Assembly (NCBI GenBank): GCA_965203315.1
Contig: OZ241857.1
Coordinates: 800,001 to 864,000 of the forward strand
Origin: Nitrosopumilus sp.
Lineage (GTDB): Archaea > Thermoproteota > Nitrososphaeria > Nitrososphaerales > Nitrosopumilaceae
Direction: 5' to 3'
Length of the DNA stretch: 64,000 bases
The position numbers were made by a program, and so were the translations under genes. Shown here one piece after another: positions 1 through 64,000 of this stretch (within the stretch, counting starts at the first letter, position 1; each line of letters starts with the position of its first letter). Under the pieces are notes generated by a model that saw only the letters and a list, made by a program, of their open reading frames with translations, was not told the DNA's origin and ran no database searches.

Positions 1-108
1 ATCATCTCAAGTCTATTCGAGTACGATCTTGTCTAGGACAGTGTAGAGTTTAATATGACAACTATTGTATGGCCACACATTATTAAGAGTAGAATAACAC
101 ATCAACAC

Positions 109-273
109 ATGGTGCTACCTCTAGCTGATGAATCCAAGCCAAAGTGTTATCTATGTTATGAACGGTTTGACAACATAGATGATCTACGAGAGCATCAAAA
201 AACCAAACACAGTGATATTGAATCACATGAAAAAACAAAAAAGTCTGCACCAGGAGATGTTACGATCTTTTAG
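109..273 (+). CDS. small C2H2-type zinc-finger protein
   Basis: CYLC...HQKTKH motif; ATG at 109 (MVLPLADE) more plausible than ORF start 55. Confidence 0.7.
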   Translation: MVLPLADESKPKCYLCYERFDNIDDLREHQKTKHSDIESHEKTKKSAPGDVTIF

Positions 274-730
274 ATCTTTGTGCAATAGTCTTTGAGACTT
301 GAGCTGGAATAAACTGATCATCTATAGACAATGCGCACTCAAAGTATTTTATAGCATCATCGATCTCTCCTGCCTCTCCCAAGGATAGACCTTTGTACTC
401 TAGTGCCAAAATAGATCTAGGATCTAGTTTTAACACTTTGTCATAATATTGGATCGCAGACACGTACTTGGCTTGAGAGTGTAGTGCTGTTCCTTTGTTC
501 AACAATGCAGTGTGATTATCTGGGTCGATCGTTAATGCCTCATCATACATTTGTATTGCAAGATCATATCTCCCCATACTTTGAAGTGTAACACCTTTGT
601 CAATCAATGCGTGAACATGTTTAGGATCGGTGTCGAGGATCACATCATATAGATTAATTGCGAGTGTGAGATCGCCATCTTCAACGTGTTCGATTGCTCG
701 AGACAGTAACGTATCGATCTCATCATGCAT
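260..730 (-). CDS. tetratricopeptide repeat protein
   Basis: repeated TPR consensus (ALxxKG..L..G.Y..AI..YD.AL.IDP). Confidence 0.85.
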   Translation of the reverse strand: MHDEIDTLLSRAIEHVEDGDLTLAINLYDVILDTDPKHVHALIDKGVTLQSMGRYDLAIQMYDEALTIDPDNHTALLNKGTALHSQAKYVSAIQYYDKVLKLDPRSILALEYKGLSLGEAGEIDDAIKYFECALSIDDQFIPAQVSKTIAQRSKRS

Positions 731-769
731 GTATTTGTTTACTCTAACAACAATAATAGATTTGCCACA

Positions 770-997
770 CTAGGAAGAGTTACGATCTCTAGGATCAAGT
801 TTAAGTGAATGTTCAAAGTATTCAATTGCCTCTTCATACCTACCAAGGCTACGCAGTACAACACCCACATTATTCCACAAGTCAGGATCAGATCTATTCA
901 GAGATAATGCCTTTTCAAAGTATATCAAAGCCTGATCAAAGTCAGCATCATCTAGATATCGCTTTGCTTGACTTACTAGTTTGTCAATATTATCCAT
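770..997 (-). CDS. short tetratricopeptide repeat protein
   Basis: LWNNVGVVLRSLGRYEEAIEYFEHSLKLDP TPR motif. Confidence 0.85.
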   Translation of the reverse strand: MDNIDKLVSQAKRYLDDADFDQALIYFEKALSLNRSDPDLWNNVGVVLRSLGRYEEAIEYFEHSLKLDPRDRNSS

Positions 998-1483
998 ACA
1001 TCATCTACATAGGCAAAGTGAACTTGTCAATATTAAATTAGGTAATTGTAAAGCATACATCACATAGACAATATCGGTCGATTTGAGCAAAGATCTAAAC
1101 ATTAATGATTCATCAGCAAGATGGCATTGTCACGGACATTTAGGTCACATGTTAGATCAAGACGCGTATTCAAATATTCTAACATACAAAAAAATCACGA
1201 CTTTCCCATATACAGTGTATCTCATTTTCTGCCATACAGATTTGTCAAAAGTCAACATGCCAAAATATCAGAGTTATGACTGAGTCTTGTCATGCTTAAG
1301 TTACTTGCAATATATCTAGCACCAAGCAATAAAATTGTCAATCGCAGAGTAACATACCAATATAACTTAGTTTTATATTCACATGATCTACTGCATGTCC
1401 GCATCAGAGATTGTGTAAAAATTACAGTTCTATAACGAGTAGACATAAATTCATAATACAACAAGAGATCAAAGAATAGTGAC

Positions 1484-2047
1484 TTGAGAGTAGAGACCGG
1501 CACTTTAATCATATTTTTAGCAGCATTATGCTTGCTACTAGTCGATATGCCTGATTCTTATTCACAAGAGACGGCTGTGGACATCAGAGTATCGGAACAA
1601 GACAAGATTATCTGGATAACCGGATTTGGTATTGCGGTGATAGGTCTGTTTATATTTTTAGCCAGAGATATCATCTTACGGCGAAAGACGTCATACGATA
1701 CACAAGATTTAGAATCAAAGAAAGATAAGACGTTTGAAAAATATCACTCGGATTGGAATGATGATTATGAAGAGGTTGGAAAACGAACAAGTACAAAAAG
1801 AGATCAAGAGTTTCGTGACGCGATCAATAACGGCGATCTTCCAGATTATTACAGGATACTGGACGTAGAACCAGATGCAACACAAGAAGAGATTAAACAA
1901 AAGTTTCGATCAAAGGTAAAAGAGATCCATCCAGACAAAACACGTCAACAGACAGAAGAGGCCATGGCAGAACTAAATCACGCATACGAGATACTTTCAG
2001 ATGTAGACAGTAGAGCAAAATACGACAGATATAAGAGTCAGATCTAG
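1484..2047 (+). CDS. membrane-anchored DnaJ-domain protein
   Basis: N-terminal hydrophobic segments; C-terminal J domain DYYRILDV...HPDK...AYEILSD. Confidence 0.85.
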   Translation: MRVETGTLIIFLAALCLLLVDMPDSYSQETAVDIRVSEQDKIIWITGFGIAVIGLFIFLARDIILRRKTSYDTQDLESKKDKTFEKYHSDWNDDYEEVGKRTSTKRDQEFRDAINNGDLPDYYRILDVEPDATQEEIKQKFRSKVKEIHPDKTRQQTEEAMAELNHAYEILSDVDSRAKYDRYKSQI

Positions 2048-2421
2048 CACACTCGTACAATCATCATGTTCAGTTGTATGTCGGCAGGAGTTTGAATCAT
2101 GTTTGTGAGATAAGCATAGATGTGAACTTGAGAGTCACCAGTGTTGGCAATTATGTGTAGCTCTTCAAATTCAGTATTTGGGCCAAGCATCTTGGAAGAC
2201 AGTTTTGAAAGTATCTTTAGTTCTGTGATCAGTCCACGCATCTGATATGCAGTCTTGTCTGTAAAGTAGACGCCGCCACGATTGGCAGGCCTGTTCATGG
2301 GCGTAGGAACATTATCAATAGTCGTTTGTGTGATACGATATCTTTGACCATCAAGATCAAGCACATAATTTACAAAAGATTCACCGACTAGTGAGTCCAA
2401 CAGCTTGGTGTCAACTGACAT
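2044..2421 (-). CDS. hypothetical protein
   Basis: 125-aa ORF with normal composition, converging on the DnaJ gene. Confidence 0.6.
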   Translation of the reverse strand: MSVDTKLLDSLVGESFVNYVLDLDGQRYRITQTTIDNVPTPMNRPANRGGVYFTDKTAYQMRGLITELKILSKLSSKMLGPNTEFEELHIIANTGDSQVHIYAYLTNMIQTPADIQLNMMIVRVC

Positions 2422-2639
2422 TCAAATACAATATAGTAATAGTTCTTTTGTGTGTTTCTAGATGTAGATAACAGTCTACCTAGATAATTTTAGAGATCAT
2501 CTGTGTCAATTGCTCTTCAAATGTTTCGAGTTGGAGATTTATGCATACTAATGGACAACATAACCCAACGTATTTTGTATCCTAGTATTGTAACAGACAC
2601 GACATAAACTGTCATCAATTACAAAATGTATAGATCCAT

Positions 2640-3995
2640 TTGATCACCTTTAAAAATACCGTGTCTAGATTCAAATCATTGCAACAACTCGATAGCATTC
2701 ACCATATGAGAGATAGTATAATCAGCTTGATGGTTCAGAATGGTCTCGAGGACGACTGCTATATAGAGATGTTAGATTATGCTATCAATCTATTTGAGAG
2801 TCAGGGGTTTGGGACAGACTATTACGGATATCACAACATCAACCATGAACTAGAGGTCACATATACGTCGCTCTTGGCAGCAAATCAAGATCTGGTAAAG
2901 CTGAACAAGGACGACATAAAACATTTGTACATATCTGCACTGTTTCATGACTTTGACCCACAAAAGAATGTAGACAAGCCACATGAAGAGAGCGTAATAA
3001 AGACTATCTCGAGTGATCAAGAATTGCAAAGAATGCTCAAGAGATCAAAAACCGATTTAGAGATAATCAAGGTGTTGATTCTCAGAACAACGTATCCGTG
3101 GAGTGGTAAACTCAAAGAGAATGCAGAGTCACAAATTGCAGAATTCTTTAACAACTCCGATAGAACTCGAGATGACTCTGCATATCAACAGCATGTAATG
3201 GAGATGGGGTCTTATCTATCGATAGTGGATAGGATTAGTACGTACGCATTAGGCGACTTTAAGAAGGCTATGGAGATGGCAAAGATGAACGCACATGCAT
3301 TAGCATGGCGTCCATCAGTTATTGTACGAAATGCAGTAGCATATTTTGAAGACATATTAAACAAAGAACCAAAAATGTTAGAGGCAATATTAGATACCAT
3401 TCCGAAGAATATGCGAAAAAATTTTTTTGACACAGTCTTGTTGTTTATGAAATTAAGACAGCAAGAGATTGCAATTCAAGCAGACTATGTACATGAGAAT
3501 CTAAAGCTAGTACCTACAATCGAGAATATGTCGACCAGACAGGATCCAAAATTCATAGATACACTGTATCGTATATTTCTTGAACTGCCAACACCACTAC
3601 AGTTTGAGCGCGAAAACTTTGAATATACGATACGAGATCCAGAGAGGATCATAAACACGCTTCGTCGAAACGATCAAAATGGAAGGATCATCGGCTTTGC
3701 GAAAGGAGGTCCACTCGAAAAGTACAAACTACGAGATGAGATTCATGACGAGAATTATGGTGCGCATAACACCATATTTTTAGAACCGTTGGCGTTGACG
3801 ATGGGATACTGGGGACTGAAAGGAGGTAGTGAGATGCGACATTTGTTTATCATGCAGGCACATGCGCTAAAGTACAAATTCCTAACTAGTTTTGCACTAC
3901 GCGAAGTCATTCAGACAAGAGTCGACAAAGAAAAAGCCGAGTTTGTGACCAGATTCGATCCAGAGAGATGGGACTATTATCGAGTCAGACTCTAG
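2640..3995 (+). CDS. HD-domain protein (true start probably ~2706)
   Basis: YHNINH and ALFHD motifs of the HD superfamily. Confidence 0.75.
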   Translation: MITFKNTVSRFKSLQQLDSIHHMRDSIISLMVQNGLEDDCYIEMLDYAINLFESQGFGTDYYGYHNINHELEVTYTSLLAANQDLVKLNKDDIKHLYISALFHDFDPQKNVDKPHEESVIKTISSDQELQRMLKRSKTDLEIIKVLILRTTYPWSGKLKENAESQIAEFFNNSDRTRDDSAYQQHVMEMGSYLSIVDRISTYALGDFKKAMEMAKMNAHALAWRPSVIVRNAVAYFEDILNKEPKMLEAILDTIPKNMRKNFFDTVLLFMKLRQQEIAIQADYVHENLKLVPTIENMSTRQDPKFIDTLYRIFLELPTPLQFERENFEYTIRDPERIINTLRRNDQNGRIIGFAKGGPLEKYKLRDEIHDENYGAHNTIFLEPLALTMGYWGLKGGSEMRHLFIMQAHALKYKFLTSFALREVIQTRVDKEKAEFVTRFDPERWDYYRVRL

Positions 3996-4136
3996 AACGA
4001 GGTCATAAACTTGATAGTATAAACTTGATAGTATAAAATGGACGACAAACGCATAAATTATTATCATTATTGATTTGCCAATTGGTTAAAAAAAATCAAC
4101 TCAAACCCGCTAATATGAGTAAAGACAGTAAAGAGT

Positions 4137-4280
4137 ATGACAATAGGATACTGTGTCAAGTGTCGCGACAAGCGAGATATCAAAGGCGCAAAACCCTACA
4201 CCATGAAGAATGGTAAACCGGCAGTCAAGGGAACATGCCCTACATGTAGCACTTCGATCTTTAGAATAGGTCGAGGATAG
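4137..4280 (+). CDS. small basic zinc-ribbon protein (DUF5679-like)
   Basis: not in ORF track; hand translation MTIGYCVKCRDKRDIKGAKPYTMKNGKPAVKGTCPTCSTSIFRIGRG, two CxxC. Confidence 0.8.
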   Translation: MTIGYCVKCRDKRDIKGAKPYTMKNGKPAVKGTCPTCSTSIFRIGRG

Positions 4281-4294
4281 TCCACAGTGAGCAA

Positions 4295-4546
4295 TCAGTA
4301 CTGCCATCCATCATCAAGACCGTTCCAGAGTGAACGCATCGGGGACGGATCCTTGTTTATTTCTTCAGTTATCCTGTTCTTGAGCACAAAGAAAAAGTTC
4401 TCTAGAGCATCAAGACCACCATCAGCATACAACTCTTTACCAATCTCAGTGATTCTTTGTTGTTTTGTAGCAATCTGATCCGAGTCTGGGTCTTGCAGAC
4501 AAAAGGTCATTAGATCTATGAGCTCCTCTTCCAACATAAAGTCCAT
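4295..4546 (-). CDS. hypothetical protein
   Basis: 83-aa acidic ORF with ATG start. Confidence 0.65.
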   Translation of the reverse strand: MDFMLEEELIDLMTFCLQDPDSDQIATKQQRITEIGKELYADGGLDALENFFFVLKNRITEEINKDPSPMRSLWNGLDDGWQY

Positions 4547-4642
4547 ATCTCCGAGAGTCAGAGAATCACTAATAACTCTAGTGAAAATTCGATACCGTCG
4601 AGGCTTGATTTAAAATCAAGATGTCTAGATATCGATAGTCGC

Positions 4643-4861
4643 TCAATCCCTAGATTGTATCTTTTGTATCTCATTTTGGATCTTTATGACATTCTGTTTC
4701 CAAATTGTCACCATAGACTCTTCATAGCGTATAGCGTCAACCATATGTGACGAGTTATCTCTAAGATCATAGAGTCTGCCAGTATGATACTGTAGCTTGT
4801 TAGTAGCAGTTGTTAATCGTCTTTGTTGAAACTCGAGAACTTTACGCGAGATTGCATTCAC
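4643..4861 (-). CDS. hypothetical coiled-coil protein
   Basis: 72-aa ORF filling an intergenic gap. Confidence 0.45.
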   Translation of the reverse strand: MNAISRKVLEFQQRRLTTATNKLQYHTGRLYDLRDNSSHMVDAIRYEESMVTIWKQNVIKIQNEIQKIQSRD

Positions 4862-4965
4862 ATATGATTATAACATAATGAGTCATAAATACTCTAATCG
4901 ATGTGTTGCCATCGTATAGAATATCAAGACATAGATCAGTCAAAATAAAAAAAGAAAAAAAGTGA

Positions 4966-6828
4966 TCACTGGAATGGATCGATAAACGGACAGTTCACTA
5001 TATGATCCGAGTTCATAGGCTTTGCAATATTGATCTCAACTAGACCATCTTGACGATAAGAGTTTAGATCGTCAATAGTTTCTAGCAACAATGCGTCACT
5101 TGGGTTATTCCAACTAGTCATGTAGATACGCCACATAGGCGAGTATGCATCGTCACCGGGTGCAGCGGCTGCAATTCCAGGTTGAAATCCTAGAGGACCA
5201 GAGCCCACAAGACCATTTTTGAATTGGAACAGATCTACAGCAGCTGAATTTGCAATCAAGTTTGCAGCACTAGGTGCGCTAACTACCCCCATCATCTTAG
5301 CAGGATCGCTAGGAGTTGCGTCTGTCACGATATAGTAGATTGTTGAACCGTCAGGACCCCAACCACGATGTGCGATAAAGGTCACGGTCATCTCATCTGT
5401 GTCGATATCGAGTACTTGACCACCACCATAAGGCGTATCATGTGCGAGTGTCTTGTCTTCTTTGACGATCATTTGACCATCAGGCCAAACGATCTGAGGC
5501 ATATTAACAACCACATCTGTCGATGTAAGCACAAGCTCACCAGCATCAGATGCTGCCATCACCATGTCAGCAGAGTTGAGAAGTCTAGGAGTTGCGTCAT
5601 CATTCCAATCTACTTGCACAATACGTGCTAGTGCACTATATGCCTCTTGAGCAGGTGTAGTTGTAAAGACTTCAGCTTGGAATCCATTTATGCCATCACC
5701 AGATATACCATCACTAAACAGGTATGCTGTAGATAAAGCAGAGTCTGGTGCAGATGCCAATGGTTTTGCGATCTCAACCTTCCAATCTTGTATTGCGGTT
5801 ATTGTGTCAGCTAGTTCTTTATCGCTTGCATCTGTGATGATATAGTATACACTATCACCATCATAGTAGCCAAGGTGTAATGGAATTGTTGCTGGTACAT
5901 TTGCTCTAGATAGTCGAAGTTCTAAAGATTTGTCATATTTTTTGTCCTTTCTGTCACTCATCATCTTGTCTTTCTTATCGTCCATCATCTTGTCTTTCAT
6001 CTTGTCTTTCTTATCGTCCATCATCTTATCTTTCATTGCGTCATCCATCATTGAATCCATTTCTTTGGCATTCATCACCAAGTCTCCCAATAGATAGAAT
6101 ACCTTCATGCAATCAGAAGTGTATGTTTGTTTGGACATCATATCCATATCTGGAGATAGCATCATCATGCCAGACATTTGACTTAGTGCGTCTGCCAGAT
6201 CTACCGAGATCTCGTTAGCAGTACCTTGTATAGTACAAGATAAAACGTCTTCGCTCATCATGTTGTCTCTCATTTCTTGCATTTTCGTCTTATTCATGTT
6301 ATCCATCATTGTGCCCGTCATGTTGTATTTCATCATGGACTTGTCGGCATCTTTTGTCATCGTTGTATCCATCATTGTATCCATCATATCTGATGAAGTG
6401 ATTCGGCTCAATCCATCACCCAATATCTTCAACACACTCATACAGTCTTCACTATATGACATGGTCTCTTCCATTGTCATATTTGGATTAGACTCCATCA
6501 TGCCACGTTCCATCATAGTATTATCTACCATACTACCTAGTGCCTTTGACAGAGACAGTTGAATGTCACTGCTTGTGCCTTGTATAGTACATGATAGAAC
6601 TCGATCAGACATGTCGGGTTCAGTAACAGGAGCTGTTGGAAAATACCTATTTGGATCTTGCGACCAAGCATCTCTGCCACCTTGAATCTCAGAACACAAT
6701 TGTACTCCACAGATATTCGAGTTTGCTGCACTAGCAACGCTTGTGGGCATGGCTAGTACTGCAATCAGAGGTAAAAGTGTCAACATTGCGATATACTGCG
6801 TTGTTTGTTTCATTAGATTAAAGCTCAA
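4966..6828 (-). CDS. secreted methionine-rich protein with C-terminal duplicated beta domain (DUF7482-like)
   Basis: signal peptide; Met/Asp/Lys-rich linker; two YYIxTDAx..xA...YSxxxRI...W repeats. Confidence 0.7.
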   Translation of the reverse strand: MSFNLMKQTTQYIAMLTLLPLIAVLAMPTSVASAANSNICGVQLCSEIQGGRDAWSQDPNRYFPTAPVTEPDMSDRVLSCTIQGTSSDIQLSLSKALGSMVDNTMMERGMMESNPNMTMEETMSYSEDCMSVLKILGDGLSRITSSDMMDTMMDTTMTKDADKSMMKYNMTGTMMDNMNKTKMQEMRDNMMSEDVLSCTIQGTANEISVDLADALSQMSGMMMLSPDMDMMSKQTYTSDCMKVFYLLGDLVMNAKEMDSMMDDAMKDKMMDDKKDKMKDKMMDDKKDKMMSDRKDKKYDKSLELRLSRANVPATIPLHLGYYDGDSVYYIITDASDKELADTITAIQDWKVEIAKPLASAPDSALSTAYLFSDGISGDGINGFQAEVFTTTPAQEAYSALARIVQVDWNDDATPRLLNSADMVMAASDAGELVLTSTDVVVNMPQIVWPDGQMIVKEDKTLAHDTPYGGGQVLDIDTDEMTVTFIAHRGWGPDGSTIYYIVTDATPSDPAKMMGVVSAPSAANLIANSAAVDLFQFKNGLVGSGPLGFQPGIAAAAPGDDAYSPMWRIYMTSWNNPSDALLLETIDDLNSYRQDGLVEINIAKPMNSDHIVNCPFIDPFQ

Positions 6829-6865
6829 GTATTACTTTAAAAACCTTTAGTTTAAACAGATCGGA

Positions 6866-7561
6866 TGTGAGATCCGTAAAGTAGTTTGCCCCTCGTTTGA
6901 TGAGGTATTCTTTTTACGAATCGTCGATTTCTACTACTTTTGGCGGTTGTTTGTTGATAAACGCTTTGTATGGCGTCTCTCTGATGTCAATATTGAGAGA
7001 CATGTGAATGCGTTCATAGTTGTACCATTTCATTGTATTTACTACAAACATGTCTACTGGATCACTTGTTCGTTGCATGTATCCTGCAAATACTGGAAAT
7101 TTGCGTTGAACTTCACCAAACAGTCTCTTAATCTTACCATTGGTTTGTGAATGATTTACGCTTCCAAGAATGTGCTGTATTCCTAGTTCTGTCAATCTCG
7201 CCTCAAACTTTACACTTTTTTTCTCGACTTTTGATTCGCTTGCACAGAATTGTGCTCTACGATCTGTAAGTATCGCAGACGGTTTTCCATGATTCTTTAT
7301 AGCCGTATCTAGTATTACGAGTGCGTTCTCTGTCGTAGCATGTTCAAACACACCATATCCAACTACAAATCGTGATGCGTCATCTTCGTAACATACAAGC
7401 CATCTACCATCATCTAGTAATTTCCATCCAGCATGCCATAGCGAATTAGAGAATTCGCAATCAGATCTTACCTGCTTGTGTTGTTTAGTTGGTTTGTGTT
7501 TAGATAGATTTTCAACTTGCAATATGTGACATGTGACACCGTAGGAAATATCTATTTCCAA
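6866..7561 (-). mobile_element. IS481-like element remnant (rve integrase-core transposase fragment 6914-7561 plus one end)
   Basis: WHAGWK/DDASRF/ILTDRRAQF/NGKIKR rve-like motifs with degenerate catalytic residues; end starting TGT at 6866, repeated at 45927. Confidence 0.7.
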
Positions 7562-7648
7562 TAACGTCTTTCAGACACCAGGAATGCAATAATTGCAGAG
7601 CGGATGGACATCATAGGAAATATCTATTTCCAATAACGTCTTTCAGAC
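7542..7648. repeat. 35-bp direct repeat (7542-7576 and 7614-7648)
   Basis: TAGGAAATATCTATTTCCAATAACGTCTTTCAGAC present twice. Confidence 0.85.
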
Positions 7649-7811
7649 CACATACATGTTGTAACAAAATATCTGCGCACATGCACAAGAGAACAGAATG
7701 ATCCGATCCATTTGAAAGACTCTTCCGGGATCTGTTCACGTGTGTTTGTACATCATCTGGTTCTGCATCTATCACGTGTATCTTGACCATCATCTTTTGA
7801 ATACAACGAAT

Positions 7812-7929
7812 GGATCTTTTCGGTTTACGTGGGATAACATTTTACAAGACTATTCTTGCTAAATTTTCTCTATGACCCCCATAGTGTTGTTTCTGTAACC
7901 ATTCTATCCCACGTAAACCGAAAAGATCC
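7812..7929. mobile_element. MITE family A, copy 1 (118 bp, 25-bp perfect TIR)
   Basis: GGATCTTTTCGGTTTACGTGGGATA ... TATCCCACGTAAACCGAAAAGATCC. Confidence 0.9.
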
Positions 7930-8592
7930 ATTGATGGAACTCACTTTGAGACCGATATATCATCAGATGACGAGTTGGAAGAGTTGGCACGTTCGGGTAA
8001 ACTACGGAAACATACTTGTGTGATCGTACTACTAGTAAACAAGGAAAAGTTGATCCTAACTACGAGTCCACTATACTATGGTAGCATACATTGAGATGAC
8101 TATACTCAAAGAATGGAAATTGGGATTTGGTAAATGGGAGAAAAAGATGAGAGATCCATCAACTCCACGTAAAGAGAGAATAGAGCTGCATCAGGATTCT
8201 GCATACCAAGGTGGCGAGAGTGTGTTTCCGGGAACAAACTTTATCACACCATTCAAAAAAAACCTCGTGGCGGCGAGCTTACCGAAGAGCAGAAAGAGTT
8301 TAACCGAGATCACGGCTCAGAACGCGTAGTGGTTGAAAATTCCATAGAAATGATCAAGCAGTATCGTCACATGCGACAACAAATTGAATGTGTTGAACCT
8401 GATTTAGAAAAAAGAATCGAAGAGGTAGCAGCACTTGTAAATGCAGGCATATTATGGGACAAAAGACGCGATCGACCGACCAAGAGATTTGATAAGCTAT
8501 TGCGTGCATATCATCGGCGTGCCAACAAATTGAGAAAGAGATACGGCCAAAACATCACAAATGCAATACAGGATACCATTATTTGTTTATGA
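7930..8592 (+). pseudogene. IS5-family (DDE_Tnp_4-like) transposase pseudogene, 5'-truncated, two frameshifts
   Basis: across frames: IDGTHF..SGKLRKHT..GSIH / DSAYQG..TPFKK / PRGGELTEEQKEFNR..RVVVENSI; shifts near 8092 and at A8 8255-8262. Confidence 0.75.
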
Positions 8593-8852
8593 TTTACTAC
8601 ATTCCTGTACATTAACGCAACATTTTGACTGTATTTGCAAAGTTGAATGAGATATTCTAATTTTAGACACTTGTATAATGACGTTGACGCAATAACTTAC
8701 TAATTTCAACCAGCTTTGGTATCGTTGAAAACGACTAACACATAATGTCTAATATTGACTGTGATATCGTCTCCAAGACGTCACTTTTTCTCTATTTTAC
8801 GCCTATTTATCCGGCAGGACCTACTATTTTTATACTGTGAAGCACTGAACTT

Positions 8853-10569
8853 GTAAGCGGTTAGGCTGACAACGATCTCGTGGTGTTTTGAGTAAGATAA
8901 CGTATGCAATTCATGTCGATCTGCATGATTAGAAAAAATTAGTGTTTAGTTTGGCTTACCATTGTGTCAACTTTATTTTTTGATCTGTGTAAATACTAGT
9001 ACATAACTATGAATGTCATGCCTCAATCAGAGATGAAGATACTTCGAGAGGAGATCGCAATGTTGCATACACAACTCGATGACAAAGACGAGATAATTCG
9101 CATTACACTAGATATGATTGAATGGCAGAGGGGCGTCATATTACAAGGAGAACTACGAACTGCAGAACTAGAACGTAAACTTGAGCAACAACTGGGCGGT
9201 CATTCAGATCAATGTAAACCAGAGACATGTACACACGCAAAAGAGAGCCAAGAGTTACAACAAAAGATGCCATACTATGAGAGTCCGTTTAATCCATCAT
9301 CCAAGAACAGCATACCTACAATGCAAGAAAGAATAGCAGCGTATATAGATCCAAAGGATTACAATAAAGTAGGCCAAAAAGAGAATCACGTAGGAGTATC
9401 GCAGACGGACAAATCAGCAGGTACTGTCCCGTACATAGATTCAGCGTGTCCAGGCTGCCATGGCATAGATATCACGTACAACAAATCATATCAGTGTAGG
9501 ATTCGTGATGTACCTCTGCCAAAAACCGAGATAAATACGCATGTTGGATATAAACATACGTGTAATGGTTGCGGATACGAGTGGGATACTAGTAAAAAGA
9601 TTCCCAAGATCAAGGGTACAGAGATGAGCATAAACATGCTAGTCCATCATGGAATTTCACTATTCAACAATATGTCACAAGGAATGATTCAAAAACAATT
9701 AGAGTTTTTTGATTACCGTCCATCTAAAGCAACCATAAACAACGCTACATTTGCACTCGTTAACGCAATAGAAGACGATGTTTCAGGCATCTGGAAAGCA
9801 GCTGAAAGTTCTGAAAATGTCAAATTTGACGAAACGCCACATAAAGTACCAGGCAAACGTGGATATGTGTGGACATGTGTCACAGATGATGCAGTTCTCG
9901 TTCGTGTCACAGATACACGAGGATCGAGGGTTTTAGATGAATATTTCAAACCGTTTAAAAACAAATGCAAGACTGTTGATGGATATTGCGGTTACGAGAC
10001 GGATGATGACACACAGAGATGTTGGTCACACATATTGATCGATTCAAAACATGCAATGAAGACTGCCCTATATTGCCATGAAACTACAATATTGCATGAA
10101 AGACTACAAAAGATATTTCACATAGCCAAGGGACGACCGCCGGGAGATGTGTCGGATTTAATAGCACAGGTATTGGATATCGTAGATCAGCACGAAAAGC
10201 TCGGCAACAAGAAATTTGCGACGACGCTGCGTAATGCTGCTCCCAATCTCTTTACATTCGTGAACCATCCTGGAATGGATCCCACGAACAACGAGACAGA
10301 ACTGTACATGCGGCCAATTGCAATACATCGCAACATTTCGCTGCACTTTACATCGCAGCGCGGCATGGATGCATGGTCTATCTTGTTTACGTTCTTCTTT
10401 ACATGTCGCAAACGTGGGCTGAGCATTAGAGACGAATTGTTGAGGATTCTCACGGCAAAGGCTGCTGAAGAGACGTACTAGATAGTAAGTTCGTATGTCA
10501 TGTAAATAATCCATCAATATCCTAAATGCTCAACACACAGCAAGAATCGTTGTCAGGCTAACCGCTTAC
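8853..10569 (+). mobile_element. IS66-family insertion sequence, complete
   Basis: 24-bp TIRs GTAAGCGGTTAG(G/C)CTGACAACGAT; 8-bp TSD CTGAACTT at 8845-8852 and 10570-10577. Confidence 0.92.
9009..10481 (+). CDS. IS66-family transposase (TnpC-like)
   Basis: coiled coil, CxxC...CxxC finger, DET, DGY, QRCWSH, PTNNETE motifs. Confidence 0.9.
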   Translation: MNVMPQSEMKILREEIAMLHTQLDDKDEIIRITLDMIEWQRGVILQGELRTAELERKLEQQLGGHSDQCKPETCTHAKESQELQQKMPYYESPFNPSSKNSIPTMQERIAAYIDPKDYNKVGQKENHVGVSQTDKSAGTVPYIDSACPGCHGIDITYNKSYQCRIRDVPLPKTEINTHVGYKHTCNGCGYEWDTSKKIPKIKGTEMSINMLVHHGISLFNNMSQGMIQKQLEFFDYRPSKATINNATFALVNAIEDDVSGIWKAAESSENVKFDETPHKVPGKRGYVWTCVTDDAVLVRVTDTRGSRVLDEYFKPFKNKCKTVDGYCGYETDDDTQRCWSHILIDSKHAMKTALYCHETTILHERLQKIFHIAKGRPPGDVSDLIAQVLDIVDQHEKLGNKKFATTLRNAAPNLFTFVNHPGMDPTNNETELYMRPIAIHRNISLHFTSQRGMDAWSILFTFFFTCRKRGLSIRDELLRILTAKAAEETY

Positions 10570-10582
10570 CTGAACTTTATGC

Positions 10583-11197
10583 ATGGCAATAGATGCTACA
10601 ACCCTCGAGATCAGTGAACTAGAAAAGTATGTGCTTTTGCTAGTATATGTAGATGACGAGCCCATACAAGGAAAGCAGAAGCTTCAACTGACGATGTACA
10701 TGTTGGGAGATCCCTACCCAGAACTAAGAGAGTGGTGTGATTTCACAATAAGGGATGACGGTCCATACAGCGCAGTCCTAGATGATACTTTGGAACGTCT
10801 AGTACACATGGAGTTATTACAAGAACAAGACAACACCATTCAATTAACCAAACATAGCATAGAGTACGCCAGAATCATTGGAGAAGAGAAAGGAGGATTT
10901 CCAGAAATTGAAGAAGCATTTAATCCAACTATGGGATGGGTATTTCACAATTATAAAAACACTATAAACGATGTAACTATTCCAGAAGCATTATCATTTT
11001 TGTACTGCAAGTATCCACATATGACCAAAGGCTCTGAAACGTACGAAAAACTCAAGCCAGATATCAAGGAAAATATAATTTCCATGTATACAAAGGAAAA
11101 GATGAGTTTTGGTAGGGCTGGAGAATTACTTGGGATGCCCCAGCACATAATAATGGATGAGTTGGCCAAGAGAGGATTACTACGGTTTGGACATTGA
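10583..11197 (+). CDS. putative antitoxin: SocA/YwgA-like N-terminus fused to UPF0175-like C-terminus
   Basis: GKQKLQ..GPYS motif; EKMSFGRAGELLGM..ELAKRG; overlaps the downstream PIN gene. Confidence 0.65.
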   Translation: MAIDATTLEISELEKYVLLLVYVDDEPIQGKQKLQLTMYMLGDPYPELREWCDFTIRDDGPYSAVLDDTLERLVHMELLQEQDNTIQLTKHSIEYARIIGEEKGGFPEIEEAFNPTMGWVFHNYKNTINDVTIPEALSFLYCKYPHMTKGSETYEKLKPDIKENIISMYTKEKMSFGRAGELLGMPQHIIMDELAKRGLLRFGH

Positions 11198-11670
11198 AGA
11201 TATTTGACGCTTCACAACTTATTGCGATATTTAATCAATTCCAATATCCACAAACGTTTGATGTCATTTTACAGTTGGGGCATGAATTGGCAATACCTCG
11301 TTTCGTGTGGGATGAATTAAAGGACGATAGAACACGTACAAATGCGCAGAGATTGATAGACGAAGGCAAACTCACAAAATTAGAAAAGAATTCAGCTCAA
11401 GAGATCGAAAAATTTCAACTAGATGCGCACGAGCTGAAAAAGGGAGAGGTAGATGTAATCTTGACCTATAAAAAACTGGGCGGATACAAGAATAACGTCT
11501 ATTGTATACTAGATGATAAAGATGCACAACAAGTAGCATCAAGATTAGGAATAAGATGTATCGATTTGCAGGGACTGCTAAAGATGCTAGGCAATAAAGG
11601 AGTCAAGTATCCAAAAAAGATTGATGAGATTATAGAATTACTTGATAGATCCGAGTTCAGACCCATCTAA
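11194..11670 (+). CDS. PIN-domain toxin-like protein (DUF3368-like)
   Basis: IFDAS..VWDEL..LKKGE..ILDDKDA PIN acidic residues. Confidence 0.75.
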   Translation: MKIFDASQLIAIFNQFQYPQTFDVILQLGHELAIPRFVWDELKDDRTRTNAQRLIDEGKLTKLEKNSAQEIEKFQLDAHELKKGEVDVILTYKKLGGYKNNVYCILDDKDAQQVASRLGIRCIDLQGLLKMLGNKGVKYPKKIDEIIELLDRSEFRPI

Positions 11671-11708
11671 AAATTTCAAATAGTGTTTATGGATTAGGTT
11701 TAGAGTAC

Positions 11709-11826
11709 GGATCTTTTCGGTTTACGTGGGATAACATTTTACAAGACTATTCTTGCTAAATTTTCTCTATGACCCCCATAGTGCTGTTTCTGTAACCATT
11801 CTATCCCACGTAAACCGAAAAGATCC
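11709..11826. mobile_element. MITE family A, copy 2
   Basis: same 118-bp sequence and orientation as 7812-7929, one substitution seen. Confidence 0.9.
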
Positions 11827-11858
11827 CAACGAATTGACCAGTAGGTTCTGAGTACTAG

Positions 11859-12482
11859 TCAACGAGATAGTTGTTCATATTGATATTGTATGTGACTCCA
11901 GTCGATGACATCCCACCAAGAGTCGACATAATCTAAACGATTATCAGCATGTTTGAGATAGTATGCATGTTCCCACAGATCTATACCAAAGAGTGGGATC
12001 TTTGAAAAGCAATAGGGACTGTCGTTGTTTATAGTATTTAGTATCTCAATCCGTGCAAATGTTGGATCAAACACTAACCAAGACCAACCACTTCCTGATA
12101 TCGACATTGCATGATCTGTGAACAGGCTCTTAAACTCTGCAAAACTGTCATAGTATACATCTATTGCATCTCCAAGTTTACCAGATGGTGTTCCGCCACC
12201 ATTAGGCGAAATGCATTCCCAAAAAAGCTGATGATTCTCAAATCCGCCACCATAATACCTGACTAGATCACGATTTGGCTCTGAAATAGATTCCAAGTTG
12301 GACAATATTGTAGAGATGTGCATAGGGTGATGTTGACTCCCTATTCGAGTAAGAGCATCATTTAGTCCACGAACATATTCCATATGACAGATTTGATGAT
12401 GTAATCTCATCGTTACTTTATCAGCAAATGGATCTAGAGCATCGTACGAGTAAGAGAGTTTCGGTAGATCATACAGTACCAC
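11859..12482 (-). CDS. sod: Fe/Mn superoxide dismutase (divergent)
   Basis: LPKLSYSYDALDP, LHH, NHQLFW, GSGW, DLWEHAYY motifs. Confidence 0.85.
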   Translation of the reverse strand: MVLYDLPKLSYSYDALDPFADKVTMRLHHQICHMEYVRGLNDALTRIGSQHHPMHISTILSNLESISEPNRDLVRYYGGGFENHQLFWECISPNGGGTPSGKLGDAIDVYYDSFAEFKSLFTDHAMSISGSGWSWLVFDPTFARIEILNTINNDSPYCFSKIPLFGIDLWEHAYYLKHADNRLDYVDSWWDVIDWSHIQYQYEQLSR

Positions 12483-12862
12483 ATGTCAGCATCTTTTCAT
12501 ATTACATATATCTCTCAAGATTTATGTAATCGTTTATGAGATGTGAAAAATCGTACACTTTATCCTACACAATATTCATCTTTTGACATTTCAATAAATG
12601 GACCGATTTTGATAGAGATGATACTGAGTTTTGATCTAGAATGGACACGTGTCCGAAATATTGTGATAACAGGAACGCACTTTACAGCATAACCATACCA
12701 AAGACTCTTGTACAAATAGTATTGATGAACGATCAAGAGATGGATACCACATCAAATGAGGAAATATTGTTCATATTCCACTATTCCACTATTCATTCTC
12801 ACTATTCATATCCCATACCAAAATATGAGTACATACAATATACGAGGAGGTAAAAGAGATGC

Positions 12863-13477
12863 ATGGTGCGACGTCTAGGAACACTCGAACTTGGAATTTT
12901 ATCTCTTGCGTTCAAAAAGGGTGGGACTTTTAATGAGCGAGATATCGCAGCATCGGATCTAAATGATCTTGGTGTGGGACGGATACTCGATACCCTCGCA
13001 ACACTCAAAGATAGATCGATGATTCGACTAAATACAGATGGAACGTTCACTGCTACCGACACAGCAAGAGAGATACTTTGGTCAGATGCAGTGCCAACAT
13101 GGGCAAAGATGTTACGGCTGTTACAAATTAGATCATGTGATATCAATGATATCATAGATATCTTGGGCATGGATTCAGATCTAGTAAATGACATCTTGAC
13201 AAAGATGCGTAAGGAACAACTCGTATTGATGACTCCCCAAAGGCGTAACGAAAAACTCGTCAAGATCTACGAGATACTACCAGAGGGCATAGAGATCATC
13301 GATAAAGCAGATATGGGTAAGTTTAATGAACAGGGATCAGACACCATACAGAGATTAGACATACACGAGATCATTGAACAGATCCAAGAGATGATAAAAA
13401 TGAGTCAATTGAGCGATTCAGAGAGAATAGGCATATTGAATAAGATTAAAGTATTAAAATCCAAACTAGATGTCTAG
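12863..13477 (+). CDS. winged-helix domain hypothetical protein
   Basis: 204-aa ORF with wHTH-like segments. Confidence 0.6.
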   Translation: MVRRLGTLELGILSLAFKKGGTFNERDIAASDLNDLGVGRILDTLATLKDRSMIRLNTDGTFTATDTAREILWSDAVPTWAKMLRLLQIRSCDINDIIDILGMDSDLVNDILTKMRKEQLVLMTPQRRNEKLVKIYEILPEGIEIIDKADMGKFNEQGSDTIQRLDIHEIIEQIQEMIKMSQLSDSERIGILNKIKVLKSKLDV

Positions 13478-13621
13478 CACTCAAACTGTAATTTAGTCGA
13501 GTTATCAATCATCAGTGTACTAGACATGTCATCAAACATCGAATATTCCAACAACCTGACGAGTCATCAATATTGACTCGTGCATATATCGTTTATAAGA
13601 GACCAGAGATCTGTGCACATA

Positions 13622-13918
13622 ATGGGTGGAGCAAAAAAGCCGACTGCTGCAAAAGCAGACAAGTTACCAAAGACGTCAAAAAAGAAGGACAGAGGCGATA
13701 GTGGACCAAAGAGGGCAGACATAACTGTACAGGTCAATGAGACACAAGCGACAAAGATAGTTACAGGAGCCAAGGTCATCACAGTTCAAGATCTGGCACG
13801 ACAACTAGGAGTAAAGATATCTGCAGCTAATGCGTTTCTGCAAAAAGAGCTTGCAAAAGGATCAGTAAAACGTGTCGGAGGATATTCAGGGCATTACCTC
13901 TATCAATCTGCTGCATAG
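13622..13918 (+). CDS. rps25e: 30S ribosomal protein S25e
   Basis: MGGAKKPT basic N-terminus; KVITVQDLARQLGVKISAA motif. Confidence 0.85.
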   Translation: MGGAKKPTAAKADKLPKTSKKKDRGDSGPKRADITVQVNETQATKIVTGAKVITVQDLARQLGVKISAANAFLQKELAKGSVKRVGGYSGHYLYQSAA

Positions 13919-14274
13919 ATGCGCAATAGATCACCAGACCTTGTATCATGCAATATTTTGACATCATCTAAATGACCAATAGTGGTCATAGTTTTAGGCA
14001 ATATTGTATCGTCAAGAAAGAAGCACACACTACCGGATGAAGAGAGAAATGCAATATCCCCTCGCTTGAATGTATCTCTGGGTCGCTCTGTACCCGAGTC
14101 TAGCGGTGTCTCTATGTACATTATTGACGCTCCCATTTGATGTATATGCCCTTCGATAGGCAGGTTGCGCAACAGTATACCAACGGTTCTAGGAGACAGA
14201 TGACGTTTCAGCACACATCTAGTCTTTGCTTTGCCTTGAATCTCTAAAACCAACTCTCGACCTGATACAGACAT
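13903..14274 (-). CDS. cyclophilin-like fold protein
   Basis: SPRTV..LP..FKRGDIAF..VCFF pattern; start moved to MSVSG. Confidence 0.7.
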   Translation of the reverse strand: MSVSGRELVLEIQGKAKTRCVLKRHLSPRTVGILLRNLPIEGHIHQMGASIMYIETPLDSGTERPRDTFKRGDIAFLSSSGSVCFFLDDTILPKTMTTIGHLDDVKILHDTRSGDLLRIYAAD

Positions 14275-14339
14275 AATCTGAATGTGTCGTCGATCTGTAT
14301 AATCTTTGGCGCACACTAGAAAAATGATTAGATTATATA

Positions 14340-14813
14340 ATGTTTTATACGCAAACATTTTGCTTGTCTGAGATTCAAGAAGAAGTAGTGTCTTCAGCAT
14401 CTAGTGATAATCGTGCGCTAGACAAGGCAATCGAAAAGTATCACAAGATCATGGAAAACGAGGATAACGAGATTACTGGTGAAGAACTTGAGAGAAGAGA
14501 GAGGGAGATCATTGAGAGAGAGATTATTGAAAATACAGAAGAACATGAACCCGTAGAAATTCCTTGCGTAAAGAACAAGATAACGGTAGGTCCACCAACG
14601 TTGACCAGATTTGAGAAGGCGAGGATCATGGGCGCTAGAGCACTACAATTATCGTTAGGAGCTCCACCATTCATCCCAATACCAGACACAGCTAGAATCT
14701 CGCTAGATATTGCGATGGAAGAACTCGAACAGAGAATTATCCCGATCACCATTCGTCGTGTATTCCCAAACGGTGATTATCAAAACATACCAATCAGTTA
14801 TTTTGAAAAATGA
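14340..14813 (+). CDS. rpoK: DNA-directed RNA polymerase subunit K (Rpo6); true start probably slightly downstream
   Basis: LTRFEKARIMGARALQLSLGAP signature. Confidence 0.92.
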   Translation: MFYTQTFCLSEIQEEVVSSASSDNRALDKAIEKYHKIMENEDNEITGEELERREREIIEREIIENTEEHEPVEIPCVKNKITVGPPTLTRFEKARIMGARALQLSLGAPPFIPIPDTARISLDIAMEELEQRIIPITIRRVFPNGDYQNIPISYFEK

Positions 14814-14979
14814 ATTCATGATTGTCAAGTATACATCATTAAAGAACTGAAATTAAAAAGCAAAACATCACGAACAGAGAATTCCTAGACGAGAGGTTCA
14901 ACATTGTGTCAATTCCCATTGAGAGTAAAATGCTATCGCCTGTACCCCAAGCATGATTGACATATAATCCACCATAAAC

Positions 14980-15156
14980 GGTTCTGTTCAATTGACGGGG
15001 GTTGGCATTTTCTGCACAAAATTCTCGAAAAATTTCACAAAACATGGAAACGGCATCACCTCGTCTATCGTAAATTGCTGCTGTTTTGAGTCACATATTG
15101 TACGTTCTTTGAAATAACGTCATAATGATCTCAACCCCCGTCAATTGAACAGAACC
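14980..15156. mobile_element. MITE family B, copy 1 (25-bp TIR)
   Basis: GGTTCTGTTCAATTGACGGGGGTTG ... CAACCCCCGTCAATTGAACAGAACC; AAC on both sides. Confidence 0.85.
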
Positions 15157-15315
15157 AACAGATCATATAGGAATAGTTCGTTCAGGTAGATGAATTTTAA
15201 TTGAGATAAATCACATGTGATGGCGAGATAGCATCTATTGATCTTGTTAGAGACAGCTAATCAAAAAATGAACAATTTGTCTATAAAACTTAAAAGAATA
15301 TACTTTAAGCGATAG

Positions 15316-15603
15316 ATGATGACTCGGAATAGGGATAACAATGACGTAGATGTATTTTACGTCGATAATTCACCAATAATGAGTCAAGTAGTAGATGTAT
15401 TACATATTTTAGAATCACAGGGAACTGTAACACTCAAGGCTCATGGAGACGCAATTCCAAGTACGGTCTCTATAGCAAATTTCATAAATGATGAGATTTT
15501 GGAGAACCAAGTAAAGATCCAAAAAATCGATCTAGATACTGTCGAGATGGCAGGTATCGGAAAGATGACATCCACCATACAGATAGTAATCAAAAAAATC
15601 TAA
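15316..15603 (+). CDS. Alba-like DNA/RNA-binding protein
   Basis: VTLKAHGDAIPSTVSIAN and STIQIVI resemble Alba motifs. Confidence 0.65.
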   Translation: MMTRNRDNNDVDVFYVDNSPIMSQVVDVLHILESQGTVTLKAHGDAIPSTVSIANFINDEILENQVKIQKIDLDTVEMAGIGKMTSTIQIVIKKI

Positions 15604-16016
15604 GAGATGTTTCCAGATCCCTTTAAAAGTAGATTCTCACACTCTTTGCATATCTGTTCATCTATATTAGATTCAAGGTTGTGATGTATATCACATATCA
15701 AAAGGCTGGATTTGATATAATTGCATAGTCCAATAAATTTTGATAGACTAGATGGAGTATACGCCATATCAGAGGAGAGATTGAAACATAGATCATCGAT
15801 CATCTCAGATACACGTTCTTCGTTCAAGAGTTTTGCAATAAGAGATGGATCACCTCGTGTGCCTCGAATATAGTTGCTGATAGCAGCTTGAGTCACACCA
15901 AGCATCTTGGATATCTCGTCTTCGCCTATTTTGTGATCTTCTGCAAGTTTTTTTGCAAGGATTGCTCTTAGAGCAGGAATTAGTGTCTTTGACTCGATCT
16001 CAGCCGGTAGTAGCAT
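15600..16016 (-). CDS. HTH transcriptional regulator
   Basis: EISKMLGVTQAAISNYIRGTRG HTH; C-terminal Cys/His cluster. Confidence 0.85.
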   Translation of the reverse strand: MLLPAEIESKTLIPALRAILAKKLAEDHKIGEDEISKMLGVTQAAISNYIRGTRGDPSLIAKLLNEERVSEMIDDLCFNLSSDMAYTPSSLSKFIGLCNYIKSSLLICDIHHNLESNIDEQICKECENLLLKGSGNIS

Positions 16017-16132
16017 AATCTCTCAATCGACACATACAAGATTTATAGTTTACATTGATCAGGATGTTAAAGTTGTTGTGATTGTAGAATAGGAACATTA
16101 TCTTTTTTAATTTAAGACACAACATAGAATCA

Positions 16133-17068
16133 ATGAGCACATCACAAGAACTGTACAGCCATTTGATCAATGCAACAAAGTCATCAAAGTCAGATCTTAT
16201 TGCATTATCTGGAGGTCTGGACAGCTCAATCTTGGCATATTTGATACGACCAAAGCATGCCATTACGGTAATTGCTGACGATTTCATATCAGCTGATATG
16301 ACCTATTGTCAGATTATTGCAAGTGAGTTGAACATACCACTAGATATTCATACTGTCTCAACTATCGAGATATTAGATGCGGTAGAAGAGACAGTTCGAA
16401 TATTATCAAACTTTAATGATATCGAGATACGAAATCATGTAACCATATATCTAGCTCTAAAGTGGGCAAAGGAACACAACTACAACTCGATCATTACAGG
16501 TGATGGTGCAGATGAACTCTTTGGAGGATACAACTTTCTTCTCTCAAAATCGAGAGAAGAGCAATCGAGAGAGATTATGCGAATAATCGATACAATGCAT
16601 TTTCCAACACGCAAGATCGCTCAAGCCCTAGGAGTAGAGTTAGAGACGCCGTTTTTAACAAGAGAGATGATAGAGTTTGCAAAAGAGATTCCTGTGGAAC
16701 TAAAGATTCGAGATCAAGGTTCTGTGAGATATGGTAAACATATACTACGCAGTACATTTGAGACACATATCCCAAAACAGATAACATGGCGTACAAAAAC
16801 ACCAATGCAAGACGGTTCAGGGACTGCCGGACTTACAAAACTCTTTGAATCTATGATATACGAACCAGACTATATTGAACAAAAATTAAGAATCAAGACA
16901 ATAGATGGTGTAAACATACGTAGTAGAGAGTCGCTACATTACTATAAAATATTCAAAAAGATACATGGAACGCCGGTTGACAAAGACGCAGAACATCCTT
17001 GCCCGCATTGTAAACATGAGACACAAGGAGCAAAGTTTTGTAGAATGTGTGGCGCGTTTCCGATCTAG
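16133..17068 (+). CDS. asparagine synthase C-terminal domain protein
   Basis: LSGGLDSS, TGDGADELFGGY, C-terminal double CxxC. Confidence 0.85.
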   Translation: MSTSQELYSHLINATKSSKSDLIALSGGLDSSILAYLIRPKHAITVIADDFISADMTYCQIIASELNIPLDIHTVSTIEILDAVEETVRILSNFNDIEIRNHVTIYLALKWAKEHNYNSIITGDGADELFGGYNFLLSKSREEQSREIMRIIDTMHFPTRKIAQALGVELETPFLTREMIEFAKEIPVELKIRDQGSVRYGKHILRSTFETHIPKQITWRTKTPMQDGSGTAGLTKLFESMIYEPDYIEQKLRIKTIDGVNIRSRESLHYYKIFKKIHGTPVDKDAEHPCPHCKHETQGAKFCRMCGAFPI

Positions 17069-17205
17069 TTTTTGTATTTACGTGGTTTCTTGATAAATAT
17101 ACGTCTACAACCATTACAACAAAAATGAAATTTTTTTCCATCATACTCGTGTACAAGTGCTAGATCCTCATCTAGCTCAATTCCACAAACTGGATCAATT
17201 GGCAC
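17065..17205 (-). CDS. YHS-domain small protein
   Basis: not in ORF track; hand translation MPIDPVCGIELDEDLALVHEYDGKKFHFCCNGCRRIFIKKPRKYKN. Confidence 0.8.
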   Translation of the reverse strand: MPIDPVCGIELDEDLALVHEYDGKKFHFCCNGCRRIFIKKPRKYKN

Positions 17206-17237
17206 AATGACTAAACTCTAGATTGTTATTTAATCAT

Positions 17238-17603
17238 TTACGAGTTGATGATTTCTTGTATCTTTCTAGGTAATTCTCCATAATCTGCATCAGGTTCAGC
17301 AACCACATACAAGATGTCATTGTTGATCAGTACGCTTATGGCAAGGGCTCGCTCGCGTGATGCGAGTGCAAAGTTTACAGGACCGAGTTGTTTATCAAAC
17401 TCTTTTCTCATCTTTACACGTAGAGCTAACTCCATAAAGAGCATCTCATCGTCCTTTTCATTCTCAAGTGGCTCAACGTTTGCCTTCATTCCACCCGCCA
17501 CCAATCTACCTCGTTCATTGATCACTCCAGCAAACCTAATCTTTGAATCCATCGCCAAGATAGCATCACACACCTTTGTATAATTGTAAATCTTTGATGA
17601 CAA
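17238..17603 (-). CDS. roadblock/LC7-like (DUF6659-type) protein
   Basis: IRFAGVINERGRLVAGG..FDKQLGPV pattern. Confidence 0.7.
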   Translation of the reverse strand: MSSKIYNYTKVCDAILAMDSKIRFAGVINERGRLVAGGMKANVEPLENEKDDEMLFMELALRVKMRKEFDKQLGPVNFALASRERALAISVLINNDILYVVAEPDADYGELPRKIQEIINS

Positions 17604-18809
17604 TGTCTAGTTATCATACACATTACTCATTTATTACCTTTCTATGCGTCTCAAGGCAGCCTTATCAGATCAAGACACAAGCATAAAGGGATCCTGTGAG
17701 GCAGTTTGTACTGTGCTATTTTATCTAGACTTGTGTCTAAGACACGAGTTGTAGCACAAGATCAAGACATAACAAGGTAAACAAGCAATGACCAAGTAGA
17801 TCGCATATCCAGAAATCGATACACGATATACTAGGCATCTATGTCTCAGGTAGCAATATCAGGCAGGGCGAGTCGGCAGATGACTGCGGTACTCAATTTC
17901 CCACACATCCACAAGACTGAAAGGTATTCAGAGACAAAATTTGCGAGATATTGAAGACTTTTTTTCCCACACATGACAGATAATCGATGTGTTTCAACAC
18001 ACGGCAACGATGTTGGATTACATGCTGCATGTGAGAAATACAATATGTGAGGTACTGTAACTCAGATTTGTAAATCCAAAGCTGTTTAGCTCAGACCATG
18101 ATTTGACAGACTCCACTCATCTACTACATGTTATTTTTCATACGAGTCTTTGGATTTGTGACGATGGTATCTTGACGCATTTTTTGACACATAGTATGAA
18201 AACTCCAATTAGAACAAACATAGCAATTACAATTGAATAAAATAGATAAAATAAAATAGATAAAATAAAAGTGAGAACGAATAGAGATTAATTTTCCACC
18301 GCCACATATCAGGATCATATTGTACAAATGAAAATTGATCTATAGTCATGAACATAATAATTTCCCTAGTGTCTAGTATCACAATTTGGCGTTAGCTGTT
18401 CTGCCAGAGGTAAATTCCGTCTCACCTCATATGCGAGAGTAAACAAGAAGACAATTCCTTTCGTGACCACATATCAGAGACGAATCAATACTATGCAATG
18501 TTTTTATGTATTCCATAACAGATCTTTTCAACGTACGAAAATAGTCAGCATGAAAATAAACTGCGTATTTTATGGCTCAATGTAAAAAACTCATATTCAA
18601 TATCTGTTATATTTTTTAAAATGTAAAAATTACTAACATTTTTGCTGTACAGATATTATAAAGAGATCATTGAACAGAATAATTCTGGAATACATTACGC
18701 TCTACAAGACATGTCAATGGATCAAGGCAGAGCATAAACAGTTGATATATTTTGTATAACGATTTGTAGGATTTACATATGAAACGATATCGTATGATTT
18801 CTGGTATTT

Positions 18810-19919
18810 TCACGATACAAGTTTTGATACCAACTCGTTAAACTCTTCAACAGACATTGGAGATACATCAAATAGCCTCAAATTCTCTATAACATGTTCA
18901 AGTTTCTTGTGGCCCACAAGTGGAGCTATTACGCCAGGTGTTGAACGGACAAACTGTAAAGCACGTAGAGCAGGATCAAGAGTTCCAAACTCCGGTAGTG
19001 TTCCAGATGTGACTAGTCGGCCTTGCATTAGTGGGACACTAGTAAAGACGCCGATATCGAGATGGATAGCAGCATCAAGTATCGAGCATGTCCGATCATC
19101 AATCTTTTGATTCTTGTTCAATAGTGCCTGATCGTAATACATGTTGAATGGAAGTTGAATAAACCTAAGTCCATGATGAATGCCACCAACATCTTTTGCT
19201 ATATCAATGACATCTTCTAGCGACAGATATTGTGGGTGATCCATAGATACGCGAAAACACTCCCATGTTGCCATGCCATAATATTGAATCTTGGAGCGAT
19301 CACGTTGTTCTTCATACATGAGAAAAACATCTGCTAGTTGTTTGAGAAAGTCGGTACGACTGATATCAGGCTGACCTTCAACTGCATTGTGCAGGTACAA
19401 TAGATCAATACAATCTACACCAAGATTTACAAGACTACGCTCTAGTTGATCTGCCAAATACGATGGTTTCATACAGTGGTATCCAGATGAAATATCACCT
19501 GCAGATATCACACCCTGTGAAGTGTACTCTTTTTTGACATACTCCCAAAATCCCAGATTGCTGTCAGCGTCATTTGTAACATAACCTCCCTTTGTACATA
19601 GAAATATCTCTTCTCGCGATATCTCATTAGGACAGAGATCCTCTAGCACACGACCGATGGTACGCTCTGCTCTTTGGGATCTATAGTTTATCGCAGTATC
19701 GATTACATTTACTCCAGACAAGATAGACTGCTTTACTGCAGAATATACAAGTTGATCAGTCGTGGCATCAACATCTCCTAGATATGTACCAACACCTAAA
19801 CTCGACAGAGTCAGATCAGCAAATCGCTTAAAGTTAGATTGATCAAGTTTAGACCTTTGAGCAAATTGTAATGTACCACTAGATGTGGCAGAGCCTTGAA
19901 TCATTAAAGATATGATCAT
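18810..19919 (-). CDS. aldo/keto reductase
   Basis: GVGTYLG, DTAINY, TKGGY, DLLYLHN motifs. Confidence 0.9.
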   Translation of the reverse strand: MIISLMIQGSATSSGTLQFAQRSKLDQSNFKRFADLTLSSLGVGTYLGDVDATTDQLVYSAVKQSILSGVNVIDTAINYRSQRAERTIGRVLEDLCPNEISREEIFLCTKGGYVTNDADSNLGFWEYVKKEYTSQGVISAGDISSGYHCMKPSYLADQLERSLVNLGVDCIDLLYLHNAVEGQPDISRTDFLKQLADVFLMYEEQRDRSKIQYYGMATWECFRVSMDHPQYLSLEDVIDIAKDVGGIHHGLRFIQLPFNMYYDQALLNKNQKIDDRTCSILDAAIHLDIGVFTSVPLMQGRLVTSGTLPEFGTLDPALRALQFVRSTPGVIAPLVGHKKLEHVIENLRLFDVSPMSVEEFNELVSKLVS

Positions 19920-20929
19920 TATACTAAATTTATGTTTAGAGAACCTACAACCAGACCAACAACAAACAGTACACCTGTAGATCTGCTATACAGTAATGCG
20001 TATGACATCGGTAAGAGCAATAATTTGATAGAGTTAAAGCCTTTGTAGAGAGCAATGCCAGAACGTATAGCAATAGGTATAGATAAAAGAGATATTAGAA
20101 CGGTAGCAGGAAAATATGCATAGATCACACCAGTTAAAATTATCGCTGTTGTCAAGATCGGAAAAAGCCAAAAAATGCGAGATGCTAGTTTTGGACCTGC
20201 TAGAATCACCAAAGTCTTGCGACCCTTTAATTTATCAGCATCGTGATCAGGAAACGCCGTAACAAAGAGAACGAGTCCAGACAGTGAACCCACCAATGCG
20301 CCTGCGAGTCCCGCATCAAAAGACAGAGTCTCAGTCTGAATGAAATATACACCTAGAACGATCATGGCTCCCTTTATTCCAACAAATAACTCGCCCAAAC
20401 CAGCATCGACTATTCTAGTCGAGTAGAAATAGATCGCAAGTATTGCAAATCCAAGTATTATCGCAATAATAAAACCATGCAAGACAACAAAATAGCTGCC
20501 AATCACGGCACCGAATACTAGTGACGCAATACCAGCTCTGTATACATGAGAGGGTTGTAATAGGCCTTCGGGCAATACTCCTGTACCACCACTCATGCGC
20601 GTGCGAGTTGTGGTGGTATCTATTCCACGTTTATAGTCCCAATAATCATTTAGTAGATCAACACTGATGTGTAACGCAAGTACGCCTGCAAGTGCGATGA
20701 TTGCGGCAGATATATCGATCATTGATGTATGATACCAAGACATGCTCAAACCTACACCAACCGCAATAACCGATGCAAAGAGAAAACGTAAGCGAATTAT
20801 ACGCAACCATGCAGACAACAACATGTATGAATCATCGCACAATATTGAGTTTTGTAGATCAGAGATCTCGCAATGTATATCCAAGCCTACACAAAGGGAG
20901 ACTGTTTTAATTTGAGCCAAATCCTTCAA
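19919..20929 (-). CDS. UbiA/MenA-family prenyltransferase (true start probably ~20825)
   Basis: NDYWDYKRGID and PDHDADKLKGRKT motifs, multiple TM helices. Confidence 0.85.
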   Translation of the reverse strand: MKDLAQIKTVSLCVGLDIHCEISDLQNSILCDDSYMLLSAWLRIIRLRFLFASVIAVGVGLSMSWYHTSMIDISAAIIALAGVLALHISVDLLNDYWDYKRGIDTTTTRTRMSGGTGVLPEGLLQPSHVYRAGIASLVFGAVIGSYFVVLHGFIIAIILGFAILAIYFYSTRIVDAGLGELFVGIKGAMIVLGVYFIQTETLSFDAGLAGALVGSLSGLVLFVTAFPDHDADKLKGRKTLVILAGPKLASRIFWLFPILTTAIILTGVIYAYFPATVLISLLSIPIAIRSGIALYKGFNSIKLLLLPMSYALLYSRSTGVLFVVGLVVGSLNINLV

Positions 20930-21095
20930 TCACATATGTAAAATGTGAGTCATCTGTACGACAACATACGTTGGCGTTGTGATAATTCTAAAACACGCGA
21001 GTATCGACCCTCAAGTTTAGTGCCAAAATGCATAATTCTAAAATATCGATCTATGTCACGAATCTCTAATCCGCATCAATCAAGAATATGCAGAA

Positions 21096-23441
21096 TTGAT
21101 CCCCATACACCACAGATATCATACTTTAATATCTAGGGTACATTACTCTGCTATGGTCTCAGTCCTATCAGAGAACATGGGATATGTGATTCTGATAGGA
21201 GTTGGGTTGGTCATGGCGCTCTCGGTAACCTTGATGGTAAAAGCAGAGACAAAGTGGTTGGGTACAAGAAAGACATCAGAGTGGTTTTATACAGCAGGGC
21301 GAACCATCAAGACCGGACTCATTGCAGCATCGATAGTCTCTGCGTGGACATGGGCGGCAACACTACTTCAATCTTCGACTGTAACTTATGAGTTTGGATT
21401 GGCAGGCTCGTTCTGGTATGCAGCAGGAGCATGCATTCAAGTAATACTATTTGCGATACTAGCAATCGAGTTAAAACGCAAAGCACCTATGACACATACA
21501 TTTCCAGAGATGATCTATGCAAGATTTGGTAAACATTCACACAAGGTATTTCTCTTCTTTGCACTAGTGACAAACACCATAGTAACTGCAATGTTGGTGC
21601 TTGGTGGTGCAGCTGTAATCAACTCACTCACAAACATCGATATCCAAATAGCTGCATTCTTGATTCCTATTGGAGTTATATTGTATACGGTATTTGGTGG
21701 ACTGAAAGCAACGTTCTTTGCAGAGTATCTGAATGCTGCACTGATCTTTATAGTAGTACTTGTATTTGTCAGCGCCATATACTTTGCAACACCAGAGATA
21801 GGAGGCATCTCTGGCATGTACGAGAAATTATCACAAGCATCAACTCTTACGCCAGTCGAAGGGAATGTATTTGGTACATACTTGACGTTGGCATCGATCG
21901 GTGCTCTACTATTTGGTATAATAAACATAGTTGGAAATTTTGGGACAGTATTTGTAGATCAATCCTATTGGCAACGAGCTATTGCATCTAGACCAAAGTC
22001 GGCAACAGGAGGATTCATCATAGGTGGCTTGGCATGGTTTGCCATTCCTTTTACACTCGCAACTACACTAGGATTGGCAGCAATAGCTACTGGAGTATCT
22101 CTAACAGATAGTGAGATAGAGCTCGGACTGGTTGCGCCTACTGCTGCAGCAGAGATCTTGGGTGATATTGGTGCGATACTGATTCTAACGATACTCTTTA
22201 CGGCAGTGACTGCTGCTGGCTCGTCGCAGCTAGTGAGTGTGTCATCACTAGTCACATATGATGTATTTCGAACGTATCTCAAACCTTCAGCGACAGGTAG
22301 ACAGCTGATGCGTGTATCGAGATATACGATCTTGGGTTTTGGACTTGGGATGGGACTACTTGCTTCTATACTCTTTCATTCAGGATTCAGTCTACAGTAT
22401 GTATATCTGATGATGGGAATACTGATAGGATCGGCAGTTGCGCCCATCTCTTTTGCTCTACTTTGGAAGAAGACACATCGTCACATAGCGACACTAGCTG
22501 CGCTGATCGGACTTGGGTGCGGTGTCGCATCATGGTTGTATACAGCAAATGCGACATCAGGTGAGATCACACTGTCATCCACAGGTCAACTCTTACCACT
22601 GATGGTGGGAAACATCGTATCGATTGTATCGAGTCTATCTATAACGATTGTTGGTAGTTTGATAAAACCAGATAACTTTGACTTTACGCTAATGAGACAA
22701 AAGATCATGGTAGCAGATGATCGAGTTCGTTCTATGTTAAAACTAGATACCGATGATATCATGTTGCAGAGATCACTTGCTTTCTGTAAACGTGTGTGTC
22801 TAGGAGTGACGCTATCGCTCGTTGTTGTGTGGCCAGCAACGTTCTATCTTACAGAATTTGTATTTGATGAAGCGTCGTTCCATGTATGGATATGGCTGGC
22901 CATAATTTGGGCAGCAGGAGCAGCAGGAATCATCATAGTTCTCCCATTTATTGAAGCAAGAAATAGCATTGCAGAGATATTCCACAGAGCAAGTGTCAAG
23001 ACCGAATTAGATTATACGGTAGCATCTATTGAGGCGCCGTCTATTCGTATTCTAGTTCCCGTAGACGGCTCATCTATATCACTCAAGGCATTGTATCACT
23101 CAAACTATCTCTTTCGTGCAGCGCAGATCAGAGTATATCTTTTGTATGTAATAGAATGGAACGAGGATGGAGAAGAGATTGATGCAGAGCTTGTAGCTCA
23201 GATCCAAGAAGAGGGACGGATGATACTTCGTAGTGTTGTTGTTCCAAAGCAGTTACGCAACTATCAACGAATAGTCAAGATCGGCAACCCACCAACAAAG
23301 ATAGCAGAGGTTGCCGAGAGATTGCATGTAGATGCAATCGCCATAGGTAAACATGGATTAGGCAGATCTAGATCAGATCTAGGTTCGGTGACACGACAAG
23401 TCTTAAAGCTCACATCAAAACCTGTGATCCTATTAGACTAG
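21096..23441 (+). CDS. DUR3-type urea:sodium symporter with C-terminal universal-stress (USP) domain
   Basis: SAWTWAATLLQS, NFGTVFVDQSYWQRAIA; ILVPVDGS..GSVTRQVL..KPVIL; next to ureD/ureG. Confidence 0.88.
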   Translation: MIPIHHRYHTLISRVHYSAMVSVLSENMGYVILIGVGLVMALSVTLMVKAETKWLGTRKTSEWFYTAGRTIKTGLIAASIVSAWTWAATLLQSSTVTYEFGLAGSFWYAAGACIQVILFAILAIELKRKAPMTHTFPEMIYARFGKHSHKVFLFFALVTNTIVTAMLVLGGAAVINSLTNIDIQIAAFLIPIGVILYTVFGGLKATFFAEYLNAALIFIVVLVFVSAIYFATPEIGGISGMYEKLSQASTLTPVEGNVFGTYLTLASIGALLFGIINIVGNFGTVFVDQSYWQRAIASRPKSATGGFIIGGLAWFAIPFTLATTLGLAAIATGVSLTDSEIELGLVAPTAAAEILGDIGAILILTILFTAVTAAGSSQLVSVSSLVTYDVFRTYLKPSATGRQLMRVSRYTILGFGLGMGLLASILFHSGFSLQYVYLMMGILIGSAVAPISFALLWKKTHRHIATLAALIGLGCGVASWLYTANATSGEITLSSTGQLLPLMVGNIVSIVSSLSITIVGSLIKPDNFDFTLMRQKIMVADDRVRSMLKLDTDDIMLQRSLAFCKRVCLGVTLSLVVVWPATFYLTEFVFDEASFHVWIWLAIIWAAGAAGIIIVLPFIEARNSIAEIFHRASVKTELDYTVASIEAPSIRILVPVDGSSISLKALYHSNYLFRAAQIRVYLLYVIEWNEDGEEIDAELVAQIQEEGRMILRSVVVPKQLRNYQRIVKIGNPPTKIAEVAERLHVDAIAIGKHGLGRSRSDLGSVTRQVLKLTSKPVILLD

Positions 23442-24337
23442 ATATGTACACCAAGTATATGTCTGCGACATGTACCAAGTGTATCATCTTTTGCAGTGAT
23501 CAGATCATCTGTTGTACCCAACATTCGAATAACAACTCCTGCATCGTCTGCCAGCATAGATACACCAAAAGAGATAGACTCGATCTGTGACATATTGTGA
23601 GATATGATATCTCGAAGTCTCTGCATATTATGCTGTTTATTGATAACAACTAGTGTACCCAATGACTGATTTGTAGACATCATTCCTAGACCACGTATGT
23701 CTTGTTTTGCAGGTTCGATCTTTGTGTTATCATATGCTCTAATGATACCATCTTGGTTTTGATAACGAAATCGTAGATTGCATAGATCATATGCAAACGA
23801 TTCGTTCATTGCAGTACGGCCTGAGGTCAGAATCTCAGAATATATCAAAGTAGCAGTGTCATGTACTGTTGCATCTGTCATCTGATAGTATCTAGAGTTG
23901 GCATAAGGAATTATCTGTTCTGGCATGTACTCTAGATAACAACCTGCATTTACATTGAGTTTTGTAATGTGTGTGGCAGAGTCTCTATTCATTCCGTATA
24001 TCCTAGTCGCACCTTGAGTCGTAATGTGCGCCATTGCGGCATTATTCAAGATGATCTCACTAGTGTATCGATCACCCTGCAAGATACCACCGGATGTAGA
24101 CAAGAGATATACAAATGCCAAATTTGGTAGACTAGGTTCAAGATACAAGACGCGTTGTACCTGCAATGGGGCTTGCGTGAACTGTTTTGAGAGTATTGTT
24201 TTACCAGACTTGGATTCAAGCGTCATTTGAATAGTGCCCATTTTGCCGGCCTTGCCGACACCTAGCTGGTCTATATGCTCGTCAAATCTTTCAATATCTC
24301 TAGGTCGTGTTAGCACACCATCATACCCCGGATACAC
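23438..24337 (-). CDS. ureD: urease accessory protein UreD
   Basis: GGILQGD, TTQGATRIY, LEYMPEQIIPY, GRTAMNESF. Confidence 0.9.
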   Translation of the reverse strand: MYPGYDGVLTRPRDIERFDEHIDQLGVGKAGKMGTIQMTLESKSGKTILSKQFTQAPLQVQRVLYLEPSLPNLAFVYLLSTSGGILQGDRYTSEIILNNAAMAHITTQGATRIYGMNRDSATHITKLNVNAGCYLEYMPEQIIPYANSRYYQMTDATVHDTATLIYSEILTSGRTAMNESFAYDLCNLRFRYQNQDGIIRAYDNTKIEPAKQDIRGLGMMSTNQSLGTLVVINKQHNMQRLRDIISHNMSQIESISFGVSMLADDAGVVIRMLGTTDDLITAKDDTLGTCRRHILGVHI

Positions 24338-24953
24338 TCAAGATTCTATCTACAATATGATCTACAACCCCAGACATACCTTGATTGGTCTTGCAGTTTA
24401 CAAACTCGAATGGCTTTGAGCCACGTATCTTTGTCGCATCACTATACATAATATCCAGATCTGCTCCAACTAGTGGCGCAAGATCGATCTTGTTGATTAT
24501 TAATAGATCACAACTCTCTATGCCTAAGCCACCCTTTCGCGGATATTTGTCGCCTCCTGCAACGTCTATTATATATAAAAAATAGTCAGCGATCAATGGG
24601 CTAAATGTTGTGGTGATGTTGTCTCCACCACTCTCGATTATGATCAGATCGATCTCGTCATGTTCTGCTTCAATCTCTTCGATTATTGCAAGATTCATGG
24701 ACGGATCTTCTCTGATTGCAGTGTGGGGGCAACCACCGGTGGCAACTCCAATTACCATACTCTCAGGAAGTAGATTGTTCTTTGTAGCTAGATTAGCACG
24801 CATCCTATCTGCGTCTTCTTTAGATATTACATCATTAGAGATTATGCACACTTTGTATCCACGTTCGAACAAGATTGGAACGAGTTGTTCTATGAGTTGT
24901 GTCTTGCCCGAACCTACAGGACCGCCTATCCCAACTCTTGGAATATGTCTCAC
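24321..24953 (-). CDS. ureG: urease accessory GTPase UreG
   Basis: GGPVGSGKT, TGGCPHTAIREDPSMN, ESGGDN, NKID. Confidence 0.95.
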   Translation of the reverse strand: MRHIPRVGIGGPVGSGKTQLIEQLVPILFERGYKVCIISNDVISKEDADRMRANLATKNNLLPESMVIGVATGGCPHTAIREDPSMNLAIIEEIEAEHDEIDLIIIESGGDNITTTFSPLIADYFLYIIDVAGGDKYPRKGGLGIESCDLLIINKIDLAPLVGADLDIMYSDATKIRGSKPFEFVNCKTNQGMSGVVDHIVDRILSVSGV

Positions 24954-25369
24954 TATTGATAGACTATTGTAAATCTAATAAGTATTGAGATCAGTGGAAC
25001 ACGTTGTGGAACACAGTGTAAAAGAGGTCATAGAATTCAATAGTTTGTAGTCAATAGACCAGAGCTGTACGTAGCACATAATTGAAATGACTAGATTTGC
25101 TCAAAATTAGTGATGTGTAACCAGTTGCGGTTCTGTTGGGATGCGATAACTATCCAGAACGGGTATTGCTCAAATCAAATAGTTTATGCAAACACACATA
25201 GTTAGATAATTTGTGATCTACATAAAGTTGCCGACCCTTTACCACGTTCAAAAATATCTACTGCATCTCGATGATCTGAAACACCATAATCGACAATGTG
25301 AGATAGTTTTGATGTTGGGTGTTTGCAAATAGTTGATCGTCATGCATTTTTATTACACAAGACCAAAAG

Positions 25370-25660
25370 ATGTGCATGTATATTGTAATAGTCAAACTAA
25401 AACTCAAAGACGGGGTAAAAGACAACTTTGCAAGGTGGTTTACTGAATCAAATAAGACGATATCAAAATTTTCTGGATTTGTCTCTAGGCGATTGATCAT
25501 GGACAATGATGGCAATTATAGAGTTTTGATCGAGTTTCAGGACAAGAACTCTTTTACTGTAATGCAACAGAGCTCTGAACATCAAGAGTTGCATAAAGTA
25601 GGACATGCTTTTCTAAGCGAACCGCCGATAAGAAGAGATTACAAACTGGTTGCAGAATAG
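25370..25660 (+). CDS. antibiotic biosynthesis monooxygenase-family protein
   Basis: FSGFVSRRL..F..SSEHQELH ABM pattern. Confidence 0.7.
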   Translation: MCMYIVIVKLKLKDGVKDNFARWFTESNKTISKFSGFVSRRLIMDNDGNYRVLIEFQDKNSFTVMQQSSEHQELHKVGHAFLSEPPIRRDYKLVAE

Positions 25661-25750
25661 ATCAAGGGATCAAGACCACCACACATCACACAAGATGACA
25701 GTTGATGAGATTTCATTATTACTGCAACTTATCGATAGATTCTGCGGACA

Positions 25751-25937
25751 GTTCTGTTCAATTGACTGGGTTTGAGACCATTATGACATTATCTCAAAAA
25801 AAAATGCGCAACACGTGACTCAAAACAGCAGTAATTTACGATGGTTGGTTTAAGACCGTTTCCATATTTTGTAAAATTTTTCGAAGATTTTGGGCAGAAA
25901 ATGTCAACCCCCCCCCCCCAGTCAATTGAATAGAACC
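25751..25937. mobile_element. MITE family B, copy 2 (opposite orientation, C-tract expanded to 12)
   Basis: TIR GTTCTGTTCAATTGAC / GTCAATTGAATAGAACC; interior is the reverse complement of 14980-15156. Confidence 0.8.
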
Positions 25938-25953
25938 CATGAATTACCTCCAA

Positions 25954-25992
25954 AATACAAACTCTTGATGGTAATATCAATAACATGTATAA
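25954..25992 (+). repeat. S-layer cassette 1 left inverted-repeat site (TATA-less)
   Basis: AATACAAACTCTTGATGGTAATATCAATAACATGTATAA aligns without gaps to the reverse complement of 30995-31033. Confidence 0.85.
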
Positions 25993-26201
25993 TTGTACAG
26001 GTTGTACAAGTGCTTGTAAAGTTATCTGACATGACCTTTTACAGTCTATTAGTCTACGTACCTACTTCACATCTCTTGTATCAAGTATCTTGTGAATGAG
26101 TAATATTGTATAATGCAAGAGTCGAGGATGAAGGAGTAGAGATCATCGCATATTGTCATTGACACTGTATGTAGATATCACTATGCATAGTTGTATCATA
26201 T

Positions 26202-26219
26202 AAAAAAAGAAAAAGAAAA
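26202..26219 (-). terminator. oligo-T terminator of S-layer gene 1
   Basis: T-rich run on the - strand just after the stop codon. Confidence 0.6.
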
Positions 26220-26226
26220 GTTTGAA

Positions 26227-29200
26227 CTAGTTTACAGTTATTGTTGTTGTCTGTTGTGGAGATAGTGCAGTTGGTATCGTCAACGACTCCCATGCAAATA
26301 CGGTGATTGTGTATTCACCGGCTGCTGTTGGTATCCAAGACTGAGATGGACTAAACGACTGAGATGGTGTCAGTGAACCATCAATCCAAGACAGAGATAC
26401 AGTTACGCCATCGCTATCTTGAATTTGTACCAAGTATGCAAATGGCTGGTCTTTGTCTTGTGTGTTTGTCAAATCTGCAGTGATCTGGACTTGTTGATCT
26501 ATTGATACCGTACTGAGTGTTGTACCTGTAGAGTCTACTATTCTCAACGACTCGATCTTTACTCGTTCTAGAGGAGGTACTATTGTTCCTATTATGGTGG
26601 TTGCAGTGATGTCTTCAGAGTCGCCTGTATTGTATGGAGCAGGTAGAGTGTTGTCGCTGTACTTTGCAGTGACTGTGTCTCCTTCTTCTGTGGATAGTTT
26701 GTGACCACCTGATTGGACAGAGAGTCCAAAGAATACAGTACCTTCAAAGATACCACTTGCTGGCTGAGTCTCTGTTACTGTAAGGGTTATTCCACTAGGT
26801 GCACTAGAAGACCATACTTTGACCTCAAAGTTGTCTGCAGATTCTGGATTCAAGTTCATGTCGGGATCGATTACACGTAGTACGCCTGTAGCTGTAGCAG
26901 GATAACTTGCTTCTAGCCACTGAACTTCACCAATGTTCCAACGGATTAGAGCAGACTTGCGTACAGTCTCGTCGTCAGAGAACTCGAATGATACCTCGAG
27001 TCCGTCGTCGTTGTCTGTTGGTAATAGTCCATCGGTTGGTCCATTACATGTGTCACATGTACGACCTGTGACGTCTTTACCGTTTTCTCCTGTGGAATCA
27101 TCACCGTCTGCGTCGTACGAGAATCCTGTCAGTATTACTTCACCTGTAAAGATACCAGTGTTTGTACCTGTCTCTACGAGTTTGTAGTTTTTAATGTCGT
27201 CGGATCTTGTAGCAACACGCACTGGATATGGATCAGCACCAATCTCGTCTACTTGGTTTGTGTTTAGGTTGTGATCAGGAGCTGTTACAGTGATGAATAC
27301 CTTGTCGGTCCAACTGTATACACTTTGATCTAGTTCTATTGTAGCACCAAAGTTTGATGTGAATACCGTTCTGTCGATATCTTCTGTATTATCACCTACA
27401 TAGTCTGCACCTGATGGTCCATAGTCGGTGTATTCTAGCTTGATCTCTTCGCCTCGTTCTAGTCTGTCGTTGTCTATGGCCTTGGGAACAGATATGACCA
27501 CTTGGAATATGCCTGTGCTAGGACCAGTCTCTCGTAGAGAACCTGGTTCTGCATCGAATATACCTTCACTCAGATTCTTGGTACCTGCGTCCGAGTCCCA
27601 CTTTATTAGATCAAGTGTGTATGTTTCGCGTGTACCGCTGTCTAGATCAAGGTCTGGATCGATGAGTGTTACGATCATGTCCGAGCCTATCACATATACA
27701 GACTTGTCTGTCTGTAGAGCGCCGTTTCGTAGATCAAAGGTAGCAGAGTCTGTGACTGTACGTGGGTTACCAGAAGCATCTGTAGTGTCGTTGTACTGTA
27801 CTGTAATGATATCACCTTGTAGGATACAGTTACCGTCATTTGGACAGTCAGTACTGCTTGGTCCATCGATATAAGATAGATCAAAGCTTGCCTCAAAGAC
27901 TCCAGATTCAGGAGATGTCTCTACCAGAGCATAGTTTGTTGGATCTGGCTCCGGACATGCACCGCCTGTACTTCTAGCGTTATCGTACTTTAGTTGTGCC
28001 AAGAGATATGCTGTCTGTTTGTCGGTATCTGTCGTGGCTGCCTTGTATTCGGCCTCCTTTTTATCTAGATCACGTTTTAATGCACTGATTGCATCATTCG
28101 CGTCTGTTGTAGTACCACCTGCATAGGCTATTGCACACTCGTCACCACTGCGAGAGATCGTGACCATTACTGGACCATTTCCAGACATGCCTTCGATCTT
28201 GTCCTCACCTGTAGGATTCAAGTTGTAATCTGGGTCGTTTACTTGAACATAGACTTTGACTGTACCTAGTGGAAGAGGTTCAGGAGGATTCTTCATGTCC
28301 AAGAATCCTGAAGAGCCATCGTCTGTACCAGTACCATACGGAACTGGGTATACAGTTCTATCTAGAGATACAGAGCCTGTACTTGCACCAATCGATGCAG
28401 AGTCGCCAGCTGTAACTATCTGACCAGAGGCATCTCTAAAGTCTAGATATGTTACACCAATGTCTTTGCCGCTTACAGTTATTTTAGGTTCGTTCGTGTT
28501 TACACTACCATCATCATTAAAGTTGCATACCTCTTTTGGTACAGAAAATGAACCTGTAAAGACTCCTGTACTGGATCCGGTCTCTTGTAGAGTGAATCCT
28601 GTTGCACCGAGTCCGTTCTGAACACCATCAGACAGAGTACAACCAGATTGCCATCTCTTACCATCAAAGGTTACCTCTAGTAGCATTCCTAGTGATTTGC
28701 CACCTGGTAGTAGAGACGTGTACATGATATCATCTGTATTGGTTACGTTCATGCCTACTTGATCTCTATCTGTGTCGGTGTGGTTACTGTCCATCACTAC
28801 TGTATAGGTATCAGCTCGATCAGGATCTGTATTCAGATCAGAGTCCTCTAGAGTGATTACGACATTACTGCCTACACTGTATGTCTCTGCGTTCAGAGAT
28901 ACCACTCCACTGGTGGTTGCGATATCTTGTTGATCAGAGACTACGGCAGTATTGTCGTTTGCATTTTGATCGACATAGTTTACTCGCGCGTCAGAGCCGG
29001 TAAGATCCTCAAAGGCGATGAATTTGACTTCGTTGCCTATTGGAGTGATGTCTTTGTATGTATCTGCATTGTTTACGTTGAGTTGGTTTATCATTATGTA
29101 CTCTAGTGTTCCTGTAAAGGTGCTGGTGTTCTCACCGGTCTCTTCTACCTCGATTCGTATTATCTGATTGTTGACACGCTCAGAGGCTTGTGCTCCATCA

Positions 29201-31002
29201 TCTGTGAATCCAATGCTAAAGATATCTGCAACTATTAGATATGTCTTGTCGGTAAGATCGACTTGTTTTTTAATCTCTGACGCTATGGCAATTCTATATT
29301 CACCATCAAAGTCAGAGAGAGTCTTTGTGTCTGTATCGTCGTTAAACTTTATAAATTTACTTGCGAGATCAAAGACTCCTCTTCCATCACTAGCTAAATC
29401 TGCATGGTATCTTTGAGAGTTTATTTGAAATGGGTTATACGCCACAATCCAATAACTGCTACCACCAAGACTGCCAAAGTCATAGTTTAGTAGATTTACA
29501 CCTACAAAATCATTACCCATTTGCATGTTGGCTTTGTGTTCAGCAACTGTACCAAGAACAACCATGATGGTACCGTATCGACCATCATTTGGATTTCTTA
29601 AATCGTTACCGGTCCTGTTGATGTACATATTTGCCACGTAATGATCTGTGTCATATGTAAAGCCATACTGACTGGTTTGACCACAATGGATGGCCATGTA
29701 ATTTGTACCAAGAACGTTACTTGTTTTCGCATCAATCCTATTGTCAACTATCAGAGGGCATGGATTAATGCCGCCGGTAGTAGAACTATCACTACCTATA
29801 GAATATGGGCTCCATGGACGATCCTTTGTTAGTGTATACGGTTCGCCAATCATAAACGTTGGAATTCTTGCGTCTGAATTGGTTATCTTTTGATCGTCGT
29901 CTACTTCGCTGTTGAGATTTTGATCTGCATCAACGATAGTTAGATCAATGACTTCACCAGAGTTCCATGTACCATCTGCGATATCTAGGTTTACAGTAGC
30001 TGTGGTAAGTTGTGTGTTTACAGATACAGTCTCATCACTATACATGATTTGTGTGTTTTGGCCTCGAGGAGCCATATCTTCAATCATTATTGGAGACTTG
30101 TCATCGTTGGTGATAGTAAAGACGCCTGTGTTTGGACCTGTCTCTTCAAATATGTAATTTGTAGTACCAGATTCTAGTTGTAGTAGATCATTGGTATCCG
30201 GATTCATATTATCTATGCTAAAATTACACTTGTCATCTTTACAACCAAGATTATTGTTAGTAGGCATGATTGGAGTCTTTCCGCCCGTTCCAGAGCCAAC
30301 ACGATCATCATACATATAGGCTGGTGCTCCACCATCGACTGCATATCTCCAAATATCTTTAGTAGTTGGATCGATGTTTAGTATGTGATCGGTTATCTCC
30401 ACATGTACGTGAGAGTTTCTTGGGTACGATGTTCTATCTAGAGTAAGATCATTGTTTACAGAGTCGTCGTATGTGATCGTTATTGTCTGTGGCGCTCCAG
30501 CCTTGTGATATACAATATCAAAGGTATCATCTAGATCAAAGGTCTTTAGAACACTATTGTCTGCAGGAATAGTGATGCCTGCTTGTCTAATGAGATTAGG
30601 CATATTAGGCTGAGCAGATCCCCACAAAGCTTGAGCATCAGCAAAGGTAAGTCCATCATTACTGTCACCACCATCAGCAGCTACTCTAAAGTAACCATAC
30701 CAATTACCATCAGTGTGTCTGAACATCTTTAGTTCTTTGTCATCAACTCTTACACGAGGTTCAGCATCGTCTGCATCGCGGATCAACGGATCATTTACAA
30801 TTACTTGCACTATCTGTAGTCCACCAAAGGTGTTGTCGAACCTAGATCCATATCCATTTGGATCAGCAGCTGAGACGTATAGATTTGGTGTCGACTGGGC
30901 ATAGACTGGCTCCATGCTTGGTATAGCAAAGGTCAGTCCGCCTGCGACCATTATCGTCATTAGTATTAAACTAGTTGTTTTTCGTCCTATTTCGTTATTC
31001 AT
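26227..31002 (-). CDS. slaA: S-layer protein (Nitrosopumilus SlaA type), copy 1, promoter-linked
   Basis: MNNEIGRKTTSL signal; repeated ETGxxTGxFxG Ig-like domains; C-terminal QPFAYLVQIQD..SQSWIP..ALSP. Confidence 0.88.
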   Translation of the reverse strand: MNNEIGRKTTSLILMTIMVAGGLTFAIPSMEPVYAQSTPNLYVSAADPNGYGSRFDNTFGGLQIVQVIVNDPLIRDADDAEPRVRVDDKELKMFRHTDGNWYGYFRVAADGGDSNDGLTFADAQALWGSAQPNMPNLIRQAGITIPADNSVLKTFDLDDTFDIVYHKAGAPQTITITYDDSVNNDLTLDRTSYPRNSHVHVEITDHILNIDPTTKDIWRYAVDGGAPAYMYDDRVGSGTGGKTPIMPTNNNLGCKDDKCNFSIDNMNPDTNDLLQLESGTTNYIFEETGPNTGVFTITNDDKSPIMIEDMAPRGQNTQIMYSDETVSVNTQLTTATVNLDIADGTWNSGEVIDLTIVDADQNLNSEVDDDQKITNSDARIPTFMIGEPYTLTKDRPWSPYSIGSDSSTTGGINPCPLIVDNRIDAKTSNVLGTNYMAIHCGQTSQYGFTYDTDHYVANMYINRTGNDLRNPNDGRYGTIMVVLGTVAEHKANMQMGNDFVGVNLLNYDFGSLGGSSYWIVAYNPFQINSQRYHADLASDGRGVFDLASKFIKFNDDTDTKTLSDFDGEYRIAIASEIKKQVDLTDKTYLIVADIFSIGFTDDGAQASERVNNQIIRIEVEETGENTSTFTGTLEYIMINQLNVNNADTYKDITPIGNEVKFIAFEDLTGSDARVNYVDQNANDNTAVVSDQQDIATTSGVVSLNAETYSVGSNVVITLEDSDLNTDPDRADTYTVVMDSNHTDTDRDQVGMNVTNTDDIMYTSLLPGGKSLGMLLEVTFDGKRWQSGCTLSDGVQNGLGATGFTLQETGSSTGVFTGSFSVPKEVCNFNDDGSVNTNEPKITVSGKDIGVTYLDFRDASGQIVTAGDSASIGASTGSVSLDRTVYPVPYGTGTDDGSSGFLDMKNPPEPLPLGTVKVYVQVNDPDYNLNPTGEDKIEGMSGNGPVMVTISRSGDECAIAYAGGTTTDANDAISALKRDLDKKEAEYKAATTDTDKQTAYLLAQLKYDNARSTGGACPEPDPTNYALVETSPESGVFEASFDLSYIDGPSSTDCPNDGNCILQGDIITVQYNDTTDASGNPRTVTDSATFDLRNGALQTDKSVYVIGSDMIVTLIDPDLDLDSGTRETYTLDLIKWDSDAGTKNLSEGIFDAEPGSLRETGPSTGIFQVVISVPKAIDNDRLERGEEIKLEYTDYGPSGADYVGDNTEDIDRTVFTSNFGATIELDQSVYSWTDKVFITVTAPDHNLNTNQVDEIGADPYPVRVATRSDDIKNYKLVETGTNTGIFTGEVILTGFSYDADGDDSTGENGKDVTGRTCDTCNGPTDGLLPTDNDDGLEVSFEFSDDETVRKSALIRWNIGEVQWLEASYPATATGVLRVIDPDMNLNPESADNFEVKVWSSSAPSGITLTVTETQPASGIFEGTVFFGLSVQSGGHKLSTEEGDTVTAKYSDNTLPAPYNTGDSEDITATTIIGTIVPPLERVKIESLRIVDSTGTTLSTVSIDQQVQITADLTNTQDKDQPFAYLVQIQDSDGVTVSLSWIDGSLTPSQSFSPSQSWIPTAAGEYTITVFAWESLTIPTALSPQQTTTITVN

Positions 31003-31033
31003 GTTATTGATATTCCAATCAATAATTTGTATT
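30995..31033 (-). repeat. S-layer cassette 1 right inverted-repeat site overlapping the ATG
   Basis: contains the dyad TTATTGAT-N6-ATCAATAA at 31004-31025; inverted partner of 25954-25992. Confidence 0.85.
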
Positions 31034-31057
31034 TAAAGACTGTGAACGATTTGTTCA
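31026..31057 (-). promoter_or_regulatory. S-layer promoter: TATA box TTTAAATA (31030-31037) plus palindrome TGAAC-N5-GTTCA
   Basis: TATA ends 27 nt before the slaA ATG; 32 bp identical to 62948-62979. Confidence 0.8.
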
Positions 31058-31317
31058 TCTAGCCTCAACCGTAAGATAGAGACGCGGTATCGGTTCCAAG
31101 AGAATGACAACAGCTAACACAAATGAGCAAAACTAGTTATGTATCTACCACTTGTCAAAAGATAAACTCAAGATACGCATAATGATTATTGAGTAGTTAC
31201 AGTTTAGATATTCCAAGGACTTGCTAAAAACACATTTGCGTTAACTGACATGCAGTATTTGTGTCCAGATTGCAATGTATAGTAAACTACTTTATAGAGC
31301 ACTTGTAGACCTACCTC

Positions 31318-31779
31318 ATGGTAGATGTAGGCGATGCGGCCCCTTCATGGGAGCTCCCAGACATTGATCTAAAGATGCGAACTTTAGACGAGTTTCGTGG
31401 TAAAAAGTTGGTAATGTCATTTATCGTAGCAGCCAGTTCGCCAGTATGTGAGAGAGAGTTGTGTACATTCCGTGATGCATGGAGTGATGTTGCAGATACG
31501 GGAGCAAATATTGTCTCGATCAGTAACGATGGACCGTTTGCAAACAAGGCATTTGCAGAGAAGCATAACTTTAGGTTTCCATTGTTGTCAGACTATACTA
31601 GCAAGACCATTAGAGATTATGATGTATTGATGAAGGACTTGTTGCACATCAAAGATTACAACGCTGCAAAACGCTCTGTATTCATCGTAGACAAAGATGG
31701 CAAGATAGGATACAGATGGGTATCCGAAGATCCACTAAAAGAGCCAAACTATACAGAGATCATCAATCATCTAAAGTAA
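31318..31779 (+). CDS. peroxiredoxin (BCP/AhpC-TSA family)
   Basis: SPVCERELC, FPLLSD, AKRSVFIVD. Confidence 0.9.
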   Translation: MVDVGDAAPSWELPDIDLKMRTLDEFRGKKLVMSFIVAASSPVCERELCTFRDAWSDVADTGANIVSISNDGPFANKAFAEKHNFRFPLLSDYTSKTIRDYDVLMKDLLHIKDYNAAKRSVFIVDKDGKIGYRWVSEDPLKEPNYTEIINHLK

Positions 31780-31781
31780 TA

Positions 31782-32294
31782 TCAATTAATCTCAGCGATT
31801 GTATCGCCCTTGGCAACTGTGTCACCCTCTTTGATCGACATTGCGTGTATTGTACCGTTCTTGTGTGCTTTGACAGCCACCTGCATCTTCATTGACTCTA
31901 GAACACATATCGTGTCACCTTGGGCAACTGTATCACCAATACTTGTTGGAATGGATACAACTTTGCCAGGTATCTGACTCTTTAGTCCAAGCTGTATATT
32001 ACCTGGTCCGCCACCGCCAGAATTCTTGTATACGATATCGTCAAAGTGAGTATTCTTGTATAGTGTAATTTGAGTATTGTTTACAACTAGATCCATATGA
32101 TTTGTAGTTTGATCTATATAGATTACTTTGTGATACTGTTGATCTAGAATAAACTCAACACCGTTAGCATTTACATCTATTATCTCGAGTTGGTGTTCTG
32201 TGTCATTGATCTTGATGGCATATCTTTTATCCCCAAGCCTTTTGAGTATTACACCGTCAAAAGACTCTTCGATCTCGCTTATCGTATACTTCAT
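31782..32294 (-). CDS. acetyl/propionyl-CoA carboxylase biotin carrier subunit
   Basis: ESMKM biotinylation motif; operon position. Confidence 0.9.
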   Translation of the reverse strand: MKYTISEIEESFDGVILKRLGDKRYAIKINDTEHQLEIIDVNANGVEFILDQQYHKVIYIDQTTNHMDLVVNNTQITLYKNTHFDDIVYKNSGGGGPGNIQLGLKSQIPGKVVSIPTSIGDTVAQGDTICVLESMKMQVAVKAHKNGTIHAMSIKEGDTVAKGDTIAEIN

Positions 32295-33772
32295 GATCTC
32301 TCCTTCCATTGTGACAGTGTAGAATCAATTATGCGACTCTTGAGATACTCGTTGTGAATGATCGCAGCTGCTATGGCAGCTTTACTATGTGTACGTTTAT
32401 CTTCTTTGAGATCTGCAGCTAGTCTATCGATCATCGAGAAGCGTTTAAGAAAATCGGTCGAGAGTTGACCAGTCTTGTATTCATCAGACTTTAGAATAGT
32501 CTTGTACAATGGAATAGATGTCTCTACACCTTGGATGTAAAAGTCATCTAGTGCTGCAAGCATTCTTGTTCTAGACTCTTCAAAGGTTTGACCCCATGTA
32601 ACAAGTTTTGCCATCAACGAGTCATAAAAGGGAGATACTGTACATCCAGGATACAGATAGGTATCACATCTAACACCTGGACCAGCAGGTATAGTGACAG
32701 CAGGTATAGTACCTGTAGATGGTGCAAAGTCCAAGAATGTGTCCTCTGCGTTTATCCTACATTCTATTGCATATCCATTCATCTTTAGATCACTCTGCTT
32801 GAAAGGAAGGGGTTCGCCATTTGCGATATCTAGCTGTAGTTTAACTAGATCTAAACCAGAGACATACTCTGTTATCGGATGCTCAACTTGAAGCCGTGCA
32901 TTGATCTCGATAAAGTAAAACTCACCCGTATCAGCTCGAAGAAACTCGGCAGTTCCCAGATTTGTATAATCTACAGCCTTTGCTGCATCACATACGATCT
33001 GACCTATACGCTCACGAGTCTCATCATCTACTACAGGAGAGGGAGTCTGCTCGATCAGTTTCTGATTGCGACGTTGAATCGAACACTCTCGTTCAAAGAG
33101 ATGAACTGCATTACCATGAGTATCACGAGCCATCTGATACTCAATATGTCTAGTCTTTTCGAGAAACTTTTCAACAAGAATTGCAGACTTGCCTACAGCT
33201 GCTATAGACTCGCCGGTTACAGACTCGTATCCTGTTCGAAGTTCTGAATCGTTGTTGGCCAATCTGATTCCACGTCCACCACCACCATATACCGACTTGA
33301 GCAGTACAGGATAACCTATATCGTTTGCAATCTTGATGGCCTCTTCAACGTCTTTTACAAGATCAGGACTGCCTGGTACGGTTGGAACGTTTGCTTTGAG
33401 CATTGCAGCCTTGCAACGCATCTTGTCACCGCACAGATTCATAGAGTCGGCAGATGGACCTATAAAGTTGATCTTGTTATTTTCACAGAGTCTTGCAAAG
33501 TCGTCATTCTCAGACAAGAATCCATAACCTGGATGAACTGCATCTGCACCAGAAGATAGTATGACGTCTAGAATCTTCTCTTGATTTAGATACGATTCTG
33601 CAGGTGCAGCTCTACCTATATGATATGCTTCTGTGGCTTTCTTTACGTGTAACGAGTTGTAATCTTCATCAGAGTATATAGCAACGGTATCTATTCCAAG
33701 CGCATGACATGTACGCATCACGCGTAGAGCGATCTCACCCCTATTTGCAACAAGAACTTTCTCAATCATCAC
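32291..33772 (-). CDS. accC: acetyl/propionyl-CoA carboxylase biotin carboxylase subunit
   Basis: ANRGEIA, HPGYGFLSEN, GGGGRG, RECSIQRRNQK, RLQVEH. Confidence 0.95.
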   Translation of the reverse strand: MMIEKVLVANRGEIALRVMRTCHALGIDTVAIYSDEDYNSLHVKKATEAYHIGRAAPAESYLNQEKILDVILSSGADAVHPGYGFLSENDDFARLCENNKINFIGPSADSMNLCGDKMRCKAAMLKANVPTVPGSPDLVKDVEEAIKIANDIGYPVLLKSVYGGGGRGIRLANNDSELRTGYESVTGESIAAVGKSAILVEKFLEKTRHIEYQMARDTHGNAVHLFERECSIQRRNQKLIEQTPSPVVDDETRERIGQIVCDAAKAVDYTNLGTAEFLRADTGEFYFIEINARLQVEHPITEYVSGLDLVKLQLDIANGEPLPFKQSDLKMNGYAIECRINAEDTFLDFAPSTGTIPAVTIPAGPGVRCDTYLYPGCTVSPFYDSLMAKLVTWGQTFEESRTRMLAALDDFYIQGVETSIPLYKTILKSDEYKTGQLSTDFLKRFSMIDRLAADLKEDKRTHSKAAIAAAIIHNEYLKSRIIDSTLSQWKERS

Positions 33773-33775
33773 ACA

Positions 33776-35338
33776 TCACAAGTTTATGTTCCCATGTTTC
33801 CTTTGAAGTTGATGTTCTCGTTTGTTTGAGACTAGTTCTAGTGCCTTGATCAACATTGGACGTGTCTGTGCAGGATCAATTATATCATCCACTGTACCGT
33901 GTGATGCAGCAACGTATGGATTTTCAAACTTTGATACAAACTCGTCGACAAGCTGTTTGCGTAGTTTGTCTGGATCACTCGCAGCTGCGATATCTTTACG
34001 GTTCATTATCTTTACAGCTGCTTCGCCACCCAATACGGCACACCTAGCAGTTGGCCATGCATAATTGATATCAGTTCGAAGATTCTTACTGCCCATTGCA
34101 ATGTATGCACCGCCATATGCCTTGCCAAGTACTAGTGTGATCTTTGGCACAGTAGCCTCGCAGTATGCATATAATAATTTACTACCATGTCGTATGATAC
34201 CATTGTGTTCTTGATTGGATCCAGGCATATATCCAGGAGTATCAACTAGCGTCACTATAGGTATGTTAAACGCATCACAGAAACGAATGAATCTAGCAGC
34301 TTTATTGGAAGAGTCGATATCAAGTGCGCCTGCAAGATGCATTGGTTGATTTGCTACAATTCCTACAACGTTACCGCCTAGTCGAGCATAGCCAACCACA
34401 ATGTTTGGCGCAAAGAGTTCATGTACCTCAAAGAATCTATGTTCATCAACTATACTGTTAATGATCTCTTTAACATCGTATGGATGACGAGGATCATCAG
34501 GAATTATATTTATCAGATTGTGATCAATTCGGTTGGGATCATCTGTGTTGATTATCTTTGGCGGATCTTGAGAGTTGTTTTGTGGCAAGAACGATAATAG
34601 TTGTTTGATATAATCCATACACTCGTACTCGTTTGTGGCAACAAAGTGAGCGACGCCACTCTTTGTACCATGAGTTATAGCACCACCTAAATCTTCAAAA
34701 GAGATCTCTTCACCAAGAACAGTCTTTACAACATCAGGACCTGTGACGAACATCGTTCCTGCTTTCTCGACCATTATTACAAAGTCAGTCATAGCAGGCG
34801 AGTAGACAGAGCCGCCTGCTGATGGACCAATACTTGCGGTAATCTGTGGTACAACACCAGATATGAGTTGGTTGTGATAAAAGATATCTGCAAATCCATC
34901 AAGACTCATTATTCCCTCTTGTATTCGTGCGCCTCCAGAGTCCATTATTCCAATTATAGGGGATCCAGTTCTTGCTGCATGATCCATGAGTTTTGTGATC
35001 TTTGTTGCACCCATCTTACTAAGTGTTCCACCAAGAACAGTAAAGTCGTACGCAAATACAAACACTTGACGTCCCGATATCTTGCCATATCCACCAACTA
35101 CACCATCTGTAAAGAACTTTTTCTTTTGCATATCATACTCGTGATAGTGATGAGTAACCATAGCATCGATCTCTGTAAAAGTGCCTTCGTCTAAAAGAAT
35201 CTCAATTCGTTCACGTGCTGTCAGTTTGCCTTTACTATGTTGTGCATCTATACGATCTTTGCCACCTCCCTGCAAGACTATGTTACTCTTTCTTGTAAAC
35301 TCGTCAATCTTTTCAGAGTGCATTAACGATATATACAA
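33776..35338 (-). CDS. pccB: acetyl/propionyl-CoA carboxylase carboxyltransferase subunit
   Basis: GKLTARERI, DSGGARIQEG, KAYGGAY, KHGNINL. Confidence 0.93.
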   Translation of the reverse strand: MYISLMHSEKIDEFTRKSNIVLQGGGKDRIDAQHSKGKLTARERIEILLDEGTFTEIDAMVTHHYHEYDMQKKKFFTDGVVGGYGKISGRQVFVFAYDFTVLGGTLSKMGATKITKLMDHAARTGSPIIGIMDSGGARIQEGIMSLDGFADIFYHNQLISGVVPQITASIGPSAGGSVYSPAMTDFVIMVEKAGTMFVTGPDVVKTVLGEEISFEDLGGAITHGTKSGVAHFVATNEYECMDYIKQLLSFLPQNNSQDPPKIINTDDPNRIDHNLINIIPDDPRHPYDVKEIINSIVDEHRFFEVHELFAPNIVVGYARLGGNVVGIVANQPMHLAGALDIDSSNKAARFIRFCDAFNIPIVTLVDTPGYMPGSNQEHNGIIRHGSKLLYAYCEATVPKITLVLGKAYGGAYIAMGSKNLRTDINYAWPTARCAVLGGEAAVKIMNRKDIAAASDPDKLRKQLVDEFVSKFENPYVAASHGTVDDIIDPAQTRPMLIKALELVSNKREHQLQRKHGNINL

Positions 35339-35395
35339 AAAATATTTCCTATATTAGTTTACAGATAGAATAGCAATAGTTGAATCGATTCGATA

Positions 35396-35707
35396 TTAAA
35401 GTTTGAGAGCAGTAGATCTATTACCTACCGCTCTTTGATATGAGTGTAGTGGATCATCTGTATCGACACATTTACTACATACACATTTAGGCGATATATT
35501 TGGTATATCACAGATATCTGCAAACTCGCATATTTCACAACCGGCAGGTCCACCACAGATGGCACAAGGTATAGACTCTGATTCAGAGCATTCAAGATGT
35601 TTGACGCCTTGATTCTTTGCCCATAGTCCAAGATCACCTTTTTTGAGATCACCCTTACATATGACACATTTGCCAGGAAACTTCATCTGCATCTTTATCC
35701 AACTCAT
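35396..35707 (-). CDS. Cys-rich hypothetical protein
   Basis: multiple CxxC; coupled to rfcL. Confidence 0.7.
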   Translation of the reverse strand: MSWIKMQMKFPGKCVICKGDLKKGDLGLWAKNQGVKHLECSESESIPCAICGGPAGCEICEFADICDIPNISPKCVCSKCVDTDDPLHSYQRAVGNRSTALKL

Positions 35708-36849
35708 ATCTTTTCAACCTCTTTTGTGATGATCTCTATGTGGTCATCGAATGTGATCGCATTGTGTTTGATGCAATACAACATAAACGGCATGCATATT
35801 GTAACAAATGCGCTCGATGACATGTGTAGTTGTTTTGCAAAAGACTTGGACATCTCTCGTATCTTTGCACCATCCCATCGTATTTGATTCAATAGAGGAA
35901 ATGATAGATTGTATTTCGTGTATCGAATTGAACTGTTCCCATGTAGACGCAGTAGAGTGTCATTTAGATATCTCAAGAGCCTCCAATTCTGTGTCTTTGT
36001 TATCTTGCCAAGCAACATATCTGCATCAGACAAGACGTTCAAAAGGCTCGCAAGTCTTTGTGCGTCTATATTACTAGTTATCACACTAGAGTAGAATCCT
36101 TGGATCTTTTCACGTGGATCGACTTGCATCGCATATAGTATACCACGTGCCTCTTCAATGGTTTTGGCTTTAAAGAAAGAGTTGATTCCGTCCTCAACCG
36201 AGATACGTTCAAAGGACGTATCTGTCTGTGGGTTAAATCCAGTAACTAGTGACTGAGCCAAGTTTATCATAGAACGGATATCGCCACGAGCCTTGTTGAT
36301 TACTTTGATCAGTGAACCGGGGCTGAGTTGAGCTCCCTCACGTTTTAGAATATCTTGTAGATATATGCGTAAAAGTCTTGGAGCGATTCGTTTAAACTTG
36401 ATCGTCTTTACTGCTTTGAGGATCGGTTTCATCTTGTCAGATGTATCGTCGTTTGCAGCAAGAATTATTGGAATGGTTGGTTCTTTGAGAATCTCAACTA
36501 GGGCGGCAACACCACCATAATCATTACGACCATGAATTCCGTCCACTTCGTCGATAAAGATCATTGGTGAGCCTACAAGGGTCGTACTCTCTAAAATAGG
36601 AGATAGTATCTCTTGTATCTTGGCCTTGTTTCTTACATCACTCGCATTGAGTCCGATCATATCATATCCAAACTGATCTGCAATGATAAATGCCATGGTG
36701 GTCTTGCCGATGCCTGGTGGTCCTACAAGTAAGAGTGGTTTTGAGCCCTTCTTCCATTTTGCAAACCATTCTACAATCTCTGCACGTGACTCTTCGTTAC
36801 CGATCATAGAGTTTATCGTCTTTGGTCGATGCTTTTCAGACCACATCAA
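35704..36849 (-). CDS. rfcL: replication factor C large subunit
   Basis: WSEKHRP, GPPGIGKTT, LNASD, DEVDG, GDIRS. Confidence 0.9.
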   Translation of the reverse strand: MMWSEKHRPKTINSMIGNEESRAEIVEWFAKWKKGSKPLLLVGPPGIGKTTMAFIIADQFGYDMIGLNASDVRNKAKIQEILSPILESTTLVGSPMIFIDEVDGIHGRNDYGGVAALVEILKEPTIPIILAANDDTSDKMKPILKAVKTIKFKRIAPRLLRIYLQDILKREGAQLSPGSLIKVINKARGDIRSMINLAQSLVTGFNPQTDTSFERISVEDGINSFFKAKTIEEARGILYAMQVDPREKIQGFYSSVITSNIDAQRLASLLNVLSDADMLLGKITKTQNWRLLRYLNDTLLRLHGNSSIRYTKYNLSFPLLNQIRWDGAKIREMSKSFAKQLHMSSSAFVTICMPFMLYCIKHNAITFDDHIEIITKEVEKI

Positions 36850-37973
36850 TTAGGATCATCTCGCGGGAGTCGGGATTCAAGATCTTTCAATATATCTGAT
36901 CGTCGTAGTCGTGTATGCCAGTACTGATTGTAGTGTTCTAGTGTCAAAAACAGAAACTCTAGAAAGTCGGTATGAGTATAATCGTCTGGGAGTAGTTCTA
37001 GAGCGAGTCTTGCATCATCTAGATACAGATTGCTCTTCTTTAGTGTAAGATCAAGTCCATCAGAGACGCTACCCGACAGTAGTGAGTAATATAATGGCCA
37101 TGACGGAATCTTTATGAATTGTCCCTTCAACGAGTCTTCGATCTCATTACCACATCCAGCACTCTCTGCTGCACGAGCCATGCCGAGATAAAATATCTCA
37201 CCGAGAGGACGTTCTGCTAGTGCCATATTACGACCAGCGGTTCCCATCACTGCGCGATACTTTTTGTAAGATATGTTCATCTCTTCTTCGGTTATTCTAG
37301 TTGGTTTAGACTTTAACTGTTCATCCATATATTGTCCAACACGCGCATCTTGAAATCCTCGTTCAAACTCTTTGAGAACTTTATCGCCACCACGCGCTAT
37401 CTTTGTGCGAGCAAGTTTGAGAATATATGGATTCATGAGTTTATAGTCGTCAAGAAACTCTAGATCTTCGTCCCTGTCAACTATACGATCCATGGGCTCA
37501 CTCAGATCTATTGCAATGATGTGCCCTTCGACGATATCTTGGCGCAGTGTAGAATCATCGCGATTTGTGAGTTTTGCTGCACTGTCATACAATGCATTGA
37601 ATACAGGAAATGTCATCTTGACAAAGTTAGAGTCAAGTATACGTAGTACACGATCATACAATGTATCATAGTCATCGAGTCTTGAACGTATCGGTTCGAT
37701 CTCAGAAGAGTTGAGGGTGATCTTGGTAGAGCCGACCTCATCTGCGAATTTTTGTTGAGTACTATTAGGGTTTGGATCAGAACGGATCTCATCATATAGT
37801 CCTTTGGCAAAACGCTGCACAAATGCAGAAAACTCGTTCTCCGTCTGAGTCTTGTACGTTTCAAACATCTTGAAACCCTTTGATTTAAAGAGTCCTTGTT
37901 TGAGAATACTCTTTCCTGGTTTTGTACTCATCAAGGCTTCTTTACTTGTAACAGATGGATCCTTACTGCTCAT
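36846..37973 (-). CDS. conserved hypothetical protein
   Basis: long ORF coupled to rfcL; the ORF extension to 38069 runs into a MITE so the start is set at MSSKD. Confidence 0.7.
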   Translation of the reverse strand: MSSKDPSVTSKEALMSTKPGKSILKQGLFKSKGFKMFETYKTQTENEFSAFVQRFAKGLYDEIRSDPNPNSTQQKFADEVGSTKITLNSSEIEPIRSRLDDYDTLYDRVLRILDSNFVKMTFPVFNALYDSAAKLTNRDDSTLRQDIVEGHIIAIDLSEPMDRIVDRDEDLEFLDDYKLMNPYILKLARTKIARGGDKVLKEFERGFQDARVGQYMDEQLKSKPTRITEEEMNISYKKYRAVMGTAGRNMALAERPLGEIFYLGMARAAESAGCGNEIEDSLKGQFIKIPSWPLYYSLLSGSVSDGLDLTLKKSNLYLDDARLALELLPDDYTHTDFLEFLFLTLEHYNQYWHTRLRRSDILKDLESRLPRDDPN

Positions 37974-38040
37974 AGATCTCAGATCTAGGTTGTTGATATT
38001 TATGCTTTCAAACCACATACAAGGTACTGGTCTCGCGCAT

Positions 38041-38154
38041 GGATCTTTTCGATTTACGTGAAATGGCATCTTGGAAGATTTTCCTAAAAGTGCTCCTAAA
38101 AGACCGGCATTCCTTCTTCCGCTAAAATCTTATCTCACAAGAATCGAAGAATCC
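38041..38154. mobile_element. MITE family A, degenerate copy
   Basis: GGATCTTTTCGATTTACGTG ... degenerate right TIR ending ATCC. Confidence 0.6.
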
Positions 38155-38350
38155 TATATTTGGGATACACTAAAGGAATAGACATAAGACTGTATGCGTA
38201 TTTCTTACATCATACTCACGTTTTAAGGTACAATAAAACACAAGTGTGATTTCTAGAGGCGAATTGATTCATTGTTGTCATGTTTGATGATGGGACATGA
38301 GCGCTCTTAATAATATGCATACAGTCTATAGTCTCCAGGGTTGAGTCTTT

Positions 38351-40114
38351 CTATGCCTCATCTTGAGGTGGTTGCTCAGGTGGGTCTGTCACAGGTGGAG
38401 TGAATTTGTACGAATCTGCATGTGTGCCTATCAGTCTAGCCTTATCATTTGTGCCATATAGTATAATATCATAGTCGCCGGCGGTTAGAGAGATCGTAAA
38501 TGTCGCGTTGTTGTCAGCGATGCTGGTACTGCCACGTGTTACAGTGTCGTCAGAGGCGGTTACAATCCAGTGGATCGTACTTGGTCGGAGTGCTTTGACT
38601 GTGTCGCTTCCAGAGGCAAAGTTCTTTTCCTCAAACGTGTATGAAAATTGTATGCCAGTTGAAGAATTTGTGGCAGATATGTTCAGGTCAAATATCTTTG
38701 CTATCTGTCTAGACTGCTCCTTTTTAATGACACCAAATTGGCACACTACATCATCACTCAACTGTACACTAGTACCTTGAGGAAGATGGACTGTACCGGG
38801 CGCATTACGAATTGTACCGGGCGCAAAGTTTGTACTGCTGTCAGCATCTGGCAGCTGTATGATCAAGCCGTTATCTAATTTTTTATAGAATATTGGAGCT
38901 GCATTATAGTATAGTGGAGAACCACTAGAGCTGGTACTGTATACTCGTTTGTTGTTTATGGTATTATCGGTTTCAAAAAAGAATGCGATCAAACGACTAG
39001 TATCACTGTCACCAAATAGATCGTTTGAGATGGTTGCGTTATAATATCTAGAACCGCCACGTTCTTCGATAAAGGTGGAAGGCAGAGAGATGGAAAAGAC
39101 ACCAGTATCCTTCTTTATAATCACAAAGACTTTACCATCGAACTCGGTTTGACCCGTTGAAAATTTCAAGACAACATCTTGATCGGGAGTCATCGATACT
39201 GTATAGGATATCTTGTGACGCTCTTGGCTGCACTTTGGCATTGAGAGGTATTGCGTCATAATATCTTTATTTTGTGCAGTAAGGGTCGTGCTGTTTATCA
39301 TGTTGGAGTAATCTTGATGAGTGTATGTAGATCCAAGTTGGCTAGATGTAGAACTTGTAGATTGTGTACCTGGATTGAGGTTTATGGGATTTGCCGGTGT
39401 GGTTACGGTGTCTGCTGCACCGTAAAAGCCAGTCAGTCGTTTTGTAATGATGACCATATCATCACCATGTTTGCCGTAACATACAGTATTGTTACCTTTG
39501 AGGACATTGTTTGTATCGATCAGGTCAGTTGTACATACGGGGATTGGTTGAGCATCTAGTATGTTGTCACGTGGGGAAAAGTAGAATGGTTTTTTGTCTG
39601 CCTTGTCATATATGGTAACTCGCATGTCCCTGGCGATTATCAACGGTTGGTTAGAGGCAGCTTCAGGATCTGGTGAGCAACTTCCACCGCCTGTAACTTG
39701 AAAGTCTAATCCGTATGCAGATAGTCTATTCTTTTTGTTAGGTTCTATATTGTTGGGTATGTCAAAACCTGGAACACGTTTTGCGTTGAGCCATTTAACA
39801 CGCTCAAAATTTGCATGGCATTGAGTGGTAGAAGAGCCCACAAGCGCAGGGTGCTCTAATGTCATAGCGTACGGTACAATATAGAGATCAGCTGTAGTTT
39901 TTTCTGAGACGTCAACTAGTCTAGAAGCGGCACTAGCATAGTGCATACGACCATATTCGTCTGGATAGAAATAAACTTGAGAAGACGATGTCTTGTTGGT
40001 TATAGGAGTGATGGTTAATAGATCACTAGTTGCAAATGCATCATCTAGCTCAACTATCAGAAACGGTATAACTGTTATTAAAACTAGAACAGGGATCAGA
40101 TGACGCTTGTTCAA
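38351..40114 (-). CDS. secreted/surface protein with one copy of a Cys-containing module, paralogue of 47538-51323
   Basis: signal peptide HLIPVLVL..LDDAF; MRVTIYDK..FYFSP..AQPIPVCTTD..CYG..IITKRLTGFYG module. Confidence 0.75.
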   Translation of the reverse strand: MNKRHLIPVLVLITVIPFLIVELDDAFATSDLLTITPITNKTSSSQVYFYPDEYGRMHYASAASRLVDVSEKTTADLYIVPYAMTLEHPALVGSSTTQCHANFERVKWLNAKRVPGFDIPNNIEPNKKNRLSAYGLDFQVTGGGSCSPDPEAASNQPLIIARDMRVTIYDKADKKPFYFSPRDNILDAQPIPVCTTDLIDTNNVLKGNNTVCYGKHGDDMVIITKRLTGFYGAADTVTTPANPINLNPGTQSTSSTSSQLGSTYTHQDYSNMINSTTLTAQNKDIMTQYLSMPKCSQERHKISYTVSMTPDQDVVLKFSTGQTEFDGKVFVIIKKDTGVFSISLPSTFIEERGGSRYYNATISNDLFGDSDTSRLIAFFFETDNTINNKRVYSTSSSGSPLYYNAAPIFYKKLDNGLIIQLPDADSSTNFAPGTIRNAPGTVHLPQGTSVQLSDDVVCQFGVIKKEQSRQIAKIFDLNISATNSSTGIQFSYTFEEKNFASGSDTVKALRPSTIHWIVTASDDTVTRGSTSIADNNATFTISLTAGDYDIILYGTNDKARLIGTHADSYKFTPPVTDPPEQPPQDEA

Positions 40115-40141
40115 TAATTCCCCCCCAAGGCGTTTATAAAA
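40115..40141 (-). promoter_or_regulatory. TATA box (TTTTATAAA) followed by G7 tract before the TTG start
   Basis: C7 at 40120-40126; TATA at 40133-40141; homologous to 51324-51356. Confidence 0.7.
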
Positions 40142-40300
40142 GTATCGATCAGTGGTTCGTAAGCAATTAACCTGACAACGACCTTGTAGTGTTTTGAGGC
40201 ATCATGTTAGTTAATCGTATGTTTTTGAGTGATATCTTGCATCGCTTGTTTTCATACAAGTACAGTGAACTTAAATTAAAACGATCAAATCAGAGTATCA

Positions 40301-41095
40301 ATGGATATGATAGATGTACTAAAGGAGGCTTCAAAACGGATTTATGAGGATGTCAAAGGACTTGCAGGGACACCAGCAGCGGCAGGAGACTTTGGGGTCG
40401 GTGCAGGGGGAGATATTTCTAGAAACATAGACATTACAGCAGAGGCTTCAGTGTTAGATTTTCTGCGTGAGATGAAATTTGACGGAATTGTTCTAGGTGA
40501 AGAATGTGGTCCTGTACAGTTCGTCATAGAACCAAAAGGCTGCATAATAATGGATGCGATAGATGGTTCGGCAAACGCCGTAAGAGGATTACCATTCTTT
40601 TGTAGTTCGCTAGCATATGCTACAGGTGATACGCTTGGTTCAATAACGGACGCCGTGGTTACTGATCTATCAAACGGAGACATGTATTGGGCTACAAGAA
40701 ACAGAGGCGCGTATCTAAATGGAGTCAAAATATCTACATACGAGTACAATCCAATATATCGCATAGTTGGAGTAAACACATCAGGAGCAACACCAGAGCT
40801 GATGCGACAAATGGACTCTATATTCATCAACAATCATACTAGACATCTTGGTGCGAATGCATTAGAGATGGCCACACTTGCAAAAGGATCGATGGACGTC
40901 TTTATAGATCTACGAGAAAAGATCAGAGTTCATGATATTGCAGCTGGTTATCTAATAATAAATGAGGCAGGCGGTATTATCTTAGATAAAGAACTCGATA
41001 CATTAGATGCAACGATCAGTTATGATACTCGAATATCATTTATTGCAGCTGCCAACCAAAAGATCCTAGACGAAGTAATGTCAGATATGAGATAA
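40301..41095 (+). CDS. inositol monophosphatase/FBPase family protein
   Basis: GEE, DAIDGSAN, HDIAAG motifs. Confidence 0.9.
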   Translation: MDMIDVLKEASKRIYEDVKGLAGTPAAAGDFGVGAGGDISRNIDITAEASVLDFLREMKFDGIVLGEECGPVQFVIEPKGCIIMDAIDGSANAVRGLPFFCSSLAYATGDTLGSITDAVVTDLSNGDMYWATRNRGAYLNGVKISTYEYNPIYRIVGVNTSGATPELMRQMDSIFINNHTRHLGANALEMATLAKGSMDVFIDLREKIRVHDIAAGYLIINEAGGIILDKELDTLDATISYDTRISFIAAANQKILDEVMSDMR

Positions 41096-41826
41096 ATGAC
41101 AATGTAAATCGACACTATAGGGTATCGAAATAAAGTATTTCATATATTGAAATCAAAGTATATTGTACAAATTCCCAGAACAGAATTCTGTAAGAGTGGA
41201 ATTATAATATAATGGAACAAAGATTAGAGAACTCTCATTGCACAATAGAGAGATGTCTACAGGAGACCGTATTCATAATTCAATTTTGGCCAATATTGGT
41301 GTTTGAATATTTTTGCGTGATGTGACGTGATTTGAGCTATTCCATTTATGTTGGGTTTTAATATATATGCAGATCTATAAATTCACAACATATTGTAAAT
41401 TTACCTCTAGGATATCAAAAATTTTGTCAAAAATTTTCATCAATATTAAACTAAACAGGAAATATGCATAGTGGTAAGTGTGTATTTTGGTTTATGTCAA
41501 GATGATCGTGGCGAGTATCAAGAGAGAACCGAATTGTGAATAGGGTCTAGGGGATTATTACTATACATAAGAGATAGAATTAGTTCTAATGATGAAAAAC
41601 TAAAAACCAAGACATGCATTATACTGTAAAGGCAACAAGATCGGCCATTCAATCATATGTACAATGACACATACATCTAAGAGACTCCAGATCGGACCAT
41701 GATTTATTGAATATTTTGTTGTACATTTGTACCATATTGCAGAATTCGTGCATTCATATCAGACATCAGTAGATTAGACGAAACGATAGGAAATCATATT
41801 ATATCCAATGGTACTATAGATACATC

Positions 41827-42666
41827 ATGGTATCAGAGGTAAAGGCAAAGATAACCTACATGGAGTTGATTAAAGAAGATCTTGTAATAATACGCATAGT
41901 TCCAGAGAACGGTATGCCAGATTACAAGACAGGTCAGTTTTTGACGATTGGTGTTCCAATACCATCAGAGAAGAAGATAGTCAGGCGCGCATACTCGATT
42001 GCATCACATCCTGAGAATAAAGACTATTTTGAATTTGTTATACGATGGGTTAGAAAACCATTGCCAGGTAGAGTTACAACCGAGTTATTTTATGCAAACG
42101 TAGGTGACGAGGTATACATGGGAAGTCCTACCGGTGCTGCTCTACAGATCAGTGATGTACTACCAGATGGTAAAAAAGACAACCGTAGAATAGTCTGTGT
42201 TGGTGGAGGAACTGGACTGGCACCATTTATTGCATTTGCAAAACATCTGCACGACACTGGGGATAAACGCGAAGTTGTTGTATTACATGGTGCAAGTTAT
42301 GTTGACGAGTTGAGCTATAAACGCCTGTTGACCGATCTCGAGTTAGAAAGCGAAAAACAAGGGAGAGACAAATGGAACTTTAAATACCGAGCTGCAATAA
42401 GCAGACCAAAAGAGTTCTTCAACAGATCATGGTCTGGACATGTAGGCAGAGTAGAGTCATTCTTCAAACCAGGCAAGACAGGCATGTCACCTCTAGAAGA
42501 GATGGTAGGAGAAGAGATTACACCAAACAATACAATAATCTACATCTGTGGATATCAGGGAACTATTGATGGAGTCTTGGGTTATGTTGAGTCAAAAGGA
42601 TTTGTAACTGAACAAGAGAAGAAGCCAGATGGTAGTTTTGGAGTAAAGTACGAGTCATATGGATAG
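41827..42666 (+). CDS. ferredoxin-NADP+ reductase
   Basis: RAYSIAS, GGTGLAPF, YICG, C-terminal ESYG. Confidence 0.88.
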   Translation: MVSEVKAKITYMELIKEDLVIIRIVPENGMPDYKTGQFLTIGVPIPSEKKIVRRAYSIASHPENKDYFEFVIRWVRKPLPGRVTTELFYANVGDEVYMGSPTGAALQISDVLPDGKKDNRRIVCVGGGTGLAPFIAFAKHLHDTGDKREVVVLHGASYVDELSYKRLLTDLELESEKQGRDKWNFKYRAAISRPKEFFNRSWSGHVGRVESFFKPGKTGMSPLEEMVGEEITPNNTIIYICGYQGTIDGVLGYVESKGFVTEQEKKPDGSFGVKYESYG

Positions 42667-42759
42667 AATTGGTGTTCAGACAAGTTTGATAGTCACTTGA
42701 AAGATATCATAAGATATTAGTCAAGAAATGGGCACCAACAGGACAACTTTGCTATATTC

Positions 42760-42876
42760 GGATCTCTTCGATTTACATTGGATGATATTTCGTAGGACTT
42801 TTCTGTAATTTTTCCCCATAGAATCTTGCAGTGCTTTTTCTGTAACCGTTCTATCCTATGTGAACCGAAAAGATCC
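42760..42876. mobile_element. MITE family A, diverged copy
   Basis: GGATCTCTTCGATTTAC ... GTGAACCGAAAAGATCC with similar interior. Confidence 0.75.
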
Positions 42877-42963
42877 TTCAAAGTGCCTAATCTGAATAGT
42901 AACTTGACACCATGCAAGATATCTGTCTGTGGATTTTTATATTGATTAATGCGTGAACAACAT

Positions 42964-43125
42964 ATGGCAAAGCTGAGATGTAATGACTATGGTTTTGAGT
43001 GTGAGTTTGTTGCAGAAGGTGAGATAGAACAGGTCATAGAAGAGTTTAGGACTCATACTGATGACGAACATGGAATAGATTATTCAAAAGAAGCCGTTAT
43101 GCAGTTTATACTACGAAAACAATAA
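42964..43125 (+). CDS. DUF1059-like small metal-binding protein
   Basis: not in ORF track; hand translation MAKLRCNDYGFECEFVAEGEIEQVIEEFRTHTDDEHGIDYSKEAVMQFILRKQ. Confidence 0.8.
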   Translation: MAKLRCNDYGFECEFVAEGEIEQVIEEFRTHTDDEHGIDYSKEAVMQFILRKQ

Positions 43126-44214
43126 TCATGCATCTAGATGTCTCATTCTAGCAGACAAGACAGGTAGTTCTTTTGCAATCAACTTTTCAATAGCTGGTAC
43201 AATACCTGATCGTGCACTGGCATTCTCTTCATATATCTCTGATATCTGATCTCGAAATAATAGTTTGATTCCAGGCAAAGTCGTAATATCTTCAGCGACG
43301 GTTCGCGGATCAGATATATCTAGAATCAGAGTTCCTTTCTTCTTATCTTCCATGACAAGATGTATTCTCTCATAATTGATCAGAAAATAGTCAGATGTTG
43401 TAGCAACAAATACAATATCATATTTAGCAAATCCTGTCAGTACATCAGCAAACTCGACAGGAGTTCCGCCAACCATACTAGTGAATCCGGTAGCACGATC
43501 TATAGTTCTACTAACTACATCATATTTGAGTTGGAGTGAGTTGAGTGTCTTTGCAATCATTGCAGCAGGTGTACCTGTACCCATCAACAGAATATTCTTC
43601 TTTGCGTCAAGACCTGTCTTGTCCTTTACTAGATTGACCGCGACATCGCCAAGAGATAGTACATCTTTGGCGATCCCAGTTGTATCTCGCATTCTCGTTG
43701 CAAGTCGAAAGACGCTATCAAATAGCTTGGTCAGAATATTACCACAAGTTCCAGCACTCTTTGCTATAGAATGAGACTCGACAAGCTCGTTGTATATCTC
43801 TTGTTTACCGATTACAGTGGAGTCGAGACCAGTTGCTAGACGAAGTAGGTTTCGGTACACATCATCACCTTTGTAAACCTCTATAGTTTGATCAAAGTGA
43901 TCGATATCTATCTGCTCAAGCGAGGACAGAGATACCCATGTATCCTTTATCTGGTTTAGAACCAAGCCCTTTCCTTCAGCACGTCTGGCATCAGGCGAGT
44001 CAGTCGTCTCTACATTACTGACAGTAAATATCTCGACTCTGCTGGCAGTTTGAACTACGATGCACTCTTCTACATCTTTGATCTTTTTAAATTCCTCACA
44101 AGCTGCTTTGACGTCTTTGAACGCAAACTTTGATAATGTATGTAGCGGAACGTTCTTGAATGTAACTCTAGTATTCATAACATCAAATCTTACATGTGCC
44201 ACAAGTATCACCAT
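43126..44214 (-). CDS. glutamyl-tRNA reductase-like protein (catalytic Cys absent)
   Basis: QTASRVE in place of TCNRxE; GLDS, DISDPR motifs. Confidence 0.75.
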   Translation of the reverse strand: MVILVAHVRFDVMNTRVTFKNVPLHTLSKFAFKDVKAACEEFKKIKDVEECIVVQTASRVEIFTVSNVETTDSPDARRAEGKGLVLNQIKDTWVSLSSLEQIDIDHFDQTIEVYKGDDVYRNLLRLATGLDSTVIGKQEIYNELVESHSIAKSAGTCGNILTKLFDSVFRLATRMRDTTGIAKDVLSLGDVAVNLVKDKTGLDAKKNILLMGTGTPAAMIAKTLNSLQLKYDVVSRTIDRATGFTSMVGGTPVEFADVLTGFAKYDIVFVATTSDYFLINYERIHLVMEDKKKGTLILDISDPRTVAEDITTLPGIKLLFRDQISEIYEENASARSGIVPAIEKLIAKELPVLSARMRHLDA

Positions 44215-44904
44215 TCAAGCATGTAACTTGGCGCGTCCACCCTTTGCAGTTCGAAATACATTCATTCCAATAAAATAGTTCTCGTGTAGTGACTCTAGAT
44301 ACGTAATCTTTTCTTGAGCAGCATCAATCTGACGTTGAGTAGCTTCTGGATCTCTCTTCAATTGTTCAAGATTTTGTTGTGCTTCTTCAAGGAATGTGTC
44401 TATACCACGTTCATAGTTTGACATGCCACCAAACTCTGGGCTCAGGACACGTTCTGGATTATATGTAGGTGTTTGGTCTTGTGGAATCTCGACCTTGCGT
44501 GTAAGAGACTCTTGCTCGTCTTGAGATAGGATTGGTCTCGGAAATCTGTCTTTCTTGTCAAGAAAGAACTCTGGCTCGTCCATCTCACGTCTAAATATCT
44601 CCTCACTTTGTCTCTTAAAGGTGTAATCAAGCGCCTTTTTTGTCTCTGCGTTTACCTCAGCCGCAATCGCTTTGTACTCTTCCTCTGCGGCCACTTCTGC
44701 GGCAGCTTTGGCCGTAGCCACTTTTTCCATTGCTGCCTCGAGTGCAAGTTCTGCTTCTACTGCAGCTTTGGCCGTAGCTTCGGCTTTTGCTATAGCAGCG
44801 TCAGTAGTACTATGTTCTTTGGATTCGTCGGCCTTGGGTGCAGTCTCTACATCACCGGATGCCTCGTTAGTAGTCTCTTTTACTGACATTAGTAATTTAT
44901 TCAA
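44215..44904 (-). CDS. hypothetical protein with Ala/Glu-rich N-terminus
   Basis: 229-aa ORF directly upstream of the hemA-like gene. Confidence 0.65.
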   Translation of the reverse strand: MNKLLMSVKETTNEASGDVETAPKADESKEHSTTDAAIAKAEATAKAAVEAELALEAAMEKVATAKAAAEVAAEEEYKAIAAEVNAETKKALDYTFKRQSEEIFRREMDEPEFFLDKKDRFPRPILSQDEQESLTRKVEIPQDQTPTYNPERVLSPEFGGMSNYERGIDTFLEEAQQNLEQLKRDPEATQRQIDAAQEKITYLESLHENYFIGMNVFRTAKGGRAKLHA

Positions 44905-45001
44905 GTTGCTTAGATTTTAATATTCTTTTAGTCTTGCTCGATAAATATTGCGGCAGATCGATGACATAGTGACTAGATCGATGCGTTTTGGATTCCTCTC
45001 A

Positions 45002-45118
45002 TGATCTCTTCGATTTACATGAGATATAATTTTCACAGAAAATACTACAAAATTCCATATGGAAGATTTAGGGGAAAAGTTTTGCAAAATAACATACCAC
45101 GTAGATCGAAGAGACTCC
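45002..45118. mobile_element. MITE family A, degenerate copy
   Basis: GATCTCTTCGATTTAC ... GTAGATCGAAGAGACTCC, ~117 bp. Confidence 0.6.
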
Positions 45119-45134
45119 GCTAGTATCAAGAGTA

Positions 45135-45212
45135 TGGCGCCCTCGGCGGGATTTGAACACGCGTCTCAGCCGTGACAGGGCCGAATTCTAGACCTGGCTA
45201 TACTACAAGGGC
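45135..45212 (-). tRNA. tRNA-Asp(GTC), CCA encoded
   Basis: cloverleaf GCCCTTG..CGAGGGC-G-CCA; anticodon loop CTGTCAC. Confidence 0.9.
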
Positions 45213-45272
45213 ACTAGTTTTTGATGACAACATGTTAGATTAAAAGTTTTTGAAAGCGTAAAAAGATCCGTC

Positions 45273-45743
45273 ATGTTACCTTTATATAGTGCATTACTGT
45301 GTATTACGGTAATGCCTAGAAACTATGTTGACTTTGAAATAATAAAAGAGCCATGGAATAAATACAGCATAAGTGACGGAAGTGAGATAAAAACACGATT
45401 TGTGTTGAAATCTGTGTGGCACACTTTAGATAATGGTAAGATAAAAAAATTTATCGAACCAGAACGTTTCATAGTAATAATGTGTGATCCGTCACTTCAA
45501 GGAATGCCTAGTTCAGAGATGCCCAATAAGAGCGAACTTTTGAAAAATATCGAAGTTAACAATTCCAGATACACTACAACCTCATATGACGCAAATGAAT
45601 ATCTTTTGGACGAGGGTACACGAATACTAGTACATAACAACATAACAAAGATATCTCGAACTACACTTTACGATATACGCGGTAATCGAATGTATGATGT
45701 CGATCTTACTGAAAATATAATCATTACTCCACAATCACCCTAA
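45273..45743 (+). CDS. hypothetical protein
   Basis: 156-aa ORF (EPWNKYSISDG.., NEYLLDEG..) beside the tRNA. Confidence 0.6.
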   Translation: MLPLYSALLCITVMPRNYVDFEIIKEPWNKYSISDGSEIKTRFVLKSVWHTLDNGKIKKFIEPERFIVIMCDPSLQGMPSSEMPNKSELLKNIEVNNSRYTTTSYDANEYLLDEGTRILVHNNITKISRTTLYDIRGNRMYDVDLTENIIITPQSP

Positions 45744-45926
45744 TCAAACGCGATTATTTCATTAGTCTTTTCTGGCTTGTGTGTAATTATTTGAATTATT
45801 TGTCTAGTTGTAGAAGCGGTTGACATCGATAAATTCCTAGTCTCACCATCTCTTAGAAGTATACTATCATCCATGTATGTTATTATGTAGTAGTAATATA
45901 AAATGGTTTGGAGTAGTACGAAAAAT

Positions 45927-45974
45927 TGTGGGATCCGGAAAGTAGTTCGCCCCTCGTTTGATGTGGTATTCTTT
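45927..45974. mobile_element. isolated end of the IS481-like element
   Basis: TGTGGGATCCGGAAAGTAGTTCGCCCCTCGTTTGATGTGGTATTCTTT is near-identical to 6866-6913. Confidence 0.7.
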
Positions 45975-46137
45975 AGGCGATTGCTCATTTCGAGTCCCTA
46001 AGCATGTATTGCACCAATAAATCAAACAGATCGCAATCTCGGTTAACCATATGTGAAGCCGAAAAGAAATCGATCAGATGATACCAAGCATGCCAGATCC
46101 AAACGATCGTCTGTAAAACTAGCCAAGATGGCAAAAA

Positions 46138-46486
46138 ATGCAAACAAACACATTACCCACCAAAAAAGTAAAAACAAGAACGATCTATGTTGGAATAGAT
46201 GTTCACAAGAACTCTCTGTATGTGACAGCAATTGATGAAGATGACAACATCTTACTAGACAAACGCATAATGACAAATCACTATAGTGTTGCAGAGACAT
46301 TCAAGCAATTCCCTGTAGACAAGACCCACTATGTAATGGAGTCATCGTCAGTCTGGTATGGATTGTATCGATATATGACAGACGAGTTGGGATTTGATCT
46401 AGTACTATCGAATCCGTACCAAACAAAAGCGATAGCAGCATCAAAGAAAAAGACAGACAAGGTAGATTCAAAGATACTAGCAGAAC
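46138..46486 (+). pseudogene. IS110-family transposase N-terminal fragment, truncated by a MITE
   Basis: YVGIDVHK, VMES, KTDKVDS (DEDD); frame runs into the MITE at 46487. Confidence 0.85.
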
Positions 46487-46605
46487 GGATCTTTTCGGTT
46501 TACGTGGGATGGTATTTTGCAAGACTGTTCTTGCTAAATTTTCCCCATAGAATCTCATAGTGCTGTCTCCATAACCATTCTATCCCACGTAAATCGAAAA
46601 GATCC
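46487..46605. mobile_element. MITE family A copy
   Basis: GGATCTTTTCGGTTTACGTGGGAT ... ATCCCACGTAAATCGAAAAGATCC. Confidence 0.88.
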
Positions 46606-46735
46606 ACAACTTGTACATGCAAACCAACTCGATGACAGTAGAGGGCGATCATTTATCGAGACAATGTATTGGATTTGTGAGCAGATATGGTGTTTTTGAA
46701 CACAGAGTTCTGAACACATTGATAAAAGAACCAAG

Positions 46736-46809
46736 CGGGTCTAAAGGGATTCGGACCCTTGACAACCGGATTAAAAGTCCGGTGCGCTACCTGGCTGCGC
46801 CATAGACCC
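46736..46809 (-). tRNA. tRNA-Lys(TTT)
   Basis: GGGTCTA..TAGACCC acceptor stem; CCGGA-CTTTTAA-TCCGG anticodon arm. Confidence 0.88.
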
Positions 46810-47537
46810 ACCAACATAGACTATTGCATGCGTTAATTTAGTCCTTTACTCAGTTAACGCGAATATGTCTTTTTGAACAAGGCGATACAATATTTTACTT
46901 GGATCATTACTTCGAATATATTATGCATACTGTTACATAATTATTTCTAGGCGATTAGAGATATCGAGCCACCAAATTTCTAAAGATAAAAATCGACAAA
47001 ACATACATACTGATAGTCATTTACGTGATATGTGAATCCATTATTTTGTATGTCTGTGCAGTAGCCTTGACTTGAAAAATTCCCAACGATTCATCTTTAA
47101 TGCTCAGTTCGCGTTTACTACATGTAAAGGTAAACAGCAGACCATCCTTGAATGCATCCGCTATTGGTTTCTCACAGTCTCTTTGATTCTCTTCCTCATC
47201 CATTCGATTGTATGCGTATAACCGCACAGTCTCTGATCAATCTAGAACTAACGATATGAGATGTGTTTACTATTGTATCATCTATGATGATCTTGAATCC
47301 ATCCCATTTTGTATATTTGACATTACGATAATCAGATACCTTGTGAGTATCGGAGATATGGATCCTTATCGGCTTCATTTGGCCGACATGTTTGATCTTT
47401 TGGTTAAATGAGTTACATTTACGATGCTTGAGTTGGAAAGATTCAGTTAGAACTATTAGAGCCGATCTCGCTGAATGAAGAACTTGTTCTTTTTTCTATG
47501 AACATTTGTGACGTCTGTATAATCCTAGTGCATAAAC

Positions 47538-50500
47538 TTACTCGGTTAGCCAGCCCAGATTGATCAGTGTTCTAGTGCGAGAGTCCATATCGCCAAACTC
47601 GTAGGTAAAGATATTGTCAATCTCGGCGTATGCTTTTGTCTTGTATGCATCGTATAGCGAGTCACGTAACTCGATCATCTTTTGGGTGTGCCAGTCGAGC
47701 TTGATCTTGAATGGTGTACATATTCTGTCGTTGATATCTGTACATACTGGGAATGTACCAGCGTATGGTGCATATTGTACTATGACAAAGTTGCCAAACG
47801 AGTTGCGACTCCACGTGTTTCCAAATGCGTCTGCCCATAGATCAGAGACCTTGTCTGTTCGTACTAGGACTAGATTGGTTGGACGTATATCTCCTGTATC
47901 TAGTGTGATTCCTGTATGTACTGTTGGTGGTGCATTTAGTGATGTACCGGTGACAAAGACACCTTCGTTCATGTAGTTTATTGCGTTTAATCCCAGTGTG
48001 TCTGTTACTTGTATTGCAAATGGTTCATGGTTCATCACCTCACGGAACAGTACATCCGGAATGGTTACTTGGGTACATTGCAACTCACCACCTGAACAAG
48101 ATGCAGTAGATACGATCGTACCAGTGATGTCATAATCTAGTATGTTGTTTGGGTCATGTACTGTTACGCCTTCGATATAATGGTATGACGGTTCGCTATA
48201 GTTTATACCAAGATTTACAGAAATGTATGCTTCAGCTGTACTCAGTGGAGCGCCCACATTTGGTACACTAAACGCCAGTACGACATTTCTCAACAAGGTT
48301 GGTGCATATGCCTTGAGAGCAAATGTGTGTGTTGTGTTTGTCTGGATTGTATCGCGTTCGTACTGGACATGATATGCGGTAACATCACGACAAGTGTCGT
48401 CCATTTTATAGCCACATGTTACGACTTGTTCACCGGTGAATTGTGATCTACCAAACGTTGGTACAAGTGCAAAATAGTCATCGTCTGAGGGTGGAGGTGG
48501 AGGCTCATCACCTTTATTGAAGTCGATAATATGCGTAGGTACAATTATTGTACCAGCAGTACCATAAAAGCCAGTCAACCGTTTTGTTATAATGACGATA
48601 TCATCACCGTTCTTGCCATAGCACATGATATTATTGCCTTTGAGAGTATTGGTGGTCGTATCGATCATATCAGTTGTACATGCTGGTATCGGTTGGGCCT
48701 TTGTTATGTTTTCACGAGGTGAGAAATAGTATGGATGTTCATCTGTTTTATCATATATGGTAAATCGCATCTCTTTGTCGGTTATGAGAGGTTTGGTAGA
48801 GTTTTTTGTGAGGTCTATGTTACATCCATCTCTTTTGATAAAGTTTGGTCCAAATGAACCCGAGTCAGCGATTAGATTGTCAGGTACTTTAAGAGTGAGA
48901 TTTCCATAATTGTTGTCTGCAATCAAAAGATTGACAATTCTGAATTGAGCTACACACGTACTCTCTTCCGGAAACTCGTTGGGGAGTATCTTTGTATCGT
49001 TTTGTATATGCAGGTCGCCTATTCTAGTGTTTTGGTGACCAGTATATCGTTCACGATCATTACCTGCCAAGTATGCACCAGGAGTAGTAGTTGGGTCAGA
49101 TGTAACAGCTAAAGTTCGACCATCTGCATTCAGTGCAGGAAAGTCCGATGGTGGTGCCAGTGTCAGAATATTGGTATCACGTGGAACGGTAGGTGCGTTG
49201 AGGTCCACGGGACTTTTAGGCAAGTTGACGGTATCGGCTGCACCATAAAATCCAGTCAGTCGCTTTGTGATAATTACCATATCATCACCATGTATGCCAT
49301 AACATATCGTGTTGTTGCCTTTGAGAACATTGTTGTTGCTCGTATCGATCATATCAGTTGTACACACAGGAATTGGTTGAGCTTGAGGTATTCTGTCACG
49401 TGGGGAAAAATAGTAAGGAGTTTTCTCTGCCTTGCCATATATGGTGATTCGCATCTCTTTGGTGGTTATTAGTGGTAGACTAGAGACAGCCTCTGGATCT
49501 GGTGTGCAGCTGTGAAAGTCTAATCCATATGCGTGTACACTACGCAGGGGCGTTTTAGGAACTATATTATTGGGTATGGCAAAGCTTGGAACCTTGTCTA
49601 TGTTTAGAGTTGCAACATGCTCGAAATTTGTAAAACAGTTGTAAGTACTAGTGCCATTAAACAGAGGGTGTACTAGTGTTATGGTATCTTGTGTCAAAGC
49701 GATATCAGCTGTGGGCTTGGTACTATGATCGGAGTATCTATAATCGACACCACCATAGTATATCTTGCCATTGTTAAATTCGTCTGTTTGGAAAGACGCT
49801 TGAGCGTAAGCGTCATCTTCCGCCTCGGTTAATGGCAGTATGGTTAATGCCATCGCATAGGTACTAGCAGGTTCGGTACTTGGAGGTGCTGCATTGAGAT
49901 CCACTGGATTTGTAGGTGTGGTGATGGTATCTGCCACACCGTAAAATCCAACTAGTCGTTTTGTTATAATGACGATATCGTCACCATGTACGCCATAACA
50001 TATAGTATTGTGATCTTTGAGTGTATTGTTGTTGCTTGTGTCGATCATATCAGTTGTACATACTGGGATGGGTTGTGCAGTAGATATGCTGTCAGGTGGA
50101 GAAAAGTAGAAAGGCTTTTTGTACACCTTGTCATATATGGTGACTCGCATCTCTGTGTCGGTGATCAGTGTTTGGTTAGAGACTTTACCAGGATTTGGTT
50201 TGCATTTCTTGTCAAAGCCTAGACCGTATGCAAAGAGTTCATTCTTTTGTGTAGGAGTGATATTATCTGGTACGGTAAACTTGGGACGCATGTTTTTGGC
50301 GAAATCTTTAACACGCTCAAAGTCCATATCACAGCTATACTCACCAGTGCCAGCAAACAGAGTGAGTGGTAGTGTTGTAGTATCACGTTCCAGATAGAGA
50401 TCAGCAGTAGCATCTGTATCCTCGTCGGTGAAATCGGTCATTCTAATAGTGTCTCCTTCATAGAATAATGTGCCGTCATATTCTGTCGTTGATTTAACGC

Positions 50501-51323
50501 TCAGTCCAGTATAATCTTTTTCATCGAATATTGGAGGTATTGATAATGTACCTGGCGGTGTACTAGCTGATCCATACTCTCCTATTTGTGTTGTTATTAT
50601 GACTAGATCATTCTTATACGTACCAGAACACATGCGGGTTTGTCCTTTGAGTTGCTTGGTACTGTTGTCAAAGTTTGCACTAGTACACTCTGGGATCAGT
50701 TGAGCCTTGGTGATATTTTCAAAGTGTGAAGAAAAGAATGCCTTTTTGCCAGCCTGACCATAAATGGTAACTCTCATAGATTTGTCTGTGAGTAGTGGTT
50801 CATTGTTAGAGTTTGCAGTGGTAAGAGCAGAGACGTCGCAGCCATGGGAATAGTCTTTAAAGTCTACACCTATTACTTTAACATCGCTTTCAGGTAAATT
50901 GGTATAGATGCTACCATTGACATTAGTAGGTAGTTTAGCATACTCGTGAATTGCATTAGATGGATTGGCACCAACGTTGTTTACTCCAAACTGGACTGTA
51001 CAGCCAATTGATGTCAATTTAGGGTTTGATAGTATCATTGTGCCCTTGTCTATGGTAATATCTCCTTCAGGTTGATAAACAGGGTCAATTCTATAGTGAT
51101 CATAACTAGTGACAGGAGTAATAGTTGCGCTATTGTTGCTATGTTTGACAAGTGGGATTCCGTTAGAATGAATATCAGTACGTAAACCTGTTGAGGGACT
51201 TAAACCAGGATTCGAATAGCTGTACGGAGGTATAACCGCACCAAACGCATCGTCTAGATCAACTAGTAAAAGTGGTACAACAGTTAACAAGACTAGAACA
51301 GGGATCAGACGATGCTTACTCAA
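47538..51323 (-). CDS. large secreted/surface protein with four tandem ~220-aa Cys-containing modules
   Basis: signal peptide; four MRxTIY..FSP..AQPIP.CT..C.G..IIT modules with Pro-rich linkers; distinct C-terminal domain. Confidence 0.8.
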   Translation of the reverse strand: MSKHRLIPVLVLLTVVPLLLVDLDDAFGAVIPPYSYSNPGLSPSTGLRTDIHSNGIPLVKHSNNSATITPVTSYDHYRIDPVYQPEGDITIDKGTMILSNPKLTSIGCTVQFGVNNVGANPSNAIHEYAKLPTNVNGSIYTNLPESDVKVIGVDFKDYSHGCDVSALTTANSNNEPLLTDKSMRVTIYGQAGKKAFFSSHFENITKAQLIPECTSANFDNSTKQLKGQTRMCSGTYKNDLVIITTQIGEYGSASTPPGTLSIPPIFDEKDYTGLSVKSTTEYDGTLFYEGDTIRMTDFTDEDTDATADLYLERDTTTLPLTLFAGTGEYSCDMDFERVKDFAKNMRPKFTVPDNITPTQKNELFAYGLGFDKKCKPNPGKVSNQTLITDTEMRVTIYDKVYKKPFYFSPPDSISTAQPIPVCTTDMIDTSNNNTLKDHNTICYGVHGDDIVIITKRLVGFYGVADTITTPTNPVDLNAAPPSTEPASTYAMALTILPLTEAEDDAYAQASFQTDEFNNGKIYYGGVDYRYSDHSTKPTADIALTQDTITLVHPLFNGTSTYNCFTNFEHVATLNIDKVPSFAIPNNIVPKTPLRSVHAYGLDFHSCTPDPEAVSSLPLITTKEMRITIYGKAEKTPYYFSPRDRIPQAQPIPVCTTDMIDTSNNNVLKGNNTICYGIHGDDMVIITKRLTGFYGAADTVNLPKSPVDLNAPTVPRDTNILTLAPPSDFPALNADGRTLAVTSDPTTTPGAYLAGNDRERYTGHQNTRIGDLHIQNDTKILPNEFPEESTCVAQFRIVNLLIADNNYGNLTLKVPDNLIADSGSFGPNFIKRDGCNIDLTKNSTKPLITDKEMRFTIYDKTDEHPYYFSPRENITKAQPIPACTTDMIDTTTNTLKGNNIMCYGKNGDDIVIITKRLTGFYGTAGTIIVPTHIIDFNKGDEPPPPPSDDDYFALVPTFGRSQFTGEQVVTCGYKMDDTCRDVTAYHVQYERDTIQTNTTHTFALKAYAPTLLRNVVLAFSVPNVGAPLSTAEAYISVNLGINYSEPSYHYIEGVTVHDPNNILDYDITGTIVSTASCSGGELQCTQVTIPDVLFREVMNHEPFAIQVTDTLGLNAINYMNEGVFVTGTSLNAPPTVHTGITLDTGDIRPTNLVLVRTDKVSDLWADAFGNTWSRNSFGNFVIVQYAPYAGTFPVCTDINDRICTPFKIKLDWHTQKMIELRDSLYDAYKTKAYAEIDNIFTYEFGDMDSRTRTLINLGWLTE

Positions 51324-51356
51324 TAATTATCCCCCCCCCCCCCGTGATTTATAAAA
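51324..51356 (-). promoter_or_regulatory. TATA box (TTTTATAAA) followed by G13 tract before the TTG start
   Basis: C13 at 51331-51343; TATA at 51348-51356. Confidence 0.75.
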
Positions 51357-51373
51357 GTATAGATTAATGGTTC

Positions 51374-51416
51374 GTAAGCGGTTAGCCCGACAACAGTTCT
51401 TACTGCGTTTTGAGCA
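51374..51416. mobile_element. IS66 terminal remnant (more degenerate copy at 40159-40181)
   Basis: GTAAGCGGTTAGCCCGACAAC..TTGAGCA matches the right end of the IS at 8853-10569. Confidence 0.7.
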
Positions 51417-51746
51417 CACAAGATATTGAGGAGGGTTCTGTTCGATTGACAGAGCGTCAGTTTTGTACAAAATTTTCATTTTGTAAAGTATGGAAATGGG
51501 CCTGTATCGTCTAATGTAAATCCCAATGTTGAGTTGCACAACATGTTTTCCGTGAGATAGTATCATTTTGATCGCAATCTACCATCAACAGAGTCGAGAT
51601 TATCGAGATCAAATTGCTCAAAAGATCTAAATTTAGAACTCGAGACTTTTTATCATACTCGTGTCTCATCGTGAACTTGTTTCATAGCCATTCTACATCA
51701 AAATTTGAATGCTTTTTGTACTATTCATACTGTTAAAACTACAGAA

Positions 51747-53198
51747 TCACTTGATCAGTTTAACAACAGCTGCATCAATACTAGATAGTGATCTATCAAT
51801 CTTGGATAATCGTCTTGTTGTCTCGGTACGTCGTCGCTTTATCTTGGACCGACGATCAGATATCATTCTCTTCTGTTCGGCATATCCAGATGAACCGTAT
51901 GAAGATCGTGCTTCGAGTGACGATTGAACTGTTGTCTTGGCGGTAATGCTGTGTACGAATTTTGGATCAATCTCGATATCACGTATAGCTGTTTGTATCT
52001 CTTGAATGTCTAGTTCAGAGATGAGACGAGTCCCTGCTTGTCTAACTAGTGCGCCTGCAATTTGGTGTGCGACTCGAAACGGCGCCTTGCCTTTTGTCAC
52101 TAACTCTTCTGCAATATCTAGTGCGATCAGATTACTAGACTCGGCTGCTGTCTTCATATTAGAGACGTTTACAGTCATCGATTTCAATAGACGATCAAAT
52201 ATCGGTATTGCGTCCAGAGCCACATTCGATGTACTCCAGATTGCAGGTTTGATCTGTTGTAGATCACGACCATAGCCGGTTGCGAGTCCTTTTAGGGTTC
52301 CCAGCATACCTGCAAGATCCCCGATCATCATTGACGTCTTGCCACGTGTTATCTCCAAGATATCCGGATTCTTCTTTTGTGGCATAACACTAGAAGGAGA
52401 TGTGAACTCGTCTGCAAGCTCTATGAACGAAAACTCTGATGTCGACCAAATTATGATATCTTCAGATATGCGACTGAGATTGGTCATCATTATCGATACA
52501 TCTGCAACATACTCTGCTACAAAGTCGCGATTACTAGTAGCGTCAATCGAGTTCTCTACGATTCCACCAAAGCCGAGCAGAGTTGTGGTCATCTCTCTAT
52601 CTATAGGAAGACTAGTTCCACCAACAGGTCCTGCGCCTAGAGGATTCCTGTTAACTCGATTAAATGTATCCGATAGTCGATCATAGTCACGTAGTACAGC
52701 ATCTAGACAAGATAGCAGATAGTGTGAAAAAAGTCCAGCTTGGGCCTGTTGTAGATGTGTATATAATGGCACAATACTCTTTTGATGCTCTTTGGCAAGA
52801 GATAGCAACGTATCAGCTAGATCCAATATTCTCTCACATACTCCAAGGATATCAGCACGAACCTTTAGTCGTATATCGAGTGCAACCTGATCATTCCTAG
52901 AGCGACCAGTATGTACTCGTCCTCCACTGGACATACCAGCGTGATCTATTACAGCTGATTCGACTGCTTCGTGGATATCTTCGAATTTTAGATCAATCTC
53001 TTGATGATCAATCTTGTCAAGTGCCACCAATATTGCTTTGGCGTCTACTCGATTCAAGAGCCTCTGCTTCAACAACATCAAGACATGTGCCTTTGTTCCA
53101 AGGATATCATAATGTATGATCTCTCGATCATCGCTTATCGAAGATAGGTAACGTAATGTAATATCATCTAGATCGCCAGAGAGTCGTGATCTGTACAT
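51747..53198 (-). CDS. argH: argininosuccinate lyase
   Basis: EDIHEA, HTGRSRNDQ, YTHLQQAQ, SSVMPQKKNPD. Confidence 0.95.
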   Translation of the reverse strand: MYRSRLSGDLDDITLRYLSSISDDREIIHYDILGTKAHVLMLLKQRLLNRVDAKAILVALDKIDHQEIDLKFEDIHEAVESAVIDHAGMSSGGRVHTGRSRNDQVALDIRLKVRADILGVCERILDLADTLLSLAKEHQKSIVPLYTHLQQAQAGLFSHYLLSCLDAVLRDYDRLSDTFNRVNRNPLGAGPVGGTSLPIDREMTTTLLGFGGIVENSIDATSNRDFVAEYVADVSIMMTNLSRISEDIIIWSTSEFSFIELADEFTSPSSVMPQKKNPDILEITRGKTSMMIGDLAGMLGTLKGLATGYGRDLQQIKPAIWSTSNVALDAIPIFDRLLKSMTVNVSNMKTAAESSNLIALDIAEELVTKGKAPFRVAHQIAGALVRQAGTRLISELDIQEIQTAIRDIEIDPKFVHSITAKTTVQSSLEARSSYGSSGYAEQKRMISDRRSKIKRRRTETTRRLSKIDRSLSSIDAAVVKLIK

Positions 53199-53248
53199 GT
53201 GTGGTGATTTGGCATGGTTATATATAGCGTAAACGATATTTTTGAGAC

Positions 53249-53569
53249 GTGAGTCAAGATATCAAGCAACTACGTGTAAAGCTCTTCGATGAACTATCAA
53301 AGATAGTCGATCCAGAGATAAACACATCGATTGTAGAACTAGAGTTGATAGACGAAGTTGATATCAATGGTAGTAATGTAAATGTCGATCTGCACCTAAC
53401 TAGTCCGTTCTGTCCAGCTGTGTTTGGATTCAAGATATGCCAAGATATTCATGACAATCTACTAAAGGTTGACGGAGTAGACGACGTAAAGGTAAACGTA
53501 TCAAATCACTTTATGGCAGAGCAGATAAACAATCAAGTGAATAATAGTCCCAATCCCAAAAAACCCTAG
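53249..53569 (+). CDS. metal-sulfur cluster assembly factor (DUF59/PaaD-like)
   Basis: VDPEI..IVELELI..LTSPFCP. Confidence 0.88.
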   Translation: MSQDIKQLRVKLFDELSKIVDPEINTSIVELELIDEVDINGSNVNVDLHLTSPFCPAVFGFKICQDIHDNLLKVDGVDDVKVNVSNHFMAEQINNQVNNSPNPKKP

Positions 53570-54330
53570 TCTTTGAAACCAAGTAAGTATCCACGCAGCA
53601 TCTGTATTCCCATGGCAGGATCTACCCCTTTTGGACATACCTGACTACATGATCCAGCAAAGTGACATCGCCAGATGCCATGTGACTCGTCGATAACTTT
53701 GAGCCTAGAGTCTCTGCCTTGATCTCTACTGTCTGCAACATATCGATATGCTTGAGCAAGAGCTTGAGGACCAACAAATAACGAGTCGGTGGTCATAGTA
53801 GGACATGCAGAGTTGCACAGTCCACATTTGATACAGTTTGCAAACTGGATATACTTTTCTAGCTCCTCCGGCGTCTGCCGAAACTCTGGTTCGTCGTGAT
53901 CCAGCTCGGTGTCATCACGTACAAGATATGGATGAATCTTTTGATGTGAGTCAAAGAGTCTTTCAAACCGTACTGCAAGATCACGAATTATCGGAAAGTT
54001 GTTCATAGGTTCTACTGTCACGGTATCAGTCCCAAGTTCGCTGATCTTTGTAAAACATGCAAGACGGGGTCTGCCGTTTATCATCATCCCACAAGATCCA
54101 CATGTTGCTTGTCTGCAAGAGTAACGTACAGCTATAGAGTGATCGAGATGTCGTTTTACTTCGAGTATGGCCTCCAGTACAGTAGTCCATCGCTCATAGG
54201 GTACGTCAAACTCGATAAACCCCGGTGACGAGTCAACGGATGGATTATACTTTGCGATTCGAAGTTTTACAATACTTTGTGGAGATAGATGAGTTGCCAT
54301 CTGCTCGTGTATAACATCTGATCGAGACAT
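53566..54330 (-). CDS. sdhB: succinate dehydrogenase Fe-S subunit
   Basis: SCRQATCGSCG, CIKCGLCNSACP, CHFAGSCSQVCP. Confidence 0.95.
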   Translation of the reverse strand: MSRSDVIHEQMATHLSPQSIVKLRIAKYNPSVDSSPGFIEFDVPYERWTTVLEAILEVKRHLDHSIAVRYSCRQATCGSCGMMINGRPRLACFTKISELGTDTVTVEPMNNFPIIRDLAVRFERLFDSHQKIHPYLVRDDTELDHDEPEFRQTPEELEKYIQFANCIKCGLCNSACPTMTTDSLFVGPQALAQAYRYVADSRDQGRDSRLKVIDESHGIWRCHFAGSCSQVCPKGVDPAMGIQMLRGYLLGFKD

Positions 54331-54331
54331 A

Positions 54332-54688
54332 TCATACCATCCCCATATTTGTCATAATAATCGTTCGTGAACCATATGCGATCAAACCAAACATAGCCGC
54401 AAGACATCCATAGGATACTGCACGTTCGTACGTTCTACCTTGTTTGAGTTCGAGTAGTATTACACGTAGTCCATTAAACCCATGAATTGATAATAGTATC
54501 AGTATCAGCTCGAGCATTATAGCATACGGAATGAATCTATAGTTTGCAAGTACAGTCTCATACTCTAGAGATTCAGCAAAACTCGTTGTGACTCTCATCA
54601 ACACATGTACTGCCACTAGAGCCACTGCAGCTATTGCAGTGCCATAGTGAATCTTCATTATTGTACTCTCTCTCATATTACTCACCAA
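54332..54688 (-). CDS. sdhD: succinate dehydrogenase membrane anchor
   Basis: TM helices, HGFNGLR; operon context. Confidence 0.85.
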   Translation of the reverse strand: MVSNMRESTIMKIHYGTAIAAVALVAVHVLMRVTTSFAESLEYETVLANYRFIPYAIMLELILILLSIHGFNGLRVILLELKQGRTYERAVSYGCLAAMFGLIAYGSRTIIMTNMGMV

Positions 54689-55109
54689 ACATTACTGCCA
54701 AACCGTACATCATTGCAACAGCAGCAAGAACTATTGCCGAATATATCCCAATCTTGTGTTTATAGTTCTGTGATGCAGGTTTGTATGGATAGTCAGGTCT
54801 AGATGGTCGTCCTACACCTATGCCACCGTGTCCAAGCATCACTCGAATACCATTTACAGTATGAAAGACACACATCCCAATCACGATTGCAAGTAGTATA
54901 TGACCTTCGGTAGTCTGTGTCAATGCCAAAAACTCATCCCAACCAGCTTTACCACGTAGTATAGTACTGGTCTCATAGATATGACCAATAAAGTATGCAA
55001 GCAGACCTAGTCCACTAAGTCGCATAAGCCAATAGGCAACTCGTTCTATACCATATCGACGAGGATTGATCATTCCGCCAATGCCTTCTCTGTTCTCATC
55101 TTGTGCCAT
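54678..55109 (-). CDS. sdhC: succinate dehydrogenase cytochrome b subunit
   Basis: RLSGL..H, FHTVNGIR; operon context. Confidence 0.85.
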   Translation of the reverse strand: MAQDENREGIGGMINPRRYGIERVAYWLMRLSGLGLLAYFIGHIYETSTILRGKAGWDEFLALTQTTEGHILLAIVIGMCVFHTVNGIRVMLGHGGIGVGRPSRPDYPYKPASQNYKHKIGIYSAIVLAAVAMMYGLAVMFGE

Positions 55110-56822
55110 CTAGTATCTCCTCTCTACAGGTTGATAGTTTGTAATTGTTACGGGAAATGTTCTCATTATGGGTTCAGCAGGATCATAGTATGCTAGTGTG
55201 TGGTGTAGAAAGTGGGCATCATCACGCCTCGGATAGTCTGTTCGTGAATGAGCTCCACGTGACTCTCGACGATTTATTGCTCCTATCAGTATGATCTCTG
55301 CTACACGAAACATCGAATCAAGTTCCATGACATGTACAAAGTTGGTATTGTACTCTTTTGCTTTATCGTCTACATGCTTCCACGTCTGATCTCGTAGGTC
55401 ACGAACTTGTTTGAGACCGTCGACTAGATCGGTCCCGTTTCTATACACATATGCCTTCTCGTTCATGATATCGGTTAGAGTCTGACGTATCTCGTATGGG
55501 TTTGCGCCACCGTTTCCACGAAATATCTCATCATATATGCGTGACTCTTCTGCGGCAACCAAATGGTATGGCCATGGACTCTCTGGTACTCCTTTGGCAA
55601 TATAATCAACTGCGAGCTCGCCTGTTATTCTTCCCCATACGATACACTCGGATGTCGAGTTTGCTCCAAGTCGGTTTGAACCATGAACGCTGTTACATGC
55701 AGCTTCGCCTGCAGCCCAAACTCCTTGAATCTCAGTTGCTCCTTCGATATCTGTGTGTAGACCGCCCATCATATAGTGACATACAGGTCTAATATCCAAC
55801 AGATCTTGAGCTGGATCGATGCCAGAGAACTTTATCGATATCTCACGAATTCCGCCCAGTTTTTCTTTGATCTTTTCGTCACCAAGATGACGTAGATCTA
55901 GCTTCATACAATCAACGCCAGTCTCATGTTTGAATCCTCGACCCTCTTGGATCTCGGTCATTATCGAACGAGACACTATATCTCGCGGTGCTAGTTCCAT
56001 CTTTTCTGCGGCATAGTTCTTCATGAACCGCTCGCCTTGATTGTTAAGTAGATAACCACCCTCACCTCTAGCACCTTCTGTGATCAAAATTCCTGAAGGG
56101 AGTATACCAGTAGGATGAAACTGTACAAACTCCATGTCTTTGAGTGCCATACCAGCACGTAGTCCCATATCTAGTCCGTCAGGTGTAGATGATAACGCAT
56201 ATGTTGAAAAGCTGTACAATCTACCAGCTCCGCCAGTAGCGATGATTAGCGCCTTTGCCTTTATAGTATAAAATGTTCCAGAGCCGAGCTCGATCGCAGT
56301 AACGCCCATAAATCGTCGACCATCATGAATTATTGATGTTACGAACCATTCGTTGAGATATTCGATATTATCAAACTTTTGACATGTATCATACAAGGTC
56401 TGCATCTCAAAGAACCCAACCTTGTCAGAGGCATATGTGGCTCGCGGAAAACTATATCCACCAAAGTTGCGCTGATCGATCCTGCCGTTCTCTCTACGAG
56501 ACCAAGGCATTCCCCAATGTTCTAATTGATGGATCTCTTTTGGCATCTCGACGCATAAACGCTCTGCGACATCTTGATCTGCAAGAAAGTCACTGCCCTT
56601 TACAGTGTCATATATGTGAGACTCTATAGTATCACCCTCATCCTCAAACAGTACAGCAGCTGTTCCCCCTTCAGCAGATACAGAGTGAGAACGCATTACT
56701 TGAAGTTTTGATACTATTGCAATTCGGAGACCCGCACCACGTTTTGCAGCAGCGATTGCTGCGCGTAATCCAGCTAGGCCGGATCCACATATTACCAGAT
56801 CAAACTCGATAGACTCTACCAT
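55110..56822 (-). CDS. sdhA: succinate dehydrogenase flavoprotein subunit
   Basis: GSGLAG, RSHSVSAEGG, QFHPT, HGSNRLGANS. Confidence 0.96.
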   Translation of the reverse strand: MVESIEFDLVICGSGLAGLRAAIAAAKRGAGLRIAIVSKLQVMRSHSVSAEGGTAAVLFEDEGDTIESHIYDTVKGSDFLADQDVAERLCVEMPKEIHQLEHWGMPWSRRENGRIDQRNFGGYSFPRATYASDKVGFFEMQTLYDTCQKFDNIEYLNEWFVTSIIHDGRRFMGVTAIELGSGTFYTIKAKALIIATGGAGRLYSFSTYALSSTPDGLDMGLRAGMALKDMEFVQFHPTGILPSGILITEGARGEGGYLLNNQGERFMKNYAAEKMELAPRDIVSRSIMTEIQEGRGFKHETGVDCMKLDLRHLGDEKIKEKLGGIREISIKFSGIDPAQDLLDIRPVCHYMMGGLHTDIEGATEIQGVWAAGEAACNSVHGSNRLGANSTSECIVWGRITGELAVDYIAKGVPESPWPYHLVAAEESRIYDEIFRGNGGANPYEIRQTLTDIMNEKAYVYRNGTDLVDGLKQVRDLRDQTWKHVDDKAKEYNTNFVHVMELDSMFRVAEIILIGAINRRESRGAHSRTDYPRRDDAHFLHHTLAYYDPAEPIMRTFPVTITNYQPVERRY

Positions 56823-56908
56823 TAGTTCAAGAGTTGTTTAGAGTGGGTTAAATATGTAATAAACGATTATGCGCAAGACAGAAATATATCGCTAGCGATA
56901 CAAGACGT

Positions 56909-57406
56909 ATGCACCAAAGATGGTTTCAGCAAGTCGGAAGTGCAGTTCCTCGTGGCTTTTCTAGATACTATATACTAGAGTCACTAAAGGACGAGTCGCT
57001 ATCTGGTAAAGAGATCATAGATCATGCGACAAGACAGACTAGTGGTGTATGGAAACCATCGTCAGGACTGATCTATCCGTTGCTAGGCAGACTCTTGGAT
57101 GAGGGATTGATAGAAGAGTTAGATGGCAAGTATTCGCTTACAGCAAAGGGAAGAGAGATGTCCCAAGATGTTGAAAAGCTAGAAGAGATTGTAAGGCACC
57201 AGCTAGATGTCTTGTTTAGGTTGAGTAGTGTCGGAAGATTTGTCGCGACGGATATACTAGAGAGGATATCTGCAATGGGTGCAATTCTTGGTGCAAATAT
57301 AGAAAAGATGAGCGAGGCTGAAACTGAAAAGTATCGACAGTTTCTCAGATCAGAGCTTGAAAAGATCCAAGATAAACCACAAGGTAAAAAGATCAAACTA
57401 GACTAG
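56909..57406 (+). CDS. PadR-family transcriptional regulator
   Basis: WKPSSGLIYPLLGRL..Y.LT.KG. Confidence 0.85.
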   Translation: MHQRWFQQVGSAVPRGFSRYYILESLKDESLSGKEIIDHATRQTSGVWKPSSGLIYPLLGRLLDEGLIEELDGKYSLTAKGREMSQDVEKLEEIVRHQLDVLFRLSSVGRFVATDILERISAMGAILGANIEKMSEAETEKYRQFLRSELEKIQDKPQGKKIKLD

Positions 57407-57743
57407 ATTTCACGCAATAGACATGTGTGTTTTTCCAAGACATTACAATACTCTGTCATTGTTCAGTAAACGTCATGTAATCAAGAATTTGCTGTACGAC
57501 TAACCCGTTCGGTCGATTTTTACCTATAGAATCTTTGATCACAATAGCGATCAGGAATAACTGTTTGTATGTGCATTGCCCAAATAAAACCTTACCAAAA
57601 TATTGGGTTGATTTGCTCAAAAACACATTTGGATCAACTAATTTACATCTGCATTCTAGTAAATTTTTCAGGAATTTATGTACATTGTCAATACATGTCA
57701 AGCTAAAAACTGTAAGAGAAAAGAGACATGAGCGTCTACTCAC

Positions 57744-57782
57744 AATACAAGCTTTAGATAGAAACATCAATAACATGAATAA
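57744..57782 (+). repeat. S-layer cassette 2 left inverted-repeat site (TATA-less), overlapping the ATG
   Basis: AGAAACATCAATAACATGAATAA (57760-57782) is the exact reverse complement of 62917-62939. Confidence 0.9.
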
Positions 57783-60700
57783 CGAAATAGGACGAAAAAC
57801 AACTAGTTTAATACTAATGACGATAATGGTCGCAGGCGGACTGACCTTTGCTATACCAAGCATGGAGCCAGTCTATGCCCAGTCGACACCAAATCTATAC
57901 GTCTCAGCTGCTGATCCAAATGGCTATGGCGCTAGATTCGACAACACCTTTGGTGGACTACAGATAGTAGAAGTTATCGTAACTGATCCACTATTGACTG
58001 ATTCAACTGATGCTGCGCCTCGTGTCACAGTAGATGACGTGACACTCACCATGTTACAATCTGGTGATGGTTCTTGGTATGGCTACTTTGCAGACAAAGG
58101 ACAAGGTACAGAAGACAACACTGCCGCACAACAGCCATTTAACGGAAACATAGATTGGGATAACTTGAGCGTTAATCAACCAAACAACAAAGGCAAATTT
58201 GACAATCGGGACAAAATCGAAGAATCTCCAAAAGTTTGGAAGGCACGCAATGCTACCGAACCACTCATAGTAGATACTAACACCGGTATCGCATACTTTG
58301 ATTTTAATGATAAGGATGAGGTCAAAGTAGTCTATCAAAAGGCTGGAAATCCTCAAACAGTAACACTCACATATGACAAGTCTAAAAACAACTCTATCGA
58401 GCTTGATCGAGACTTTTACACACAAGGAGCAAATGTATACATCACAATCACTGATCATGTGCTAAACATAGATCCTACATCCAAAGACAAATGGTTCTTC
58501 CACATGTATGATCTCAACGATACGGAACATGATGGAGAATATAGTACTCTGATTCCTAGTAACTTTGATGAGACAATGACTCTAAGTCGTGAATCAACTA
58601 GTGAGATATTGAAATCTAATGGTGATCCACAACCATATTGGTTCTATTACCACTACTCATCACTTGGTTGTGATGATAACTGTCTACTCAATATACCAAT
58701 GGGCGATACGGAAAACATAATCAACTATATGCCACAACCAGATTCTGATGCAATAGATGCAAAAGTTATTGGATTCATCGAGACGGGACCAAACACCGGC
58801 ATCTTTGAAATACGAGAACAAGATAGCAATAATGACGGTGTTAATGACTTTGGAGCAGTAAAGATCAAATCAGGCGCACCACGAGGAACAAACACACAGA
58901 TCACATACGATGACGACAATGTAGCCGTAAACCTACGACTAACTACTGCTACTGTAGATCTAGATGTATCCGACGGTACATGGAACTCTGGCGAAAAGAT
59001 AGACCTAACCATAGTCGATGCAGATCAAAACAAAGACAGTGATGCAGAAGACGATCAAACAATAGACAATCTAGACGCAAGGATTCCAACAATGATCATA
59101 GGTGATCCATACACACTAGCCGATGACCACAAGATGTCTGGTAATGTGAAAAATCCTAATTACCTCTTGCTAGGACCCGGCTTAGATCCAACGACATTTG
59201 CCAGTGCTAGCCAGATAGCTACCGGGCCAATGATGATGGATGATACACATCAACTAGGCACAATCAAAGTCAGCGGTTCCAATGACTTGACAACCAATAC
59301 TAATGGTAAAACCGGATATATGGTTATGGTTCTTGGATTCCTTGATGAATACCAAGCAGCAATGAGTCTACAAGATGACTTTGTAGGTGTAAATCTACTA
59401 AACTATGACTTTAGTAGTCTCGGTGCTACCAAGTACTGGCTCACGATGTATTCTTTCCCTTCAACGTCTCCTAAATATAATGTGGAGTTGGATAGTGATG
59501 GAGTAGGTGTATTCAATCTTGCAACAGATATGTCTCTCGCTACGAACTCTTCGATAAAGGCACAAGCAAGCGATAAAGGTCTAGCTAATCTAGGTACATA
59601 TAGAATTGCGGTCACTGCAGAATTTACAAGTACATTTGATGTAAGCAAGACATATCCAGTAGCCGCAGACGTCTTTAGCATTGGATTCACGGGTGACGGC
59701 GCACAGGCCTCTGAACGTATCAACAATCAGATAATACGAATCGAAGTAGAAGAGACCGGTGAGAACACCAGCACCTTTACAGGAACACTAGAGTACATAA
59801 TGATAAACCAACTCAACGTAAACAATCCAGATACATACAAAGACATCACTCCAATAGGCAACGAAGTCAAATTCATAGCCTTTGAGGATATGACAGGCTC
59901 TGACGCGCGAGTAAACTATGCCGACATTAACTCAAATGGCAACAATGCTACAGTCTCCGACCAACAAGATATCGCAACCTCTAGTGGTGTGGTATCTCTA
60001 AACGCAGAGACATACAGTGTAGGTAGTAATGTCGTAATCACACTAGAAGACTCTGATCTAAATACAGATCCTGATCGAGCTGATACATATACTGTCGTAA
60101 CACGAAACATGACTGGTGGAACCACGAACATTGGTAAGGACATGGACCAAGTGGGCATCGATGTCATGTCCAAGTATGAGACTCTACTACCAGGTAAGAA
60201 ATCACTAGGAATGCTACTCGAAGTAACCTTTGATGGTAAGAGATGGCAATCTGGTTGTACTCTGTCTGATGGAGTTCAGAACGGACTCGGCGAAACAGGA
60301 TTCACTCTACAAGAGACCGGATCCAGTACAGGAGTCTTTACAGGTTCATTTTCTGTACCAAAAGAGGTATGCAACTTTAATGATGATGGTAGTGTAAACA
60401 CGAACGAATCTAAAATAACTGTAAGCGGCAAAGACATTGGTGTAACATATCTAGACTTTAGAGATGCATCTGGTCAGATAGTTACAGCGGGCGACTCTGC
60501 ATCGATTGGTGCAAGTACAGGCTCTGTATCTCTAGATAGAACTGTATATCCAGTTCCGTATGGTCAGGGTACAACAACTGGTTCAAGAGCCCTAGACATG
60601 GCCGGAGCAAATCTTGCAGGCGGTACAGTCAAAGTCTATGTTCAAGTAAACGACCCAGATTACAACTTGAATCCTACAGGTGAGGACAAGATCGAAGACG

Positions 60701-62658
60701 AGGATGGAAATGGTCCAGTAAAGGTCACGATCTCTCGCAGTGGTGACGAGTGTCTAATAGGTAATGCAGGCGGTACTAGATCAGTTGCAACCGACGAGAT
60801 CAGTAGATTGTTAGAAGATCGAAATACAAAGAAAGCTAGCTATGATGCAGACAAGACAAACACCGACAAACAGACAGCATATCTCTTGGCACAACTAAAG
60901 TATGATGATGCTAGAAGTACAGGTGGTGCATGTCCGGTTCCAGAACCGTTTGGTGCTCTAACAGAGACATCTCCCGAATCTGGAGTGTTCGAAGTAAGCT
61001 TTGATCTATCTCACAGCATAGGACCAAGCAGTACCGACTGTCCAAATGATGATAACTGTATCCTACAAGGTGATATCCTCACCGTACAGTACAACGACAC
61101 TACAGACGCTTCTGGTAATCAACGCACAGTCACAGACTCTGCTACCTTTGATCTACGAAACGGTGCTCTACAGACAGACAAGTCTGTATATGTTATAGGC
61201 TCGGACATGATCGTAACACTCATCGATCCAGACCTTGATCTAGACAGCGGTACACGTGAAACATATACACTTGATCTGATAAAGTGGGACTCGGACGCAG
61301 GTACCAAAAACCTGAGTGAAGGTATATTCGATGCAGAACCAGGTTCTCTACGAGAGACTGGTCCTAGCACAGGCATATTCCAAGTGGTCATATCTGTTCC
61401 AAAAGCTATAGACAGCGACAGACTAGAGCGTGGTGAAGAGATCAAGCTAGAATACACAGACTATGGACCATCAGGTGCAGACTATGTAGGTGATAATACA
61501 GAAGATATCGACAGAACGGTATTCACATCAAACTTTGGTGCTACAATAGAACTAGATCAAAGCGTATACAGTTGGACCGACAAGGTATTCATTACTGTAA
61601 CAGCTCCTGATCACAACCTAAACACAAACCAAGTAGACGAGATTGGTGCTGATCCATATCCGGTACGTGTTGCTACAAGATCCGACGACATTAAAAACTA
61701 CAAACTCGTAGAGACAGGTACAAACACTGGTATCTTTACAGGTGAAGTAATACTGACAGGATTCTCGTACGACGCAGACGGTGATGATTCCACAGGAGAA
61801 AACGGTAAAGACGTCACAGGTCGTACATGTGATAGCTGTAAAGGACCAACCGATGGACTATTACCAACAGACAACGACGACGGACTCGAGGTATCATTCG
61901 AGTTCTCTGACGACGAGACTGTTCGCAAGTCTGCTCTAATCCGTTGGAACATTGGTGAGGTTCAGTGGCTAGAAGCAAGTTATCCTGCTACAGCTACAGG
62001 CGTACTACGTGTAATCGATCCCGACATGAACTTGAATCCAGAATCTGCAGACAATTTTGAGGTCAAAGTATGGTCTTCTAGTGCACCTAGTGGAATAACC
62101 CTTACAGTAACAGAGACTCAGCCAGCAAGTGGTATCTTTGAAGGTACTGTATTCTTTGGACTCTCTGTCCAATCAGGTGGTCACAAACTATCCACAGAAG
62201 AAGGAGACACAGTCACTGCAAAGTACAGCGACAACACTCTACCTGCTCCGTACAATACAGGCGACTCTGAAGACATCACTGCAACCACCATAATAGGAAC
62301 AATAGTACCTCCTCTAGAACGAGTAAAGATCGAGTCATTGAGAATAGTAGACTCTACAGGTACAACACTCAGTACAGTATCAATAGATCAACAAGTCCAG
62401 ATCACTGCAGATTTGACAAACACACAAGACAAAGACCAGCCATTTGCATACTTGGTACAAATACAAGATAGCGATGGCGTAACGGTATCTCTGTCTTGGA
62501 TTGATGGTTCACTAACACCATCTCAGTCGTTTAGTCCATCTCAGTCGTGGATACCAACTGCATCCGGTGAATACACAATTACCGTATTTGCATGGGAGTC
62601 GTTGACTATACCAACTGCACTATCTCCACAACAGACAACAACAATAACTGTAAACTAG
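57775..62658 (+). CDS. slaA: S-layer protein (SlaA type), copy 2, no promoter upstream in this orientation
   Basis: true start MNNEIGRK at 57775; first 149 bp identical and 3' ~1.5 kb near-identical to copy 1. Confidence 0.88.
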   Translation: MNNEIGRKTTSLILMTIMVAGGLTFAIPSMEPVYAQSTPNLYVSAADPNGYGARFDNTFGGLQIVEVIVTDPLLTDSTDAAPRVTVDDVTLTMLQSGDGSWYGYFADKGQGTEDNTAAQQPFNGNIDWDNLSVNQPNNKGKFDNRDKIEESPKVWKARNATEPLIVDTNTGIAYFDFNDKDEVKVVYQKAGNPQTVTLTYDKSKNNSIELDRDFYTQGANVYITITDHVLNIDPTSKDKWFFHMYDLNDTEHDGEYSTLIPSNFDETMTLSRESTSEILKSNGDPQPYWFYYHYSSLGCDDNCLLNIPMGDTENIINYMPQPDSDAIDAKVIGFIETGPNTGIFEIREQDSNNDGVNDFGAVKIKSGAPRGTNTQITYDDDNVAVNLRLTTATVDLDVSDGTWNSGEKIDLTIVDADQNKDSDAEDDQTIDNLDARIPTMIIGDPYTLADDHKMSGNVKNPNYLLLGPGLDPTTFASASQIATGPMMMDDTHQLGTIKVSGSNDLTTNTNGKTGYMVMVLGFLDEYQAAMSLQDDFVGVNLLNYDFSSLGATKYWLTMYSFPSTSPKYNVELDSDGVGVFNLATDMSLATNSSIKAQASDKGLANLGTYRIAVTAEFTSTFDVSKTYPVAADVFSIGFTGDGAQASERINNQIIRIEVEETGENTSTFTGTLEYIMINQLNVNNPDTYKDITPIGNEVKFIAFEDMTGSDARVNYADINSNGNNATVSDQQDIATSSGVVSLNAETYSVGSNVVITLEDSDLNTDPDRADTYTVVTRNMTGGTTNIGKDMDQVGIDVMSKYETLLPGKKSLGMLLEVTFDGKRWQSGCTLSDGVQNGLGETGFTLQETGSSTGVFTGSFSVPKEVCNFNDDGSVNTNESKITVSGKDIGVTYLDFRDASGQIVTAGDSASIGASTGSVSLDRTVYPVPYGQGTTTGSRALDMAGANLAGGTVKVYVQVNDPDYNLNPTGEDKIEDEDGNGPVKVTISRSGDECLIGNAGGTRSVATDEISRLLEDRNTKKASYDADKTNTDKQTAYLLAQLKYDDARSTGGACPVPEPFGALTETSPESGVFEVSFDLSHSIGPSSTDCPNDDNCILQGDILTVQYNDTTDASGNQRTVTDSATFDLRNGALQTDKSVYVIGSDMIVTLIDPDLDLDSGTRETYTLDLIKWDSDAGTKNLSEGIFDAEPGSLRETGPSTGIFQVVISVPKAIDSDRLERGEEIKLEYTDYGPSGADYVGDNTEDIDRTVFTSNFGATIELDQSVYSWTDKVFITVTAPDHNLNTNQVDEIGADPYPVRVATRSDDIKNYKLVETGTNTGIFTGEVILTGFSYDADGDDSTGENGKDVTGRTCDSCKGPTDGLLPTDNDDGLEVSFEFSDDETVRKSALIRWNIGEVQWLEASYPATATGVLRVIDPDMNLNPESADNFEVKVWSSSAPSGITLTVTETQPASGIFEGTVFFGLSVQSGGHKLSTEEGDTVTAKYSDNTLPAPYNTGDSEDITATTIIGTIVPPLERVKIESLRIVDSTGTTLSTVSIDQQVQITADLTNTQDKDQPFAYLVQIQDSDGVTVSLSWIDGSLTPSQSFSPSQSWIPTASGEYTITVFAWESLTIPTALSPQQTTTITVN

Positions 62659-62664
62659 TTCAAA

Positions 62665-62686
62665 CTTTCTCTTTTTTTCTTTTTTT
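62665..62686 (+). terminator. oligo-T terminator of S-layer gene 2
   Basis: T-rich run after the stop codon. Confidence 0.6.
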
Positions 62687-62916
62687 ATATGATATAGCAA
62701 TGCATAGTAATAGCTGCATATGGTAAAGATAACAGTAATCGTATGTGATAGCACTACATACATCACGTTATAATACAATGATCTCTACTCTTACATTATA
62801 CAATATTGCTCATTCACAAGATACTTGATACGAGAGATCTGAATTTGGTGCGTAGGACGATAGACTACAAAACATCATGCTAAACTTTACACAGGCACAT
62901 TGCACAGCCTGTACAA

Positions 62917-62955
62917 TTATTCATGTTATTGATGTTTCTTTCAAAAGTTTGTATT
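62917..62955 (-). repeat. S-layer cassette 2 right inverted-repeat site
   Basis: 23-bp perfect inverted partner of 57760-57782; looser similarity extends to AATACAA. Confidence 0.9.
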
Positions 62956-62980
62956 TAAAGACTGTGAACGATTTGTTCAC
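62948..62980 (-). promoter_or_regulatory. second S-layer promoter copy, pointing into the 3' flank of slaA copy 2
   Basis: 32 bp identical to 31026-31057; TATA 62952-62959; palindrome GTGAAC-N5-GTTCAC 62964-62980. Confidence 0.8.
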
Positions 62981-63317
62981 GCCAAGATTAAGACAAATGT
63001 TGTCTACTTGTCTTTGATATCATGTAGAGGCTCTACAATCAAGAGAGATTGGATGTTCCGTCAAAAACAATGTACAACTGTAATAGCGATCCAACAACAT
63101 GTATTGTACAAACAAATCAAAGAGCATAATCTTGACTACCATATCACCACCCCATAGCTTTTAGATACAACAGAAACTTTGAATTCACTCACTATACCAT
63201 GTTTAATTTTGGTACATTTATGAGATGTACATAATCAATAAGAAATGTGCATATACTCCAATACCAAAATGTGGTAGGTTGTCTAACTTTAAATCAAATG
63301 ATATCTTTTGACAAGTC

Positions 63318-64000
63318 ATGAAGAGTTTTAGAACACTACTAAAGGCAAGAGATCCACTGGTCATACCAGGCGTATACGATGCACTAGGAGCAAAGATAGT
63401 ACAGAATGTTGGATTTGATGCGATGTTTCAGACAGGGTATGGAACATCTGCTGCGCTGTTAGGGATGCCAGATTATGGATTTATTGGAAGAAGTGAGACT
63501 GTTGAGAATGCCAGACGAATATGTAATGCAACATCTACTCCAGTTATAGTTGATGCCGATACAGGATATGGAAATGCTTTGAGTGTTTGGAAGTTGGTAA
63601 GAGAGCTCGAGTCTGCAGGAGCGGCAGGGATGTTTCTAGAAGATCAGCGATGGCCAAAACGTTGCGGACATATGCAAGGAAAGGAGATCATATCACAGGA
63701 AGAGTATACAGAAAAGTTGGGAGCAGCAGTTGATGCAAGACAAGACTCCAACTTTGTGATCGTTGCGAGAACAGATGCAAGAGCAGTTGATGGTTTAGAT
63801 GCAGCAATAGACCGAAGTAAACAAAATCAAAAGACAGGTGCCGATGCAATATTCATTGAAGCGCCAAAGACCAAACAAGAGATGAGAGAGATAGGTAAAC
63901 GAATCAAAGCGCCGCTAGTTGCAAACATGATAGAGGGAGGTGCAACGCCATCAGGTACGGCTGCAGAATTAGGCGAGATGGGATTCAAGATCATACTGTA
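63318..64000 (+). CDS. isocitrate lyase/PEP mutase family protein (runs off the window)
   Basis: hand translation MKSFRTLL..PGVYDALGAK..DADTGYG..LEDQRWPKRCGH..ARTDA. Confidence 0.88.
   Translation, partial: MKSFRTLLKARDPLVIPGVYDALGAKIVQNVGFDAMFQTGYGTSAALLGMPDYGFIGRSETVENARRICNATSTPVIVDADTGYGNALSVWKLVRELESAGAAGMFLEDQRWPKRCGHMQGKEIISQEEYTEKLGAAVDARQDSNFVIVARTDARAVDGLDAAIDRSKQNQKTGADAIFIEAPKTKQEMREIGKRIKAPLVANMIEGGATPSGTAAELGEMGFKIIL

What the first reader, a model, noticed from the sequence alone, without database searches (positions are those of the whole stretch)
25954..62980. Two invertible S-layer gene cassettes, one ON and one OFF: candidate DNA-inversion phase variation in an archaeon
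Seen: each slaA gene plus ~250 bp of homologous 3' flank is bracketed by inverted repeats containing the start-codon context. Cassette 2 has 23 bp of perfect repeat, AGAAACATCAATAACATGAATAA (57760-57782 vs 62917-62939). Cassette 1 has AATATCAATAACATG(A/T)ATAA (25973-25992 vs 30995-31014). All four sites align without gaps as AATACAA-N24-ATG. Both right-hand sites continue into an identical 32-bp TATA+palindrome promoter facing left. Both left-hand sites lack the TATA (CCAAAATA, TCACAATA). The outer frames therefore share orientation while the inner cassettes are opposite: slaA1 starts at its promoter, whereas slaA2 ends at its promoter and starts at the dead site. Flipping 57.8-62.9 kb would put slaA2 27 nt behind the TATA, exactly as for slaA1. 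Established: inversion-controlled S-layer switching occurs in bacteria (Campylobacter fetus sap locus, Lactobacillus slpA/slpB). Inference: this is an archaeal equivalent in which the whole gene flips against a fixed promoter. I know of no description in Thaumarchaeota.
Basis: partly seen in the sequence, partly recalled or inferred. Interest (0 to 1): 0.95.

Follow-up and report, generated by a model that had tools for sequence, protein, structure and literature searches.

The report
Flippable S-layer gene cassettes in an archaeon
An ammonia-oxidising archaeon keeps about ten versions of its surface-coat gene, most of them in 5-kb cassettes that can face toward or away from a fixed promoter, which looks like a DNA-flipping switch for changing the cell surface, but no reads yet show it switching.

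Summary
Both "slaA" genes are homologues of the Nitrosopumilus maritimus S-layer protein (PDB 8c8k, E=0). Each gene plus 242-266 bp of 3' flank lies between inverted copies of TTGAT-N6-ATCAATAAC-ATG.

An operator-like palindrome plus TATA box sits outside one end only. Cassette 1 reads ON and cassette 2 reads OFF.

Genome-wide I found 17 such sites. Eight carry a TATA box and nine do not. They form 7 intact units (3 ON, 4 OFF) plus one unit split by a 40-kb inversion.

150 other species of the genus have at most 5 loose matches each, against 21 here, and the five intact relative loci I read have an ordinary terminator instead of a second site.

Four results point to site-specific recombination:
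- The 6-nt spacer is unit-specific and identical in both arms in 5 of 7 units (2 of 5040 permutations do as well).
- One ectopic junction crosses over inside the spacer.
- A tyrosine-recombinase gene sits exactly in this site at the ancestral S-layer locus.
- OFF copies are intact, with dN/dS of 0.22-0.46.

No read-level evidence of switching could be obtained, because only contigs were served. No recombinase is adjacent. Cassette 1 is a chimeric unit with mismatched spacers.

Verdict: a likely archaeal S-layer inversion switch, a new variant of a known kind, not yet shown to be active. Other first-stage notes of this scan on this genome had flagged the same sites, and none had been followed up.

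The parts
25954..25992 (+). Site A, the TATA-less ('dead') end of cassette 1. Outer arm TTGAT 25965-25969, spacer GGTAAT 25970-25975, inner arm ATCAATAAC 25976-25984, ATG 25985. It reads into the mini-ORF.
   Evidence: The best TATA-like octamer has 3 mismatches (CCAAAATA at -35). Junction confirmed by a contig of run X1.
25985..26029 (+). 14-codon Cys-rich mini-ORF (MYNCTGCTSACKVI*) that starts at the ATG of site A. It is the decoy end of cassette 1.
   Evidence: Read. The same class of mini-ORF is at the non-gene end of all 7 units: 14 codons in 6 and 16 in one. It is 36 codons at the split-unit site C1:1804984.
26030..26226 (-). Conserved 3' flank of slaA1. A T-rich terminator follows the stop, then a block that is nearly invariant among the 7 units aligned.
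   Evidence: Alignment of 7 flanks. No Rfam family matched, and the fold is no better than shuffles (z 0.68).
26227..31002 (-). slaA1, an NmSLP-type S-layer protein gene of 1591 aa, facing its promoter (ON).
30995..31058 (-). Site B plus promoter. ATG 31002-31000, inner arm 31011-31003, spacer TGGAAT 31017-31012, outer arm TTGAT 31022-31018, TATA TTTAAATA 31038-31031, palindrome 31058-31042.
   Evidence: TATA has 0 mismatches at -35.
57741..57782 (+). Site C, the TATA-less end of cassette 2. Outer arm TAGAT 57755-57759, spacer AGAAAC 57760-57765, inner arm 57766-57774, ATG 57775. It reads into slaA2.
   Evidence: The best TATA-like octamer has 3 mismatches.
57775..62658 (+). slaA2, an NmSLP-type S-layer protein gene of 1627 aa. 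It is intact but faces away from its unit's promoter (OFF).
62659..62879 (+). Conserved 3' flank of slaA2 (terminator plus conserved block).
62880..62924 (-). Mini-ORF 2 (MNNCTGCAMCLCKV*), currently the reading frame behind the promoter of cassette 2.
62917..62980 (-). Site D plus promoter. ATG 62924-62922, inner arm 62933-62925, spacer AGAAAC (GTTTCT on +) 62939-62934, outer arm TTGAA 62944-62940, TATA 62960-62953, palindrome 62980-62964.

Best explanation
Each S-layer gene sits in a self-contained invertible unit of about 5.2 kb. Outside one end is a fixed promoter: the palindrome GTGAACAAATCGTTCAC plus TATA at -35. This is the same promoter module that drives the single S-layer gene of related species. 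Outside the other end the TATA is destroyed. Both ends carry, between the TATA position and the ATG, a recombination site with the anatomy of a tyrosine-recombinase core: arm TTGAT, a 6-nt spacer, arm ATCAATAAC, then ATG. Recombination between the two inverted sites flips the whole gene with its 3' flank. The promoter then reads either the S-layer gene (ON) or a 14-codon decoy ORF and antisense sequence (OFF). The spacer differs between units but matches within a unit, which would restrict flipping to cognate pairs. The paralogues keep the signal peptide and the membrane-proximal C-terminal third nearly identical. They differ strongly in the outer N-terminal domains. Switching units would therefore change the exposed face of the S-layer, plausibly to escape viruses. 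Shown: the architecture, its recurrence in both states, the spacer pattern, one crossover inside a spacer, and intact, selected OFF genes. Inferred: that inversion is ongoing, that a recombinase (candidate Int1, C1:1467141-1468769) catalyses it, and the biological purpose.
For: (1) Genome-wide there are 17 sites: 8 with palindrome+TATA and 9 without. They form 7 physically paired units with exactly one TATA end each (3 ON, 4 OFF), plus one pair with the same spacer separated by a 40-kb inversion. (2) All 8 TATA-type sites have a 0-1 mismatch TATA at -35. All 9 dead sites have at least 2 mismatches and 8 of 9 have at least 3. Genome-wide, TATA-like octamers peak at -32..-27 before the ATG in 954 crude genes. 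(3) Both flank families and both promoter-module families contain ON and OFF members, so at least 2 separate events are needed. OFF-type junctions can only arise by exchange inside the ~35-nt site, not in the kilobases of gene homology. (4) Spacers are identical in both arms in 5 of 7 units although they differ between units; 2 of 5040 permutations do as well. Dead sites keep ATCAATAACATG in 9 of 9 and TTGAT in 8 of 9, while their TATA and palindrome have decayed. (5) An ectopic junction lies upstream of a cofH-like gene (C5:289125). The sequence switches from a D-type promoter site (14 of 14 nt) to the native cofH upstream of relatives inside the 6-nt spacer, next to a lone ATCAA arm. (6) Ancestral locus: in 4 of 5 relatives the gene upstream of the S-layer promoter is the homologue of C1:1464718-1465560. 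In this genome it is followed by an orphan copy of the promoter whose site breaks right after ATCAA and runs into a tyrosine recombinase gene (PF00589, E 5.7e-9, above cut-off) with HerA- and NurA-like genes. None of 7 homologous integrase loci in relatives has this promoter. (7) Sites B (window) and Y (C5:17726) share the spacer TGGAAT. They flank genes that are direct neighbours in relatives G009 and G010, which shows that a unit was inserted whole with matching arms. (8) The OFF genes in units are all intact (1613-1675 aa), with dN/dS of 0.22-0.46 between OFF-OFF pairs. (9) Mean pairwise identity is 15-35% in most windows of aa ~100-600, interrupted by conserved islands of 59-74%, and 92-100% over aa 1100-1591. 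Passages of PMC11153153 place the N-terminal domains 1, 2 and 4 outermost.
Against: There is no direct observation of two orientations. No recombinase gene lies beside any unit, and no serine recombinase was found in the genome. Int1 belongs to a family found in 24 of 80 other genomes of the genus that lack these units, so it is not specific to them. The dyad arms are short: 36 perfect TTGAT-N6-ATCAA dyads occur genome-wide and only 15 are at S-layer sites. Cassette 2's outer arms are imperfect (TAGAT, TTGAA). Cassette 1 and unit C5_50k have mismatched spacers. Homologous recombination clearly acts on this family: there is a 40-kb inversion between 98.8%-identical copies, and the units sit at synteny breakpoints. 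It could therefore also have produced the flips. Three units read ON at once. The assembly is unsettled around some units: C1 and C5 share an identical 17,739-bp prefix that ends inside a spacer, and C4 is an orphan cassette interior.
Confidence: 0.55

Rival explanations
1. Fossil rearrangements. The S-layer gene family expanded, and general homologous recombination (RadA) between short inverted promoter copies and between paralogues occasionally flipped or shuffled units during evolution. The ON/OFF pattern is a frozen by-product. OFF copies serve at most as donors for gene conversion. There is no programmed reversible switch and no dedicated recombinase.
For: Homologous recombination is visibly active. 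There is a 40-kb inversion between copies 98.8% identical. The genes are mosaics with a C-terminal third at dS ~0.09 against ~1.4 in the N-terminal part. Units sit at synteny breakpoints and unit 1 is chimeric. No recombinase is adjacent.
Against: Spacers match within units but differ between them (2 of 5040 permutations). The core is strictly conserved at dead sites beside decayed TATA and palindrome. The cofH junction has a crossover in the spacer and almost no flanking homology. Exactly one TATA is present per unit in 7 of 7. OFF genes are intact and under purifying selection.
Confidence: 0.27
2. No inversion logic at all. The repeat is simply a duplicated promoter driving a small convergent gene or antisense RNA (the mini-ORF transcript) that regulates the S-layer gene. 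The 'dead' sites are weak but working promoters, so all copies are expressed at different levels.
For: The mini-ORF end always begins with a start codon in promoter context. A frame-preserving 3-nt length difference separates the two mini-ORF families. Dead sites keep the spacer and the start region.
Against: The strong promoter is at the gene end in 3 units and at the mini-ORF end in 4, with the same cassette content. A fixed regulatory design does not predict this. Dead sites have no TATA-like octamer with fewer than 2 mismatches anywhere within 80 nt. The five intact relative loci read have no such convergent element.
Confidence: 0.06
3. Assembly artefact. The orientations of 5-kb repeats were misplaced by the assembler, so ON/OFF calls are unreliable.
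For: The C1/C5 duplicated prefix ends in a site. C4 is an unplaced cassette interior.
Against: OFF-type and ON-type junction sequences are distinct real sequences. Junction A is crossed by a contig from an independent public run with 0 differences. Loose ends matching the C, Y and D outer sequences appear in 1 to 3 runs. Six units lie inside one 1.94-Mb contig.
Confidence: 0.04

Closest known systems
   Same: The recombination site lies between the promoter and the start of the coding sequence of surface-protein genes. Inversion decides which gene is joined to a promoter. The recombinase is of the tyrosine type. The family consists of paralogues with conserved ends and variable exposed parts.
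   Different: Those loci have one expression site shared by clustered silent genes, with the recombinase encoded in the locus. Here every unit has its own promoter, its own decoy end and its own spacer. The units are dispersed over the chromosome, no recombinase is adjacent, and the organism is an archaeon.
Campylobacter fetus sap and Lactobacillus acidophilus slpA/slpB S-layer switching
   Same: An S-layer protein is exchanged through DNA inversion that brings a silent paralogue behind a promoter. The paralogues share a conserved 5' region.
   Different: In those systems two or more full genes compete for a single promoter. In C. fetus, a promoter-bearing segment inverts with RecA dependence. 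Here a single gene flips against a fixed promoter, and the repeats are ~35-nt sites with arm-spacer-arm anatomy.
Classical invertons (fimS/FimBE, hin, Bacteroides PS promoters, C. difficile cwpV/RecV). Survey passages read in bioRxiv 10.1101/2023.03.11.532203; listing seen for PMC3080850.
   Same: Short inverted repeats bracket an invertible segment that sets ON/OFF of a surface structure.
   Different: In invertons the small promoter (or terminator) segment flips and the gene stays. Here the promoter stays and a 5-kb gene flips. That preprint reports only 12 putative archaeal invertons, from Euryarchaeota and Crenarchaeota datasets, and calls archaeal invertons minimally investigated.
N. maritimus S-layer protein NmSLP (Nmar_1547, PDB 8c8k) and its paralogue Nmar_1201
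   Same: The protein family is the same (E=0). The promoter palindrome, TATA and start context match those of the relatives read.
   Different: N. maritimus is described with two copies at 91% identity and no switch (passages of PMC11153153). This genome has about 12 copies. Eight lie in repeat-bracketed units, with N-terminal regions at 15-35% mean identity in most windows.

Membership tests
NmSLP-type thaumarchaeal S-layer protein | Full-length sequence homology to the solved N. maritimus S-layer protein, including the N-terminal signal region | tested here: met
   phmmer vs PDB: 8c8k_A, E=0, 1197 bits, three stretches covering aa 1-1590
NmSLP-type thaumarchaeal S-layer protein | Forms the hexagonal lattice on cells | not testable with these tools
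   Needs proteomics or cryo-ET of this organism.
Programmed DNA-inversion phase variation | Invertible segment bracketed by inverted repeats | tested here: met
   39-40-nt repeats in the window; 7 paired units genome-wide
Programmed DNA-inversion phase variation | Orientation changes the link between promoter and gene | tested here: met
   TATA+palindrome at one end only in 7 of 7 units. 3 face the gene and 4 face the decoy. Promoter activity itself is inferred from sequence.
Programmed DNA-inversion phase variation | Both orientations coexist in a clonal population | not testable with these tools
   Only assembled contigs of public runs were served, and they cannot show minor orientations.
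Programmed DNA-inversion phase variation | Dedicated site-specific recombinase | tested here: inconclusive
   None is adjacent and there is no PF00239 hit. Two PF00589 genes were found. One (Int1) is inserted in the same site at the ancestral S-layer promoter.
Tyrosine-recombinase core site (arm-spacer-arm) | Two inverted arms around a 6-8 bp spacer | tested here: met
   TTGAT-N6-ATCAA at 15 of 17 sites, extending to 8 nt (TTATTGAT/ATCAATAA) at 3 sites. The arms are short, and 21 other perfect dyads exist in the genome.
Tyrosine-recombinase core site (arm-spacer-arm) | Partner sites share the spacer | tested here: met
   5 of 7 units identical; 2 of 5040 permutations do as well. The two exceptions include window cassette 1.
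Tyrosine-recombinase core site (arm-spacer-arm) | Strand exchange inside the spacer | tested here: inconclusive
   One natural junction (cofH) switches parent inside the spacer. The C1/C5 contigs diverge inside a spacer. No biochemical test was possible.
Single-expression-site gene-shuffling systems (vpma/vsa/sap type) | One promoter shared by several silent genes in one locus | tested here: not met
   8 units each have their own promoter module and are dispersed over two contigs.

The most novel reading that the evidence does not exclude
A mobile-element tyrosine integrase that once targeted the S-layer core promoter has been co-opted. It now runs a set of dispersed whole-gene inversion switches, each addressed by its own 6-nt spacer. 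With these, a marine-type ammonia-oxidising archaeon turns individual S-layer variants on and off and so changes the outer face of its only cell-wall layer. This would be the first programmed phase or antigenic variation system in Thaumarchaeota, and the first inversion-controlled S-layer switch in Archaea.
Probability: 0.35. Interest if true: 0.92.

Novelty: new variant of a known kind. Interest (0 to 1): 0.8.

Why it matters
Ammonia-oxidising archaea are among the most abundant microbes on Earth. Their S-layer is both the ammonium-gathering surface and the first thing a virus touches. Phase variation is a textbook bacterial strategy, but it is barely documented in archaea. My searches found no paper combining Nitrosopumilus, S-layer and phase variation. 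The one long-read survey I read reports 12 putative archaeal invertons, none from this phylum. If these units flip in living populations, it would show that archaea use bet-hedging surface variation. It would give a genetic handle on virus-host conflict in nitrifiers. It would also offer a compact, spacer-addressed recombinase/site system of possible use as a genetic tool in archaea.

Tried and rejected
Reads. The look-up of sequencing runs listed 13 runs and no RNA holder. All were kept as Logan contigs. Read laying on window:24000-33000 with X1, X2, X3 and X5 gave no joints. The contigs break at the paralogue repeats, so this says nothing about minor orientations. One loose end is unresolved: place 30995, 8 letters before it, in X1 and X2. 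It could be a mini-ORF start joined to a site not in the assembly, or just site D laid partially.

Two scans of JGI metagenome contigs found 0 matches for the mini-ORF-type junction. They found 4 matches for the dyad+start pattern, none in an S-layer context. Records of this genome or near relatives may be left out of that collection.

Relatives. Among 150 other species genomes of the genus, none approaches this genome's 21 sites. The per-genome maximum is 5 with 2 mismatches allowed, control counts reach 2, and 40 matches were not listed. Orientation therefore could not be compared across genomes. Of 8 relative loci fetched, 5 held full-length S-layer genes, 1 held a 198-aa frame, and 2 were chance matches that I dropped.

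Recombinase search. PF00239 gave no match. Int1 has no PDB or PHROG match. No inverted partner site or tRNA lies within 20 kb around Int1. Int2's upstream region has no site.

Flank RNA. No Rfam family matched beyond one sub-threshold snoRNA hit outside the flank. The fold z-score is 0.68.

Transposon reading. I rejected the idea that the repeats are terminal inverted repeats of a mobile unit. The conserved promoter module lies outside the repeat on one side only, and the orientation relative to it varies. How the units spread to unique loci remains unexplained.

Ancestral gene. I looked for a remnant of the ancestral S-layer gene next to its former downstream neighbour (C1:36440-37417) and found none.

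Supplements. Supplementary files of papers were not opened. Data S2 of the PhaVa preprint (the archaeal invertons) could bear on the novelty claim.
Full report
**What is in the window.** Both large genes are S-layer genes of the Nitrosopumilus type. slaA1 (31002..26227, minus strand, 1591 aa) matches the solved N. maritimus S-layer protein 8c8k at E=0 and 1197 bits over aa 1-1590. It has no Pfam family above cut-off. slaA2 (57775..62658, 1627 aa) is 72% identical to slaA1. The genome has amoA. The neighbours are housekeeping genes: ureD/ureG, AhpC, acetyl/propionyl-CoA carboxylase and sdhABCD. A PadR-family gene lies at 56909-57406. No recombinase is adjacent.

At the non-gene end of each cassette, the ATG of the repeat opens a 14-codon Cys-rich mini-ORF.

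**The pattern is genome-wide.** The window is C1:800001-864000 of a 2.47-Mb, 7-contig assembly. Scanning it found 17 distinct sites of this type, plus two poly-G promoter variants.

Each site reads: outer sequence, TTGAT, a 6-nt spacer, ATCAATAAC, ATG. Eight sites carry the palindrome and a TATA box with 0-1 mismatch at -35. Nine carry neither; their best TATA-like octamer has at least 2 mismatches, and at least 3 in 8 of 9. In 954 crude genes, TATA-like octamers peak at -32..-27 before the ATG. The S-layer TATA is therefore placed to start transcription at or a few bases before the ATG.

The sites pair into 7 units of about 5.2 kb, each with exactly one TATA end:

| Unit | State |
|---|---|
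| C1:825985-831002 (cassette 1) | ON |
| C5:36372-41539 | ON |
| C5:50345-55452 | ON |
| C1:12608-17726 | OFF |
| C1:205787-211044 | OFF |
| C1:792798-797926 | OFF |
| C1:857775-862924 (cassette 2) | OFF |

An eighth pair (C1:1804984 T>decoy and C1:1845297 d>gene) shares the spacer GATAAT. It lies in direct orientation 40 kb apart. This fits a large inversion between two S-layer copies that are 98.8% identical.

**Relatives lack the architecture.** Across 150 other species genomes of the same genus, the start motif occurs at most 5 times per genome with 2 mismatches allowed, against 21 in this genome (one search gave 23 against at most 2 with a shorter pattern in 40 genomes). In the five relatives whose intact S-layer locus I read, the same palindrome, TATA and start context precede the gene. 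The 3' flank is an ordinary T-rich terminator without a second site. The left arm TTGAT is absent from their promoters, so the dyad is an innovation of this genome. The promoter module occurs once in 3 of 5 relatives and twice in the other 2; the second copy has 2 mismatches. It occurs 12 times here.

**Evidence that exchange happens at the site.** OFF-type junctions (TATA joined to decoy, dead end joined to gene) can only be made by exchange within the ~35 nt between the TATA and the first codons. Crossovers in the kilobases of gene homology keep the promoter attached to the gene. Both 3'-flank families and both promoter-module families include ON and OFF units, so at least two such events occurred.

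The 6-nt spacer differs between units but is identical in both arms in 5 of 7 units (GTGAAT, GGAAAT, GAGAAT, AGAAAC, GAGATT). Only 2 of 5040 re-pairings do as well. Dead sites keep ATCAATAACATG in 9 of 9 and TTGAT in 8 of 9, although the TATA and palindrome beside them have decayed. Something therefore maintains the site itself.

**Two orphan promoter copies are informative.** Upstream of a cofH-like radical-SAM gene (C5:289125), the sequence matches a D-type promoter site through ...CAAACTTTTGAAAG. It then continues TTCTATCAAGAATTAAATAG. Three of 5 relatives have TTTCTATCAAGG in their native cofH upstream and a fourth has the variant TTTCTACCAAGAA. The parental switch therefore lies inside the spacer, next to a lone ATCAA arm, with almost no flanking homology. 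That is what a site-specific recombinase acting on a secondary site leaves behind. It is not what homologous recombination leaves.

The second orphan lies at the ancestral S-layer locus. In 4 of 5 relatives the gene just upstream of the S-layer promoter is the homologue of C1:1464718-1465560. In this genome that gene is followed by a NERD-domain gene and the promoter module. After ATCAA comes a 542-aa tyrosine recombinase gene, Int1 (PF00589, 36.4 bits against a cut-off of 27.1), and then HerA-like and NurA-like genes. The HxxR and a C-terminal Tyr motif are visible by eye in the Int1/Int2 alignment; I did not check them against a reference alignment.

A recombinase-bearing element thus sits in precisely this site. 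That makes Int1 the leading candidate enzyme. It is only a candidate. Its family occurs in 24 of 80 other genomes of the genus. None of 7 homologous loci has the S-layer promoter. I could not test activity.

**Units move and exchange.** AhpC, next to site B, and the gene next to dead site Y (C5:17726) are direct neighbours in relatives G009 and G010. B and Y share the spacer TGGAAT. So B and Y were the two ends of one unit inserted between those genes. Today's cassette 1 (B with A, spacers TGGAAT and GGTAAT) is a chimera produced by exchange between units.

If the enzyme needs matching spacers, cassette 1 is locked ON. Mismatched spacers occur in 2 of 3 ON units and 0 of 4 OFF units. The numbers are too small to test.

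Contigs C1 and C5 are identical for 17,739 bp and diverge inside a spacer. C4 is an unplaced cassette interior interrupted by an insertion sequence. Either the population is heterogeneous at these sites or the assembler could not resolve them. I cannot tell which.

**The genes behave like a variation repertoire.** All eight genes in units are intact. The five OFF genes measure 1613-1675 aa. Copies outside units are broken: stops after 134 and 137 aa in the two poly-G promoter copies, an insertion sequence in C4, and a 12-base C/G tract (C12 on the + strand) at the gene's 5' end, C1:743037.

The table summarises divergence along the 8-paralogue alignment.

| Region (slaA1 aa) | Mean pairwise identity | Median dN/dS | Median dS |
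|---|---|---|---|
| 1-50 / 1-60 | 96% | 0.09 | 0.22 |
| ~100-600 | 15-35% in most windows; conserved islands of 59-74% | 0.38 | ~1.4 |
| 601-1100 | 54-92% | 0.32 | 0.41 |
| 1100-1591 | 92-100% | 0.08 | ~0.09 |

Between OFF-OFF pairs, dN/dS is 0.22-0.46. This indicates old variable modules joined to a homogenised anchor.

Passages of the N. maritimus structure paper place domains 1, 2 and 4 outermost and the ninth domain at the membrane-proximal base. They also suggest that the glycan coat may shield against phages (PMC11153153). Switching units would thus change the exposed face.

**What is missing.** I obtained no read-level or RNA evidence; Tried and rejected lists what I tried. The literature searches named in Why it matters found no description of such a system. 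I did not open supplementary files.

**Judgement.** That recombination at these sites has flipped S-layer genes in this lineage is very likely (about 0.9). That it is a site-specific, currently operating phase-variation system is the best single explanation (0.55). The main rival is fossil rearrangement by homologous recombination (0.27). It is a new variant of inversion-based surface variation in a domain and phylum where none is described.

Noticed in passing
window 25908-25919 (C12), 51331-51343 (C13), 40120-40126 (C7); genome-wide list: About 37 G or C homopolymer tracts of 9-17 nt occur in a 38.6% GC genome. Most sit between a TATA-like box (TTTTATAAG...) and the start of genes for secreted or surface proteins. 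In the window these are the 1261-aa gene 47538..51323 and the 587-aa gene 38351..40114. They are candidate slipped-strand contingency loci. Contigs of runs X2 and X3 stop just before the 25908 tract.
   Followed up: partly
G000 C1:1810515(-) and C6:25110(+): Two further S-layer copies have a different promoter form. A G9 or G11 tract lies between the TATA and the ATG, and the reading frames are broken after 137 and 134 aa.
   Followed up: partly
G000 C1:1804984-1850400: A 40-kb segment lies between two inverted S-layer copies that are 98.8% identical over 3955 nt. Two sites with the same spacer (GATAAT) now sit in direct orientation at its ends. This is best read as a large inversion by homologous recombination.
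   Followed up: partly
G000 C1:1-17739 and C5:1-17739; contig C4: Two contigs share an identical 17.7-kb prefix that ends inside a site spacer. A 6.7-kb contig is only the interior of another S-layer cassette carrying an insertion sequence. This could be structural heterogeneity or an unresolved repeat.
   Followed up: partly
window 8852-10570; many places in G000: At least seven families of 1.5-1.7-kb insertion sequences occur at 5-12 copies each, 97-100% identical. One copy is in the window (ORF 9009..10481).
   Followed up: no
window 38041-38085, 42760-42876, 45002-45046, 46487-46605: A 45-71-nt repeat (GGATCTTTTCGATTTACGTG...) occurs in direct and inverted copies around an IS110-type transposase fragment (46138..46560). 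It looks like a miniature derivative of an insertion sequence.
   Followed up: no
window 38351-40114 and 47538-51323: Two surface-protein genes without a Pfam family share ~680-700-nt internal repeats (families D1-D3) and homologous promoter and signal regions (D7, D11).
   Followed up: no
G000 C5:287416-289165: A 1.75-kb insert lies between cofH and its conserved neighbour. It ends in the orphan S-layer promoter and holds a 145-aa ORF that looks to me like a winged-helix DNA-binding protein; it has no PHROG match and was not scanned against Pfam. Its left junction has no site.
   Followed up: partly
window 56909-57406: A PadR-family regulator gene lies 370 nt upstream of dead site C. Whether it binds the 6-5-6 palindrome of the S-layer promoter was not examined.
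   Followed up: no
window 30995 (loose ends of X1 and X2): A contig begins 8 letters before 30995 with the start of a mini-ORF joined to the core. It may be a junction absent from the assembly, or site D laid in part. This is unresolved.
   Followed up: no

Follow-up and report, generated by a model that had tools for sequence, protein, structure and literature searches.

The window, by which the whole stretch of 64,000 nucleotides analysed here is meant (C1:800001-864000 of a 2.47-Mb assembly of seven contigs; genome 99.98 % complete), contains two cassettes of approximately 5.1 kb. Each is bounded by a pair of short sites and consists of one gene for a protein of around 1600 amino acids and a tail of about 240 nt (Table 1). 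The neighbours of the cassettes are housekeeping genes, with no recombinase among them, and an Rfam scan of the window gave two tRNAs and no other known RNA family. The product of the cassette 1 gene matches PDB entry 8c8k, "Cell surface protein" (1734 aa; E = 0, 1197 bits), and the gene thus encodes an S-layer protein. An archaeal AmoA is encoded in the same genome. The promoter blocks of the two cassettes are direct repeats of each other and extend 24 nt outside the right-hand sites. As the interiors of cassettes 1 and 2 are mutually inverted while this outer promoter repeat is direct, the promoter of cassette 1 reads into the gene (ON) and that of cassette 2 into the tail (OFF). The putative TATA-like box and leaderless start were assigned from the archaeal consensus. 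A small Cys-rich ORF at the other end of the cassette is probably not a gene, its copies in cassettes 1 and 2 differing by a frameshift; because its frame is not conserved between the cassettes, the tail was treated as non-coding. Up to the stop codon of the S-layer gene, this tail of approximately 240 nt is made up of conserved non-coding DNA that includes a T-rich terminator. Cassette 1 is flanked by ureG and ahpC. Of eight relatives compared, four have both genes, at distances of 22 kb to more than 1 Mb from each other. Their separation hints that cassette 1 might lie at a rearrangement breakpoint, the relatives being too distant for a conclusion.

Table 1. Coordinates of the cassette features and of the recombinase-related fragment, numbered from the first letter of the window
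Feature	Position	Strand	Description
Site 1L	25954-25992	+	AATACAAACTC TTGAT GGTAAT ATCAATAACATG TATAA; non-promoter outer flank; faces the small-ORF end of cassette 1
Small Cys-rich ORF, cassette 1	25985-26029	+	14 codons, MYNCTGCTSACKVI; starts at the ATG of site 1L
S-layer paralog, cassette 1	26227-31002	-	1591 aa; promoter-joined, cassette reads ON
Site 1R	31000-31033	-	dyad 31004-31025, TTATTGAT-TGGAAT-ATCAATAA (minus strand); TATA-like box on its outer side, ATG of the gene on its inner side
Promoter block, cassette 1	31030-31057	-	outside the cassette; putative TATA-like TTTAAATA at 31030-31037, overlapping the outer end of the site; TGAAC-N5-GTTCA dyad at 31043-31057
IS110-family DEDD transposase fragment	46138-46560	+	truncated, 140 aa, Pfam profile positions 1-105 of 155; sole recombinase-related ORF in the window
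Site 2L	57744-57782	+	AATACAAGCTT TAGAT AGAAAC ATCAATAACATG AATAA; non-promoter flank; joined to the S-layer gene of cassette 2
S-layer paralog, cassette 2	57775-62658	+	1627 aa, intact; points away from the promoter, cassette reads OFF
Small ORF, cassette 2	62880-62924	-	MNNCTGCAMCLCKV
Site 2R	62917-62955	-	AATACAAACTT TTGAA AGAAAC ATCAATAACATG AATAA; promoter-joined; reads into the small ORF
Promoter block, cassette 2	62952-62979	-	outside the cassette; putative TATA-like box and TGAAC-N5-GTTCA dyad

The 34-nt pattern AATACAA-N15-ATCAATAACATG occurs four times without mismatch in the window, at 25954-25987(+), 31000-31033(-), 57744-57777(+), and 62922-62955(-); 0.06 matches were expected and none of 100 shuffles reached four. 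Two copies of the dyad TTGAT-N6-ATCAA were found in the 64 kb where 0.25 would be expected, and two of 100 shuffles reached this number. An earlier reading made from the sequence only had described these inversion sites as two inverted arms around a 6-bp spacer, and this observation was confirmed: the forward strand at 31004-31025 is TTATTGAT-ATTCCA-ATCAATAA, which on the minus strand, where the gene is encoded, gives the spacer TGGAAT, and 25965-25980 is TTGAT-GGTAAT-ATCAA. The spacers that it assigned are also correct, being unlike in cassette 1 (GGTAAT and TGGAAT) and identical in cassette 2 (AGAAAC and AGAAAC). The proposed division into left arm, 6-bp spacer, and right arm is upheld, but the left arms of cassette 2 are imperfect (TAGAT and TTGAA), so that within the window the perfect dyad is found in cassette 1 only. 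The two sites of a cassette form an inverted repeat of 39-40 nt with 88-92 % identity, which is exact over 23 nt where the spacers match. Long inverted homology, of hundreds of base pairs, is present only between different cassettes and at none of the within-cassette exchange points. Sites 1L and 2L are in direct orientation, as are 1R and 2R, and these pairs do enclose what had been listed between them, namely the acc genes, sdhABCD, an RFC-like AAA+ gene, tRNA-Asp, and tRNA-Lys. The hairpin potential of the sites ranges from 0 to -3.9 kcal/mol (z-scores of -1.6 to +0.8), and a hairpin or cruciform reading of the dyad was rejected on account of this weak or absent folding potential.

Sites and cassettes across the genome

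Searching the genome with the core TTGAT-N6-ATCAATAACATG (23 nt, at most one mismatch) gave 18 matches, which represent 16 distinct sites and copies in a duplicated contig start of 17.7 kb; after removal of the 17.7 kb common to two contigs, one variant junction was left besides the 16 sites. These sites bound eight cassettes (there are about nine S-layer cassettes in all), each with an S-layer paralog of approximately 1600 aa. Every site abuts either the start of an S-layer gene or a small-ORF end, and the promoter block is present at one site of each pair. Seven pairs are inverted with their sites around 5 kb apart: A, B, C, 1, and 2 on contig C1 and G and H on contig C5. The sites of the eighth pair, F, are in direct orientation and 40 kb apart, with identical spacers (GATAAT). 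At the far end of F lies the 3' end of another paralog, of the poly-G type, from which it follows that homologous recombination between two inverted paralogs separated the sites of F through a 40-kb inversion.

Cassettes 1, G, and H are ON, and A, B, C, 2, and F are OFF. With respect to the promoter, the interior is direct in 1, G, and H and inverted in A, B, C, and 2. Both states are present in each of the two promoter sequence types, which implies at least two inversions with breakpoints inside a stretch of 26 nt, from just left of TTGAT to the ATG. The flanks give the same limits, with AATACAAA retained at every promoter-side site and AATAACGAAA at every gene-side site. All eight S-layer genes are intact (1591-1675 aa), with a dS between cassettes of 0.30-0.50. 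Their dN/dS of 0.30-0.47 is alike for OFF-OFF, ON-OFF, and ON-ON pairs; as the silent genes are intact and their dN/dS is the same in either state, the silent copies have been expressed at a frequency sufficient for purifying selection.

Both orientations were seen only among paralogous cassettes. Public reads were available for six runs from two studies, as contigs only, and contained 71-78 % of the sampled words; four of the runs were compared over 25300-31700. No strand-changing joint was present among the joints listed, in contigs that break throughout the paralogous gene and so cannot show absence. The only bridging contig (run X1, 25300-25994, without differences) has the orientation of the window. 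A further break, at 31028, is due to an exact repeat of 32 nt (31026-31057) shared with cassette 2. Contig ends at 31029, 31009, and 25953 have the appearance of sequence from other cassettes that was cross-mapped.

The assembly itself hints at heterogeneity at the sites. The identity of contigs C1 and C5 extends over 17,739 bases and ends within the spacer of site A_R, where one cassette interior is joined to flanks with the spacers GTGAAT and TGGAAT and the spacer stays with the outer flank. A crossover within some 110 nt of 5' coding sequence, which is nearly identical (pi 0.034), accounts for this fork better than an exchange between matched spacers. An open frame spans the junction of the end and the start of C1, which means that the two ends of C1 are adjacent in the genome; C5 carries core genes nonetheless, and contig C4 is a cassette interior without flanks. 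Next to the C5 junction lies the gene of an IS66-type transposase. The S-layer genes are mosaic, with blocks of 96 % identity.

The probable origin of the site is apparent from four closer relatives with a single S-layer gene. The leader of this gene is TTAAATACAAATTT-TTGA(A/G/C)-AAAAA(T/A)-ATCAATAACATG-AATAACGAAATAGG, the promoter architecture is the same, and no inverted second copy of the leader was found within about 6 kb. In seven loci of relatives with a gene starting MNNEI, no exact inverted repeat of at least 16 nt was listed. By this comparison, the right arm of 12 bp, like the greater part of the 34-nt site, is the ancestral interval from the TATA box to the ATG of an S-layer gene, start codon included. 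The left arm differs from the ancestral leader by one substitution, and AAAAAT is the ancestral spacer, of which AAT is kept at positions 4-6. The first spacer triplet is AAA in all four relatives and in none of the 16 spacers in this genome. Among the other species of the genus, none of 150 representatives searched had a multi-copy site, nor did any of 120 genomes sampled from the family. The site pattern matched one genome contig and four metagenome contigs in two public collections; all five lack an S-layer start and are therefore chance matches. The system is thus known in one genome only.

Arms, spacers, and the probable place of exchange

The right arm ATCAATAACATG is identical in all 16 sites and the left arm TTGAT is present in 14 of them. 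Pairwise diversity between cassettes amounts to 0.58 at spacer positions 1-3, 0.17 at positions 4-6, and 0-0.05 in the arms, with a value of 0.21 for the adjacent non-coding tail. TTGAT is kept at seven of the eight non-promoter sites and ATCAATAACATG at all eight small-ORF ends. As the arms are invariant at copies that have no TATA box or that precede the tail, their conservation is not explained by a role in expression. The claim that spacers are cassette-specific, made from the two cassettes of the window, can be extended to the genome: in five of the seven cassettes defined by adjacency the two spacers are identical, a number reached or exceeded by 7 of 5040 permutations, and the mean Hamming distance between spacers is 0.43 within pairs versus 2.26 between pairs.

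Unlike spacers occur in two of the three ON cassettes (1 and H) and in none of the five OFF cassettes (Fisher p of about 0.11, calculated by hand). The earlier suggestion that mismatched spacers act as a lock that holds the ON state fits this pattern weakly and is suggestive only. The odd spacers of cassette 1 have twins, that of 1L being the same as that of H_R and that of 1R being the same as that of the C5 junction. Because each of them has such a twin elsewhere, the mismatches may have arisen through exchange with other cassettes and not by point mutation. In cassette 2, which the earlier reading took to be the switchable one, both left arms are imperfect.

Cassette 2 allows the place of exchange to be narrowed down further. 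Each of its sites has left-arm changes of its own, in one case immediately beside the spacer, and three derived bases in the spacer are common to both sites, which puts a boundary of exchange or homogenization at the junction of left arm and spacer. On the other side, partner sites are still unlike at the base that follows the ATG in four of the eight cassettes (A, C, 1, and H); those of 1 and H are also unlike to the left of TTGAT and within the spacer. Taken together, the segment that co-evolves within a cassette is essentially the spacer. Judged from these substitution patterns, such a limit would be exactly what the overlap region of a recombinase predicts and would otherwise require a conversion tract with sharp bounds.

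On these grounds we consider it probable, if only modestly so, that the S-layer cassettes are inverted by conservative site-specific recombination with exchange in the spacer. The unit of the proposed switch would be the cassette of approximately 5.1 kb, in which an S-layer paralog and a tail of around 240 nt are placed between two inverted cores TTGAT-6-bp spacer-ATCAATAACATG. A fixed promoter, made up of a TATA-like box some 30 nt before the ATG and, further upstream, the TGAAC-N5-GTTCA dyad, would remain outside one core. As the core is situated between the TATA box and the start codon, a flip would put either the gene (ON) or the tail (OFF) behind this promoter. A conservative site-specific recombinase acting in trans is envisaged to bind both arms and to exchange strands in the spacer, and the geometry of the site would best fit a tyrosine recombinase. 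Spacer positions 1-3 would have to match between partners, and their divergence between cassettes would give each cassette an address that disfavours recombinase-driven exchange with the others. The interpretation put forward in the sequence-only reading is in this sense partly supported.

The logic of insulation by spacers, which was part of that interpretation, fits the data but would work equally well for homology-driven exchange. Insulation cannot be complete either. It offers no protection against recombination in the long homology of the genes, which demonstrably occurs: the C1/C5 fork joins one interior to flanks with unlike spacers, and recombination between long paralogs has rearranged the genome.

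Competing explanations and candidate enzymes

The main rival to site-specific recombination is one in which the inversion is real but brought about by general homologous recombination (RadA), together with gene conversion, between the short inverted repeats. The identity of the spacers would then matter only because it lengthens the perfect homology from 12-15 bp to 23 bp, and conversion between nearby partner repeats would yield the spacers shared within a cassette. Central mismatches in the 23-bp block would curb homology-driven recombination as well, so that covariation alone does not separate the two mechanisms. The anatomy of the site speaks in part against the site-specific reading: the arms of the dyad are only 5 bp long in 14 of the 16 sites (8 bp only at 31004-31025) and one substitution away from the ancestral leader, and cassette 2 has no perfect dyad. 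Homologous recombination between paralogs is evident from the 40-kb inversion of pair F, which took place between a site-type and a poly-G-type paralog, and from the mosaic genes, and the C1/C5 fork, where the spacer goes with the outer flank, is as a crossover in the stretch of approximately 110 nt of 5' coding sequence would give.

The genome is also poor in candidate enzymes. The sequence-only reading had noted that no recombinase is encoded in the window and had proposed one acting in trans, with XerA as a candidate. The first statement is nearly right, in that the only exception is the truncated IS110-type DEDD fragment, which is probably not part of the switch. XerA (NF040815) is not supported, for its best match in this genome has 24 bits against a cut-off of 220, on an ORF of 545 aa, and none of 31 family genomes (G000 and the unpublished G093 included) has a match over the NCBIfam cut-off. 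The single match of PF16795, of 14.6 bits, is on the same tyrosine-recombinase-like ORF. Serine recombinases (PF00239) gave no match at E ≤ 0.01 in the genome, in a search that was positive in 12 of 14 control genomes. A survey of tyrosine and serine recombinases thus leaves only two ORFs of approximately 545 aa; PF00589 scores 38.1 bits on one, which exceeds the cut-off, and 22.3 bits on the other, which falls short of it. These are paralogous, 40 % identical to each other, and far from all cassettes; one adjoins NERD, HerA, and NurA genes and the other adjoins Dnd-like genes. Homologs are present in 6 of 61 family genomes (G000 included), and a comparison with solved structures gave no sequence match. 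From their contexts and patchy occurrence they look like integrases of mobile or defence islands. A search for att-like repeats near both genes gave one direct repeat of 17 nt, flanking a segment of 12.1 kb with one of them (YR1), and this repeat does not resemble the cassette sites. In G028, which belongs to another genus, a homolog of the tyrosine-recombinase-like ORFs is located around 4 kb from a convergent pair of S-layer paralogs, where no short-site architecture was seen.

The absence of XerA and serine recombinases and the placement of both tyrosine-recombinase-like genes in defence islands speak for RadA, yet the distribution of the changes does not. Within a cassette only 23-40 bp are shared, versus 312 nt between cassettes, so homology-driven events should be mostly between cassettes. 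Homology gives no reason for an invariant TTGAT beside three saturated bases, the more so as TTGAT has no conserved promoter role in the relatives. The homogenization of cassette 2 ends at the junction of arm and spacer and the base after the ATG differs in half of the cassettes, so that a conversion tract would need very sharp bounds. For these reasons RadA-dependent inversion is regarded as unlikely.

A DEDD recombinase of the IS110 family that resembles Piv is an improbable alternative to the tyrosine recombinase; it would be either domesticated or supplied in trans and would act on a short central core at which the sites have to match. Piv of Moraxella is an invertase of this family. The genome has 14 matches to PF01548. 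Open frames of 348-380 aa contain 12 of these, and some are divergent single copies (C1:1708683, 1544932, and 678979). One DEDD copy lies 0.6 kb from cassette C, a fragment is present in the window, and the truly variable core of approximately 3 nt is shorter than the typical overlap of a tyrosine recombinase. Most cassettes, however, have no copy nearby, and the abundant copies are ordinary insertion sequences of around 1.35 kb with the ends CCTAACCATATGTGAA ... TTCACATGGATAAT; neither their ends nor their targets resemble the cassette site.

That there is no working switch at all, the sites being copies of a promoter leader left by old duplications and rearrangements and the dyad a transcription-factor operator or a product of chance, would agree with a 34-nt site that is almost the ancestral leader, with a dyad one substitution away from it, with the weak or absent hairpin potential, and with the lack of an inverted molecule in the public contigs, which fragment in the paralogs, but it is very improbable in view of arms that are perfect at copies without a TATA box or before the tail despite a dS of 0.3-0.5, of spacers that covary within pairs, of silent genes that are intact and under purifying selection, and of both orientations in both promoter types.

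Related systems and meaning for the S-layer

Site-specific inversion at these cassettes can be compared with several known systems. In the account of dif in a review of archaeal tyrosine recombinases, the site has two inverted arms of 11 nt and a spacer of 6 nt, is present in a single copy, and is cleaved at the edges of the spacer (PMC8371274). The sites described here also have inverted arms around a 6-nt spacer. The dif-like character suggested earlier does not go beyond this, since the arms are 5 bp and not 11 nt long, there are 16 sites and not one, the right arm is the ancestral leader, and no XerA was found in the genome and the family genomes searched.

In the shufflon of the IncI1 plasmid R64, the tyrosine recombinase Rci acts on sfx sites with a single common spacer and shuffles C-terminal segments. 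Both systems have many short inverted sites and presumably one recombinase acting in trans, and in both the expression of a surface protein is changed by inversion. The sites are similarly asymmetric, with one long conserved arm, one poorly conserved arm, and a short spacer. Unlike in R64, each cassette has its own spacer and its own promoter, a whole gene would be turned ON or OFF, and no recombinase gene is linked.

Surface lipoproteins of mycoplasmas are varied by inversion of the vsa genes by the HvsR recombinase and of the vpma genes by the Xer1 recombinase. There, too, families of major surface proteins are concerned and inversion at short 5' sites links a silent gene to a promoter (cf. 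PMC5634654). The mycoplasma clusters have one expression site each and the recombinase gene in the locus, whereas the approximately nine cassettes in the archaeal host are dispersed among housekeeping genes and have private promoters and spacers. The sap system of Campylobacter fetus is RecA-dependent and makes use of hundreds of base pairs of 5' homology and a single moving promoter. It resembles the present cassettes in that an S-layer is varied by inversion among paralogs with conserved 5' ends, but the repeat within a cassette is here only 23-40 bp and has the arrangement arm-spacer-arm.

Engineered heterospecific lox and FRT sites are man-made, with 8-bp spacers and identical arms, and recombine only with partners that have the same spacer. 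The cassette sites would share with them the identical arms, the restriction of partners by the spacer, and the operation of several independent switches by one recombinase. We know of no natural code of spacers per cassette, and none was found in those parts of the literature that the search covered.

In bacteria, DNA inversion is a familiar means of phase variation. For archaea, the passages on phase variation in a 2021 review of tyrosine recombinases give the haloarchaeal virus phiCh1 as the sole example (PMC8371274). A description of an S-layer inversion switch in ammonia-oxidising archaea was likewise not found in the portions of the literature covered by the search. In the organism studied here, about nine loci appear to provide combinatorial ON/OFF control of the main protein of the cell envelope. 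Viruses likely make contact with the cell at the S-layer, and S-layer proteins have been implicated in concentrating ammonium (PMC12153357).

A more far-reaching proposal, which is possible but which we hold to be rather doubtful in its entirety, is that the cassettes form a natural system of heterospecific sites. One recombinase, unlinked and perhaps of a kind that was not recognised, would operate about nine independent S-layer switches, the crossover cores of 3-6 bp having been driven apart as private addresses, so that flipping takes place at high frequency within cassettes and recombinase-driven deletions and inversions between cassettes are blocked. This would be the first inversion-based phase variation of a cellular archaeon, and it would operate alongside poly-G slippage switches in the same gene family. 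Spacer mismatches would then serve as locks that can evolve. If the spacers are addresses, they would be a natural counterpart of engineered orthogonal lox and FRT sites and provide a defined 23-bp substrate for the search for the recombinase, and they would show in what way a genome can carry many copies of a recombination site among essential genes and not be destroyed.

Probable rearrangements at cassette sites

At C1:1804953-1850800 of the Nitrosopumilus sp. genome (G000), a former single cassette, that is, one S-layer paralog between two inverted sites, is found in two halves with a 40-kb segment between them. Both halves carry the spacer GATAAT. Their far ends are parts of a poly-G-type paralog, which indicates that S-layer paralogs in inverted orientation underwent homologous recombination and that this inverted the 40-kb segment. 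Contigs C1 and C5 have their first 17,739 bases in common without a difference (C1:1-17756 versus C5:1-17756); they split at a cassette site, within its 6-bp spacer, and then run into different flanks. The end-to-start junction of C1 is crossed by one open frame, yet C5 carries the core genes nuoL/M, ABCE1, and Trm5. Contig C4 (6.7 kb) is the interior of a cassette without flanks. At the cassette sites, the C1/C5 fork and the flankless C4 may represent either an unresolved duplication or a polymorphism in structure.

Tyrosine-recombinase-like genes and their neighbors

Both genes for the 545-aa tyrosine-recombinase-like proteins of G000 adjoin defence-type gene sets (loci L038, C1:1457000-1476999, and L039, C1:403000-422999). 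One has NERD nuclease, HerA-like, and NurA-like genes as neighbors, and the other a MORC-like ATPase gene and a Dnd-like cluster comprising a cysteine desulfurase, DUF4007, a PAPS-reductase-like protein, and an 1112-aa protein. In G028, a genome from another genus, a convergent S-layer paralog pair is present at each of two loci, L050 (G028:C1:131000-150999) and L051; at one of them, a gene approximately 4 kb from the pair encodes a protein homologous to the 545-aa one (45% identity).

Repeats and insertion sequences in the window

A 10.6-kb segment encoding urease accessory proteins and a fusion of a sodium:solute symporter with Usp is bounded by an inverted repeat of ~165 nt (14997-15155 and 25751-25912; 81-88% identity) and ends 40 nt from the left site of cassette 1. 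As a member of the GTTCTGTTCAATTGAC...GGGG family, this repeat has relatives at window position 51432-51458 and also upstream of the C1:743 kb paralog. G000 contains many copies of a ~1.35-kb IS110/IS1111-like insertion sequence, 12 of them full-length and outside the window; the ~120-nt element beside the truncated copy in the window contains internal inverted repeats. In one IS110/IS1111-like subgroup, the insertion adjoins ...CCCCCCGTT, within a repeated element.

Homopolymer tracts at surface-protein genes

The genes at 38351-40114 and 47538-51323 are large and secreted-looking, without a Pfam match. They share promoter and 5' sequence (direct repeats D10 and D13), and the longer one contains tandem units of ~690 nt (D1-D3). 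Surface-protein gene starts in G000 carry homopolymer tracts: in two further S-layer paralogs, G9-G11 tracts separate a TATA-like box from the ATG, and a 66%-identical paralog, out of frame in the assembly, has a G13 tract within its signal-peptide codons.

Locations of homopolymer tracts and insertion-associated elements
Feature	Location	Context
Truncated IS110/IS1111-like copy	window 46138-46560	adjoins ~120-nt element
~120-nt element copies	window 7807-7929, 11704-11826, 42755-42876, 46482-46605	
Homopolymer-tract places	window 40120-40126, 51335-51343, 25917-25928; G000:C1:738670-743100; C1:1810524; C6:25101	
C7 tract	window	between TTTATAAA box and start of gene 38351-40114(-)
C9 tract	window	between TTTATAAA box and start of gene 47538-51323(-)

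The homopolymer tracts look like slipped-strand phase variation, which would appear to be a second switching mode within the same gene family.
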